Positions 1 through 64,000 of a stretch of 64,000 nucleotides of DNA are shown one piece after another. The translations under genes were made by a program, and so were the position numbers. A model generated the notes under the pieces. The model had not been told where the DNA came from and ran no database searches. It saw only the letters and a list, made by a program, of their open reading frames with translations. The stretch is from Lepidodermella squamata (taxonomy: Eukaryota; Animalia; Gastrotricha), in the NCBI GenBank assembly GCA_047495785.1, contig JBLDXI010000013.1, positions 372,001 through 436,000 of the forward strand, written 5' to 3'. Position 1 is the first letter of the stretch; every line of letters begins with the position of its first letter.

Positions 1-3000
1 TAGCGATTTGCCGAGGATTACAAATCATAGTGGCTGCCCTTATTAACAAGCCATGAAAATTTGCCATAGATCAGCGGGTAGTTAGGTTGAGAAATGTAGG
101 TGACAATTAGTCACAACGATAACAGTACATTACTGACATAACAACAAGGTGACCTCAAATTTAGCAAGTAACAACAAGGTAACACGGTGTTACATGTCTT
201 GACTCGGTATGGCAAATAATCACAGCTGTTTTTGGAACCCGCGGAGCAAATAATTTTGGCGCCAAATCTCGGCTGCGTTAAATTTAGCACGCTCTCTGCG
301 CACATGGCGACTAGCGGCGAGGCGAGGCGGTCGTTGCTGCTGCTTGCTAGCCACTCAAAACAATGACAAGCACGCAATCGCGATTTCAACTACTACTATA
401 CACACGAGCCATCACCATCTGGTGTCGCGTGGAGCAATAACTATGTATTAGCCACGGCTCGTTGACCAATTCACGGAAAATCACCTGCGATCATCTTAAT
501 TAAGGTATGTATGAATGTAACCGGGTATTCATGACAAATAGACAAGTGAAAATTCCGTACGTCATGCCGCATGGGACATGGTAAAACCTAAAATCACGTC
601 AGGGAAAGACAATATATTTGTAACCTGGCGGCGGCGTGTTCAACGAATACTGCGCCAATTTAGCAACAATTTTCGCCTTGCTGTCCTCAAACCGAGCGCA
701 GTCAAAGCTGTACGGAAAGACTATAAACAATGAAAGATAACAAATTCGCTATATTAAAAGCGTGATGTTTATGATGTTACGTACGATTGTCTGGCACATT
801 ACCTGGCGCGAATGACGAGACACACCACGTATCTCATCGAGCACAGCAAGCGCTCAGACACATATAAAAACGAGCCCCGCGTGGGCTATTCGGCCTGGGC
901 TCGCGCGCCTGTCAAGTACACGGCGTCGCCTCTTTCGGCAAATCTATTTTCGTCTACGCGCTAACTAAACTATGTCGCGCTCTTGTGTTTTCGACGGTTA
1001 CGACGCTATGTGTTTAGAAAACGGCAACTGCTCTTGCCAGTTTATTTAGAGATCGGTGGGCATTTGATGCCGTTCGAGCCAGCTGTAGTAGTGGGCTTGA
1101 ATTCAAGAGATGATTAAACATGAAATGAGCACACACATCTGGGATCATTCTCAAATAAAGCATCGTGATACAGCTCCAGTCTTTACAGCTAAAAGATTTG
1201 GGACAAAAAGTAAACAAGCCGAATCGAAACGGGTGCAGGGGCCATTACCCGTATCGCCCACGTGTGTTCGGCGATAGGATTAGGCACTTGAAACAGTCTG
1301 ATGCGCATGGGTTCTGCGGGCAGCAAGTGCAATAAAACTCAAACAGGCGTGCACCACATGAGCAAACGGCGACTTTGCGCTCGTTAGGGTAATATAATAA
1401 TGCGAGGGGCGGTTTGCTACGCTTTTTATCCGAATAACGTCCAATTAGACGGGTGGTGTGTAATACAAGCCGGGCAACGCATAAGTTGTTGCAATAAAAC
1501 GGCCGAGACCGGGTAATTTATCATTATGCAAACCGTAACTGTTTTCTGTGAGAGGAAAAAACGAACATATTGTCAGTTTAAGCTTCTACTGCTGATGAGC
1601 CTAAATCGTAAAGCTTTTCCATTTCAACGTGAAAATTTTACAGTATAATGACTGCTTATGGGAGGTCGACCTTTGGATTGAAGAAATTTATTGCGCAACG
1701 CCGAACGGTCAAGCGAGGACACCTATCGAAGGCGTTCACCTACTGGAAGCGCACTATGTTTTCAGCTTGAGGTCACTTGTTGGCGCGCTTCTGCGGCCCG
1801 TAATGCTTTTCAGGACGTGACCGCGTGCCGCGTGCTTTCAAATTTTACTTTAAAGCTCTAAATGAGCTGTTATTCTCAGGGCGGAGCAAGGTCCCGATGC
1901 TGTAACAGCGTCGTAATAGGGCCGTAATAAGCCGTTCATCGCGATTTATCAGCATTCAAATACTGTAAATTAGGGCTGTCCACCAAGCAACGCGCATCGC
2001 TGTTCGGGAAAGAATCGTCGTAATAATCGATAACAAAATTCTAAATTAATTGCTACGCTAGGTGAATGGCACGCTTCACAAATCTGTTAGTTTAACCCAA
2101 GAAGTGTTTAACCATTTTCTCCCGCTCTTTCTCTGTCGTGAATCTTCCCATGATATACCTAATAATTTGCTGAAGTCAACGTGGGCTTTCCATGTGGGCG
2201 AGAGTCAAACTTCCTCTCTCATCCATGAGAAAAACAATGATGACAAGGATCAGTCGAAGCAGCGTTTAATTCGATGTTTCTGGTTCTAAGATGGCGGATT
2301 TTTCCGCGAGGCACAAAAAAGGAAAAAGGGAAAAAAGGAAGGGAAGGAAAAGAAGGGTTGCCAATTCGACAACCTCCAGTCGGGTATTAAATTTGCTCGA
2401 CATCATCTCAACCAGACGAACTTAGAGAATTGCCAATTAACGACTATATACTAATTATAACTAATGGTTGAATATTTCTCAAGAATACGACGCATGCCTA
2501 TATGGGCAATATGGAAAACATGTTCGATCAGTCACTTTTGGGAAGTGCTAGCGTTCAGGGTTGGCTTCACGCCGCTTGCTAATAAAAAATCGGAATCGAA
2601 TGGTAATGCCGCGGAAATTTGCAGGGGAAAGCTGCGGAGTTGTGTGGACAATAAGAACTTTCACCTCGCCGCACTTTTTCTTTGAAGGTTTTTTCCACAA
2701 GAGAATTTCCTGGTACTCGGTATATTATCGCTACAACATCCAGTTTTCCGAAGTTGAAATTTGCTTCCTTATTTAGCGCCGATCGCCAACATAAAAAAAT
2801 TCATTTATCGGAATGTCGATTTTGGTATCTCCAACTTTTATCTTGATGGCAGCATGGGACCACAAGACAATCTTTCACCAGCATGCAGTTCCCGTCGATG
2901 ATGGCTTTCAAATTGCATTTTGCACCTTTGACTCGTTGCTGGGCTCGCTGGGGCGGTCTAACTTTACCGGGTAATTTGGCGGTTTTGACATGCTGGCTGA

Positions 3001-5478
3001 AATTTCCTTGAAGTAATAATATTAATATTAATCATATTCGAAAGATAGCGACTCAGCCAAGTCACACCGATCAACGTCAAAGAAACCCCTTTTGTTCTCC
3101 TCGCTCTTACGGTCTTATTGACGACCTAATTAAGGGCGTCCACCGAGGTTTGACCTATCGAATCAATTTTTGTTAAATATAACATAGGTGGCTCAAAGGT
3201 TGAATTTCGGAGACAGAAAGTTTGCGGCCGCAACTATAAACAACGCAAGTAACAAAAGTGTTGGGGTCGCTTTTTGTTCCGATGGCCACTTCGATCTCAA
3301 TTTACGACCAATAAATACTGCTTTATTAGTGATAAAATAAAGTATAAGGCTTCCTCGAATTTCATTAATCGATCATAGTGATGAAGCGCAGCGAATATGT
3401 CAAGTGATATCACGACCTTAAATTCCGACACGTGACGCACAATTCGTCGTCGGTGCGGCCAAAAGTAGTATATCCATAAAAAAATCGAAAATGAGATTTT
3501 TACAGTCTCGGGCTCAGAGTTTAACGCCCGTTATTATTCTGAAAACCGCATCTCAAAATTCGCCAGGGATCAAAAGTATTATATCCACTTTCCTGCCTCT
3601 TTTACTACCTAGGTCACTTTATCGGCAGAATCAACAGTATTATCTCCATGGCATGAGTTCGAAAGGGCACAAAAAGTATTATATCCAGCAAAAAATCACT
3701 CAATCGCGAGAAAAATGGTGATGTAAAAATCGCAAAAAAGTAAATGCCTGCATGAGGAATCGAACCACAGCAGTGCGATGTTGATGCCAAACAAAAAATA
3801 ACCCTCTTTGTCCACGCTAAAAAAAGAAAAATCGCCAAAAGCAAAAAATGCGTGCAGAATAGAAACAAATGGCGTATAACTAACTTGTTGCATCATCTCG
3901 GCCAAGTCAGTCGCGCGTCATTAAAACGCCAGTTTTTTCTGTACATCAAATGCGTTGCGCCATTTGTTTCTATTCTAGGCAAGTCGTTCTGTCGCTCACC
4001 CCGCGATATGTGGGTTGTTAACGATTCTTGTCGGGTCTGAGAGTGTTGTAGCATGCTCGGGAAAGCGGGAAACCTAATCTTTTCTGGAAGTTGAGGAAGA
4101 TGGGGTGCTGTACTGCGGGCGCTTAACACGCCACCTACGATCTCGATCGTGTCAAGATTGAAAAGCATAATTATTTATTCAGGTTACAGTATCCGGGTTC
4201 GGTTCAGAAGGCTCGTACGGTCCGTAGGCGATTCTTCTCGGCTGGCTGCGATGCTCTTAGCTCGAAGCCATGTATTTCTCCCCATTGCTTATCCAAGATG
4301 TTATTCCAGACAATGCTGAATACTTATGTTGAAATGAAGTTTCATAATCAAATGGCTTCTAGCGAAACCTTGATTGAGGTTAGATTGAGATAGAGATCGA
4401 GAAACCCAACGACCAACATGCTTGCCTGGACATTCGAGCTCATTTGTCTGCCAGAACGGGTCTCTGGCTTCCTTCATTCTTTTCAAGACTAAGCGATTAG
4501 AATTGAATTTTGATGCATAAACTATTTAATAGTTTTAAACCCAGGCTGAAGGCTTGAGATGAGGTAAAAAAGGCCCCAAACACCGAAAAAACTTTGAAAA
4601 TAATATGTCGCATGCCGCCGTCCTTGATTTTAGCTGTCAAAAATACTAATGTGAACGATTGAAAACTACATTTTGTTTGTAAAATAATTATTTTTTGAAA
4701 TTATTTTATTATCAGCTGATCGACACCGCCGTTCAAATAAATCTGGTAATGCGCTGGTAATGCGTAGTAAACGATTTTTTTCTGCGCTTCTGATGCAGAT
4801 TGGCGCTCGTGCATCCGCGTATTGTAATAGCTTTTTTGGCGCGAGTTTTTTTGTTCTGCCACACCGCCTTATTTTATTGACACACCAGCTTCTAAATCCT
4901 CCGTATTTTTATGAGAAGAACGTAAACAGCCATTGTCATGCTCAATGCTGACATGTAAGATTTTTTGTTCGTCCTGCTCTCTCCTCTTGTCTGAATTCGT
5001 GCTGCGATATAACAGTCACTCATGTACTCGCTTTGCACTCTAAATTTATTATTTTGGTCAGTCGCTTTATAAATCTTATATCTTTATATACTATTTACTG
5101 TGGCGGAGAATGAAGGATGAAGGCACCTCTACGACCTGGGTAATAACAATTAGGGGATCAATTCCTATAAGCCAGCTTGAATTTGCTACCTATAAAATAC
5201 CTAACAAAAACGTCGGTTGCGAGCTTTTTGAACTCCAGTCGATTAATTGGCTTATTTATATCGATTTCATCCACCTACTCGCTTCAAAATTCCTTCCTAC
5301 AGTAGTCGCACCACAGTCCGCCTTGTTTGGCGAAGATTGAAGCCTTGAGGTAGTAGTGTCATCTGTCAACTCCCTGTCTCCGCCACTGCCTATTTATTAT
5401 TAATTACCGCAGGTTGAGCATCTAATTCCGTTTTTATTAGGGCTATAACCTGAATCTGCCGTCGAATTTCGGTCCACG

Positions 5479-7059
5479 ATGGGGAAACGCGCGTTAAAGA
5501 CCACGAAGAATGGAAAATATTTAAATCCGACTGATCAGGCCAGGAAAGAGCAGCGGCGAAAAGAGCTGAAGAAAAACAAAAAGCAACGTGAAGTTGTGAG
5601 AAGTGCGATCATCAAATCAAAGGAGCCAAAGCAACTTATCGAGGAGATGGAGATGCTGGATGAGCAAGAATTCAACCCCGTTCAGTCAGTGCAGATAAGT
5701 TTGCGAGTCATCCAGGAAAAACGCCGGAAATTGAAAGAAACCCTAGAAAAAGTGCTTGAAGTTATGGTGAAAGAGACTCCGGAGTCTGTTGGCGAGTTTC
5801 GGCAAATGATGGCGAACTACGAAAAGAGGAGGGTTCAAAGAGAGCAATATTATGGTTTGTTTACTCTTCATAATCCTTATGTGAACTAATTTATATTAAT
5901 TGGCCTTTCAGAACAAGTAAAAAATGCTGAACGGGTTCGTCCTGATCAAATCCCTTTGCCTTCTGAGATTCCCCTTCCTGGCAGCGCTTCAACGCCGGGT
6001 GATATCCCTCTTCCCAACCGAAATGTGCCATCATCGCTGCACGGAATATTGAAGAAAAACCCTGTATTAATTGTCGCCACACCTGAAACGCGAGCTGTGT
6101 TTCGCCCGATGAAGAACCTGCCCCCTCCTCCGCCATGTCCACCCCCGGACCTAAGCGATTCTGACGATGAATCGTCTGACAGCGAAAGCTCAAATTCATC
6201 AGATAACTCTGCATCACCATCGGACTCACCCTCAGGATCTGAAGATTCTGAATTTGATCAAGATGAGGCGGAAACATCGCGGCCCAGGAAGAGTCTTCGT
6301 TTCGCGGAAGATGTTAAGAAAGACTCGACGAAGGATACTCGCTTGACTATAGGCCGCGAACGTCAGCTGAATGTTTCCCAAAAAGAAAAGCCAGACGAAG
6401 ACGAAACACCTTATGACCCAGAACAACCTGTTGAAGCAGATAATTCTCGGTTTTTCGCTCAGCCTCCTCCAGCGGTGCCGACTTACCCTCCGATGGGTTA
6501 CCCACCTCCTATGATGGCTTCTCGAATGCCTTTACCGCCGTTCGCAGGAATGCAACCTCCGTATGGCGATTCGCAGCCAAAACAGCAAATAAGACGATTA
6601 CCTGGTGGAAGGCTTGTGCTTGCGCAAGGCGCCGCGTCTGTCGTGCAGGCTGCCCCTACCACTGTACAGCGAGGATCCGCTAGTCAGCAGCAGCAACAAC
6701 AGACTGGCTCTAGCGTTTCTCATCAAATAGCTCCTGCACCTGCTGATCCCAAGCTAACAACAATCGAAAAGAAAGCCCAGCTCAAGAATTTACTGCAGGA
6801 AGCTACCAAGTTTGTGCCCTCTCAGCTTAAGGTTCGCCGAGAGTTTAAAGATGCCCACGGCCGAATCGTAAAACAGAGCGCTCCTGTTTCAAAACCCGCT
6901 GGTTCCTCTGCTCCATCGACGTTCTCTAATCAAAGAGCCGGTTTTCCGTCAAGCTCCTCTGCGATAGCCGCTTCATCAGCAGCAGTTGCAGCTGCGAAGG
7001 GCGTTGATCAAGACGACAGTTATGCTCAATTCATGAAAAGTCTTGACGGTCTTTTATAG
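5479..7059 (+). CDS. WBP11: WW domain-binding protein 11 (splicing factor SIPP1/Npw38BP); exons 5479-5854 and 5912-7059
   Basis: N-terminus MGKR..TTKNGKYLNPTDQARKEQRRKELKKNKKQR is the Wbp11 domain. Also IPLP repeats, an LRF (PP1-docking-like) motif, a Pro-rich middle, FVPSQLKVRR and C-terminal DDSYAQFMKSLDGLL. A 57-nt GT-AG intron (5855-5911) joins the two ORFs in frame. Confidence 0.95.
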
Positions 7060-7175
7060 TGCTCCATTAAGTCATTTTTCGCGTTTTTGTTTTCGTTTAT
7101 TTAATAATACGATGTACAACAATTGCTTTATTATTTCTAGATTTATTTTGCTAAAGTCAATTATTCAAGTATCAA

Positions 7176-8877
7176 ATGGACGGCGTCTGCAACGGCCGAC
7201 AATGGCTACTGAAACCCTCGAAGAAAGCAGCCAATACAAACAATCCGATCAGAAAAATTGTGGATTATATGAATATTGAACCTAACCCTGAACTGAAACT
7301 GATAAATTTGTCGTTGGGTTGGTTTTTCGTTAATTAATGTTTATATTTGTTAACATCCTTGTCCCACAGGCGATCCTACATTGGGCGGCATTTTGAAGCC
7401 ACACCCAATCGTAATTGAAGCTGTCGCCAACTGCGTGGCTTCTGGCAAGTGCAACGGCTATTCACCCGCGTTCGGTTCATTGGTCGCCCGTCGTGCGATC
7501 GCTGCGAAATTCTCGGCACCTGGTGATGTGATTAGCCCTGATGTAAGTTTTTCACTTGACGGACATTTCTAAATGATGATAATGGCATTAATTAACTTGA
7601 ACAGCTGCATTGATAATTTATCGGTGAGAATTGTTCGCTTGCGTCTTTGATTTTTATGTTACGTTGTTGTGTTTGGGTGTCGGCTAGCATCTTAGGTCGA
7701 TTCTATGATCTTTCATTGATTGGAATTTTATTTGCTAATTAAGGATGTGATTTTGACGAATGGATGCAGCGCTGCTCTTGATTTGGCTATTACGGGATTG
7801 GCAAATCCTGGCGACAACATTTTGGTTCCGATGCCTGGCTTCTCGATTTACAAAACGCTAGCGGAATCTACAGGAATCGAATGTCGATCCTATAAGCTGC
7901 TGGTAAGTAATTTCAGCCGGATAACCACCTGATTCTTATCAATATTCGTGATTATAGCCTGAGAAGGATTGGGAAGCCGACCTCTCTCATATGGAGTCCT
8001 TGATCGACAACTCGACCCGCGCAATTATCGTGAATAACCCTTCAAATCCTTGCGGCTCAGTTTGGTCCGCCAAGCATATTCGAGACATAATCAGCCTCGC
8101 TGAACACCATTGTCTACCTATAATCGCTGACGAGCTATATTGGGAGTGCGTGTTTTCTAACCACCAGTTCTTCTCATTTTCATCTCTGAGCAAGCAAGTA
8201 CCGATCATTTCATGCCGAGGCATAGCCAAGTGTTACTTCGTTCCCGGCTGGCGAGTTGGCTGGATCCAAATTCACGACCGCGACGATAAGCTGGTTGAGG
8301 TTCGCAAAGGCCTTCGCGACCTGTCGCAGCGAATCCTCGGTCCGAACTCGATCGTTGAAGCTGCGCTGCCTACTATCCTAGCGAATGTCCCTCAGTCTTA
8401 CTTCAAGGAATCAACCAGCTACGTTGAGGCGAATACGGAGATCGCGTATAAAATCCTGTCGGCTGTTCCTGGTCTAATCCCTGTTAAACCAGCTGGTGCG
8501 ATGTACATGATGGTATAGTTTCAATTTTTTAGTTTTACATATCTTTATTGAACTGATTTGCTCAAGGTTGGAGTTGACTCGAGGTATTTCACGCCCGATC
8601 TGAGTGATCCCGTACGATTCACTGAGCAGCTGATCCGCGAGCAGTCCGTATTTTGTCTGCCTGCTAAGGTAATGCCCGCTTTCAAATGACGGTCAAATTT
8701 TACAACTTTGTTTTTGTCTTATTTTTGTCACTGCCGTTTCGTCGCCCACGCAACTAGTGCTTCCAAGCGCCAGATTTTATACGTCTTGTCCTGACGTCAT
8801 CTCACGATGAAATCCTGGAGGCCTGCGAACGCATCGCCGCCTTTTGTAAACAGCATGCAACGAACAAGCTGATGTAG
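7176..8877 (+). CDS. TAT: Tyrosine aminotransferase (PLP-dependent class I), 6 exons
   Basis: Spliced translation gives [14 protein letters not shown]|[55 protein letters not shown] (PLP lysine), PAGAMYMMV and EQSVFCLP, ending [12 protein letters not shown] at 8875-8877. First intron 7318-7369. Confidence 0.95.
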
Positions 8878-9741
8878 GGCGCTGTTTTTTCATGACCACC
8901 GAAGCGGTGTGGCTGAACACGTTGTTTTTCTCTTTCTCTCTCTAATCCATCTCGTGTAGTTTTACTCAACACCTGTACTCGTCGTCGCGTTGTTGCAGCG
9001 ACGGACTTTATTGTTTGATATGATTTGCATTATTGCGTGTTGTTATGATACTTCTACCCGCCCGCCAAATGCAGTAGAAACGTGAGTGTCTGTAGCGATG
9101 AATTCCCCCATTCGCTGTGATATTATCTCTCTGCATCGAAAAATAGCATAATTGACCAAATTTTGTAACTCGTTATAATTTATCAGTATTGCACTATTAC
9201 ACCATCATCACGTGGTGATATCTTCATGTTATTTCAAGGTGTTGACCTGCTGCACGGTCTGCGTGGGTAGTGATGCTAAGTTGAGGCCATTGGCATGTTG
9301 TTGCATGGCTGGCGTATCCAATGCGCAAAGGTGTTAATGGGCGCGGCGTTTTGAAGTACTCAAACTCTTTAAAAATTGTTATTAAACTTTGATGCAATAT
9401 TCTCTCTCTTGAACTGCTATATATTATATGGTATTATACATACTCTGAAAAATATGCCATAATATTGAGATAATTTACACTTCTTAGCTGTTGTGAACCA
9501 AGTGCTGAGATGTCATTTTTATAAGAGTATATATTCTTCAGTCGGGCTGCTCGGTTTAAGGTGCAATTATTCAAATTGAGTATATCACACGGTTGGTGAA
9601 TCATGTGAATGGTGGTGAGATTTCTTCTGTGGCTTTTCAGCAAATTTTCCGAGTTATTTTTCATAATAAATCCGGTGCCTGAATGTGGCGAAAACCTTTA
9701 TTGCATTTATTGCTCTTTCAAGCACAACAAGGGGCTGCGTT

Positions 9742-10589
9742 TCATTCGATTAAATCATATCCGAAAAATAGTGAACTAAGCCTTCGAGCTATTGTTTGTT
9801 CTTGGGCGGAGCGTTTTCGCCGGCCGACTGTCCACGTGAGACTCGTCGAATTCGTCAGTGTTTTGTTGATGTTGCTAACATCGCTGACCAGCGACGATGT
9901 TAGACTCGACGAATTCCACTGGTTTACACCTAGAATCTGTCCGACGGATGAATTCGCGAAGCCGCTGATGCTTCCCTGGGCAGTGTTCAGGCCGGAATTG
10001 ATTGCCGAAATCCCTGAGTTTATGCCCGAGTTTACGAGACTTCCTAAAGAAATTGAACTCGTTCTGCGGACAAATATTGGTGTAACTAGTAGGTGCTATT
10101 GGAGTGTTTACGGTTACTTACCCATTTACTGTGCCATTTATACTCGAAAAAATGTTGTTAATAACGTTGCTCGTTGCGCCTGTTCCAGTGGTGATCGCAG
10201 ATGACACGTAATTGACTCCTGGAAATGGTAAATTGCGAACTATTCATCTCAATTGGTGCAATTATTTGCTAACCTGTGCTTATCGCATTCGAGACGATGC
10301 TGGTTCCTTGATTGATATAAGCGGCTACAGGCTGTACGAACGCTGTAGTATAACATCAATGAAAAAGCCGTTATTAAATTAACTTATATCTAACTATACC
10401 TGTGTTATTTTCGTTGGCTTCCAGGACGCGTGAAAACCATGTTTTACCGCCGGTTGCGCCTTGCGATGAGTAGTCAATACCAGAGCTGGGAATCACAACC
10501 AGGCCCACCACAAGACCGATGACCAAGGCGATGACAGCTAAAACCACTGCAACTACTATTACACCGATGCACGTATTATCTGCCCCCAT
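9742..10589 (-). CDS. Orphan type II membrane protein: N-terminal signal-anchor, Ser/Gly/Asn-rich ectodomain, GRRKR site near the C-terminus
   Basis: Exons 10589-10400, 10342-10274, 10218-10122 and 10063-9742 join in frame through GT-AG introns of 55-58 nt. Translation runs MGADNTCIGVIVVAVVLAVIALVIGLVVGLVVIP ... SLTWTVGRRKRSAQEQTIARRLSSLFFGYDLIE*. Confidence 0.7.
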
Positions 10590-12066
10590 TTAATGGGGAT
10601 TGGATAATTTGAAATAAAATACACGTAATCTATAAACCTATCATCAACGAATCGTTGTTAAAAGCTGTGAATGATTTCAGTGCACAAAAGACATTTTGAA
10701 TTTTTTTGGCTACATGGAGACAAATTTAGCGCTTAATAACCATTACACCAATTGAAGATCGATCGGGCACGAGAAAAAAGCAACGCAAAGCACCTGGGAG
10801 CTAGAAAAAATTGGCACAGCGACAGTTACTAGGTGAAAGCCGTACGCTGGATCTGACAACATTTCGACAACATCAAGCCATCAAGATCAAATTTCTCCGA
10901 TAGGTCTTGGGACCAGGACCGGATCATTCATTGGGCAAGTGAGGCAGTGATTGCCTTGGGACCCGATTATTTTTGACACCTCGGATAAAAAACCACAGGG
11001 GCCCTTACTATTATGGGACCAGCGATTAACCAATGAGTCCTCATGTTTTTAAAGTTTGCCAACAAAATTCTGGTTTGTTTCAAGAAACAGATTATTCTGC
11101 GCTGCAGTGGCGGCAAGTGAGCGGCAAAACCGCGTTAATGCGAGCTATTTAGACCCGATCAGAAATTGGCCCTTAGTCAATATCTGGGATCACGATCCTG
11201 CAATACTTGGGACTAGAGGCCAAACCAATTTGCTTGCAGAATGTCCGCTATTTTAATACTTAGTTACTAACCTGCAAATTTGTTCCATTTTAATCAGCAT
11301 TCGGACCAGCCGCAATGTTATTCTGTGGGATTAAAATTTATGGGCGAAATATAATGGCCTAATTTCCGGATATTCCAGAAATGGTCGAGGAGTATACTTG
11401 CTTACACTTCGTTTTCGCTTTCTTTTTCGCAGAATTAGAATTATCAAGTTGTTACTGCTTCCTTCCAACTTAAAACCCACTGGTTTTCTGCAATTGCTTT
11501 GCGTTTCCATAAAACTCCAAAAATTTCTTGACTATTCAAACTAATAAATACTTTCAACAAGAAAACTAGCCTAATGCGGCCTAATTTGACGCATTTTTGC
11601 GCACGCGTAAAAAAATATAAAATTTTCCTAAAAAGTCCGAAGTCTTACCTAAGCAACTATGACGGCAATTATCTTCGCTCAGATGACGCGCAGATGACTG
11701 TTGATTCCACGCGCTGTCATCATCTGTCATCATCACCGCATTCCTACCGGTGAATTTGAAAAAATAGTTATACCAGCCCTCGAAATACATAAAAATCCAG
11801 CGCGAAATAAGTTTTTAATTCACTCTTGACGCCTGTCGTATGTGCCATTGACATCAAAGTGCAATTGTGCCAGTTATCATCGAAAAGTAGAAAATAATTG
11901 CTGACAGAAAAGCTGGTGTCAACATGGATTCAAGCATTGTATCGGTGTGATTGAGTAAAATTTTATTTTATATAATAAAATTAGGTGAAGCATCAAGAAT
12001 TGCACATGAACCTCGAGGCGAAAAAGGAAAACGATATTCTAAATTAGTGGATGTTGTAAGCATCTG

Positions 12067-12186
12067 TCATCCTGTGCTAGGTGGAGGATTCGTAGCTAGC
12101 AAGATTCCTAGGATTATCAACCCTATAAGAATTATTCCAATAAAGATTCCCAATATTATCAAGTCGTTGGTTGACAAGGTTGTCAT
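12067..12186 (-). CDS. 39-aa single-pass transmembrane micropeptide MTTLSTNDLIILGIFIGIILIGLIILGILLATNPPPSTG
   Basis: Clean ATG (context gcaATG) to TGA, below the ORF-track size cutoff. It has a 21-residue Ile/Leu/Gly hydrophobic helix, an upstream splice acceptor (tttcatag) near 12318 and an in-frame stop upstream of the ATG. Confidence 0.55.
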   Translation of the reverse strand: MTTLSTNDLIILGIFIGIILIGLIILGILLATNPPPSTG

Positions 12187-13182
12187 TGCTGGTTTCTTTT
12201 TGGCAGAGTTCACGCAAGTTATTGTTTCAAACGTGAATTTCACACGAACACGCCTACACTTCTGCTTTCAGTGAATGCTCCGTGGCTCGTTCAGCCTTTG
12301 TTCGGCAGCTGCAGCAACTATGAAAGAAACGTTACATTTTAACGCACAAAAAGGTCTCATAGTAATTAGCTGTCTAAAAATGCTATACCTGTTACATGAT
12401 TTTGCGTATTCCACGCGCGTTAACTTACGCACCTATGATTTTTGTAGCTGACTCTCGAGTTGTGCTTGTGCGTGTGTGAGAAAATAGTAAATATTTCGTG
12501 GGAGAAAACAGTAAAAAGGAAATGCTACTAAGCGTTCATCACCGTGAACGGGGGTTGAATCATCTCGTCTCAGGTTTAAAACTGTTGAGATGTAACGCAA
12601 TAGCAGGCAATGGCGTAGTAAAATATACTACGATCGCTTCACTACGGCAAAATAATCCGATTAGTGACAAAATAACAAAAATTATGTATGTACTGCTTTT
12701 TCGTTTAAATGGCAACAATAATTCCAAGTTTTCTTTTATTGAAGCTATTGCTTGAAGTACATGGCATATAGGATGAGGCCCCTGCAGCGTCAATTTTATT
12801 TCAAAAATATAAGCTATACTTCGCACAACAGACCGTGATTTTTTTGGGATGTATAAAAAAAATCATCAGAAAAGTCGCAAGCTCCGCATCGGTGGGTTTT
12901 CTCTCCGTTCGAACAAAAGCGAGTTTAAACTTTGAAGTTGACATACACAACGATGCAGGCGGCGATAAATTTGAACATACTATAGTTGAAAATACAAAAC
13001 CGAGAGCGGCTGATGACGTACAAAACGATTATTGTGCCTTTTATGCTTTTCTTTTTTTGCCAGCAGTTGACAAGATGACGATGAAAAACGACGGTGAATC
13101 AGGCCATTTTTGTTCACAGCAACATGCAGCGTATAGAAAACCGACGAAACATTGAATAAGAAGCTAGCTGATGATTGGCCTT

Positions 13183-13704
13183 TCAATTGGCAAACTTGAA
13201 CGTGTCGTCGTACCGCGGCTGAGGCCTGCGGCCCTTGGTGGGAGCGCGCGCCGCTGTTGGTCGGCGGATGTGTTTCGTGTCATCGGGGAACCAAACGTAG
13301 ATGGGCTTTTTCTTGCCGTTTTTCTTCTGTTGCTGATGGGCCGACGAGCCGCCGATGAAAGCTGACACTGATCGCTTGCCGATGGGAAGTTCGTCAACGC
13401 GACGCATGCGATTCGCGAGAAGCCACTGGCCGATATCATCGCCATCGTCTTCGAGCATGAGATCGCGCCTTTTTCGCTTCAGCAACTCGTTGTCACCTTC
13501 CAGAGCATCGGCGAGCAAATCTCGAGCGCTATCATCGTCCATTTCGATCATCAAATCCCGCTTATGCCGCGATTCCTCATCCTGCGAAATAGCAATTACA
13601 GGTTATACACGTCTTAAAAACGGATAATAGCATACCTTAATCGGCGAAGCTTGGGTAACGGCTGCGAATAGCAGGGTGGCCAGTAAATAACCGAGTGAGA
13701 CCAT
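13183..13704 (-). CDS. Secreted neuropeptide/prohormone precursor, 155 aa; exons 13704-13636 and 13581-13183
   Basis: Signal peptide MVSLGYLLATLLFAAVTQA and a 54-nt intron (13635-13582). Multiple convertase sites (RHKR, KRKRR, RR, GKR, GKKK, GRR) with acidic spacers and Gly amide donors. Confidence 0.85.
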
Positions 13705-16204
13705 TTTTCAATATTCAAGATACTAGGAGCTTGTAGTAAAAATTTCTATCGAGAAGAAAAATTTCTGTTTATAATTCGAAGGGATTGCGTGGGGATGAAG
13801 GGCGCCAGATGCGCAGATGGCACGCGCGGGGGGATTATTTTTTGCAATACGGCTGAAGAGCCATTGTCGCAGATGCCGTTGGAAATTATGGCTAATAAGT
13901 GCCGATAGCGTGGGTACTTATACCCCATTTTCGACATAAACACCGTACTCGGCGTTATCTCGACAATTCAAACAGCGAATATGAGAGGAAATTCGCCGGT
14001 GCGCCGATTTATATAGCAATTCAAGTACAAAGTTCAATGCGGTGTAACACCGAAAAATTTCCGTTCACCGCAGACGTCATATGCTCGACCGAATTTAATT
14101 AAAACAAAGTGACACGTGGTGAAGCTGCTAAAATGTAATGGGGGAGTCTAACATTGTTTCAGATAAACTTACTGTGTTAATTTAGTGGGTAATTAATTCG
14201 CCGCAAGATAAAGCGCGCCGCCGCCACCGCCGCCGACATCAAGGGAACCGGCATGCAAAAAAAACACACCGGTGTGCGAGCGGTTGTACCAAACTACGAG
14301 CATTTTTTTCATCGTGGAAAAATGCACTAGATAATGATGCGTGCGCAAACCGCACCCGAACGAAGAAAACAAAAGAGCCGGTTGAAAACAAGTCTGAGGA
14401 AAGGGGATCGGTGATAAGTATGTTGTTTTGAGAGGTGTTTATGCGGGAGAAATTCGTAACAGACAAATTCATAAAGCGAGTTATCTGTCGTGCAGCTACC
14501 ACAAGTTCGGCGTAAACGAAATTCGCACCCGTCACGGGAGGGTTAACCCCGCGACGGCTTATGAGTTATTCCGTAATACCGAAACCATCTCACGTTCGCA
14601 CTTGTTCCCGTGCGTTGGGCAAATCTGGGGCGAATGAGTCAGAATTTGACCCGGCACAAAAATGGTCAGAATGAAATTAAACTAAAATACCTACTGGATT
14701 AAACTTAATTCCATGTTTTAAATACATCCGTAGCGCACAACAGCTGTTGAGGTTCCCAGAGTTTGACGCACGAAAATCAACGACAACTCCTCAACGACAA
14801 CTTAGCGAAGTAGGAGTAGGAGGGACGTGCTGTTGGCGCGCCCATCATATTAAAAAATTTGCTCGATATGCTTTCATTTCAGCCAATGTGCTGGTGCTAC
14901 AACGGAGCGTGGTGGGCGCGCGGTATCAAAATGGCTTTTCTCAATGAAAAAGATAAAACGAATTGTGGGAGCAACCTGCCTCATAGTCTCAAGAGCTACA
15001 GGCAGTATGGATGAAAGCAAACCTCTTGACTGCGTTACAAGCGCGATAAACCAACCTACATGTTGGCGATTATTCATCAGATCATTCGACAAAGATGTGA
15101 ATCACACGGTTCGAAACGGGTCAAATTCGCCGCAAAGACGATAGCTTTGGCGCGTGTGTACAAATGATACTATTTGCTAAAAACTATAGACTGGTTGGAA
15201 GAGGGAAAAAACTATATTTTTAACATCGCATTTCGTTGCGTTCAATCTAATGTGCTGAGCTGATGAAAAACTGTGATAGAAAAATAGCGAAATATTGAAC
15301 ATTTACTGTAGTTTATTCTTGTTCAACCCGTTTACAAAAAAATCTAGAAAATTTAGCTATAGCAGTAAATGCTAAAAGTTCAGGAGAAATTTTGAAATTT
15401 TGGAAAAAAATGTTAAAATTCGATAAATCTTTCCGGTCTAAATTATTAAAGCATGAATTGTGTCTCGATGCCCCTCCAAATTAAGCCGGCCTGTAACGCA
15501 TACGTGACCGGTCATCAGCACTATCAGTCGCTCCTAATGTCGATGGAAATAGGCAACAACCGGTCCCAGCGCATTTTCCTTCCGCATTAATGACAATCGA
15601 TAGCCAGCTCATCGGCCCAGCGGAAATCTTCACCGATGAGGTGAGAGCGAGAGGGCCGGTTGCAATGAACCAAAAAACCTGGTGCTATAATGGAATGACT
15701 TGACTCTGACTGGCTATTTCCCGTGCTTTTGGCTGTCAATATTGTCACCATTATTGCTGCCTTTATACCGAAAAGTGGATTGTTTCAGACTCGACCGGGG
15801 TAGCCACCGGAGTTCTTAAACACTCAAAAGCATTATAGCACCGCGGAAATAAGTTTGAAATAAAATTTCATGTTGAAAAAGGGCGACCCGGAAGATGTAC
15901 AATGAAGGTGAACTGTGGCGATGTCGGCATGCGCTTAAAGTCGTTAAAACGTTATAACAAGAAGCCAGATCTGGCGAAAATAAAACTGACATCCATTTAT
16001 CTTTTTATTGAATTACACCGAAGATAATCATAGTTCGATACGGAAGTTTCTCATGAATTTTCTGGGTCAGACTAATGATGGCTTGAAACTATAATATCAT
16101 GGTTATCTCAGGTGATGTGGGTGATGCCTGGTATTAGTCCAAGTGCGCTCAACTAATTTCAAACCTCACCAGTCATGGAACCAAGGCTTGGGCGATATTC
16201 ATAA

Positions 16205-17350
16205 TCAAAGATCTGATGTTGCATTGGCAGGTAAATTATTCCTGCTGCCATCATTATCAGCCGAATATGAAAAAGTGGGCGAAAAAACAGTCGCAGGTTG
16301 ATACATGTCGACCGGGGGCTTATCAGTAAATTGCACGAGATCATTGTCCAGGTTCATGGAACAATGCGACGGTTGGCTGTTCGCGTATAAATCTGCTTCA
16401 TTAGAAAAGCTTCTGCTGTTGTTCTTTGCCTCTTTATGACTGACTGATCCCAGCAAGCTAGCCATGAAGCTGTCACTTCTTATCGGACGGGCCGTAGGCA
16501 AATTTCGGGCAAACTTAGGCAAAAATTGAGGCCGATCAACGTGCGGATTCAGTAGAATGCTCGAATAATTCGACATCGGCAAGCAGTTCATGCGACGATG
16601 TCGTGGAACTGATGAAGATTTTATAGGATAACGAGACGAAGCGGTAGGGTTGGCCTGCCGATGAGAACTGTTATTGCGGTAACCTATGCCAAGAGAATTC
16701 CAAGGCGACGGACGGGTCTCAGGAAGACCTTTCCGCGGATATCTTGGTTGATCATCTCCATCAAACGTGCCGTAATTTAAATTTTCAGCTATCATGAAAT
16801 GTCCAACGTCCTCTCGGCTGCGAACACAGAAGCAATCGGCACATTTCCACAACACACCGATTAGAAGTGACAGTAATACGATCAGCAAGCAGCCGTAGCC
16901 AAAAATTTTCGACGGTGTTAAGTATCCCTCGACCAATAGAGACATCTGCAAATTAACAGGAGAAGTTAAGACATCTTACATCCTTATTCTCCCGTTATCA
17001 GGTTCTTTTCAAAAATGTAAAAATAAAAGAGTTTACATTAGTAGAAGATTCCACCATAAGACCATCCTCGCCTTTTGAGCCTTGCATTTTCAACGTCGGC
17101 CAGTATAGAGAAATGGCGCCGTCGACCACCGAAGGATGAAGACCGTTGAAGAAACTATCAGGTGGATGCACGCTCGGGGCATCTTTTGTTGAGTTGGTTT
17201 CGTAAGCCTGCCTCAAGGCTGATAACAGCTTCGCCAATACGGCCCGCTCGTCTTCTGATACTACAAGGCTATCCATATGAAAACAGAAAATGCACTAGTA
17301 ATATATCGCTCGCAAAAATTGCAAAAATTTACTGCCGCAATGTGCATCAT
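16205..17350 (-). CDS. Orphan single-pass membrane protein A (WKxxDxxC family); 5' end uncertain
   Basis: ORFs 16998-17276 and 16205-16951 join in phase 0 via intron 17036-16946. TM IFGYGCLLIVLLSLLIGVL is followed by WKCADCFC and a long disordered tail. The start at 17350 assumes a 38-nt intron and is tentative. Confidence 0.65.
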
Positions 17351-18343
17351 TTTTTAGATCTCTGAATTGATTTTTTTGAGATTGCGATCGATAGCTTAAC
17401 CGATCGGAAAATTGTAAGCAATATTCTCTGATATAATGACATGCAGATTTTTCGCACCATTGCAGATAAAAAATTACCATGTCTCAATGATGCGTCCTCA
17501 TTTCATTGATGGGGGGATTCAATATGATGCTGGTCAGCCGGCTAGGTGAGCATGTATCGTGTTTCGTAATTTCGCACAATTTTTACTGCACAGAGCTGTC
17601 AATCACAGCACGTGGTTTTTCCGCTCAGCGACTTGCCGTCGCACTACAGCCTGACAGTCACCTGTAAACTCTGATTGATCGCAATATAATTTTCTGCTTA
17701 TATAATTTTCCATAATTTTCGATTATTAGAGCTGTTTGTCGCACGTGAATTAGTGAATTATTGGGAGAACCGGTGCTTCGCCTGTGTTTTGCAGCATTCT
17801 CGCTCCGGCTGATAGACGTATCTGGCGGGTTTCGCATTATTCCATGTCGGTTTTTGTATAGCGGACTTTATGTACGTAATTAGTAATTACTGGCAAATGT
17901 CAGTTGAAGAACAAAAGGTGAGTTTTTCAGGAATAGAATTTTCAATAATCTATTTTACTGTACTGCGTTTCGTAGGATTCAGTGAATTTTTAGCAATTGG
18001 CCAAAATTAAGTTCCAAATTAAGTTTTCGATTCGTCTTCACCAAGGGTAGTTTTGCCAAGGCAGTCGATCAGCGACAAGTACATCCTTTACTTGGGTTCA
18101 CGGCTAGAGAAGAAATTTCTAATTTTTCAGCTGATAGAATCAAAGCTAATTTGTTGGCAAGGGCGGATTTGTTCTCCATAAACCGATTTTCCTCCCGCGC
18201 CTAAGAAACCAGAATTGTCTAGGAAATTTGCATTTTTCAATTAATTTGCATTTCTTTCCTCTTAGATTTTAGTTTATTTGATCATTGATTGACACCCAAA
18301 TTGCTTGTCTTTCGAGTTTTTTTGGCAGCAGAGCGGAAGAAAG

Positions 18344-20331
18344 ATGTCAGCCCCCAATGATGTAGGGCTGATATTTCGCATTCTGCTCACTGCAATACAT
18401 TTTTGTTTCAACTGGGCCCGAATAACTTCGCCTGCGCCGATCAACCGCTCAAAAAGAAATACACTACCCGTTGCACCCAAGCAGTTAAAGACGGCGGGTG
18501 ACAACCACAGGGCGACCTTAACCACGACGGCTGTAAATTTGACACCGGTCGGTTCTACGACGGACTACGACAGCTACAGCGGGGAAGAAGATTACGAGGA
18601 CGAAGAGGACGAGGCGAGCGGATCGGGGTCCATGGCTGCCGACCTCATTGATGATCCCACCGTAATGAGTGCCGTAAGTCATTTTTATCACTTGGCAATT
18701 CGATTTATTATATGCTGGCCTTTAAATATATAATATGGATTTGGTTCATTCTTTTGTATGTACTTCTTTTGTCCTTCTAGATGATGAACGAAACAGCGTA
18801 CGACCCCTACTATCAAACTACGGTTGATGATGTGAGTAAATATTTCTGGAGCTTATTTTGCTTGATGGATGCTTATCTACCTGTCAACCCGCAATTTTGT
18901 AGAATTTCTCAGATCTTGTTTTTTCAATGGCTGGTCATTATTGAAGGATCCTGGAATTCGAAATGACAGTTAGCCCCAGAAAGCCTCAAAGAGACATCAC
19001 ACAGTGGAAATTTGAGCGTTAAAGTGGGGGCCTAGGCTATTTACATGTTGGATTTGCTGAGGTCAAGCCGGAATGTTTCTGGTGGCTGGTGCTGTGGAAT
19101 ACATGTAAAAACATTGCGTAATTTAGATTTATAGCGCGATAGCAGTCCAAGTTACTTTTATACAAAAATAACTGTAGCTAGCTCGAATAGAGCAATTTTT
19201 TTAATTTTTCAATTTTCGTCATTTTTTTTAGATTTTTATCACATTTATTTTTTGGGAGAAATTAACCTGTATTTATCCTCGCCCATATTATACCGTTGCA
19301 TGCATTCGGACAGAGATGGAGGAGAGAGGAATTTTTAAGACGGCCACGAAGAAGTTATCCATGTAGAGTTCTTTATCGCATGCAATTTTCACTTAAACTA
19401 TTTTTCCAATATATTTTTCATCTTTCAGGATTCTGCTCACCCTGGCAGAATAATCATGCACGCCAGTTTGTTGATCGTCGGCTTCTCAATCATCATCGCC
19501 ATTTTCTTCAAGGTGGTCGACTACATATGCACGCAGCGCGAGGCGATAGCTTACCAAAACAGTGTCAAACGAAAAGCCGCCATTAGTAAATTCGTCAACC
19601 GAAATTCCCCATCTGTGAACAAGGCGCGGTATTCATCGCAAACGCGCGGGGAGATTTTGCGCAAAAATCGCCGCCGAGCCTACGACGCAGACCTGCAAAA
19701 AACCATCCATCGCCGAGGCGATAATGATCGGCTTATGAACAACCAAGAGGCAACACTGTCGCCGTCTTTTCTTAGCATTGATCAGTACCTGGGCGAAGCA
19801 AGTGCCGGTGGGCGACCAAGCATCGGTAGCGACGGTTTGACGCCGCCGCCGAGGATTGAACCGGTTTGGCACCGATTGCTGGCTACTTCGAACATTATGC
19901 GCCAAACTGCTGTCAGACTTGCGACAGACGACAAAACAGCACCGTTACGTCAGCACCCAGCATCGACAGAAGGTGGTATATCGCTAGCGCCGGCACCAGC
20001 CGAGGGCGATTCACCGTGGGAAATTCACAACGTTCGTCACGCGGATGGGTCATCAGAATGCGCGCCCTCTTCGTCCGAGAACGAACTGGGCTCTATTTTT
20101 AGCGGCAAGCTACATCGATGGGTGGGCACTTCGAGCCATCGGCAGTCGTTGAAGCAAAGCCACGAGGCCCCAGTTTTCATCCCTATCGATGATAGCAGGC
20201 CAATTATTAGCAGTAGTGGCGTCGCTTCCGGCAGTACGGAAACGTTGGAACCGGCTCTTTTACCGACTGCGAGCAACCATGAAAACTCGTCAAATTATAC
20301 GCCTCGAACGCCGAGGGTGACGAGACTTTAG
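18344..20331 (+). CDS. Orphan type I membrane protein B, proteoglycan-like (WKxxDxxC family); exons 18344-18673, 18781-18831, 19429-20331
   Basis: Signal-peptide-like start, RSKR furin site, Thr-rich stretch and acidic Ser-Gly cluster YSGEEDYEDEEDEASGSGS. Both introns are phase-0 GT-AG. TM ASLLIVGFSIIIAIF is followed by FKVVDYIC and a disordered tail ending VTRL. An extra internal exon is possible. Confidence 0.72.
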
Positions 20332-20775
20332 CGAACTAACATTAGGGCTTTCCAATTTATCACTAATTATGATATGAAATAAAAATCTCATTGCCGCTGA
20401 ACATGAGGAACACTTCATTTCCTTTCTTTACTCGGAATTTCTTAAAAGGCAAGTGGGCTGTGAACGGAAATTACGCTGCAGAAAACAAAGATGTTCACTT
20501 TTTGAACATTTCTTCTCCCTCGCGAGCAGTTTAAAACAACTTCCGGCCTTGTTTTCAGTAGAATGAAAAGCATGTTTGTCGAGAGAGGGCGGACGGCCAT
20601 TTCTCCGATCAACGCGCGACACGCAACGCGAAAATACTTTCGTCCCACTTTTTCGCTGTCAAACATATATACCTGCATGATTAGCTTGTTTATCGGAGAC
20701 TTCTCACGCAAAAATGCTTGAAGCGCGCTGCGCCTAGCCATCGCTCCGTTTATCACCGAATTCATTAGCGAAGAA

Positions 20776-21843
20776 ATGAATCGAATTATTATAGTCGCAT
20801 TATTTGCAGCGATAGGAGCGGCTAATGGAAGAGGCACGTGGCGTCCGAGCAACCAGCCAAGGGTAGTCAAGCTTCAACCGCGGTTCAACTCATCGCCTAG
20901 AATCGTAACTGTTTTCAGCAACAACAAAACGTTCACGTACCCTCCTCCGTGGGGTTATGACCTTAGCAATGGCCCTCAAAATTGGCAGAGCAAATATCCG
21001 AGCGGTTACGGGTTTGAACAATCGCCAGTAAATATCGTCGTTCGGAGCGCGTCTGTCGGTTACGATCGGCGTCTACTGCCGATCAAAGTCTTTTTCAACC
21101 GACCGATACAACATTACTTTATCAAAAATACCGGACATGGGTTCTCGGTCGAGCTCAGTAACTACAGCGACGCGTGTAAGTTCATGGGAAAACCTAGCCA
21201 ATCAGCTGTAAATTTTTATTTTTTAGTTGTTACCAACGGGCCGTTGACAGATCGTTATTTTCTCAATCGAATCGACTTTCATTGGGGAGTTGATGATGAA
21301 GCTGGAAGCGAACATCGCATTAACGGGCGCGCTTTCTCTGGCGAAATACAGCTAGTCCACTTCAACAAAGCTAGATACGCGACCTACGAACAAGCTTCGA
21401 AATTTGCCGACGGCCTTGCTATTGTTTCAGTTTTCCTAAAGGTAAGGAGTTTTAACAGGAAAAGTATAATATCTAACGAAACTTTTTCTCGGAAGGTTGG
21501 GGATGCGAAAAGCCGAGCGTTTGATACCATTGTAAGCATGTTGCAGCATATACCCAAAGTCGGGCAACAAGTGAAACCAACAGAGCTAATTTATCTAGCA
21601 GATTTAATTCCACGTGACACCGAACTGCACTACTGGATGTACTACGGCTCGCTAACTCAACCGCCGCTTACTGAAAGCGTTATTTGGATAGTGCTCCGCC
21701 AGCCGATCAGCATTCAGCCTCATCAGCTGCGTTACTTCCGCAATATTTGCCCATCAAATGTTCGCAACCCGCAGCCGCTCAACGACCGAGTTATTCGCGC
21801 TACTTTTCGCAAAGACGACGTCAAATCTTACAACCAACAATAG
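20776..21843 (+). CDS. Secreted alpha-carbonic anhydrase-related protein (two zinc-ligand His replaced)
   Basis: Signal peptide, WGY..GP..W, QSPVNI, NTGH, GSEH, DGLAIVSVFL, YYGSLTQPPLTESVIW and NVRNPQPLNDR. Zinc motifs read DFH (His94-equivalent is Asp) and EIQLVH (His119-equivalent is Gln). Two stop-free in-frame introns: 21176-21226 and 21442-21495. Confidence 0.93.
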   Translation: MNRIIIVALFAAIGAANGRGTWRPSNQPRVVKLQPRFNSSPRIVTVFSNNKTFTYPPPWGYDLSNGPQNWQSKYPSGYGFEQSPVNIVVRSASVGYDRRLLPIKVFFNRPIQHYFIKNTGHGFSVELSNYSDACKFMGKPSQSAVNFYFLVVTNGPLTDRYFLNRIDFHWGVDDEAGSEHRINGRAFSGEIQLVHFNKARYATYEQASKFADGLAIVSVFLKVRSFNRKSIISNETFSRKVGDAKSRAFDTIVSMLQHIPKVGQQVKPTELIYLADLIPRDTELHYWMYYGSLTQPPLTESVIWIVLRQPISIQPHQLRYFRNICPSNVRNPQPLNDRVIRATFRKDDVKSYNQQ

Positions 21844-21917
21844 TTTATTTTCTAGTAATCAATATAAGTCAATCATCATAAAATAAGTTCATAAAATAAA
21901 ATAAAATTCTTTGCTCA

Positions 21918-24504
21918 TCAGGATGTTGAATTCATCGTAGATGTTATGATGGAAACGGGCGTTGTCGTTTGGTTAATGATTGTTGAGTATGTCGTTATGT
22001 TTGGGTCTTGCAGCGGCTGGTAGTCAAGAACTGTCAGCCGCAGGGCGATGCTTATCATAAGAACGCCTAGGCAAATAAAAAATGCGAAAATTCGCTTCGT
22101 AATCAGCCAAATGATGCCGCGCCGGGTTAGGCCCCAAGCGTCCGACGGCGTCTCCATGTAGTCGCGAATCCGCTCGCCGACTTTATTCTTGTAAACCACC
22201 GTCCCGTCGTCGCTTTTGTTCTTGCCCTGGCCGCTCAGCAGGCCTGTTGTTTCGTCGGCCTCGACGCCGACTGAAGCCGCTGATCGGTACGAAGCTTCGG
22301 CAAACGACGACTCCATCTCATCGCCGCCGTTTCGCTCGTTCACTGCAATGTCGCGCGGCCGACCCAGGCTGTTTTCGCCTCTCGCCCCGGTTTGCGACAG
22401 CAACTGGTTGCGCACCATTGTCGAGCGTAAACTGTTCCGCCGACTGCGGCCTTTCGCTGCCGTTGGGTTATCGCTGAGGACAGCCCACGGCTTTCGGCGA
22501 CCGGTGAAGCTGGACAAAATTGCTTCGGCCTTCGATTGCGTTGTCTGCTCCACTTCATCATCTTCGTTGTCAATGTTACATCGCTCAGCAGCCTGAAAAG
22601 TTACCGTGAATTAGATGGGGAAAATCCAATTATGAAAGGCACTTACCAGCTCGGCTTGTTTCTTCCAGTTCGTGGTTAAAATCAAAATGAAATAAATGAC
22701 CGAGTTGATTGATAGAGCCCCGAAAAGCGCGTACCACAAGGCTGGAATTAGGAAAATATCTCGTAGAAAATACAGGTCGGAAAAACCGAGGCTTACGGTC
22801 AATAACTCCGAACTCGAGCATTAACGGTATGCCAACCGGTAGAGCTACGCAGTAGTAGCCGAAAATGTTGATGATGGAGCCGGCAAGTTGGCGACCACAG
22901 CCACGGACAATGCCGCCGCTGGTCGCTGAGATCGCGTCGGAAAACGCGTACAGTCCTAGAATCGGGAGCAAATTCGAGGTAATTTTAACGACTTCGGCAT
23001 CTTCCGTAAATGCGAGAGGGATGACAGTTCGAAGGGCGCCGAGGAAAACGCAAATGACTGTAGCCATAACTAATGTGACGAGTAGGCAAAGAATCGCCGA
23101 CTTCTTCGCCATTACATGGTCTCCACGTCCCAAATGCTGACCGATTCTGATGGACGAAGCAGACCCGAAGCCGATCGTTAACTATTTTCCGATTTTAAAT
23201 CCAATTCACTTTGCTAATTAGAATAAAAATATTATGTATTACCATGTCTGTTATTGTTTGGATCTGAAACAAAACAGATTGGGATGATTGCTGAATTACA
23301 CTGACGAGGCCGGAGAGAAAGACGCCGACTTCAATGGTCCACGATTCGACGCAAATCATGATTAGGCTAGGCAGAGCTAGCGTCATGAAGGCGCCCCATT
23401 CGAATAGTGAATGTCGCCCCCAGCCAGTCCATTCCCTGTCGTAAACTTTCCAGATCAGCACGTAGCCGATCGACATGCCTCCCATGACGTCGAATGAAAT
23501 CGCTTGTGCATATGCCGAACCTAATGTAGAAAATTCCATGTCCACGCGGTCAAACTTTTAACATCAAAATCGTCTACCGCCAAAGCCAAGATCGGCTTCA
23601 TTTATCAATATATAGTGCAGCAAAGCATTAAGGCCATTTCCGATGGCACCTATTATGATTGTCGGGTACAAGATATCCTGTGATACATCCAATCATTAGT
23701 AAGGCATAAATAGACTTTTCGTGCTCTTGTTCAAACCTGGTTTTGAAGATATTTTGATATCAAAATGAAGGCGAAGCAACCCTAGTAAAAATTATTGCAA
23801 TCACTCAGTTTTTAGGTGCCGTAAGCCTTACGGGAAGGCCGAACAAAAACTTGGTCAGGTATTCGGCAGCAACGCTATAATAATTACAAAAATTCAACCA
23901 CCCGGAAAAACAGCGAGCAAAAATTGCTTACTCAGAGACGTAAGGATCTTGGGCAATAAGTAGCAGGAAGGCGTGAGAATTTATCATAAAAGCCCAGCAA
24001 GGAAGGATCGAAAGACTGACGATTAGAGCGCCTATTAATAATTGATCTATAAAAATAGATGATGGGTTAGGTATAACGACTGACTTCTCTGCAGGTATAT
24101 CCCCATTTGGTAGAAATTTCCCGAGCCGTAAGTTTGCGAGAAAAACGTATCACATGCAGCTGTGAGGCCCGTAACGATGCTGATACCGCCAATATTTATC
24201 AACTAAACAATTGGGATAGAAATATTGCCAAAATTATGATTGGAATCGGAATAATAATAATACCGATCCTGCTATCGAGACCCCGTCTAGAATTGTTGTT
24301 CCCAGGTGTCCGCAAAAAACCAGGGAAATCGGGGTCAAAAGGTATGACCACAGCGAGGCCATAATCTATTATTAAAAATCAACAATCATTTGACTTCAGA
24401 GCTAGATTGTAACATGACAATACCAGTGGCCAGGCCACGTGAAGGATTTCTTTCAACTCTTGTTTGACATCCGGGGTCCAATGCTTCGTTATAAATTCGA
24501 ACAT
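21918..24504 (-). CDS. Multidrug and toxin extrusion (MATE, SLC47A-like) transporter, many small exons
   Basis: ELKEILHVAWPL start, LALPSLIMICVESW, GIVRGCGRQ..G..INIFGYY.VALPVG and NWKKQAEL. An extra C-terminal TM helix (RIFAFFICLGVLMISIALRLTV) matches the animal MATE1 architecture. Confidence 0.92.
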
Positions 24505-25145
24505 CCACGAAAGTCTCGTATTTTGTTATTCCTTGTTTGAAATTGAAATTTATAGCGCTGAATACTTCAAATAACTGTGATAGTGTTAGTGGTACATTGC
24601 AACAACCTCAAATTTTTCTTATATAACCGAGAAACAAAAATGCGTTGATGTGCTGCAAAAATGACGAAAAGAATGGACGGTTGGGCCTAATCAAATACCC
24701 GGAAATAATTTTGTCACAGAGCGCAAGACAAGATAACCTTTTATCTCGCAACTTGCCATACAGCATTTAGCCTATATTTGATAAGAAAAGTGCAGCAAGG
24801 CGAGTCACGTGGTAGTCGTGAATTCATTTTATTGTACTTTTTCACTCTTAAGAATGACAATTGTCAAAGCAGTTTCAAATATAGCCTCGCCAAGAGTAAC
24901 GAGTAAATAGATGTAACATTTGTCTCTGGCCTGGTCAGTCAAGAAAAATCTTTAGATAATTGAGATCAACAGAGGTGGCAAGACACGTGCTATCATATAA
25001 GTATATAATAATCTAAATCCTTCAAATTTGCGTCATCGGAAATTGTTTTGTCGTCAAAGTTTATCAAAATGAGATTTAATCACATGATAATGGTATCTAA
25101 AACTAAAATTGAGATCAAGCTTCACAATAGATGTCGACAATACAG

Positions 25146-26421
25146 TTAAATTACAGGCGGCTGCTCTGAGTTTTTGAGCTGCATATCTCGCATGCTAAGA
25201 AACGCTCGACACAGCGCGGCGGCGTCAACTTCGCTCAACGGTTGATCGAGTTGAATTTGCTTCTCAGGCAGCTTTTGCTCGAGTTCGATTACAGCAGCTT
25301 TCGATTGAACCTTCATCTTGCCTGCTGATTTACTGCTTTGATGAGCCGACTTTTCGACCGGCGATGCATTTTTCGCGTAAATCGGGGCCGCATTATGGGT
25401 AAGAAGGCGGCGGTACAAGCAAGCAGCATCGAGAAATGGGAGATTGTTAAGAAGCTGAAGGTTCAGAGCAGCTTCACGGCCACTCACCAAACCAGCTGGT
25501 CTAAACAGAAAAATATATAAAAATTGATTTTTTAGACGTTTAATTTCTAGCTTTTACCCCATAGACAGAGCTTTCATAACCACATCGTCCTGTTCGTTAA
25601 AGTTGCGTCCATTCTTTTCGTTATTCTGCATTTGACTCTGGACAACAGCCATGCCACTGAGAGCAGGAGATGGCGCCTGGTCGTTGCCGGCATCAACTTT
25701 TCGCCGCTTGCTGCTCGACGACGGCCGCTTCTCCGAAACAGCAGGCGACGCGATGCGAATGCTAGGCGGCCGAACCTGCAGCATGCCACTGCTGTCCGGG
25801 CTGCTCGCGGCGCAACACCCACTGTCGCCACTTGCCGCGTCTTCGATTGAAGATCGCGAGTGCTCCTCAGAATCGCCCTTCAGTAGCAGCAAATTTCCAC
25901 TTGTAATCGTTTGAAACAGCTCTTTCTCCGGATGCTTGCAACTGGCTCGCTCTCTCTTTCGCCATTTCGATCGCCGATTCTGGAACCATCTATCAACAGT
26001 CGCGAATTAAACTAAAACGAAGCAATTTACGCGATAAAACTAACATTTGAATTTTCTCCTCCGAAATCGACGTTTTAAGTGACAGTTGCTCGCGCGTGAA
26101 GACATCAGGATAATGCGTCTGGCGAAAAATTTTCTCCATTTCCGAGATTTGGTCCGAGCTGAACGTAGTCCTCGGTCGGCGTCGTTTAACTTGGTCTCCT
26201 GAAGAGCTGGCGGGGTTGACAGATTGAGGGCTCGGTGGCTGCGAAGCGTCCTTCTCAACCACGGCCAGTTTAATGCTGTCTAAATTCTCGGTTTTCGCCT
26301 CGCCGCTAAAATCGGCGGAAGATCGGCGTCGCTTCTCGTCGATTCGCAGGTCAATGATTGCATCTTCCTCGCAATCGCCGTCGACGTCGACGATGATACT
26401 TGTCTCGTCGTCGTAACTCAT
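25146..26421 (-). CDS. PRD-class Q50 homeodomain transcription factor (Arx/Drgx/Hbn-like, divergent); exons 26421-26045, 25989-25558, 25500-25146
   Basis: Spliced homeodomain [60 protein letters not shown]. No paired domain or clear OAR motif seen. Confidence 0.92.
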
Positions 26422-27690
26422 GGTAGCTAAAATAGTGGCGTTGCTAAAAAAATTCACAGCTAAGGAAATGAGGGCGAATGACGAAAAATGGTCTGGTTTG
26501 GCCCGGCTCAATTCAGCTGTTGACACTGGGTAATAATAAAGCGATGAATTGCAATTTGTTTTAATAACAACGCCATTATAGTATTCATCGGTAGTACAAG
26601 ACGCCAACTTTAACGAGCTTGAGTTAAGTTTAGCGAATATACAGGAACTGGGCGCTCAAACAATAACACTAAATTTCGTGATAATATAGCTAAACTTTGA
26701 TTACACCCACTGTCAAGCATGCAGAAAGCAAACAAACTGCGGAGCCACTGCTTTGAGTAATATAATTATTTGGTATTGCGATAAAAGAAGCGCTCCGTGG
26801 TTTCCTGTTGAATAGCAAAATATACGCGCCGAATCAAAGTTTAATCTCTTGTGTAGCCAGAGAGACAACACTCGTGCATGCCGCTGTGGCCGCAAAACGC
26901 CGGCAGGTGGGTGCGAAAGAGACTCGGATACTAATTGGCGACCAATCATCACCACGCCCAGCAACATGGGCACAACAATAACAGCAAAATATTACAAGAA
27001 GCGCGGCCAAACAAGATCTACAAAGGTAGTCGTAATAATAATTGCAATAAGTAAAGTAAGCAAACAAACTGCGAAACGGTTTATTACCCTACCTGCTATA
27101 ATATTCTACAGCTAGCAGGCAAGGGTAGTGTTTTATTGAATTTTACACATTATTACCCGTCGATTGTCGCTCTTTTGATGGCGGCAAATCGCAAAATTGG
27201 CAACAAATTCCTTTGGTTCCCTAAGAACAATAGGCCCCGCAATGGGTGCGCCAACAAATTAGCAGCGCGCAAGCGGCGTCTTAAAATATTTTTAGTCGAT
27301 GATTAATATCAAGTCGATGCCGATTTAGCCTGCACTGCTAAGCCTATTACCTATAGTATTGAATATTAATGAGACGAATTCGCTGCATAAGAGCACCCCT
27401 GGCAATGCAACCAACTTTAATTGAAATTATAATCCATTATTATGTTATCATAGCGCACCAAGCACAAATATTCAACGCCAAGCTATCAAATTTTGACCTG
27501 CATCATTAAAATGTTACTTCAAATTCATATCTCCACCGAGAAAATACTTCAAGGATTAGTCCAGCAGTTGAAAGAAAAACCAAATGTGCACAAATACATT
27601 GCATCTTTATTCTCTACTCTTTTGTAACGAAAATTTTTGGCAACAAATATCTCACAAAAAAAACTAAAAAAATATCCATCATCTCAAACC

Positions 27691-28510
27691 TCAACCAATC
27701 ATGAGCCTTTTTCTGCCGCGATGACGAACTTCGTCAAGTTTTGAAATAACGTCTCTAGCGTGCGTCGCATCAGCACTTTCATAGCCAGTCATTACCGCGC
27801 CATAGAACAACTCGTCCATTGAATCCGGATGAGTGCTTAGCAGCGCCCGCTCGAGAACATACAAGTCTACGGCTTTATCCTCCGCTTTGTCGCTAATGAA
27901 AGATAAACCGAAGTCTATTGTGACTAGTTGAGACTGAGAGAAATTTGATGCATCGCTGGCTGATGAGGTGCGAACAACGAAATTAGAAGTCGTAAGATCT
28001 CCATGCATCAATCCTCCGATGTGCAGCCGAGCGACATACACTCCCAGAGTTTTCATTATGACATTTAGGTAACCTGAACACAAATGTTTCAGCTGAATGA
28101 TTTTTATCGCATTTGCTGCCTAAAATAACTCACCTTTGTGCTCTGGTTTGTTGATGAGTGAAACTAACAAGTCCTTCAAAACGACTCCATCGATTTTCTC
28201 CATGTAAAGCGTGAAGTTTTTCATATCCAACAAATACAGAGCAGGTACCGTTACCTCTGTTCAACAATAGCAGAAACGAACGATTTCATTTAAAACAAAG
28301 AAATGAATAAAAACGAGACAAACCTAGCTGAGCGGCACGAAGCAAGGCCCGAGCCTCTGCCTTGGTTCGTTGAGTTCTAAGTAAGATGTCCATGCTAGCA
28401 TGGCGATAGTGCTTGGCAAAGCGCTCCTTCACGATACATTGTCGGTCCATCATTTTCATGTTAAACAACCTGGCTTCGGCGCCCTGGTATACGAGCTCCA
28501 TTTTCGACAT
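27691..28510 (-). CDS. TP53RK: EKC/KEOPS complex kinase TP53RK/PRPK (Bud32), 3 exons
   Basis: QGAEA, KERF.K.YRH, EARAL, HGDLTTSN, IDFGLS, EDKAVDLYVLERALLSTHP and C-terminal RGRKRLMIG. Confidence 0.96.
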
Positions 28511-30221
28511 CGCGAGATGGCACAGAAATATGATACAAGCGAAAAAGTCTAAGGAGAAACAAATTCGCATCATGAATGGATGAATTGAGCCCAGTTGAAG
28601 ATTTCTCATATTTGAGCATAAAGCTGATGTTTGAAAATTGAATCGCAGCGGGGCGATGTGTTACAAGGTCCTCAAATTGTCGCGTACAAAGATGAATTTG
28701 GCGAGTAAACAAAAATATGTTAAATATATAAAGACTCAACCAACCCAAAGAACTCTATAGCGCAACTAGATAACTTTTCCGATTCTTATTTGCATTGCGC
28801 AGAAGCTCATGTTAAAGGTAAAAGCCAAAAAAGAGTGCTGGAAAGGCGATGATCAATATTCATATTCACGGATGTAACCGCAGCGGGAGCTAAAGGAGTG
28901 CCAGCATAGCTCGCCGTATGCCCAACTGTCGGTGGCTCGGGGACGAGATCATCCTCCTTTTACGCTCAGTGCTCAGTGGGCTCTTCGACTCTTTAAACTG
29001 ATTGAACAACATCAACCATCATAAAAAGAGTTCAGCTATTGAATGCCACTAATAGAACTGGTTTGTTTTCAACGTACTCTTCTCTTGGCCGTTCCAAACT
29101 ATCATGGCAGAATTCAAAACGCTGATGCATAACATATTAATTGATGTAGGAATTGTGCCAAAGGGAGGCGTAAAATCACCTAAATAGCAAGTCTTTCATG
29201 GAGCCATGAAAGCTCCTGGTACTACATCAACTCGCTTTGCTCTAGACTAGGCTTTGCTGATATTGCCACAGCCTTTAATCTTTATTATAATAAAACAACG
29301 TTTCATGCAAAGGCAACGCTTACCAGACCCAAGTCGCAAACCACCTTACCTCTCATCCTTACCTCTCAGTTTTTACTCCTGACCAAGCTAACACAATCAA
29401 GAAGCCGACTCACAGTAAAGAGCCTCAACCCTGCAAGAAGTACCGAGGCAATCATGAGCCTCAAACGGAAAACTGGCAGATTTAACCCCGAAAACCGAAA
29501 ACAGGTCGTGAGCCAAAGATATCGCGCGTCACGTGCATATCGGCATATTTTTGGCGCGTAAAAGTCCTCGGTCAAGGTGAAAAAGTCGCTTCAATTTTTT
29601 CTATAATTTAGCGCCAAAAAAAAATGTGCTATACAATTGTTTTTATTAGCCCATAACAAAATGACGCGCTGTTGCATCTATATTTTAATGGAATAAAAAA
29701 ATGGCCTCGGCCATCGCGAAGTCATCGCGAAAAATCGTTAGGTCGCCAGCTCTTTCTGTGCCACTCAAACCATGATCAATGATTTTTAAAATTGCTGCCT
29801 ATATGTCCTTTACTTGAGGCAATCATTTAAGCGCGGAAAATTTGCGCAATCTGCAAGCAAACAGCAAACTGAAACAGCCAATTAAACCGTAACGATTTTC
29901 GCCAAAATCGCAAACGCCACCTCTTTCGATAAAAAACATACGAAACTTTGACGGTTGATGCATTGAATTGATGGCGAATAATTTGGGATATTGGTATATT
30001 GGCATATTCGATGCACGCGTGAGGCACCTGAAACATGGTGGAGAGCCGAATTTCTTATGGCATTGGCCGTTGAGACCTGAAAATGCTTGCCTGCTTTGTC
30101 GTATTCATCTGAGAAATTTAACTTCATGATCTATGTGTGTGGTATTTTCTGAAATATAACCTCAGAAGTTCATACCAAGTTACCCACCCAAGAGCCACCC
30201 AAATTGGTTCGAATTACGCGT

Positions 30222-30263
30222 AGTCCGGTTTAGAGCGGTCCGGGTTATACAACTTTCACTGTA
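30222..30263 (-). mobile_element. Possible terminal inverted repeat of a pogo/Tc1-mariner-type MITE
   Basis: Minus strand reads TA|CAGTGAAAGTTGTATAACCCGGACCGCTCTAAACCGGAC: a TA target site, a CAGT terminus and a repeated CCGGAC submotif. No partner repeat was found by eye. Confidence 0.3.
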
Positions 30264-30426
30264 TTCACATTGAAGTTCGTAATCACAATACATAACACCT
30301 ACGGCTATAATTCCATGCCCAGATTAAAATTCCACAAAATCTCAGATTGGCAACAAATATTTTATTTTCTTATTGAGCAAATAATGTAAAAAGTAATTTG
30401 AGACAACAGTTGATGCTCATTCCCCG

Positions 30427-31570
30427 TCAAGTCTTCCACGAAGCTCGCACCGTTTGCCCCTCGGCTAAGGGCATGACTGATCTGCAATTCTCTCGCATAT
30501 AAATGGCATTGAAGCCGTTTACTTCAGCAGGTGCCTCTCGATAGAGATTTCTCAGGATGCCCAGCTGATGCGATGAAATATCTATAGGGTTAGCAATGAT
30601 TATCCAGCGAGCATCGCTAAGTTGCCTTTCCTCCGTGGTTGCATTTATTGTACCTTTGTAGGTCCAGTACCGATCACTATCCATTGGTAGCAATCGAGCT
30701 ACGTCGACATTATCGGATAAAATTATCCGCTCACCAGGTATTTTGATGTAGTCAAAATTGTCTAGAATTTTTTGCAGTTCTCTATTCTGTTGACCGAGTT
30801 TGAGAAATATCGCAACTGCCGCAAGGCCATCCGGTTGGCGAAGCGCCTCCGAAAAAGTGATATAATCTTTATTGTAGTGGAGTAATTGTATCTAAACATA
30901 AGAGATTATTTGCTGATGGAGATTCAAATGATAGTCGCTTACCTCGCCGGCAAAATGAAAACTTCTTACTGTGTGTTCAGAACTCCATTTGAAAAATATT
31001 TTCGAGAGGGCGAACGTGTTAGATAGTGGGCCGAAACTAATGGCTGTGCAAATAAAACAATCGTCAGAAAAATTCTTTATATAGGCGAAATAACTAACTG
31101 TTTTCGGCAAGATCATCTGGCAATTCGCCGTAAACATTTTGACCATCATTGCTGATAAGCAAATTTTCAACCGCATGGTCATACTTAATTTCAAAAGCCG
31201 GATATATGGGGCCGTCGAAGATAACCCAGGGCTGCCTGTCATCAATATCGATTGGTGACGGTTTCAGCTCGCGCAATGCTTCCGTTTCTTCGATCGATGA
31301 ATCGTGGCGTGTTTCCCTTAGGTCGATTGCGTTGATGATGATCGATTGGTGTGGAGAATTTTCACCAGATTTCAGCTCGCCGTTAGATGGCATATCGCTT
31401 TGTATAGCATGAGACGCCGAGCGCGTCACGTGCGACTCTTGCTTATGGCCCGACACGGGGGTCAAGTCGTAGTAATCAACAACCATGACAAGCCACAAAA
31501 ATGATGCCAAAAATATACACACAAATAGATGAAACCTGACGCCTAAGCGCTTCGACAGGCGGCTTTTCAT
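30427..31570 (-). CDS. Type II membrane-anchored, acatalytic carbonic anhydrase-related protein, 3 exons
   Basis: N-terminal TM FHLFVCIFLASFLWLVMVV, a stem region, then PSPIDID, GPL, SEHT and PDGLAAVAIFLK. Zinc motifs read FFK and EIQLLH, so all three His are lost. GSLTTPP is replaced by GTINATT. Confidence 0.88.
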
Positions 31571-32588
31571 TCGACGATCTACAAGCCAATAAATGAACTG
31601 TAGAAGTTTTATAAAGGTGGCGAAAAGACCTGAGGTTTTGGAAGGAGGAGGAATTGCGAGAATGAATGGCTAAGTTTTCCAAAACGAAATAATAAATCAA
31701 TCAAATAACCGATATATATATAAGGCAAATTTCTGCATTTTAGAGCAATCCTTTCGAATGAAAGCGTAATCATCCGCTGAGGATCAGGTAGCCGCAAGAT
31801 TTATTCGTATAAATATGAATTATAATGACTTTCGTATAATTATTTATAAACAGCCGAGCTGCTTCGTATCGATTCTCCTCAACGATGAATCTCGCGGCTA
31901 CGCTTCACAACTTATTTTTTCTGCCCTTATCTCGCCTGGTCACTTTCGACGTTATTGTTTACTTGCACGTGTGTCATTTTACAAAATAATCCTCTCAATT
32001 CAATCATTTTTTGCTTTTATATCATTCATCATCTTTTCAAAGTATTTTTCCTTCTTCGTAGTGATCAGAAATCTTTGAACATCCATAAAATCGCGACTAA
32101 TTTTTGAATGTATCGAGGATACCTTCGCAGAATTTCTTCCACCTTTCACTATATTCGTCTTAGTGCTTACTGCGATTGGGACCAAGTCTGATAAATAATG
32201 TGGACCACGTTGTAATATGTTCAATCAGATAGTTATACCAGATTCTGGAATGATCCAGGGGCTTCTGAAATCTCCACCATGGTCCTTTTCGAGGTTTAAT
32301 CTGGCCGCTGCTGTATACGCACTACGTTGCAAATTTTTGCCGCACACACGCCTTATATTACATCGCGTGCGCTGGCAACAAACTCGCCGCTGTAAACTAA
32401 TAAACGTTTTTTATCAACCCCTCGATGTAATAAATGAAATATACGCACACATCGCATCGTGCTGCCTTCAGTATGAGTGCATATTTTATTCCCCATTCAT
32501 TCTGTTGTATGCAATATAGTATAATCCAGTCTACACCGCAATTCTATGCCACAGTTAAATATTTCTTATTTTAGGATATTTTACTGTG

Positions 32589-33846
32589 ATGAAACATTTG
32601 TGCTCATCGTGCTTTTCCTGGGCGGAACTTGCTGCCCTGCGAGCTTACCAAACGGCTAAAGCTCGTGGTATCCCGGTAAAGCCAAATAACGCTCTCTCCT
32701 GGAAATCGTCATCGTCCAGCACCAAGGCGCCGCAACCAGCGCCCTTCCAGTGGGGTTATGACCCTAAGAAAAATGGTGGTTTTTGAAGTAATTATCTGAC
32801 GAGTCTCGTCCCAACGATTTGTTTTTATTACAACACTGCAACACTGTAGGACCGGCGTTGTGGCCCAAGTATTTTCCAGACGGTAACGGCAAATCGCAGT
32901 CGCCGATCGACATCGTCACGACGAGCAAGCAGATAACCTATGACTCTTCGCTCAAAGTTAATCAACTGAAGTTCGACTACGACCCAGCGCCGAACAAGCG
33001 GTTGCGACAGCTCCTCAACAATCAATATACTTTCCAGCTTAATTTTGACGAATCTATTCGCAACAGTAAATTTACTACTTAAATCAATTAATTGCCTATA
33101 AGTTTATTTCGTTATTTTTCAGAAATTTTCGGTGGACCTCTTAAAGCGGTAAAAATCATTTAAAGGTTAATATGATTTGTGAGAATAAATTCTCAATTTG
33201 CGAACAGCCGTACCACTTGGCCCAAATGCACGTACACTGGGGTGTTACCGATGACTTGGGTTCGGAGCACGCAATAAACAGCAAAAAATACTGCGCTGAG
33301 GTTAATTTTTAATACTGAATTAAAATCTCAGGCTTGAATCCAATATTCGATTTTACAGCTTCATATGGTTCACTACAACAAGGACAAGTACGGCTCGGTA
33401 TTCGAGGCCATCAGCCACCCTGATGGCTTGGCTGTTATTGGTGTTTTCTTGAAGCTCGGCGAGCGCCACAGCGAGTTTCAGAAAATTGTCGATCATTTTC
33501 CGCAAATTTTGGTTCCCAGCCAAGCAGTCGAGTTCAATGAACGTCTCAATCCACGAGATCTGATGCCACAGGATGTTTCTGAATACGTGACGTACCAAGG
33601 AGGCCTTACTGCCCCTCCTCTAACAGGTATACATTGATATCATAATAGTCAAGTTATAGTCCCTGACGTCTGGAATCTTTGTGTTTAGAGAGTGTCACTT
33701 GGATTATTTTCCCGAAACCGATTGAAATAAGCTTCTGGCAGCTGAAGGCTTTCCGTCGCTTGCATCAGGAAAACTGGCGACCTGTCCAGCCCTTGAATGA
33801 CCGAGTGATCAGAGCTACCTTCGACCCGGCGTCGTCAAAACATTAA
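32589..33846 (+). CDS. Alpha-carbonic anhydrase with intact zinc ligands, 6 exons including a 26-nt microexon (33123-33148)
   Basis: QWGY..NG|PALW, QSPIDI, QMHVHWG, GSEH, AE|[16 protein letters not shown]|ESVTW and [14 protein letters not shown]. The proton-shuttle His64-equivalent is Tyr (NNQY). Confidence 0.93.
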
Positions 33847-34657
33847 ACACAATAATGCAGCCGGTGCATATAGACCTGAAGCCGTTAAACTTGTTCTGAT
33901 GACGCATATTTAGCGTTGATAGTTCTAAGCTAATTCTCAACTTTTCTCGAATGGACGCTTGGTCAGGAATACATAGTAAAATGTAAACGGGCAGAAATAA
34001 TTGATGATTGATTGTTTCCCTTGGGATGACCATGTGCCGATTGATTCCATGCGTAACATGTTTTATTTGCAATTAACATCATTACAGCACATTTTTCTCA
34101 GAAAACGGCTATTCATATGAATAATTCCGAACAAAAGTTGACGCCACCGTTGAGGGAGAGCGAGCAGATTTGCGCCACTCATCAGGAGTTGCAGCTAATA
34201 ACACTCGAATATATTTATACCAAAATAATGACTAAGATTTGCCTGTTATTTCAACAATAATCACTAACAAAGAATTATATCGAAATTTGTATAGCCGCAA
34301 AGCACAGGCACGTCTGATGCAGATCGAGTCATACCTTAATCGCACAACACAAAATACGTATAGTGTAATTCTACAGAGAAACAACTAAAAAGGAGCGAAG
34401 GCAGAAAGGCACAATAGCATCATGTTGGCGCAGATAAATTTCCACTAAAACCAAAACTTGGCCACTTCAAGGTATACGAATGTTGACGATTTAGAAAAAA
34501 TAGACATTAAGAAGTGCATCCAAGAGAGTCGGACAAAGAATTCTAGAAATAGTACGTCGTTTCAAGATGCATCATTAATATATTTTCCTCAAATGACATT
34601 CATTGTATAGATATTCCGCAAAGCGCATGTCACTTCTTGATATGAAGGCGGGTGTTT

Positions 34658-35771
34658 TCAACGGAATGACGCACGAATGATGCGGTCGTTGATGGGCATC
34701 GTTGGCCTGAAGTTGGTTTCTATCTTCGAATTAGCATGTCGGTCGGTGGGCGACTTGCCGTGACTGAGCTGCCGGAATGCGTCCAACTGGTCAGCCGAAA
34801 CTTCCAACGGATGGTCAAGGACGATCCAAGTAACGCACTCCAATAGCGGCGGAGTTGTCAAAGAACCTGTGAAAAATGCTTGTAAACTCAGTTGTTCACT
34901 TGAATCTACTGCATCTCACCGGGATAAGTGTAGTACCGCTCGGTATTGCTGGGCAATAGTCCGCGAACGTCAACAGGATTTGCCGCCATCACAACAGCTT
35001 GATCAGCGTAGGTGATACGGTTGAAGTCATCAATCAGCTTCTGTAAAGCCGGGTTGCGTTGTCCGATCTTTGAAAGAGAAAATACGCATTCAAAACATGT
35101 AAGCCAAGTCACAAGTAGCAAACCGCTTACCTTGAAGAAAATGCCAACAACAGCCAAGCCATCCGGGTTCTGCACAGCATCGGCAACAGTTGCATACTTG
35201 TCAGCGTTAAAATGCACCAAGTGTAACTGTTAAATAACGGAAATGTATTATCAAATTGAACTCAATAATCAGAGACTCACTTCAGCAGGAAAAGCACGTC
35301 CATTAAGCTGTAAATATAATGTGATTTAATATAATTTTTCTCGAGAATCATGCCAAACTTTACAGTATGTTCAGATCCGCGATCATTTTTTGACGACCAG
35401 TGAGCGTGCAGCTGCACGAGGTGGTAAGTGTCCGGCAAAGGTCCGCCACTCAGGGCTAAAATGAATCATTTTAATAATTTAAGCAAAGAGACTTCTGGGG
35501 CTAGGAACTCACTGTTGCTGGCCTCCTCATTGAAGTCGACCTGGAAACTGTGGCCAGTGTTTTTCAGCGCCTTAGCCGAGAAAGGATCGTAGTTCATCTT
35601 CAGCGGCGTCAAGGTGCCGTCGTAGCGAACGTAAGCAGCGCTCGTGTCAATGTCAACCGGGCTCTGGTGAGCGCCAAGGCCCGATGGGTAGTGCTTCGAC
35701 CACGTGTGCGGTCCGTTGTCGCTGCCGTAACCCCACTTGGGAATCTCGTCGTGATCAGGTTGCGATGCCAT
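34658..35771 (-). CDS. Cytosolic alpha-carbonic anhydrase (CA II-like) with canonical active site, 6 coding exons including a 27-nt microexon (35307-35281)
   Basis: [62 protein letters not shown] and [17 protein letters not shown]. Confidence 0.96.
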
Positions 35772-36821
35772 TCTTACGCCGCTGGTGTATTGGTGATTAG
35801 ACTCAGATCTGCATTTAAAATAAAACCCATTCGTTAATTACCCATTTTCAAAAAGGCTTCGTAAGAAAATAAGGCTTTTAACAGATTGATTTTCATTATG
35901 CTGATCAAATGAAAATCAATCGTATAAGAAATAAGCAAGATTTACGGCAAGTCGGCCCGCTTCGCTAGGCAGCAGCCCATCATTATCTCAGCCTCGCGTT
36001 AAATTTGCGACAACTCAACGGTAACTCAACAGCAGCATTTCTTGGCGTTTCTCAAGACCTTGTTCGCCCTGTCTACAGCGCAAATCCATATTATACCAGC
36101 ATATTGAATATTGGGTTTGTTACGGCAGAGGTGATAGTCAAATAATGCGTATTAATCGCGAAATTGATTTAATGGCGCAATTCGACATTAATAATTTAGC
36201 GAGCAAATATCCGCTATTTCAGCTTTTTTAGCAGTTTGGAAAAAAACTATACCAGAGATCACAGCCATTTAAAACTGATTTTTGAGTTTTATTTGGGCTT
36301 GAAACTAACGTAACTTTGGCGAGCGAAGCTTTGTTCTTTTCAGCTATGCGGAGAAATAACGCAAGAAGGATATAAGAAGACTGGATCGAGGGCAACCTTC
36401 AAAAGCAAAGACAGCGTTCTGCGAGAAGGATTTTTTTGAGACAATTTGAATGCACTTGGTCAATGTCTTTGACGTCGCACTTATTGCACTTATTGAAACC
36501 GCAGATCTGTATATTCATGTCTTGTGGCTTTCACTTATCAAAGACAAAGTTCTTCGACATGGTGGCCCAAATTGGCCAGTAATAATGGGCTTTTTACGTC
36601 TAATTGCGAGCTGATCATTTTTTAATTAAAGATACGCTGCTAATGCGGCTAGCCAATATATTGCAATCTCAGAGGTGTTCTTTGCCCAAGAGTTGAGAAA
36701 AAAACAATAATTTTTCTCGGCGGCGCATATAACGAACAGAAGTTTGGCGATTTCCGTGAGCAAATAAAAATCCGAACTGCCATGCGTGCTGTGCAAATAA
36801 TAAAATGCTTCACTAACTAAC

Positions 36822-36884
36822 TTGTCGGCATTGGTGTGGTGAGGATGGTGGTGAAAAAAACGGTCTAGCCGTCACCTTTTTATA
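36822..36884 (-). promoter_or_regulatory. Putative TATA box and short first exon of the cytosolic CA gene
   Basis: TATAAAAA on the minus strand near 36876-36883, followed by a GTTAGT donor at 36821 that can pair with the acceptor at 35809-35810. Confidence 0.45.
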
Positions 36885-37352
36885 CATCACATGCGCTAGC
36901 CAGCAGGTTCTGGCCCGGCGCATGATAATGTTACGACCACCGTTTTCATTAGGGCGTACAGTTTTTGCACACCGATCCAAGTGCGCTGGCTTCGCATGAG
37001 CAAGCTAAAATTCGTGGTTTCACTTCCAGAATAATAAAAACACCAGAATAACCTCAAATGCGGAGACGCGGGAAAACCGGAGTTGCGTTGTCACTCGTGA
37101 AACAGAAAAAAATGAGCCAGTATGGGAACCGCACTACAAGCGTTTTTTGCCCAGTGGTCGTGTATCCTTTTCAAGCGAGTAAGTATATTATCGATTTGAT
37201 AGCAAAGCCCGCCTCTTATATAAATATTACCCTCACCTCGCTTATCGTATTTTGTGGTAGTATAAAAGACACGTGTAATAACAATTTCGCGGCATCGCAC
37301 AGAAAACGGTTTCTAGTAAAAAAAGTTATCATTCCACGCCACTTTTTTTTAC

Positions 37353-37951
37353 CTGCTGCTACCCCGACTATTTTCACACGAATCAACTGAAAGACGATGA
37401 AGAATTTCATGTGTGCTTTTTCCTGCTGTATGATCTAAGTGATTCGTGCATCGACAGGTTGAGGTAAACACATCGTCGTTGCTGCTAGTTTTCGATGCGA
37501 AGACTGAAGACGGAGACATTTGCGCTAGGGAGGAAGCTAGGCTCAGTGCGCTCAGCTGACTGCTGGAAGCACTGTGAGGGAGCGTCGCCAGAGCGCCAAC
37601 TTTGGCCCGAACTCGGCCGACCGCCTTGGAAGAAACACTGCGTTTGGTGATAGCCCGGCCGTCTCGTAGCCGGTTTTGGCGGCTGAATACGCCCTGGAGG
37701 CAACCATTTCTATCTTCGTCATCGCTACTCTGTCGATCGTCGCAGTCTTCGTCGTCGCAAATTAAATTAGGCCGGGTTATCAAGAAGGCGATAGATGCTA
37801 CCTGCTCGCACATGGCAGAGGTAGCTGACATGGTTTGTGCAACAGGTTGATGGCGGGGTGACGGTCCAGCGTTAGGGCTGTGATGCAGTAATCGAGGGCT
37901 CTTGACGCGCCAAGTAGCCGCAGAATTCTGATTTTTAGGCCTCGACGTCAT
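37353..37951 (-). CDS. Ser/Arg-rich coding exon, probably an alternative first exon of the cytosolic CA gene
   Basis: The 200-codon ORF has its stop overlapping an AG|GTAAAA donor (phase 2), which is in frame with the acceptor 37 nt upstream of the CA ATG. A TATA-like element lies about 40 nt upstream of this ATG. Confidence 0.55.
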
Positions 37952-39453
37952 CGTAAGAGCTAGAATACGCCGATGAAACCCGCAAAGGCACTATATATAT
38001 TTCGCACCTAATCACTACATCACTAAAGACGTATATAGGTAGCGCATTTCTTCTCTGAGCGAGTCGGTTTTCACTTGATCGCCTCATTTTTTTTTACAAA
38101 ATACTCAGTATAATGCCCGAATGTGTGAATTAGTCGGTGAAAAAAATCGATACATCAAGACACTCGAAATTATTAGCCAAAATGATTAAAATGCCGTGAG
38201 AATGACGAGTAACTGGATACTCAATTTAGCAATAGATTAACACAAACCTGATAGACATATCGCTGCGTGCAAAGTAGTTTTTCCCAGTATTCAATAGTTC
38301 GAGCAAGAACAAAAAGTTTTGTTGCCAACAATAATTCAAGTTACGCTTGCAATTCGATTTTTGAGATATGCTAGCGAGCGAATAAAGTCACTGAGCAAAT
38401 ACTGCGAGGCTGGCAATTTTCAATAAAACTTTGCGCGCTTTATTGTAAATATTTGCGAAAATCCGCTTTAAATTAAATTTTTTAGAAAAATCTCGAACCA
38501 CACTCACCTGAAGTCTGCCTGGGAAGTTTTTCGAAGAATCAGCTACGAACGATGATTTGTTATTGGGAAAATAAGGTACTTCCAAGCCTAAAACAATTCG
38601 AACCTGACGCCCATGTTATACCAACATTCCAGTAAAATAAGGTGTAAGAAAATAAGGAGGATTGAACCCGACTTTGATTCCTAATTTTCAGGCAATAAGC
38701 GAATTTTAAACATATTTTCGAAAACAGAGTGATCAGACATAAAAGTATCATAGGAGTGCGATTTATATAGAAAAATGATGTAAATTGTTATTGGCTTTCT
38801 AGAGGAGGATCGCGTGGTTAGCAAAAAGTTAAAGCCTTGCTGCGGGCGCGTATTATTTATGCGAAACGGGGAAAAAATACACAAAGAAAAATAATCTGCG
38901 GCTAAAAAATGATGGGCACGGCTCGTGTGTAGTAGTATCTGCGAGGCCTTGAAAATTTGCGGCTAGTTTTTTGCGGCCCGGAAGAATTTATGAAGGGTAA
39001 AAAATAATGCGTATTGCGTATACGCAAATTGGCTCACGATGAAAGTCCAATAATATAAAAAACAAGCATAAAGATTGGGGTTCTGCGCGTAATTTGATAA
39101 TAATAAATAGTATGTGACATCAATTCAATTGAATCGATTGATTTAACCCCGATATTGTATTCGAGAGATGCTGCCATATGCCATCGATGGCTCATTGTCT
39201 ATACACGCAAAAGGTACGAAAAAATAATATGGCTACTATTGGCCATGATCCATGATCTATTAAAACTATCCCGTTATATATTGATTGTTTTGAAACTATC
39301 AAGTATATTTTAGCCAGAATAATCGATTGTAGGCAAAAAATACAATTATCTTGAAAAAAACGTAGATTGCTCCACCTAATTTCTTGTTATGTTTTACAAA
39401 TTTTCGAGTGTCTTGACGTAATTTAAGACTAACCACTTGTTCGAATTATTTTT

Positions 39454-40475
39454 TTAATGGCGAATATGAAAAATCGACCCGCTCCTCTCATCACAACAGA
39501 TGGCAAAAAACCTGTAAAAAATTAGGAAAAAATGACATTATTCCCGAGTCTAACGATCGATTATATGAATGAGTTGGATATTTGAAAAAAGTATACATTT
39601 GCGGCTAAAATGTTTGATTCTCGAAGGTTGCGGCACCCCTTTGTCTCATTTCCTGCTTTTTTTACTCATTCCGGTCTTGAGATTTTAATCGCTCAAAAAC
39701 CGCAAGACGCAATTTTGTAGCGCATTTTGGAAGAAATGGCGGATGTGTGAAAAATCAAACAAGTATTGGTACTTTTATAGTTGGGTATTCGATATACGTG
39801 GCATTATAAATTAAATGAAATTGTAGAAAAAGCTTACTTGGCAATAAAGTAGCGCCACACCAACAGCCCCACCGTCAAAGCAACGACTAGAGAAAGTACC
39901 GATAGCAAAATTATGACAATTTTGCGCCTTGACACCCTTCGTTCGGATGCGCCATCGCCTTTCGCCACAGAGTCGATGCTGCTTTTGGCTCGAATTATGA
40001 CTGGCGCCGGTTCAGGTGACATTGTTATTGCCGTAGCGAAATTCGGCGTTGCCGAGCGAGAATTCGTAGAAGCCTGAGCATTTTTGCTATAGCCAAAGAA
40101 AAAATGTTACATTTTGAATGTTGCCAAAGTAAGGATTGCATGCATGTAGTTGTCGGATGGCTGGTGAAAATTCATGAAATACTCAGGTGAACTTTTACTA
40201 CCCAAGAAATAACATCATGTGACGACATGACTACACATTTCAACAAACCGCTTCCTCAAAAAGTAACCGCCTTTTATAAAGCCTTCATCGCTTTCAGTAA
40301 TATATTTTCGGTTTCCTTTTGTCTCAAACTTCATAAATATTGGCTATATTGAAATTGCCTACCTCTGAGGTGTGACACTGATGACATTGAGCTTAGGACC
40401 GACGGTTTTCCACCACTCGCCATTCTCAGCATGGCCATCGTCGTCAATCATTGGTAATTGAATACCGTTAGCCAT
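39454..40475 (-). CDS. Small orphan protein with a C-terminal TM helix; exons 40475-40363, 40086-39838 and a tentative last exon 39511-39454
   Basis: Phase-compatible GT-AG joins give MANGIQLPMIDDDG ... RRKIVIILLSVLSLVVALTVGLLVWRYFIAK. The last exon is uncertain. Confidence 0.45.
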
Positions 40476-41443
40476 CTTAGAGTAAAGGTTGAATCTTCCA
40501 ATCAATATCCTAAGCCATTGTGGCTGAATTAGTCAGTCTCCGATATCCAAAGAAATCTGTAACGAAAGCGTTGCTTGGAAGTCTAACATTGCAATGAATA
40601 AAAAAGCTTACTTTCTCATGCTTAACTTAAGCAATTATAGGATTGATTCAATGCGATATATTCTGAAATTAGGACCTATTATAAAGGTAATAAAGGTGTT
40701 TCAGAATTATATTCATGATATTCTACCTCATGCATATTATTAGTTTATTATGCGATTTTTAGCCGTATATAGTTGTGCCTAAGAAGATCTTGCACTACAT
40801 AAATAGTCCCAAGGCTGGACCATCACATGAAGTAAGGTGGTGGCGCGTATATTAGTGCTGTCGCGAAAAACGGCCGGCGCGGTGCGCACTACACGTAAAC
40901 AACAACAAAAACATCAGAGTTTTGCTTGGTGCTTTGTAAAAAAATGCATCATGGCGAGAAAATCCAGCTTTGTTCTTGGAGAAAATCACGATGAAAACAA
41001 TCAGACTGAAAAATGCGATTATTTTTCGCTGTTTTTCAGGTGCAAATTTCACCTTCACTTATCACTCATCAATATTGAAATACAACACCCGAATCGCCAC
41101 GCTCTCTTGAGCTCGCTCAAGCAAAAGCGATACGTATTACATTTCCATGTGTCAAACTTTTTCTCATTTTCTAAAAAATGCGAAATCGACCTTGAGTTTT
41201 TTGCACCAGTTTTTCAATTTTTTGCAGCAAACTGGAACTGCCGCAATTCATTTTATTCCACGCTGAAGAGATGCCAATATCTTTCGGAATGAATAATAAT
41301 ATTGAATGGATATGAATAAGCGCAAAAATAAGGCACTATGGCTACGGGAACGCTAGGCGTCGCACTACACCTCTTGACTTTCATATAAGAGCAGCGCCTA
41401 ATAGCACACGTCGATTCAATCGTTGAAACTTTTGATGAATGAC

Positions 41444-41984
41444 ATGAATTCAGAGAAGCGCATCGTTCCGCTTCTCATTTTATGGGCGGTGCTGTTGAGC
41501 GGCAGTTCCATCGAAGCGTTAACGTGCACAGGCGGCTCCTGCACCATTTTCCCAGGAGCGGCTAACACCGTTTGCCAAGGTGTCTCATCTATCTTATCTG
41601 CTCTTGGCATACAAAGCACGCTAACCAACACCTACCCGGTGCTCTGTAATGCCAATGAAACTAAATGCGCGGTAAGAATTTGCAGTTTGAAGCCGATGAT
41701 CAAATCAGACGATTTTTTTTCAGGTGATTACGTTCAAAACGAACAACTCGAACGGCGACATTTTCTATGTGAAAACGTATCGTTGCGCGACAGACACAAC
41801 CTGTTCTTTGATCGCTCAGTCTATCGGAACATCAAACTCGACTTCAGGCGTCATCACAAACGCCTACTGCTGCAGCGACCCGAGTTGTACCGGTAGCCAC
41901 TTGGCCGCCTTTACGTGGCCTACTCTGTTATTAGTTGTCTTCCTCAGCGGCTGTTTGATTCTGAGAAATGATGTACCAACATGA
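41444..41984 (+). CDS. GPI-anchored Ly6/uPAR (three-finger) protein; exons 41444-41671 and 41724-41984
   Basis: Signal peptide ending IEA-LTC, ten cysteines ending CCSDPSC, a hydrophobic C-terminal GPI-type signal, a 52-nt intron, and TATAAG about 60 nt upstream. Confidence 0.85.
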
Positions 41985-42600
41985 AAAAAAGACACGCATT
42001 TCAATGGCCACGAGTTTTTTCATTTCGAGTTTTGTAAAACGTTCTACAAAGAGCCCGACTTCGCAGATCAAAACGGTTGTCGATGTCTCATTTTAAATAG
42101 GAATCTCAGTCACGCACGACTCATACATATAGCAGACAGGCTAATAAATACATCATCTCCGGGCTCAAAATATGAGATACATATAGAAGTCATCAGATCA
42201 TTTTGTTTGAATACAATCAATAAATTAGACGGATATTTTTTACGAGTTTTTTCTTCAAGTTATCTTCAAATTTTTATCACGTTTTCAAATTTTTCGATGA
42301 AAATACAGTCAAATAATTTCTCAAACAGGAAATCAAATCGCAAATAGAACGGAATATAGAACGGCAGATAAAAACCCAGCAATCGTTCGCAGAATTTTCC
42401 CTTTTTTACAGGACAAATTTTGAACCAAATAAATTAAAAACGGACGACCACAATGCAGTAAACAGGTCAGTGACATAAGCCAATAAACCATACAATCGAA
42501 AAAATGAGAGGCGTGTTCACGAAAAATCCATATAAAGAAACAGCAAGAAAAAGTTAAACAGTTGTTCATAGCAAACTGAACGCCCATAAATAAGCTGCCG

Positions 42601-42622
42601 AGAGGAGAGAGAGAGAGAGAGA
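42601..42622. repeat. (GA)n microsatellite in the 3' UTR of the MARF1-like gene
   Basis: agaggagagagagagagagaga read directly. Confidence 0.8.
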
Positions 42623-42656
42623 GTGATATAAAATTCATCGCAGTAAAAAAGTGTCG

Positions 42657-45600
42657 TTAAAATGCGTTGAGTTCCGAAGTAGATTGCTCGTACGATGATG
42701 AGTAGTAGTCGACAGCAGACGGGTCGACGTTCTCGTCGTCCTGCTCGAGCAACAGGTAGCCGCCCAGGCGCAGCAGGAGGGACGATTTCGGTGGCGATTT
42801 CGGCGGCGTAGCCATGAGCGCGCCGCCGATGGTGTTGTTGCGTTGCAGCAGCGGCGCAGAGGCGCGGCGTTTGTGCGCCGACGACGGCGGCACGCCGAGC
42901 AGCATGTCGGCTGGCATGCGGCGGCCGTCGAGACGCTCGAAGTCTTCGTCATCGTCGGCGTCCTTCTTCGATGAAGCATCTCCGCTGTGGGACATGATGG
43001 CGATGTTGAGCATGGACGACGATCCGCGAGTGCCGGTGATGAAAGACATGACCTCGGGCGACACGGACTGGCGGAAGAGGTTGCGCAGTTTGACGATAGA
43101 CGCCGGCGACGCCGAGTCGACCACCGACAGCATTTGCAGCCACGCCGGGCCGCTGTTTGGATCGGAGGTTGTGAGCACCTCGAGAACGTCCTCGACGCTG
43201 GCGCCCCACTCGTCGACGAGGCGGCTGACAGGCGAAGCGAAGCCAAGACCGTCGCCGGTCGCGTTGCCACCCACCGCCATTAGCGCTTGCCGAATCGAAG
43301 AGGCAGCGAGGCCGAGCGGGGTGAGTCCGATGGCGGAAGTGCTGTCACAAGACAGAATAGGCAGCGGGCCTTGGCACAACTCAATCAGCGACTCCAGCAA
43401 GAGCGGGCCGGCACCAGGTGTCGGGAACAACCGCGAGTACAGCAGCGAAAGTTCGTCGAGTGAGAAGAACAGCGTGCCGGCTGAGTGCAGGCACATGGCA
43501 AGCCACGACAAGCGGCGCAGGTGTGCTCCCGACTTGTCATGCCGGTCTGGCCGAGCGACTTCAACGACCGAAGGTGTCACGGTCGATACCTAGGCAAATT
43601 AAAATTGTTGAATAATATTGTCAAGATTGAAATTGCAGCAATTACTTGAAAGGAAAAGGGTAGCTTGCGGATCACGTCTTCACGCTTGCCGGCTGATGAG
43701 AAGCGACGGCAGCTGACAAACGCGTCGCTGGCGAATTGGTCGAGATCAAAGCGAACGGGATCGTCGGGGGATGTGCCCGGCGGTACCTGGGTCAGGAGAT
43801 CGGTAATAGCGCTTAAACGGCGGCGCTTGGCGCAGCGTTGTGAGTTGCAAGTGATCGACACGTCAGGCGTGACCGACGTGCTGGCCTCCGCAGACGGGGC
43901 GACGCGGAACGAAAACTGTTCAGCTAGCACCCATTGAGGCTGGAAGGTGAAGCCGTCGACGAACGCGAATAGTCCGAACGGGTGCTTGCCAGCACGCTCG
44001 TCCTCCTCGGCCATGCGCAACAGGTCGGCGATGCACAGCCACTGGCGACCGTCGATGTCAGCCGTCGACGAGCAACAGCCGGGGAGGGGCGGCACGGGCA
44101 GAGCAACTGACAGCGCCTGAACAGCGTGAATGCGCCGGTCAACGGCGTGGCGCCACAGCGCTGCGTAACCGGGCAGGGTCAAGCCGACGAGACGCGGGCT
44201 GCCGTCGTCGTACTCGGATCCGAGCAGGTGCAACCAGCCGAGACGTTCCAGCTCGTCAAGATCCTCAACAATGCCGTCGAAATGCGCCCGCTCCAGGCAG
44301 ACGGATCGGCAGGCGCCACTGCTAAGCGTCGGCTCGTCGACCTCGGCGACGAACATCTGAAAGACGGTCACGAAGTCGCCCGGCCAAGAGCTGTCGAGCC
44401 AAAAGTTCGACGCGTAAGCCCACTTCTCACAGTCGAGAGCGAGTGTCATGTGCCACAACGGCGCCGAGTTGCCAGCGGCGGAGTGACTCGCCTTCAGGCG
44501 CATTATCGTCACGCAAGGATGCATGCGCAGGTAAAGCTCCATGGGCGCGCCTTGAAGCTGAATGGCGAGAAAGCCGTTCCAGTCGGCGAGCGCAACAGGC
44601 AAGTCAAGCTGTGCTGTCTTGTTGAAGCAGACTCGGTCGCAGCCGGTCTTGCGCAGGTCGTTGATGATGGCCATGACGTGGAAAAGCACGCTGATGGGGC
44701 CGAGTTCGGCTGGCGGGCGATACGAGCCTCGCGCCGCCGCAACGTCGGTGATGAGTTGGCGAAAGCGGTTGACGGCTGTCTGACGGCCGATCGGCGCACT
44801 GGTCGCCGGTGACAGCGCCAGGTCGAGAAACATCTCACCATGAGTCTTGATCAGATTGATGCCCGGCGTGTCGGCAGGGGCTGGCGGCGCGGCTCCAGCG
44901 CTGGGCTGGTCGTCTTCAGTTTCCGACAACAGTGCTCGCCGCCTGAATAAGAAAAATCAGTAAAGCATTATCTATAAATAATTTTCCGTGAAATAGCAAC
45001 CTGGTGTCTTCAGCCTCACGTTCGGGCGTGTCGATGCGGGCGGCGGCTGAGGCGCGACGGCGGCCGACGATCGCCCGTGCGCAACCGGTCGACAAGTTGT
45101 TCGAATTGTTCGAATTCGAAAGCGCCGGCGTCATGTTGAACGACGACGCGTGGGACTTGAGCGACGTGTCCGGTGGCGTGGGCGATGCTGCGCCGGAGCA
45201 GTAGGCCGTGTCGGACGAGCGTGGCGTGATCATTTGGAACAACGATGGCGGCGTGGAGATTGCCGACACTTCGAAATCTACGCATAAAAACAAATGTTTT
45301 GCTCATGAAGATGGCGCACCTAGACCTATAGGTTTACATTGCTTTTTACCATCGTCGGGCGTAATCTCAACCGTTGGAATCGATGCCTGTGGTTGGCCAC
45401 TGCCGATGGTGCCGATCTGCGCCAGTGAGCTCTGTGCCGACGCGCTCGAGTGGCCCAGATTTGCTGAGTTGTTCAGACTTGCTAGAGTTGTCGATTGGCG
45501 TTGATACTGATGAGATTGCCGACGGTTGTGGTTGTAGCTATCAGGCGGCGTTTGAACCACTTCTAGCTGATGGGTCGGCTGGTATTGCTGCTGTTGCTGA

Positions 45601-46576
45601 AACGGGGGCACTGCCTTGGGCATACAGCCTCCACCGCCACCTCCCCTGTTACCACTGTTTTGTTGCTTCGCGAGCTGGTCGCGAAGTTGGCGAAGAATGT
45701 CGTCGCGTTGCGTAGGTGTCAACTCGGCGTCATCGTAGATCCACACCTTGCGGTAGCCCACCTTAACCTCGTTCGACTTGGATTTCGCCAACCGCACCTG
45801 CTCGTCGGTGGCTACCGAGAGTACGGCGTATCGGTTTCGACCGGTTGGGTCGGCTTTGTCGTGGTGGCATTCTCCATCGATTATCTACAACAACAACGAC
45901 AACAGTTAATTTCACGACTTCATGAGAGGATGTTTTAATTTTGTTTTCTAAATTAAAATATTTTTCTATGTTTGTCTTTACTAAACAGAACTATTTCTGG
46001 AAATTAAGGACTTATAGTTAATTGTACTTTTCTACGTATTTTCAACTATCAAGATTAAGACTAATTAATTTAATTAAGCAAATCAAGCTATTAAGGTGGA
46101 ATAAGCCGAAGGAGATATTTTATTAGAAAATTACCTCGATGCCGTGTTTTTCGAGCTGTTTTCGCAAAACAGGCACGTACTCTGCCTGTTTCATGGCGTA
46201 GTCAAGGTTAGCAATGAAAATTCTTGGCATGCTGCCTAGAGGCTGGTTCACTGCTGGTGTTGAAAGCGAGCGGTTTAGAGTCGGCGATGTTGTGCCCAAG
46301 TTGTTGGCCATTCGCCGGTTCGAGCTGCCGTTGTTTTGGCTGCCGCTTTGGCCATTTGCGGCCATTTGCATTGAGATCGAATTGTTGGCGCTGTTATCCG
46401 CGATCATGTACGAATGTCCTTCATTGCCCTGTGTCAGTGAAGCTTCATAAGACGTCATCTGGATTAATTGCTGTGATTCTAAATTAAAAAAAATAGGTTA
46501 GGTCGATTTTGAAGTTTGAGAAATGGGAATCTTTACCAGATTCTCGGAACGATGGTGGTCGGGAAGAACGACGCAT
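42657..46576 (-). CDS. 1151-aa RRM plus LOTUS/OST-HTH-like protein (MARF1/limkain-b1-like, no NYN domain); exons 46576-46537, 46478-46135, 45884-45320, 45277-45001, 44942-43646, 43589-42657
   Basis: Six exons sum to 3456 nt in one open frame. RIFIANLDYAMKQAEYVPVLRKQLEKHG ... YAVLSVATDEQVRLAKSKSNEVKVGYRKVWI resembles the second RRM of MARF1. Segments such as GDFVTVFQMFV..HFDGIVEDLDEL..LHLL..LVGLT and SLDELSLLYSRLF..LLESLIEL..IGLT resemble LOTUS repeats. The gene model is firm; the family call is by eye. Confidence 0.65.
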
Positions 46577-48117
46577 TTGAATGAACACTGAACGAAGGGC
46601 GCCTCGATTGCGTGGGTTGGCCGGCGCTCACTACTTCTTTACTGATGTTTGCAGAGTCGAATTATATCAAATTCAAGTTAGAAAATTGGAGACACAAAAA
46701 TAAGTAAGTAAAGAGTTCGAAGTAAAGTTACGAAGTGAGCGTACTTCCTGACGAAGCCATATTTCTAGTGTTAAAAAATCCGATGTGGTCGGCCTTCTGA
46801 AAGTTAAGCAGCTTTTAATTGTTTTTAAATCTCGCGCCTCCGTTCTGCTACCAGGCAGCACGCCAGTTGTTGGCGCGCGTGCGGCCAGTGACAAACGCTC
46901 GTGCCGTTTCGCAACAACTCGACATCCGGTGGTCGTCTTGCTAAACTTGCCATGGACTCCACCGCTTTCTATTATAAAACACTAAACCCAGATGGTTGTA
47001 ATCTTTATTGACTAGAAATAAGACAAAAAATCCAATAATGGCTGCTGTCTAGAACTGTTCCGGAACCGCCATTTCTCTCCTTCTAACCCAATTAAAAGTC
47101 ACAGCAGAATCATTTCATTTGCCTAACATTTGATTCCCTTTTTGAATATTTGAGACAACCCAAGAAAAGGTACTCAATTGACATTTCGTTTTGATAAAAA
47201 AGCAACAGTTGGTTCCTGTCTACTGTTACGCAAAACTCCTATTTATTATTTGATCCACGAAAAACGTTGATTCTTTTTCTCTTCTCATTTAAATTCGAAA
47301 TTCGGCCTCTCTGCTGAACAGAATAATTCAGGTTGGAAATTCTGCTAGAAAATCATCTGCCTGTAACCTGTCACCTGTTGGCCGAAAGTTGAACCTTCGG
47401 ATGACAACACGGATGAAAGCGAACGGTATATAAACGACCTAGGCACAATAATAGCTGGCCGTTTCGAAGTTATTTCTGCAATTTCGTATTTGTGGCATTT
47501 CAGTTTAACTTTTCGAGCTTGGCAAAAGCTATATCATCGGTCCATTCGCTTTTATCATGAGTTTCAGAGTGAACGGCATAGTGGTTCTAATATAGGTATG
47601 CAGTGGGACAAAGAGTCATGATCTGACGGGATCGGCATCTCGATAGCTTGATCCGTTGCTATCAGTTGCATGATAGTTTTCTGCTCCCCCCAAGAAAGAA
47701 TTTCCTCCTGCAAGCCGATATTTCCAGCTTTCTTTTCCAACTTTAAACGATTCACCAATAAACATAGTATGAATCAACCGATAACTAAAGGACATAATAC
47801 TTCGCCCTATCTCGCGTAAAATACATGCAACAATTTACTTGAGAGTTTCGTCCGCAACCTTTCGATGTGACCCTCGGAAGTTGAAAAAAATCAGGCATTC
47901 TCAAATTCTGGTTTTATTGACGCATTACGAAACAGTAAGATCAATGTCGTCCATGGACCACTCAATTGCATTCAACAGAGGATGTATACAAGCAGACTGC
48001 ATGAAAGCACGTCGTCCTCTCGATTTGTTTCTTTGTTTTTTTTCGACAGAACAGGCAACGACAAAAATTAAATACTACATAAGTTCCAACTTGGATAGTA
48101 ACAACAAATTTTTACGA

Positions 48118-49354
48118 TCAATCACGGCCTAGCATATGACCGCGGCCCCATTGATGGCCGCCCCGCTGTTGAGCAGCTGCCTCATCTTGACGGTAGCGGT
48201 AGGCCGGTGGTACACCAAAACCAGCAACGCCGCCTTGGCGATTGGGTAGATACCGCAAGAGAATCGATGGTGTTTGCAGGAAATCGGTACCGCCGTAGTC
48301 GACCGGGTAACGGTACTTCAAGAAATAGTAGACATGGCCGACCAGGATGCCGACGATCTCGACAAATCCACTAGATACAACAAGATCGAATGTAGTTGGT
48401 TGTAAAATGGACTCTGTTGAGACTGGGAGAGATGGTTGCGCATGAGAAGAAGAGAAGGCAGATAACAGAGGATCTGGAGGCGTGTCATCCCGCTCAAAGC
48501 GAGGTAAAGGCATTTCTACCTGAATCCGCGAGTGCCTGCAAAAGCGACGCGTGTCGCCAAAACGAGCGGCAAAGCAAGTTAATAACTCAAGCAAGTTCAA
48601 AGATAATGCCAACAGGGTCAGAGTGTCAAGTCACTGAAGGGAAGTGCGCACGAAGGATCTCAAACAACAACTTACCCGCCACGCAGGATCAAATTGAAAG
48701 CCAGCAGAATCCAAGGCAAGTACATAGCTTTGAATTGGGTGCCAAACCAAAACTGCACTATCGTCTCCTTGTTGACTTGACACCAAATGTAGAGCACGGA
48801 ATATACAAGAGGCTCCATCAAGAGCTAAAACGAAGACATTGAAATGAATCGTCTGGGTTAAATCTTTGTAATAACTTACCGGAATTGAGGCGAAAACTGA
48901 TATAACGAGCAGAACGACCCAATTGACCAGCAGCAAAAACAAGAAGTCGGCTCGACGGCCATCAAACATACCTGAATCAAAATTACTGTTAAGTTAATGC
49001 CTCAATCGCAGCAACAAAATTAATACCAGTCTCGAGTCGAGTTGAGTACGAATATAAAAAATACAGCGTCATCAAATAATGAAAACCGGTCATTGGCGTG
49101 ATTGGATAGTAGAAAACGGCTGTAATTGGTCTCCATATCTATGTAATAGGTAAGATAGCAAACGGCAATGCTCACAAATGCTGTAAAAATCAACGCACCT
49201 GAAAGTACCGGATGACCAGGTCCCAGCTCAACAGCATGTAGGCCGCACTGACCAATCCAAACCTTCCCAACAGAGGCAAAACCAGCGAGCCGGTGAACCA
49301 ATAGCGGGATATCAGTGGTATCGACCGATACCAGTCTCCCAAGTCGTTCGCCAT
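48118..49354 (-). CDS. DERL1: Derlin-1 (ERAD rhomboid pseudoprotease), 5 exons
   Basis: MANDLGDWYRSIPLISRYWF, YSTRLET, FDGRRADFLF, GILVGHVYYFL.YRYP.DYGG.DFLQTP and C-terminal SHP box HQWGRGHMLG. Confidence 0.95.
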
Positions 49355-50719
49355 GCGTCTTTCAAAATCACTCTAAGCCAATAATAAAAATTCAGTTAAA
49401 ACAAAGGTAACGGAAGGTTTCAGCCTCGATTGCAGTGCCCCTTTTCACCCTGAGAAAAGCTCCAATGTGTGGTATTGAGCATATGCAATTTACGGCGGCA
49501 GCATTTCGCTAACGGCTAGCGGCGTGGTATAAAGTTTGATGTGACGGTGACTATTTCACCTAAACGCTAAACGAAACTAAGTCCACAGTCCATATAGGCT
49601 AGGTTCTTATTTTCGCAGATCGCCTATGAAAAGAGCCAGAGACCAAAGGAAACATAGGTGGTGTGTGGTGTCTGAATTGAATGACGGGGAAAATCCTGGA
49701 CTCTTCTGCTGACGGCTGCTGACTCATGTAACCCTGCTGACTTTTTTTTACATGGTATGGAATGAACGCCACGGACAATTGAAACTAACTTCCAAGTTTT
49801 AAACGCTCGATGAATGTTTCTCAGTTCTCAGAGATGAACCGCGTTAAAGGGTCAAAGCTGCGAGAAAACGACTCGGTTTGAAACCGCAACGTCAGCATTA
49901 AAATTAAAATTCGGTGAACATTGTTTCTTGGTCATTTTTAAATACTAAATTTAATACTAAAACTAATAATTTATATTAATTTTATAAGATAAAAACTATT
50001 ATTGTCAAATGTTAACCGCATGTTTTTGCAATATGCGAAAGTGCGAATGAAACCCAAAAGTCAACCGTCGCAATTGAAGTGTGCTAGCGATTTTTGCCCT
50101 AACTCTATCTTCCCAGCCGCTTGAAAAGGCAACAGCTGACATACTCATTATTGCACAACCATGTATAAACAACCATGCAATTTTTGAATGATCGCGAAGA
50201 TAGAGATGCGGCCGAAATCGTTTGCCAATTTTCCCCCAATCGCGTACCACTCTCGCCGAGATCTCATGTGATCTTATTCACGACAAACCTACCAACTTGT
50301 TTACTTCGGGGATTGTTGAGCAAGATAAAAAAAACCAGAATGCCCTCAGAACTCATGCGTCTCGATATTCTTGCCTTGCCCTGAGAGGCAAGTCCAAGTC
50401 AGGTCCACACTGTTCTTATCAATTAACCATGTTCCGAAGTTCCTTTATATAGCTGAAACATTTTGATATAATATCTTGAATTGACGAATTTCGAACGTTC
50501 GAATGGGTGGATGGAAGATTAACAGTATTTTGATTGCAAGAATTACTTCTGAAGCTTTCTCGCATGAACCTCGCGTTGGATATTCTTCACAAACTAAATG
50601 AAAGCTAGTGTGGACGTACACAATTTATTTTCTCTCCCTTTCTCTAAAAGGATGAGTTTCCTCCATAAAACACATAAAAAAGATGCCAATATTGGGTATT
50701 TCATGCGATGATTCAATCT

Positions 50720-51711
50720 TCAGGTTGCAATGTCTTGATTACTGGCGTTGACGGCAGCTTTGTCTGATGCATTGCTTGGTGTTCTTGTGGGTTGCTTTTC
50801 TCCGATAGTCCTCAGGGCTAAATTACGAGTCGATATCGCTAAAGCTGTAATTGATGATGAATCTCGAATGTCTTGATATGCTGCAGAATCTTCGTCTGCA
50901 AAAGACGACTGAGGCACGAGATGTTTCGGCCGTCTCACTTCAAAACTTCGCTGAGGAGTATCAGCAAACAATTTGCCTTTGGCTGCTTGAGTGAGATGAT
51001 GGGAAAGGTCGTTTTTCAGCGCAGGCGTTGGTTGCTTTCCAGCAACTGAGCTCAGCTGCTGCTCATTCGTTGATACCGTTACAGTTGCAGCTGCGGCAAC
51101 AGCGGCTTTGGTCTCGTTGTCCAGACTTTTCTGAGAGCTTGATTTTTTATGCTTGCTCTTGCTTTTCTTGATTATTGCCTCCACGGCGTTTTCGTGGTAT
51201 TTAGTTTTCAAATATTCGTAGAGAAAGCGCTGACGAAGGACGTAGTCTTCATAATATTCGCGATATTTTGTCTCTGATCGGCGTTCTTTGTGGTTAAACA
51301 GAACCATAGCACCAATAGCAGCTGCATAGGCCAATAATACTACCAAAACGTACATGAGAGCATCAACCTAAGAAGAAATTGAAGATTCACAATTTAATCA
51401 ACTGACATTTTATAGCCCCGAACCTGCGGTGGCTGAACCGGTTTAGCGGGTAACGTCGGTGTCACGAAAAATCCGGGAAACGAATCATTGCCATCGAATT
51501 GGTATATCGGTGACAGCGTTGTCGTACGATAACTTTTTCCTTTGGAAATTTTATAGCCGCCAGTCCTGTTGGCTGGTTTTTCAAGCGATGGATTGCCGTA
51601 GCTAACTGGAGTAGGGCGTGGCCGCTTAGTTGAGGCTAAGATTATGTCGATGACTCGTGACAGGTTCACTAGGTACGTGTAAAGCTCCTGATCGATTGCA
51701 CCTGTCTCCAT
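50720..51711 (-). CDS. Single-pass membrane glycoprotein D, KCNE/MiRP-like; exons 51711-51424 and 51367-50720 (5' end may extend further)
   Basis: 56-nt phase-0 intron. The N-terminal region carries N-glycosylation sequons NLS, NRT and NDS. TM DALMYVLVVLLAYAAAIGAMVLF is followed by NHKERRSETKYREYYEDYV. Confidence 0.65.
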
Positions 51712-52938
51712 TGTCTCTTTTACTATGATAGAAACGTCTTGAGAAATCGGGGTATTCGCTAGCTACTAATCAGTGGGCAGAATTTGATGTGAGAAGAAAA
51801 TTGTATTGCAGTGAATTTGATAAAATAAAGCGGAAATTGATACGATGGGCTGCTCGTTCTTTCAGCCTTTCTAGTTCATTCCATTAGTCGGCGCGACAAA
51901 ATAGTTCAGGCGCAAAAATAATATTTAGCACTGAAAGAAGTGTCACCTGTACTGGGACTTATGGCAGCTTTTCCAATGCCGAATAGAGGCAATCGATAAA
52001 TCAGGTTGCTTTTGAATGCTGAAAATTAACGGCGCGTTCTCTGTGCCGCTTGTTTATACACTTTTTCATCTATATTCCACTATAGTTAATGCTTTCAGTC
52101 ATTTCACTATTTGTTCGCCTATCGCAAACATTTCAATAAAATGCAAATTGAATGATCGAACATAATAAAGCAGTGTTATTGGTATATTACGAATATCTGG
52201 TTTAAACCGCGGCCGGCAGTTGAAGTGACATGATGTATGCCTTGAAGGTTAAAACAGGTGATCAATTTCGTGGAGTTCTATCTATTGATTTTACGATGAG
52301 AGTTTTCAGCACCCAAATCGATGATCACAAGATTTATTCTGCCGTTGATGAGTGAAGGGAGCTCGAGCTAAATCCTAAGGCTTAGCGCCCTGCAGTAAAA
52401 AACTGAAACTTAATAATGACTGAAAGAATAGGTGGAAGCAAATAGAGCCTTTTCCAATATAACATGACATGGAGGTGGATGTGATCTATTGTATCACATT
52501 TTACTGATATCGTTCACTACATATAATAAACTCTTTATTCCAACATGAATTGCACTAAAGCGCGAAATCTCGACATAATTCTTCTGCCAGGGTACTTGTG
52601 ACTAGATTCACCCAGCCATTGCCGTCCAGTATAGCTGCGCTTTGCCTCGCCTTATTTGTCCTGGAATAATAAATTGCTTTTATCAACACCCGTCCTTTTC
52701 GCGCCCAGAATAACGCCTCAAAGAGACATCATTCAAGCCGATAGATTCGCAAATTGGCTGCTGCCGTATGGAGCAATTTGACAATAATAACTCATTTACC
52801 GGTAATTATTTTAGTGTTTATGCGGCTATAACGATCAATATTTAATAATAGCTAAATGCCTTGATAAATTATTTGCCTTTACTTTTTCGATAAAAATAAC
52901 TTTGCTAAATTTGCGATATTGGCGGTATTGCCAGAATT

Positions 52939-54405
52939 ATGAACAAAGCTAAAAAGGGATCGGCCCTCGAAGTGCAGATGACTAGCACTAAGAGGACAAC
53001 AACTGAAAAACCTAGGAAAGGCGGCAAAAATAATAAAAGCTCGACGCCTAAGACCAAGTATTCTTCTTCAATTATTGCAGCTCACGATGACGATGGCCAC
53101 GAGGCTACGACAAATTTGGTGCCAACGGACAGCTCAACTTTAAAAGACCATACCCATCAGCACATTCAAGGCGGCTCGTTTTGTCAGAACGGCCTCGATG
53201 CGTCTGGGTTGCGATGCGCCGAAAAGGTTCGTTTTTTATCTCATAATAGAAAACCCGAAAGTAGCCTAGTAAACGACCAGCTATCTGGAACCAGGTTCAA
53301 TAAACGCACCCGAGAATTGGTGATGGTTAGTAGAGGTTTGATTAAAGATTTTGCTTAATGATATTTTCAGAACTCGAGAGGCGTCGGCATGTACATCGGC
53401 GACATGATCATGGTTGCATCTGTGGCTGTTGTTATAATATCTATCGCCGCTGCCTTATTCTGGAAAATCAGCGATTTCGTGTGCACTCTGCATCAAGGCA
53501 AGCATGAATTCCAATTGAAAAGCTATTTGAAGGTCAGGCGACGGAAAAATCAACCGGGTCCGACCAAACCAGACAGCAAACCATCGAATATTCTGTCTTG
53601 GCTTGACACTGAAAAGCGCCGTTTTGATCTATCTGGCTTGGACGATGTCTTCATGAAGTCGCCGCCTCCACCGGCTTCAAGTGCCGACGATGAGTTGGCG
53701 CGGCTTCGCAACACCGTCAAAGCCACCTCGAGCCAACGTGTTTACTGGGCATCACCGCCGCTACAAGCAACGTCCTCCGTTCCTCCCGTGATTAGCAACG
53801 ACTCAATCGGCAGCAACAGCTCGTCGACATGGGGGGAAGACGATATGTCCGAAAACTCGCTAGCAGCGCGTCCACTGTCGATACACAAGCCTAACGCCTC
53901 AAATCAAGAATTGCAGAGTGCCGGCGACGCAAGTCGGTCGATTACGCTCGACTCTTTCGGACCGTCATCTGTTCAGCACCAGCAGTACCGTAGATCTAGC
54001 CGCTTCAGCAGTTCGACGGGAGCCACTAGTCTGACGTCAGCGGCTACAACTGATCAGCAGTCAATGGCCAAGGCCTCCCCGTTATTGATTGCAGCCTCAA
54101 AATTGCTATTAGCCGAACGGCCTTCAACCTCGACCTTGCCCGTTCGACCGCCGACAGCTACGAGCACGTCGAGTGGTACTGCTACCCTCATGCTATCCGC
54201 CGCTTCTCAGGCCTCCTCAGCTGCTGACATTCTGCTAGGCCCTACTGCGTCGAGCTTACGTTCCAAGTCACAGAGACAGGACGTACGGACGCTTCGAACG
54301 GTGCCCAGTGCCGTAGAGATGCTCTCCTCGTCGCAAAGAAGCAGCACGTCTGGTTACACGCCCGATTCGTGTTTCAAGATATACAATTCTGGAAAGATGT
54401 TATAG
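52939..54405 (+). CDS. Orphan single-pass membrane protein C (WKxxDxxC family); 5' end uncertain
   Basis: ORFs 52939-53358 and 53389-54405 join through the phase-0 intron 53326-53370, probably also an in-frame intron 53227-53280. Thr/Lys-rich N-terminal region, TM ASVAVVIISIAAALF then WKISDFVC, and a Ser-rich tail. Confidence 0.7.
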
Positions 54406-55898
54406 ACATTCCTCAGTTGATTCCCGAAATAGTAGGTAGCTTCTAGCGTTTTTTTCTTAATCTTACTCTTGATACATCTTTAACTTTCCCATAATATCGT
54501 CACAATTCAAAGGAAAACTAGGGTAAATCTCATGCTGGAACCTTAATTCAAGTAAGGAAAGACTCTTCCGAACTTGGATCGAATAACGCTTAACGCGTCT
54601 CTCACGATTCTAGCAGATTCCCAGATTTGAACTTGGACTAGAATTTCATTTGTCCGTTAGTAACTTCAAGCAATAACACCAGCTCTTTGTAATCGATGCT
54701 TTTTATTGTTATTTTTGTTCAATTTTAGCCAAATGACTTTTTCATCGAATAAATTTTGCTATCCCGATAATAATTATTCGCAATAATAATTGTGATAATG
54801 ATAGCGATGTTCTTTTTCCTTTGAGAAACCAACACAACAAAAACGAAACATATAGATGAGAGAAGAGAAAGATTCTCGCAAAAAATCTGAACTCAGATAA
54901 ATGCAATGTGTGCTTGTTACACCACGGCAATAAACTTTCAAAGGTACCATAGCATTTATCTTACAGGGGACTTGATCCGAGGATTATACGATGACAACGG
55001 CGGCTCAACTTGATTTCTTTTAGCAACAACAGAAGACAGATAGGTATATCACGACTCTTCTTGGTGCTGAAAACTCTCGGACCATCGACATAAATAACTG
55101 ACACACGCATGTGTTCATAATCGATTCCTGCGTCAAGTACAACGCGTATATATGTCTCCGGGCGAAAAAGAAAAAAATAATTAAGGCAAGGTATTGGCAA
55201 TTATTGTAGGTTGAACCCGAATTTCTGGTGCATTAGTCCATTGGAACCATGCGTGGGATGGCAAAAATGCGCGTAAAACTTGATGACGCGAAACGAATGA
55301 ATGATAGATAGCAGAATCGAGATATATAGTGAAGTGATGATTAATACCGCAAAGTCGTTCTTAATAAATGTTAAATGAAGATTAAACACATGATAATGCA
55401 CGGCAAGTAGTTTTGGACTAGTCGTTTGTTAGTTATAATTAGCTTCGCCTTCTGTCATTTTCCTCATGACTCCTTTTACTACAACACGCCGAGGCAGCGC
55501 TTTTATTGCAGGCGTATCTCCGGAGTCATAAAAAGTTTGAACGAGAGAGATAGAGAGGACGCACCTATACGAACGTTGTGAGCTGTGTTTTTTCAGTAAA
55601 AACGACACGAGAGATGGGCAAAACGCCCCGACGATTACAAGAAGATGATGACAAGCTGGCAAATAAACGCATCTGCGAGAGGCGAATAAGTAGTTTTTTT
55701 TACAAAATTGTGGTTTCAATAAAATCACTTGCAGATTTTTTGACGAAAAATGAGATGCACGACGCGTTTTGAATGATACAAAGAAGAGAGAGATATATAT
55801 AACAGCGAGATATATATATAGATAAAACAATAGCGATCTTTTTTCAAATTATATTAATACGAAAATTAATAGAGATACAGGATATAATATAAGACTTA

Positions 55899-57799
55899 TT
55901 AGTGGTCCATCATCATCGCGCCATCGGCCGCCGATGTCTTGGTGATTGTCGTCGAGGAGTTGGCGCTCGAGGTTGTAGGCTGAAGGGACCGGCCGCCGGA
56001 CGATCCTCCTGATTGTTGGTGTTGTCTGTGGTGCTGGCCAGCCGCCGCTGCTGCCGAGGCTGCGGCCATTTGGTTCGCCATCAAAACGGCATCAGCGCCT
56101 TGCCCGCCGCCCATGACCAGCGTTTTATCGATAATTTTAAGCATTTCGCTCATATAATTTTGTATCGCTTGTACCGCAGCTGGAAAATTAGAATAGTTTG
56201 GAATTTGTTGCCTTTGAAGTTTCTTTAAGCTTACCTGTAAGCGCAGGATTCCCGAATCCGTGGGTAATGAGCGAAAAGTGGGTTAGATGTCGTTGGATTG
56301 ATGCGTCCAATATGGGCTGGGGCCGGGTATTGCACAACGGAGATCTGTCCAACGCCAGGACTTCGCCGACTTCTTTCAATAATTGCCTAAAAACGGAAAG
56401 TTTTGATACATCCAACTGACTTTGATAAAGGCTTGAAGGCTTACTTTGACGCGAGAATCATGTTTTTGCGAGTTTGCAGCTCGCTGTGGTCGCTGAATTG
56501 GCGGGTGTTGAATTCGGCGAGCGGCCGCGCCGGGAACTCGGTTTCGCATAAATAACCAAAGTCTCGAGCCATGCGCAACGCTTCGCCCTCGACCAGCGAT
56601 GTGAACAGCGTCACGTTCGCCGCCTTGCGACGCCCGGCCGGCAGACTCAGTCCGATCTTCTCCAGCCGTTCTCGCAGCGATTTGCCGCCATTCTTCGACT
56701 TGGCTCGTCGCAAAACACCGCCGAGTAGAGACGCGTTTAGACACTCTGGTGGAGACAGGCGCCGATGCACCTCGGCCATGGTCACCTTGTACTTGGACGT
56801 GGACGAGAGGAGGGACAGGCGACCCGGCACAGAGCAGAAGACTTCCATGAACCCGCCGGCTTGTTGGTGCTGCTGTTGATGGTGCTGTTGCTGCTGCTGC
56901 TGACCCATCATGCCGTGATGTACTGGTCCAGGGTGGCCCATCGCCTGCTGGCCGTACATTGCGGCGTGGTCGGGAAGTCGACGGATGAGCGCGGCGCTGC
57001 TCGGCGCATTCGCCAGCGTCGTGAGCTGCTTGCGCGGCGGCAACTGGTGGTGCTGCATCTGCGGCATGCCGACGACGCCGACGCCACAGCCCGTAGAACC
57101 GACACTGTCGTCGCTGTTGAGGCACGCCTCGCCCTTGACGTCGTCATCGTCCTCGTCCGACGACTGCGCGGTGCCATCCGAACCGTCACCATGACCCGGC
57201 GATGAGTTGCTGGTCGTGGCGCCGCAACATGGCGCCGGCGACGCCGAAGACGCCGACATCATGGCTGCAGCCACTTTGACGGCGGCGGCGATTGCTGAAG
57301 ACGACGAGGCTGAAGATCCCGACGACATGCAGTTGTTAACCATTTGCTGGTGTTGCATGTTTTGGTAAACCGAGTTCGGACTGACCATCACCATCGACCC
57401 ATCGCCGCCTCCAGACATCGCGGCAATGGCGGCAAAGTCGCTGTGGCCCCTCGCGAATCCGTTCGAGGTCATGTGTTGTTGAGGATCATTCGGCTGCTGG
57501 TAACTCCGGCTATAACCGACATGCTGCATGGCGGTGGGAGCTGTGAAGTACATGGTATCTTCGGTACCTCCCGATCCTCCTGACGATTGCTGGTATAGCT
57601 GGCTGCTCTGGAAGCCGCCGTTCATGTAGCTGCCGTTGCCAGACGTGCCGAAGTACTGGAACTGGCCGTCGTTGGGGCTCTGGGCCAGGCGCGAGCCGGC
57701 GCCGCTCGTCGCAGCCGCGGCAACTGCGGCCTGTTGAAACAGCCCGGCTGCTGCCGCCTGCTCGGCCACCGCTCGCTGTGACAGTTGTTCATTTCGTTT
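55899..57799 (-). CDS. TFAP2: Transcription factor AP-2; exons 57799-56445, 56386-56235, 56179-55899; first coding exon unresolved
   Basis: Basic region [52 protein letters not shown] and helix-span-helix [26 protein letters not shown]. Confidence 0.97.
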
Positions 57800-59394
57800 C
57801 TGCAACACACAAATCAAATCACGTAAACGGTTTTCGTCCCCGAAATCAACACCACTTTTGACTTTTATCTCAAACAACAACCGGTAGCCGTGCCGCGCGC
57901 GGGCGCAGTCGGTGGCCACTGATTGCCGGACGTATCGGGAGACAATCGCGCACCACGTCGCTTACTAATTTGTCAAACTCAAAGGCGGCGGTGTCTGCGC
58001 GCGCACAAGTAGTTGACCCAGCAGGCTGTAATTATGACACGGCAGCGACTTGGCGCCACAATACTTACGCCTACGTCGAATTTTTTACTCCAGCCCACTC
58101 TCGTATGTTTCGATTATTTACGCGCATTGTTCGCTTAGCAAAATAAATAATAAAAGATACAGTGATAACCACGCAATTTCTAGGTATCGTATACGCTATC
58201 AATACACCCTCGTATAAAGCGGCGCCTGGTAGCCGACCTTGGCTCGATCGCTACCAGATGTAGTACGCTTGGTTGAATGAACCATCTCAAGTGAGTGTTC
58301 CACAAGAAAATGATGCGTAAATAGACACTGAAACAAGTGGGCTAGTGTTGTAATGGGAGAGGATGAAAGCGAGCGTAACACCGAAGCTGATTATCGCGGC
58401 TTGTTGAACAAGGTGGTATCTATTGATTGGGTGAAGATTATTGCTCGCCAATAAACAGCGTAATAATCGCAGGCGCATGCCGACACAGGCGCGGGTTAAG
58501 TGACCCGATGAGCGCGAGCGGGAACTTTTATTGCGGCCTATAATCGACGCACGCGGCCGGCGCTCTTTCTTCGCGAAGAAAAGTTGAACGCCGCCGCGGA
58601 ACTTCAAGTGAGGTGCGAGGCCACTCGACTCGCCCGAGTGCGATGATGCTACCCAGGTGTGAACAACACGCTATTGCGCAATCAAAAACAAAACCGGGTA
58701 ATTTAACAAAAAATTTAACTATGCCAAAGTCAAATTGATAATTGCGCCCGCAACGATAAATTAGGCGTGGAGACAAATACGTATAGCTAGTGGCAGCCTT
58801 TGGTGTTTAGCTGGACTAAATCCACCTCGGGGACACGCTGGCAATAAGTGCCACTGTGCCGCTGGCTATTTCAAATATGAAATTTGCCGTGCATGAGCGC
58901 CCGAGGAAGGCCATGCTCGAAGCTGTAAAAAGTAATACCGAGTGAAAAACGAACCTGCCACGCTGATATGTCAACTGCCGCGAGGAAGGACATGTTGGCG
59001 CAAATTTCGGATCTCGTTAATCGACGATTATCGAATAGAGCCGCGAATAGCTGGCCGCCGATTTGTTTCAACGGCGATACTAAAAACTAGATAAAATACA
59101 TGCCGAAATACTTATGATGCGATCTGTAAGAATGGGCGATTAGCATAAAAATGCAAAATGTTTTAGTTAAATGAGAAAGAGTAATCGTAGTGAAAAGGGA
59201 ATTCATGGCTGGAAAACTCGAACGCCACCAGCCGCCGATACTACTACAACGAAAAACTACTAGCTCGTAGAAGTGTCGGCGATACTACAAAATGTTGGGC
59301 TCTGATGTGCGCCGCGCTCGGCCGGTTATAGAATTATCCTACGAGCTTGTTCCTTTCTCTCTTCACAGCTCGAAAAAAGATCGCCCGCGGCGAT

Positions 59395-59465
59395 GCGCGC
59401 TCATTGGCTGGCGCGCGCACCGACCGACCAATCACGTTGCAGCTCGCGTAACCACGTGCGCGCGC
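59395..59465. promoter_or_regulatory. Promoter-like CpG-rich element upstream of AP-2 (opposed CCAAT boxes and an E-box)
   Basis: ATTGG near 59403, CCAAT near 59428 and CACGTG near 59453, within GCGC-rich sequence in the gene-free interval 5' of AP-2. Confidence 0.35.
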
Positions 59466-62400
59466 GTTATCTCACGCATGTAAATGCTTGCGTGTATTAC
59501 ACGGCGCAAACACGCTTCAAACAAACAAATAACGATGAGTATCATGGCGCCACTCGAAAATTAAACCGCCGAGTAAATTCAAATAAATTGAAAAAATTAA
59601 AACTAGTCTTCAGCTGGTTGTATAAGTTGATTATTAACAGTCTCGTCGTAGAGAGACAATTAATTTTAATTCAATTGATTTCAATTTTTTGTATATTAAT
59701 TTTCCGTGTCACTCTTCGACGACCGCGACAGTTGGCACATGTGCTGGAATTCGTTTTAGCGATTTTCTATCAATTTTAATCGGCTTATCTCTGGCGCGAT
59801 GTTGTCGTCTTTACACGGGCCGCTGTCACAGGAACCAAGCTAATCGTCTTCGAGCTTGACGGACAACATGTGGTGGCAAGGCGGACTCTATTGAGAGATA
59901 CAACACGGAGAGACAATTACCGCGCTCTCTTTCTCGACGTGTCATCGCCGCGCATATGGCCGAGCAGGCCGGAAGATGCGCGCTTGTTGGTTATTAGGAA
60001 GCTGTTTTGTTTACACTGAGGGGTATAAGCTAAGTAAGTAACTCGACTTGAACCAAGTAAGTATATCTTCTTCGAAATGCTGCTGCTGCTAAATGAACAC
60101 GCGCGGCTTCGTCGCTTTATTAAAGACGATCGAGCCACGCAGCACAGACTGTCTGAGCCGCGTGCCTAAACTGGCACCCTGATGGGTCACCAAGTCCGGC
60201 GCGCACACCTTGCAACAAACAAGCGCCGTCGTGTTAATTGCCACCATTCAGGCTAATGATGCTGCAAAAAGTCAATCTACTACCATCCGCCGCTGTTGAC
60301 ACCTTGAGCGGCGGCGTTTTATCTCATCGTTTTATGTGTTGTTTATTTTTATTTATTTTTCATAAGATTATATCTTGGCTGTAAACATTAAGGTGGTTTT
60401 TATTGCATCATTTTTTCCACGCCATAAAAAATGAAAGGTAGGTCAAGTGGGCGGCGGCGGCGGCGCCTAATTGTCGCAGTCGAGTTTTATTGTTGTGGAA
60501 TGGGGAGAACGCGACTAGGAAATGAGACGAAAGTCGAGTCGCGGATTTGTTCGCAGGTCGTGGCCGCGGGGCAGCGTTAAACCGGCGTTGTCTAACGCGC
60601 GCTGGCTCGACGGTCAACTGGCGCTCGCGGCACTTTTCACGGTGTCGTAATGGGCGGGATTACTACTCAGGTAGATGCGCGAGCGCGCGCGCGCCGATCG
60701 AATTGAGCAAAGCCCGAACGCGCCAATTAGCAAGCGCCATAAGCTCACGAGGGCTTAATTGCCATCCTTGACGTCGCGCGATGGTGCTCGTGTTTTCGCA
60801 GCGCAATAACAATAACAAAAACAGTGATCGATCTTGGGGTGAACGTACGCGAGCACCGTCTGAGAGGTCCGCTCGCAGGTGTTTTTCTACCTGTGGTCTC
60901 TACGTTGTCGCGAGCGTCTCCGTCTCGAGCTACCAGCAGCGAACGGGCGTGAGAACAGCACTAATAGCCGATGAGCCGGTGTTGCGAAAACACGATTTGG
61001 CGCGGCTAAGAAGGCAAGCGCGCTAGCTAACTTCGTCAGCTTTTTTGTCAATAGACGACACGCCGAGGGATTATCATCGCCATCATCATCATCGGCGCCT
61101 GAGCTTCGGCTTGCGGATTTTCGGCGCTAGGCAGTGCGCTGACGTTGTGGCGCCCGCGGCAAATCACACTAAGTTTGGTTTAATAAACGATAACACTGCG
61201 AGCATTTATATTGTTATTGGCATCAGCGCGTGGTTTGGCTGGTGCGCGCTCTCGAATTATGATTAAATTAGCATCTATTGCCAGTGGCTGATGATGGATG
61301 GATCGCTGTGCGAGAAAATTGTCCTCGAGGGCTCGCTCATCATCGACTGTTCGCCAGCTATACTACAACAGGGCGTGTTTTCGCTTTATTATTGCCGAAC
61401 CTTACGAGACACGGCTTGTTTTTACTCAATACATGGTTGTGTTATTAACAATAAATAATAATCAAATTATTATTATTTCTGTCTCTGTCTTGTCTGCGTC
61501 TTGTTCTTCTACGATCGCAGACGCGCACATACCGGAGCGTGTGCGAAAAAAAAACGGCCCGGGGCTGATCTCGCACTTGTTGCGCAGGCCGTAAAACGTA
61601 CACACACCTGAGTTAAATAATATATTTTTTCTGAAGATACGAATTCCTACTTATATATTCTGATTGGTTTTACCCGATTTTCCTCATCTTAACCTGGTTA
61701 ACAGGAAAAGAAGGGCAAGAAACTGCAAAGCTGATATCGTGTCCAAAAATGGTTTCGTAGCAGACTTGAATCATTGAAAATGTACTGAGATAAAAAGTTG
61801 ATCAAAATTGAACGGGATTTTAATGTTTTTCTGATGTTATCGCGAAAAGCTATGGGACAGAAACCAACAGTGAATTAGCAATGTCCCAAAAATTCGGAGT
61901 TGGCTTGGAGATTCAGCCGACTCGTCTTACATGCTAAGTCTCAATTAGGTATCCAGCATTAAGGTTTGTCAATCACAGTAACTAGCTATACAGGCATCGG
62001 CTGGTAATCAAAAGCAAACAGATTGGAAGATTTCGAAGATTACCTGGGGTCGGGCTTCGAACAGGCCCAACTTTTATGAACATCACATCGGTAGTTCGCA
62101 ACTTGATGATTAATCGCAATGATCAATGATGATTAAACAGTTCTTCGGAACCACTGATAACGCGCGACGATTTAATTTTATTGTTGATTTTTCGCCTATC
62201 TATGGAAATAAGTATGACGAAGTAGTTGCAAAATGCAGGTTAAGATGCCTTTTCAATATTCACCAAGTATTGCACGAAGAATGTAGATGGCATTCTAAAT
62301 ACCTCCTTTCATGCCGAGACCTTCATTTTCTTCATGATTTTGCTGAAGCTATCTCTGCCAGCATGAAGCTGCTGGATAATAAATTCATAAATTCAGAATC

Positions 62401-62741
62401 ACCTGTTACCAGTGAAAATTATTACGTTCCATTTTCCAGTTGTTCTCAGCGTTTTCATCATTCATGAAAGCGATATTACTATATTGACTAACTATACAGG
62501 TGTACGAGAGCGGCATTGTACAATAGCAAGACGACTAAATTTTGTCGATTTCAACCTAGCAACGCCCTTTGAGTGTGAAATAGCGGTCGCCCTTTTTGAT
62601 ATAGGCATGCATACATTCACATAGGCACACACTCATACTCACATGTTTTGTTTTACTATTAATAAATCCTCGCAAAAATATTCTCCATTATAGCTGGTCA
62701 CTGGTCACCTCGGCAAGGAATTTTTATTTTGAATTTAAACA

Positions 62742-64000
62742 ATGGCGCTGATGTTGGCGAATAAATCTTCGCCGAAAGCGTTGCAGCCGATGTCGGTGAT
62801 CAACTACGAAAAATTAGCAGCCCTGATTGGCGATCCCAAGATAAAATTTTCCTATAATAAAAACTCTGCTGGCAGCGATCACAGTCATTCGACAGCCCTG
62901 GTCCCTGTCGACCACAAAACGTTCATGCGGGAATACAAGAGCATTTTTCTGACTGAAAGCGAGCAGCGGGAAGAACACCGCCAGCGTAAACTGAATAAAT
63001 TTCACCGAGTCACGAAGCGACAAATCGAGGAGATGCCGGCAATAAGGAAGCGTGGCTCGAGAGCTGCTTTGCTACCATCGACAGCGACGACGAGTGGGAA
63101 TGCGATCGAGGGCGATATCGAGTCGACTGTTGGAGCTACGGCGCCGAAAGATAAGAGCCAAGACGACGAACAGTGCTTCGTGCAGGACGTGTTGCGCCGC
63201 GAGAAGGAACAGCGCTACAACGAGGAACATCGCATCGAAAAACACGTGAAACTTCTGCGACCGGTTCGGCTTCACAAGCAGGGCCGGCTATTTCCTATGC
63301 TGAACAGGAAGCAGTGTTCGAGACTTGAAAAGCTCCTCTCTAGAATGTAAGAATCCAACCGTCCCAAATTTGAAGAAATCCTGATCAATTTTTGTGTTTC
63401 GAAATCCCAATTTAATGTGATTTTTTTACAGGCCATATGACAGATCGTTTGAAGAAAACATCCACGTTATGAACATTTTGCAAAACTACGAGCCATTAGC
63501 GCGTCAAATGCCAATTTTCCAACTAAAGGAACTACTCATAACGGCAACTCTGGAGCGCTACGACGACAGCGGAGTTGTTGTGTTCGCCGGCTCTGGTTTC
63601 CACATAGTACTAAGCGGGTCTGTAAAACCCCTCGCTGCACCTTATGTTGAATTTCTCGACGAAGAACCGCCTATCACGCCAGGAAGTACTATTCGCCGAT
63701 CGTCGACTGACCTTCCAATCGATCCGTCCGCAACATCGATGTCGATCCACCTTAACGCGTCATCAGCGCCGGTCAATAAGCCAACTAGCAAGGGCAATAT
63801 GAACTTCTCGCCTAGACAGGATGAGGACAAGACGAATTTGTTTGCCGAATTGTTGCATGAGCCGAGTTCGTTGAGTCTTGCTAGTAGCCACGGCTTGCTG
63901 CCTCCGATAGCCGAAACTGGCGGGGATTCGCGTGGGCTCGACAACTCAAGCCAACAGTCCCTCCGGCGCCACGTTTCATTCGCCCACGAAGGCGATGAAG
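62742..64000 (+). CDS. Cyclic nucleotide-binding domain-containing protein 1-like, truncated by the window end; exons 62742-63346 and 63432 onward
   Basis: INYEKLAALI and HKTFMREYKSIFL recall the CNBD1 N-terminus. After a phase-2 intron, LKELLITATLERY..VVFAGSGFHIVLSGSVKP reads as the start of a cNMP-binding beta-roll. Confidence 0.65.

Follow-up and report, generated by a model that had tools for sequence, protein, structure and literature searches.

The closest named neighbour of the protein family described here, as judged by language-model features, is TMIE. In C. elegans, TMIE is a single-pass auxiliary subunit of TMC-1/2 that binds the channel via its membrane helix and a juxtamembrane elbow; R49 and R52, a conserved arginine pair in this elbow, form bonds to TMC-1, and a cysteine at the membrane boundary is palmitoylated (PMC9605866). 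The new family comprises five sequences, namely A, B and C from the gastrotrich Lepidodermella squamata and their relatives P0001 and P0002. Like TMIE, its members have one membrane helix, then a conserved juxtamembrane segment and cytosolic helix, and a charged, flexible remainder of the tail; at the cytosolic boundary, four of the five have a cysteine and P0002 has leucine. Unlike TMIE, all five carry [WF]K-x-x-D-[FYC]-x-[CL] and no arginine pair, most have no signal peptide, the probable ectodomain (88–134 residues) and the tail (180–310 residues) are far longer, and the helix is predicted by AlphaFold2 to be continuous, without an elbow.

Other described systems share parts of this layout. 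The adaptors LAT, LIME1, PAG and NTAL are also single-pass proteins, and they combine a juxtamembrane cysteine with a long, disordered cytosolic tail in which short docking motifs are presumed, but they have a very short ectodomain, a CxxC and many tyrosine motifs, whereas the new family has a long N-terminal part, no more than one juxtamembrane cysteine in members other than A and almost no tyrosine motifs. Syndecans (PF01034) have a type I layout in which the membrane helix is best conserved, and B alone resembles them in its acidic ectodomain, which bears an SG cluster (DYDSYSGEEDYEDEEDEASGSGS) similar to glycosaminoglycan attachment sites; this cluster is missing in A, C, P0002 and even P0001, the B orthologue. 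However, the new family has neither the C1 (RMKKKDEGSY) nor the C2 (EFYA) motif of syndecans, its tails are ten times longer, A, B and C end in SDL, TRL and KML, and no family sequence matched PF01034 in Pfam. Pump and channel regulators of the FXYD and KCNE types form small families in which conservation centres on a membrane helix and a short motif beside it that together bind the partner, but they show no sequence match and are much shorter, and the FXYD motif lies on the extracellular side.

A, B and C lie in a stretch of 64,000 nucleotides (assembly GCA_047495785.1, contig JBLDXI010000013.1, positions 372,001 to 436,000), here called the window, to which all coordinates refer. An earlier note had drawn attention to a membrane segment followed by [WF]KxxD[FYC]xC in three genes, and the peptides translate exactly as it quoted them. 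The conserved 34-residue segments read YLTPSK...LWKCADCFCV in A (16823..16924, minus strand), SAHPGR...FFKVVDYICT in B (19432..19533, plus strand) and GMYIGD...FWKISDFVCT in C (53386..53487, plus strand), and [WF]K..D[FYC].C occurs at these three places only in the six-frame translation of the window. All three cysteines of the A motif fall within CADCFC, and a CxxC is found in A only.

Could this likeness be due to chance, either between hydrophobic segments of unrelated orphan open reading frames (ORFs) or between non-genic ORFs? Membrane segments have a low sequence complexity and commonly resemble one another, and the motif was defined post hoc. However, ungapped BLOSUM62 scores over the segments are 51 (A/B), 33 (A/C) and 71 (B/C), as against means of -8 to -16 in 20,000 shuffles in which residues were permuted separately within the N-flank, membrane and C-flank zones (pairwise z 4.0–6.6). 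The sum-of-pairs z is 9.0, and the real score was reached in 0 of the 20,000 shuffles, so the comparison with shuffled membrane segments that the earlier note proposed places the three far beyond the controls. The top unrelated hydrophobic segment in the 64 kb scores 48 and lies in a non-gene frame; others score at most 18. A hidden Markov model (HMM) of the five sequences gives 75–90 bits to every one of them, and 7.9 bits to the next six-frame piece in 110 kb. All five share a mid-helix serine followed eight residues later by [WF]-K-x-x-D-[FYC], at 75 bits or more. The same six-frame scan, covering the window and loci L001–L005, revealed no further members and no A-like gene beside P0001. 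Three hydrophobic ORFs (31094-31570, 21918-22553 and 50720-51355) were considered as members and ruled out by segment scoring and the family HMM.

Gene structures were compared with run X1, which is presumably RNA, as it covers exons only and has GT..AG joints. Gene A (minus strand) begins with an exon of 80 codons (17037..17276), with its ATG at 17276 and a GT donor at its end, encoding an N-terminal, probably extracellular part without a signal peptide. An X1 contig links 17037 to the ATG at 16945 over a phase-0, GT..AG intron of 91 nt (16946..17036, GTAAAC...TTTGCAG), and beyond 17037 the loose contig end carries ATGTCTCTATTGG..., with which the next exon opens. This last exon (16205..16945, 246 codons plus stop) is an ORF that encodes the membrane helix and, after it, 213 tail residues up to ...TSDL, and X1 contigs cover 15997-17178. 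About 20 nt before the ATG at 17276 there is an acceptor-like TAG. Another X1 loose end, at 17110, was considered as a further upstream exon and rejected as an inverted-contig artefact matching 16896-16925.

Gene B (plus strand) has three coding exons in its ORFs and gene model. The first (18344..18673, 110 codons) encodes a possible signal peptide and the acidic ectodomain with the SG cluster; an acceptor-like TTTTTTTGGCAG is present about 15 nt upstream of its ATG. It is followed by a mini-exon of 17 codons (MMNETAYDPYYQTTVDD; 18781..18831), which is in phase 0 at both ends, and by the last exon (19429..20331, 300 codons plus stop), which encodes the membrane helix with a tail of 273 residues that closes with ...VTRL. 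The X1 joints 18673>18781 and 18831>19429 are both GT..AG. These spliced contigs show that A and B are transcribed and spliced.

Gene C (plus strand) has a first exon of 96 codons (52939..53226), with a basic, T/S-rich N-terminus and the ectodomain motif HxHQH..GSFC..G.D..G..C, which agrees, along with its spacing, with the intron-less orthologue P0002. An acceptor-like TTGCCAG lies 4 nt upstream of the ATG. The last exon in the ORF and gene model (53371..54405, 344 codons plus stop) encodes the membrane helix and an S/T/P-rich tail, 313 residues long, whose last letters are ...GKML. A phase-0 intron between the two is deduced from an in-frame stop, the donor AAG|GTTCGT, the acceptor TTTTCAG and the alignment with P0002; an alternative donor at 53325, giving a 45-nt intron, is possible, but the spacing in the orthologue favours 53226. 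In X1, 21% of the sampled words of the C locus are present. Hence, the phase-0 intron that the earlier note had placed shortly before the membrane segment is borne out by X1 joints in A and B and is a deduction in C; it lies 7–13 residues ahead of the membrane segment, though not at one fixed alignment column. When intron phase was compared across the HMM matches, as had been suggested, the intron proved absent from the orthologues P0001 and P0002.

The profile of the three 34-residue segments was searched against 1.84 billion proteins, and exactly two true relatives were found, P0001 (B-like, E 3e-10) and P0002 (C-like, E 1e-7), both from metagenome contigs of one related animal. P0002 is flanked by the same two neighbours as C. 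Downstream of C lies an AP-2 transcription factor (56441..57919, minus strand), which is 64% identical to the PF03299 gene beside P0002 in L002/L003; its DNA-binding part is 80–86% identical to those of molluscs, echinoderms and vertebrates alike, and so gives no placement of the animal. Head-to-head with C lies an unrelated, strongly conserved single-pass membrane protein (50720..51355, minus strand), which has no match to the family HMM and is 40% identical overall to L003:3648-4382, with 56 of 60 residues identical in the membrane-proximal part. P0002 is thus the syntenic orthologue of C. A word search with the syntenic neighbour returned only the self-match, and one with the last exon of C gave no match in a database that lacks the proteins of this genome, low-complexity words crowding out the candidates. 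A carbonic anhydrase ORF is also a neighbour in the window, and an exact look-up of it found no entry. When the family alignment was run against JGI metagenome contigs, the sole match, L006, was rejected, since it comprises 16 residues on a bacterial-looking contig and falls in no relevant ORF.

By sequence comparison, then, a second species has one orthologue of B and one of C, and only a core of about 50 residues can be aligned in the pairs B/P0001 and C/P0002, as would be expected of the old paralogues that had been proposed. The range of the family looks restricted to one lineage (so far the L. squamata genome and one related animal) rather than metazoan-wide. Third codon positions are 16–44% identical, whereas second positions reach 53–78%, and different codons encode roughly half of the residues that are identical, which indicates selection on the protein. 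The similarity in excess of the shuffles, the two relatives and the presence of the C-like one in the same gene neighbourhood mean that the family is under selection and is not a product of chance. That explanation, to which we would give almost no credence, is already refuted by the shuffles, the HMM gap, the orthologues, the spliced transcript contigs and the codon-position pattern; A, B and C are a genuine protein family.

What does selection hold in the helix? Only the mid-membrane serine, the lysine and the aspartate are invariant in all five sequences. The motif cysteine, six residues past the aromatic-lysine pair, is present in four and replaced by leucine in P0002, so palmitoylation cannot be a universal constraint; of the constraint previously proposed on the membrane segment and the juxtamembrane K, D and C, all but the cysteine stands. 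Column conservation has a periodicity peak at exactly 100 degrees (permutation p 0.0025; five sequences from three lineages only), and the conserved residues form a helical stripe of I, S/C, V, S, A, [WF]K, D and C at steps of three to four residues. These codon and column patterns show purifying selection acting, as read from the alignment, on one face of the helix. AlphaFold2 predicts an unbroken helix through the membrane and the motif in B (residues 5–58 of the last exon, with block-mean pLDDT of 94–98 for residues 11–50 and below 50 for residues 167–300) and in P0002 (residues 69–128), the rest being mostly of low confidence. The conserved module is thus predicted to be one continuous alpha-helix of about 45 residues, consisting of the membrane span and a cytosolic extension.

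On either side of this helix, little can be aligned. The N-terminal parts, which had been described as short, measure 88–134 residues, and the ectodomains are mostly disordered and unalignable. The tails, in keeping with the earlier description, are long (about 180–310 residues), largely disordered and unalignable. Apparent motifs in a MAFFT alignment of the tails were set aside because tail-to-tail BLASTP among A, B and C gave nothing better than an E of about 1. The final residue is L, I or V throughout the five proteins (SDL, TRL, KML, SSI and EMV). The charge of the 30-residue flanks is more positive on the C-terminal side in four of the five (+8, +6, +9 and +4); in A, whose flank charges are neutral, the difference is 0. 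An outside N-terminus and a cytosolic tail are therefore probable, but this topology is not secure since four of the five proteins have no signal peptide despite 80–130 residues ahead of the membrane helix, and since C and P0005 begin with a basic far N-terminus. The orientation could be reversed, in which case the S/T/P-rich tails, which bear N-x-S/T, would be extracellular and mucin-like.

The family could consist of strongly diverged members of a described single-pass family, of which TMIE is the leading candidate, masked by fast evolution. For two of the queries, the nearest language-model neighbours include TMIE clusters (0.78 for B and 0.83 for the P0002 core), and the general layout, including the boundary cysteine, is alike. 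However, both scores are under 0.9, the level below which matches carry no meaning, and few features are shared. In Pfam, the TMIE model (PF16038) was unmatched by any of the eight pieces (last exons, core pieces, P0001 and P0002) at E up to 1 or 10. Profiles A2 and A3, the latter being the five-sequence family alignment, were compared with all PDB chains at E up to 10 and found only a bacterial CydS-like peptide, eIF3A and SecE, none of them convincing, and no TMIE chain. Moreover, K-x-x-D stands in place of the conserved arginine pair of the elbow. We consider such a hidden kinship very unlikely; Pfam, the PDB profiles, the protein-wide HMM search and the language-model neighbours yield no named family, and the earlier suggestion that this family was undescribed holds.

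The reading that we prefer, with a probability of roughly one half, is that A, B and C are lineage-restricted adaptors or auxiliary subunits in which one helix face docks on another membrane protein. The three expressed paralogues would each have a variable N-terminal part, probably outside, one membrane helix and a fast-evolving, largely disordered cytosolic tail. The conserved face would pack side-on onto the partner, the Lys/Asp pair would make polar contacts at the inner-leaflet boundary, and the cysteine, where present, may be acylated. The tails would act as a changeable source of short docking motifs, and the terminal L, I or V could be a PDZ-type ligand. TMIE offers a precedent for a single-pass subunit bound to its channel in such a way. 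A more specific version, in which the partner is a conserved multi-pass channel, transporter or receptor, the proteins are counterparts of the TMIE type or relatives diverged beyond recognition, and the tails of the paralogues tune the same complex in different cells, seems to us unlikely.

One conserved face fits self-association or a sorting signal equally well. The proteins might be self-associating, possibly palmitoylated adaptors of the LAT/LIME/PAG type, in which the face drives homo- or hetero-oligomers and partitioning into membrane domains while the disordered tails recruit cytosolic proteins. The succession of membrane helix, juxtamembrane cysteine and long disordered tail, the three cysteines of A, the small residues of the stripe ([GAS][SC]...S...[GAS]), typical of helix-helix packing, the location of all three paralogues within 38 kb and the presence of LIME1 among the weak language-model neighbours (0.81) are all consistent with this idea. 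We nevertheless regard it as fairly unlikely, given that the N-terminal parts are far longer than the few residues typical of such adaptors, that the tails have just 0–2 Y-x-x-hydrophobic motifs each, that P0002 lacks the motif cysteine and that the Pfam LAT and LIME1 models were unmatched at E up to 10.

Alternatively, the helix could direct trafficking or retention, for instance at a ciliary or apical membrane domain, as a signal that sorting machinery reads transiently and not as a surface for stable docking, with the real functions residing in the variable ectodomain and cytosolic parts. An aromatic-lysine pair close to acylated cysteines recalls known juxtamembrane targeting signals, and conservation is confined to a short linear module with both ends free to evolve. 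However, the stripe spans the full depth of the bilayer, including the mid-membrane serine, which exceeds what cytosolic sorting motifs usually show, and this explanation appears quite improbable.

To our knowledge, gastrotrichs have a single published genome, and their lineage-specific genes are unexplored. At present, A, B and C are another orphan family in a little-studied phylum and touch no long-standing open question. They do, however, provide a clean example of a family whose sole defining feature is one face of a membrane helix, which is kept in two species while the ectodomains and cytoplasmic parts of the orthologues are beyond alignment. Such families usually escape annotation and domain libraries, and often prove to belong, as subunits, to larger membrane complexes. 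If a partner came to light, this family would show how a conserved complex gains lineage-specific accessory subunits.

Translation of 16823-16924 (minus strand), 19432-19533 (plus) and 53386-53487 (plus) gives, for genes A, B and C respectively, exactly the conserved peptides quoted in an earlier note, and in a six-frame translation of the 64 kb, the motif [WF]K..D[FYC].C that follows the membrane segment matches A, B and C only. The ungapped BLOSUM62 scores of the pairs (A/B 51, A/C 33, B/C 71) were set against controls permuted separately within the N-flank, the membrane core and the C-flank, a procedure that keeps the membrane-like character. These controls averaged -8 to -16, giving pairwise z values of 4.0 to 6.6 and a sum-of-pairs z of 9.0, with 0 of 20000 shuffles scoring as high, so the similarity claimed earlier does exceed that of shuffled membrane segments. 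Among 231 unrelated hydrophobic windows from long open frames of the same window, the top score was 48, from a non-gene frame, and all others were 18 or less. No alignment was found between the parts of A, B and C after the motif (lowest BLASTP E-values 1.4 to 3.6).

Scoring all 1.84 billion representative proteins with a profile built from the three segments gave three matches at E below 0.001. P0001 (E 3e-10; ...DSTHIEGSDPGPVIMTSCTFIVVFSIMISAFFKIVDFICTYHEATGYQ...) is clearly B-like, and P0002 (E 1e-7; ...GLYIGDYIGLASLAVILISMIAAVFWKVSDYFLSKH...) is C-like and has in common with C the ectodomain motif H-x-HQH..GSFC..G-x-D..G..C; the third, P0003, is a repeat protein and was rejected as spurious, as was the sole match, bacterial, from a scan of JGI metagenome contigs. 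P0001 and P0002 come from ENA metagenome contigs, and both are present in one sample. At its locus, the P0001 gene lacks an A-like neighbour, and its surroundings differ (trypsins, DCX, PLAT). B and P0001 can be aligned over 57 residues only (49% identity), and C and P0002 over about 50 only (45%). When the window and all fetched loci were scanned with the HMM in six frames, the members scored 75-90 bits and nothing else reached 8 bits; no fourth copy turned up in the window. No piece matched Pfam at E up to 10, comparison of the family profiles with all PDB chains gave nothing convincing, and the protein searches brought up no named relative, in agreement with the earlier view that the family is not a described one. 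A, B and C thus form a real family, whose range in the searched databases is this animal and one relative.

P0002 is the syntenic orthologue of C, from a fairly distant relative, since C and P0002 are flanked in the same order by a conserved single-pass protein and AP-2, both on the minus strand; the AP-2 proteins are 64% identical and the single-pass proteins 40% overall. AP-2 is too strongly conserved to serve for the phylogenetic placement of the animal. This single-pass protein (window 50720-51355, minus; P0002 locus L003:3648-4382, minus) is itself an orphan, with no Pfam match and with a word search that returned the query alone. Its core, YVLVVLLAYAAAIGAMVLFN..ERRSETKYREYYEDYVLRQ.F.YEYLKTKYH, is identical at 56 of 60 positions across the two species and is much better kept than A, B and C. 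It and gene C form a head-to-head pair in both species and may therefore have a common promoter or function.

Gene models were drawn with contigs of X1, a sequencing run not recorded as RNA, which is transcriptome-like in its exon-only cover and GT..AG joints. They place the introns of B at 18674-18780 and 18832-19428, and hence its exons at 18344-18673, 18781-18831 and 19429-20331 (plus), with every junction in phase 0. For A, a contig ending at 17037 runs on into an exon beginning with ATG at 16945, crossing a 91-nt GT..AG intron. A and B are therefore expressed and spliced. For C, a 144-nt phase-0 intron with an in-frame stop is predicted (donor AAG|GTTCGT at 53226, acceptor TTTTCAG at 53370), and an alternative 45-nt intron may begin from a donor at 53325; X1 contains 21% of sampled words at the C locus, a share close to the 26% over the A/B stretch. 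The model proteins have 326 (A), 427 (B) and 440 (C) residues. Each gene has an unpaired acceptor-like site 4 to 20 nt 5' of its ATG (A, 17294-17298, minus, ACTAG; B, 18317-18328, plus, TTTTTTTGGCAG; C, 52935-52938, plus, TTGCCAG). The X1 contigs over 15800-21700 have numerous joints between opposite strands, which are inverted-contig artefacts; an extra upstream exon of A at 17110 was rejected because such an artefact mimics it. A (16205-17276, minus) and B (18344-20331, plus) lie head-to-head about 1.07 kb apart, a layout suggestive of a local inverted duplication in which an upstream region is shared. A neighbouring carbonic anhydrase gene (20776-21843) is a single open frame and yet has two in-frame mini-introns with GT..AG joints in X1, at 21176-21226 (51 nt) and 21439-21492 (54 nt), so introns can hide inside the long ORFs of this genome.

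The phase-0 intron reported shortly before the helix is present in the three paralogues (7-13 residues ahead of it; predicted in C) but absent from both orthologues, where the ORF reads straight through this point and the corresponding site lacks an acceptor; it is therefore not a family signature, and either two losses in the relative or a parallel gain in this genome would account for it.

Three residues are invariant in all five sequences: one Ser in the middle of the membrane span, and the Lys and Asp of the motif. Second codon positions are 53-78% identical and third positions 16-44%, and about half of the identical residues are encoded by different codons, which argues for constraint on the protein rather than a DNA repeat or gene conversion. 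Conservation of the 28 columns is periodic and peaks at an angle of exactly 100 degrees per residue, with a moment of 0.74 and a permutation p of 0.0025. The resulting stripe (I4, S/C8, V11-12, S15, A19, [WF]22-K23, D26, C29) is a single face of an alpha-helix that crosses the bilayer and continues for seven or more residues past it. Purifying selection is thus restricted to one face of the membrane and juxtamembrane helix. The essentials of the first reading are supported; of the juxtamembrane K/D/C that it took to be constrained, the Lys and Asp are kept along with the helix face, but the Cys is replaced by Leu in P0002.

AlphaFold2, run on single sequences, gives an unbroken helix for residues 5-58 of the last exon of B (with block means of pLDDT at 94-98 over residues 11-50) and for residues 69-128 of P0002, and mostly pLDDT below 50 outside the helix. 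In four of the five proteins, the 30-residue flank behind the helix is more positively charged than the one before it, which favours an external N-terminus and an internal tail; a plausible signal peptide is found in B only. In the B ectodomain, Ser-Gly repeats and Tyr beside acidic residues stand in an acidic cluster (18560-18630, plus; DYDSYSGEEDYEDEEDEASGSGS). The cluster resembles sites of glycosaminoglycan attachment and of tyrosine sulfation, and the orthologue of B lacks it. All five C-termini (SDL, TRL, KML, SSI, EMV) end in L, I or V, and the fit of three to class I PDZ ligands, over three independent lineages only, is no more than a hint.

The simplest mechanism would have the conserved face pack onto another membrane protein, with the Lys and Asp placed at the inner boundary, while the fast-changing ends would carry short motifs. 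A documented precedent for a single-pass subunit docking via its helix is TMIE (PF16038), in which the helix, a juxtamembrane elbow and a palmitoylated Cys at the boundary mediate binding to TMC-1 (PMC9605866). TMIE clusters are among the closest language-model neighbours of B (0.78) and P0002 (0.83), both values being below the level that carries weight, and the sequence comparisons speak against TMIE membership: no match to Pfam or to PDB chains, and no Arg pair of the elbow. The one-sided stripe may also reflect self-association in an adaptor like LAT/LIME, or may act as a sorting signal. Packing onto a membrane partner is the preferred reading. The family of A, B and C is new, its type is a familiar one and its known range is narrow.
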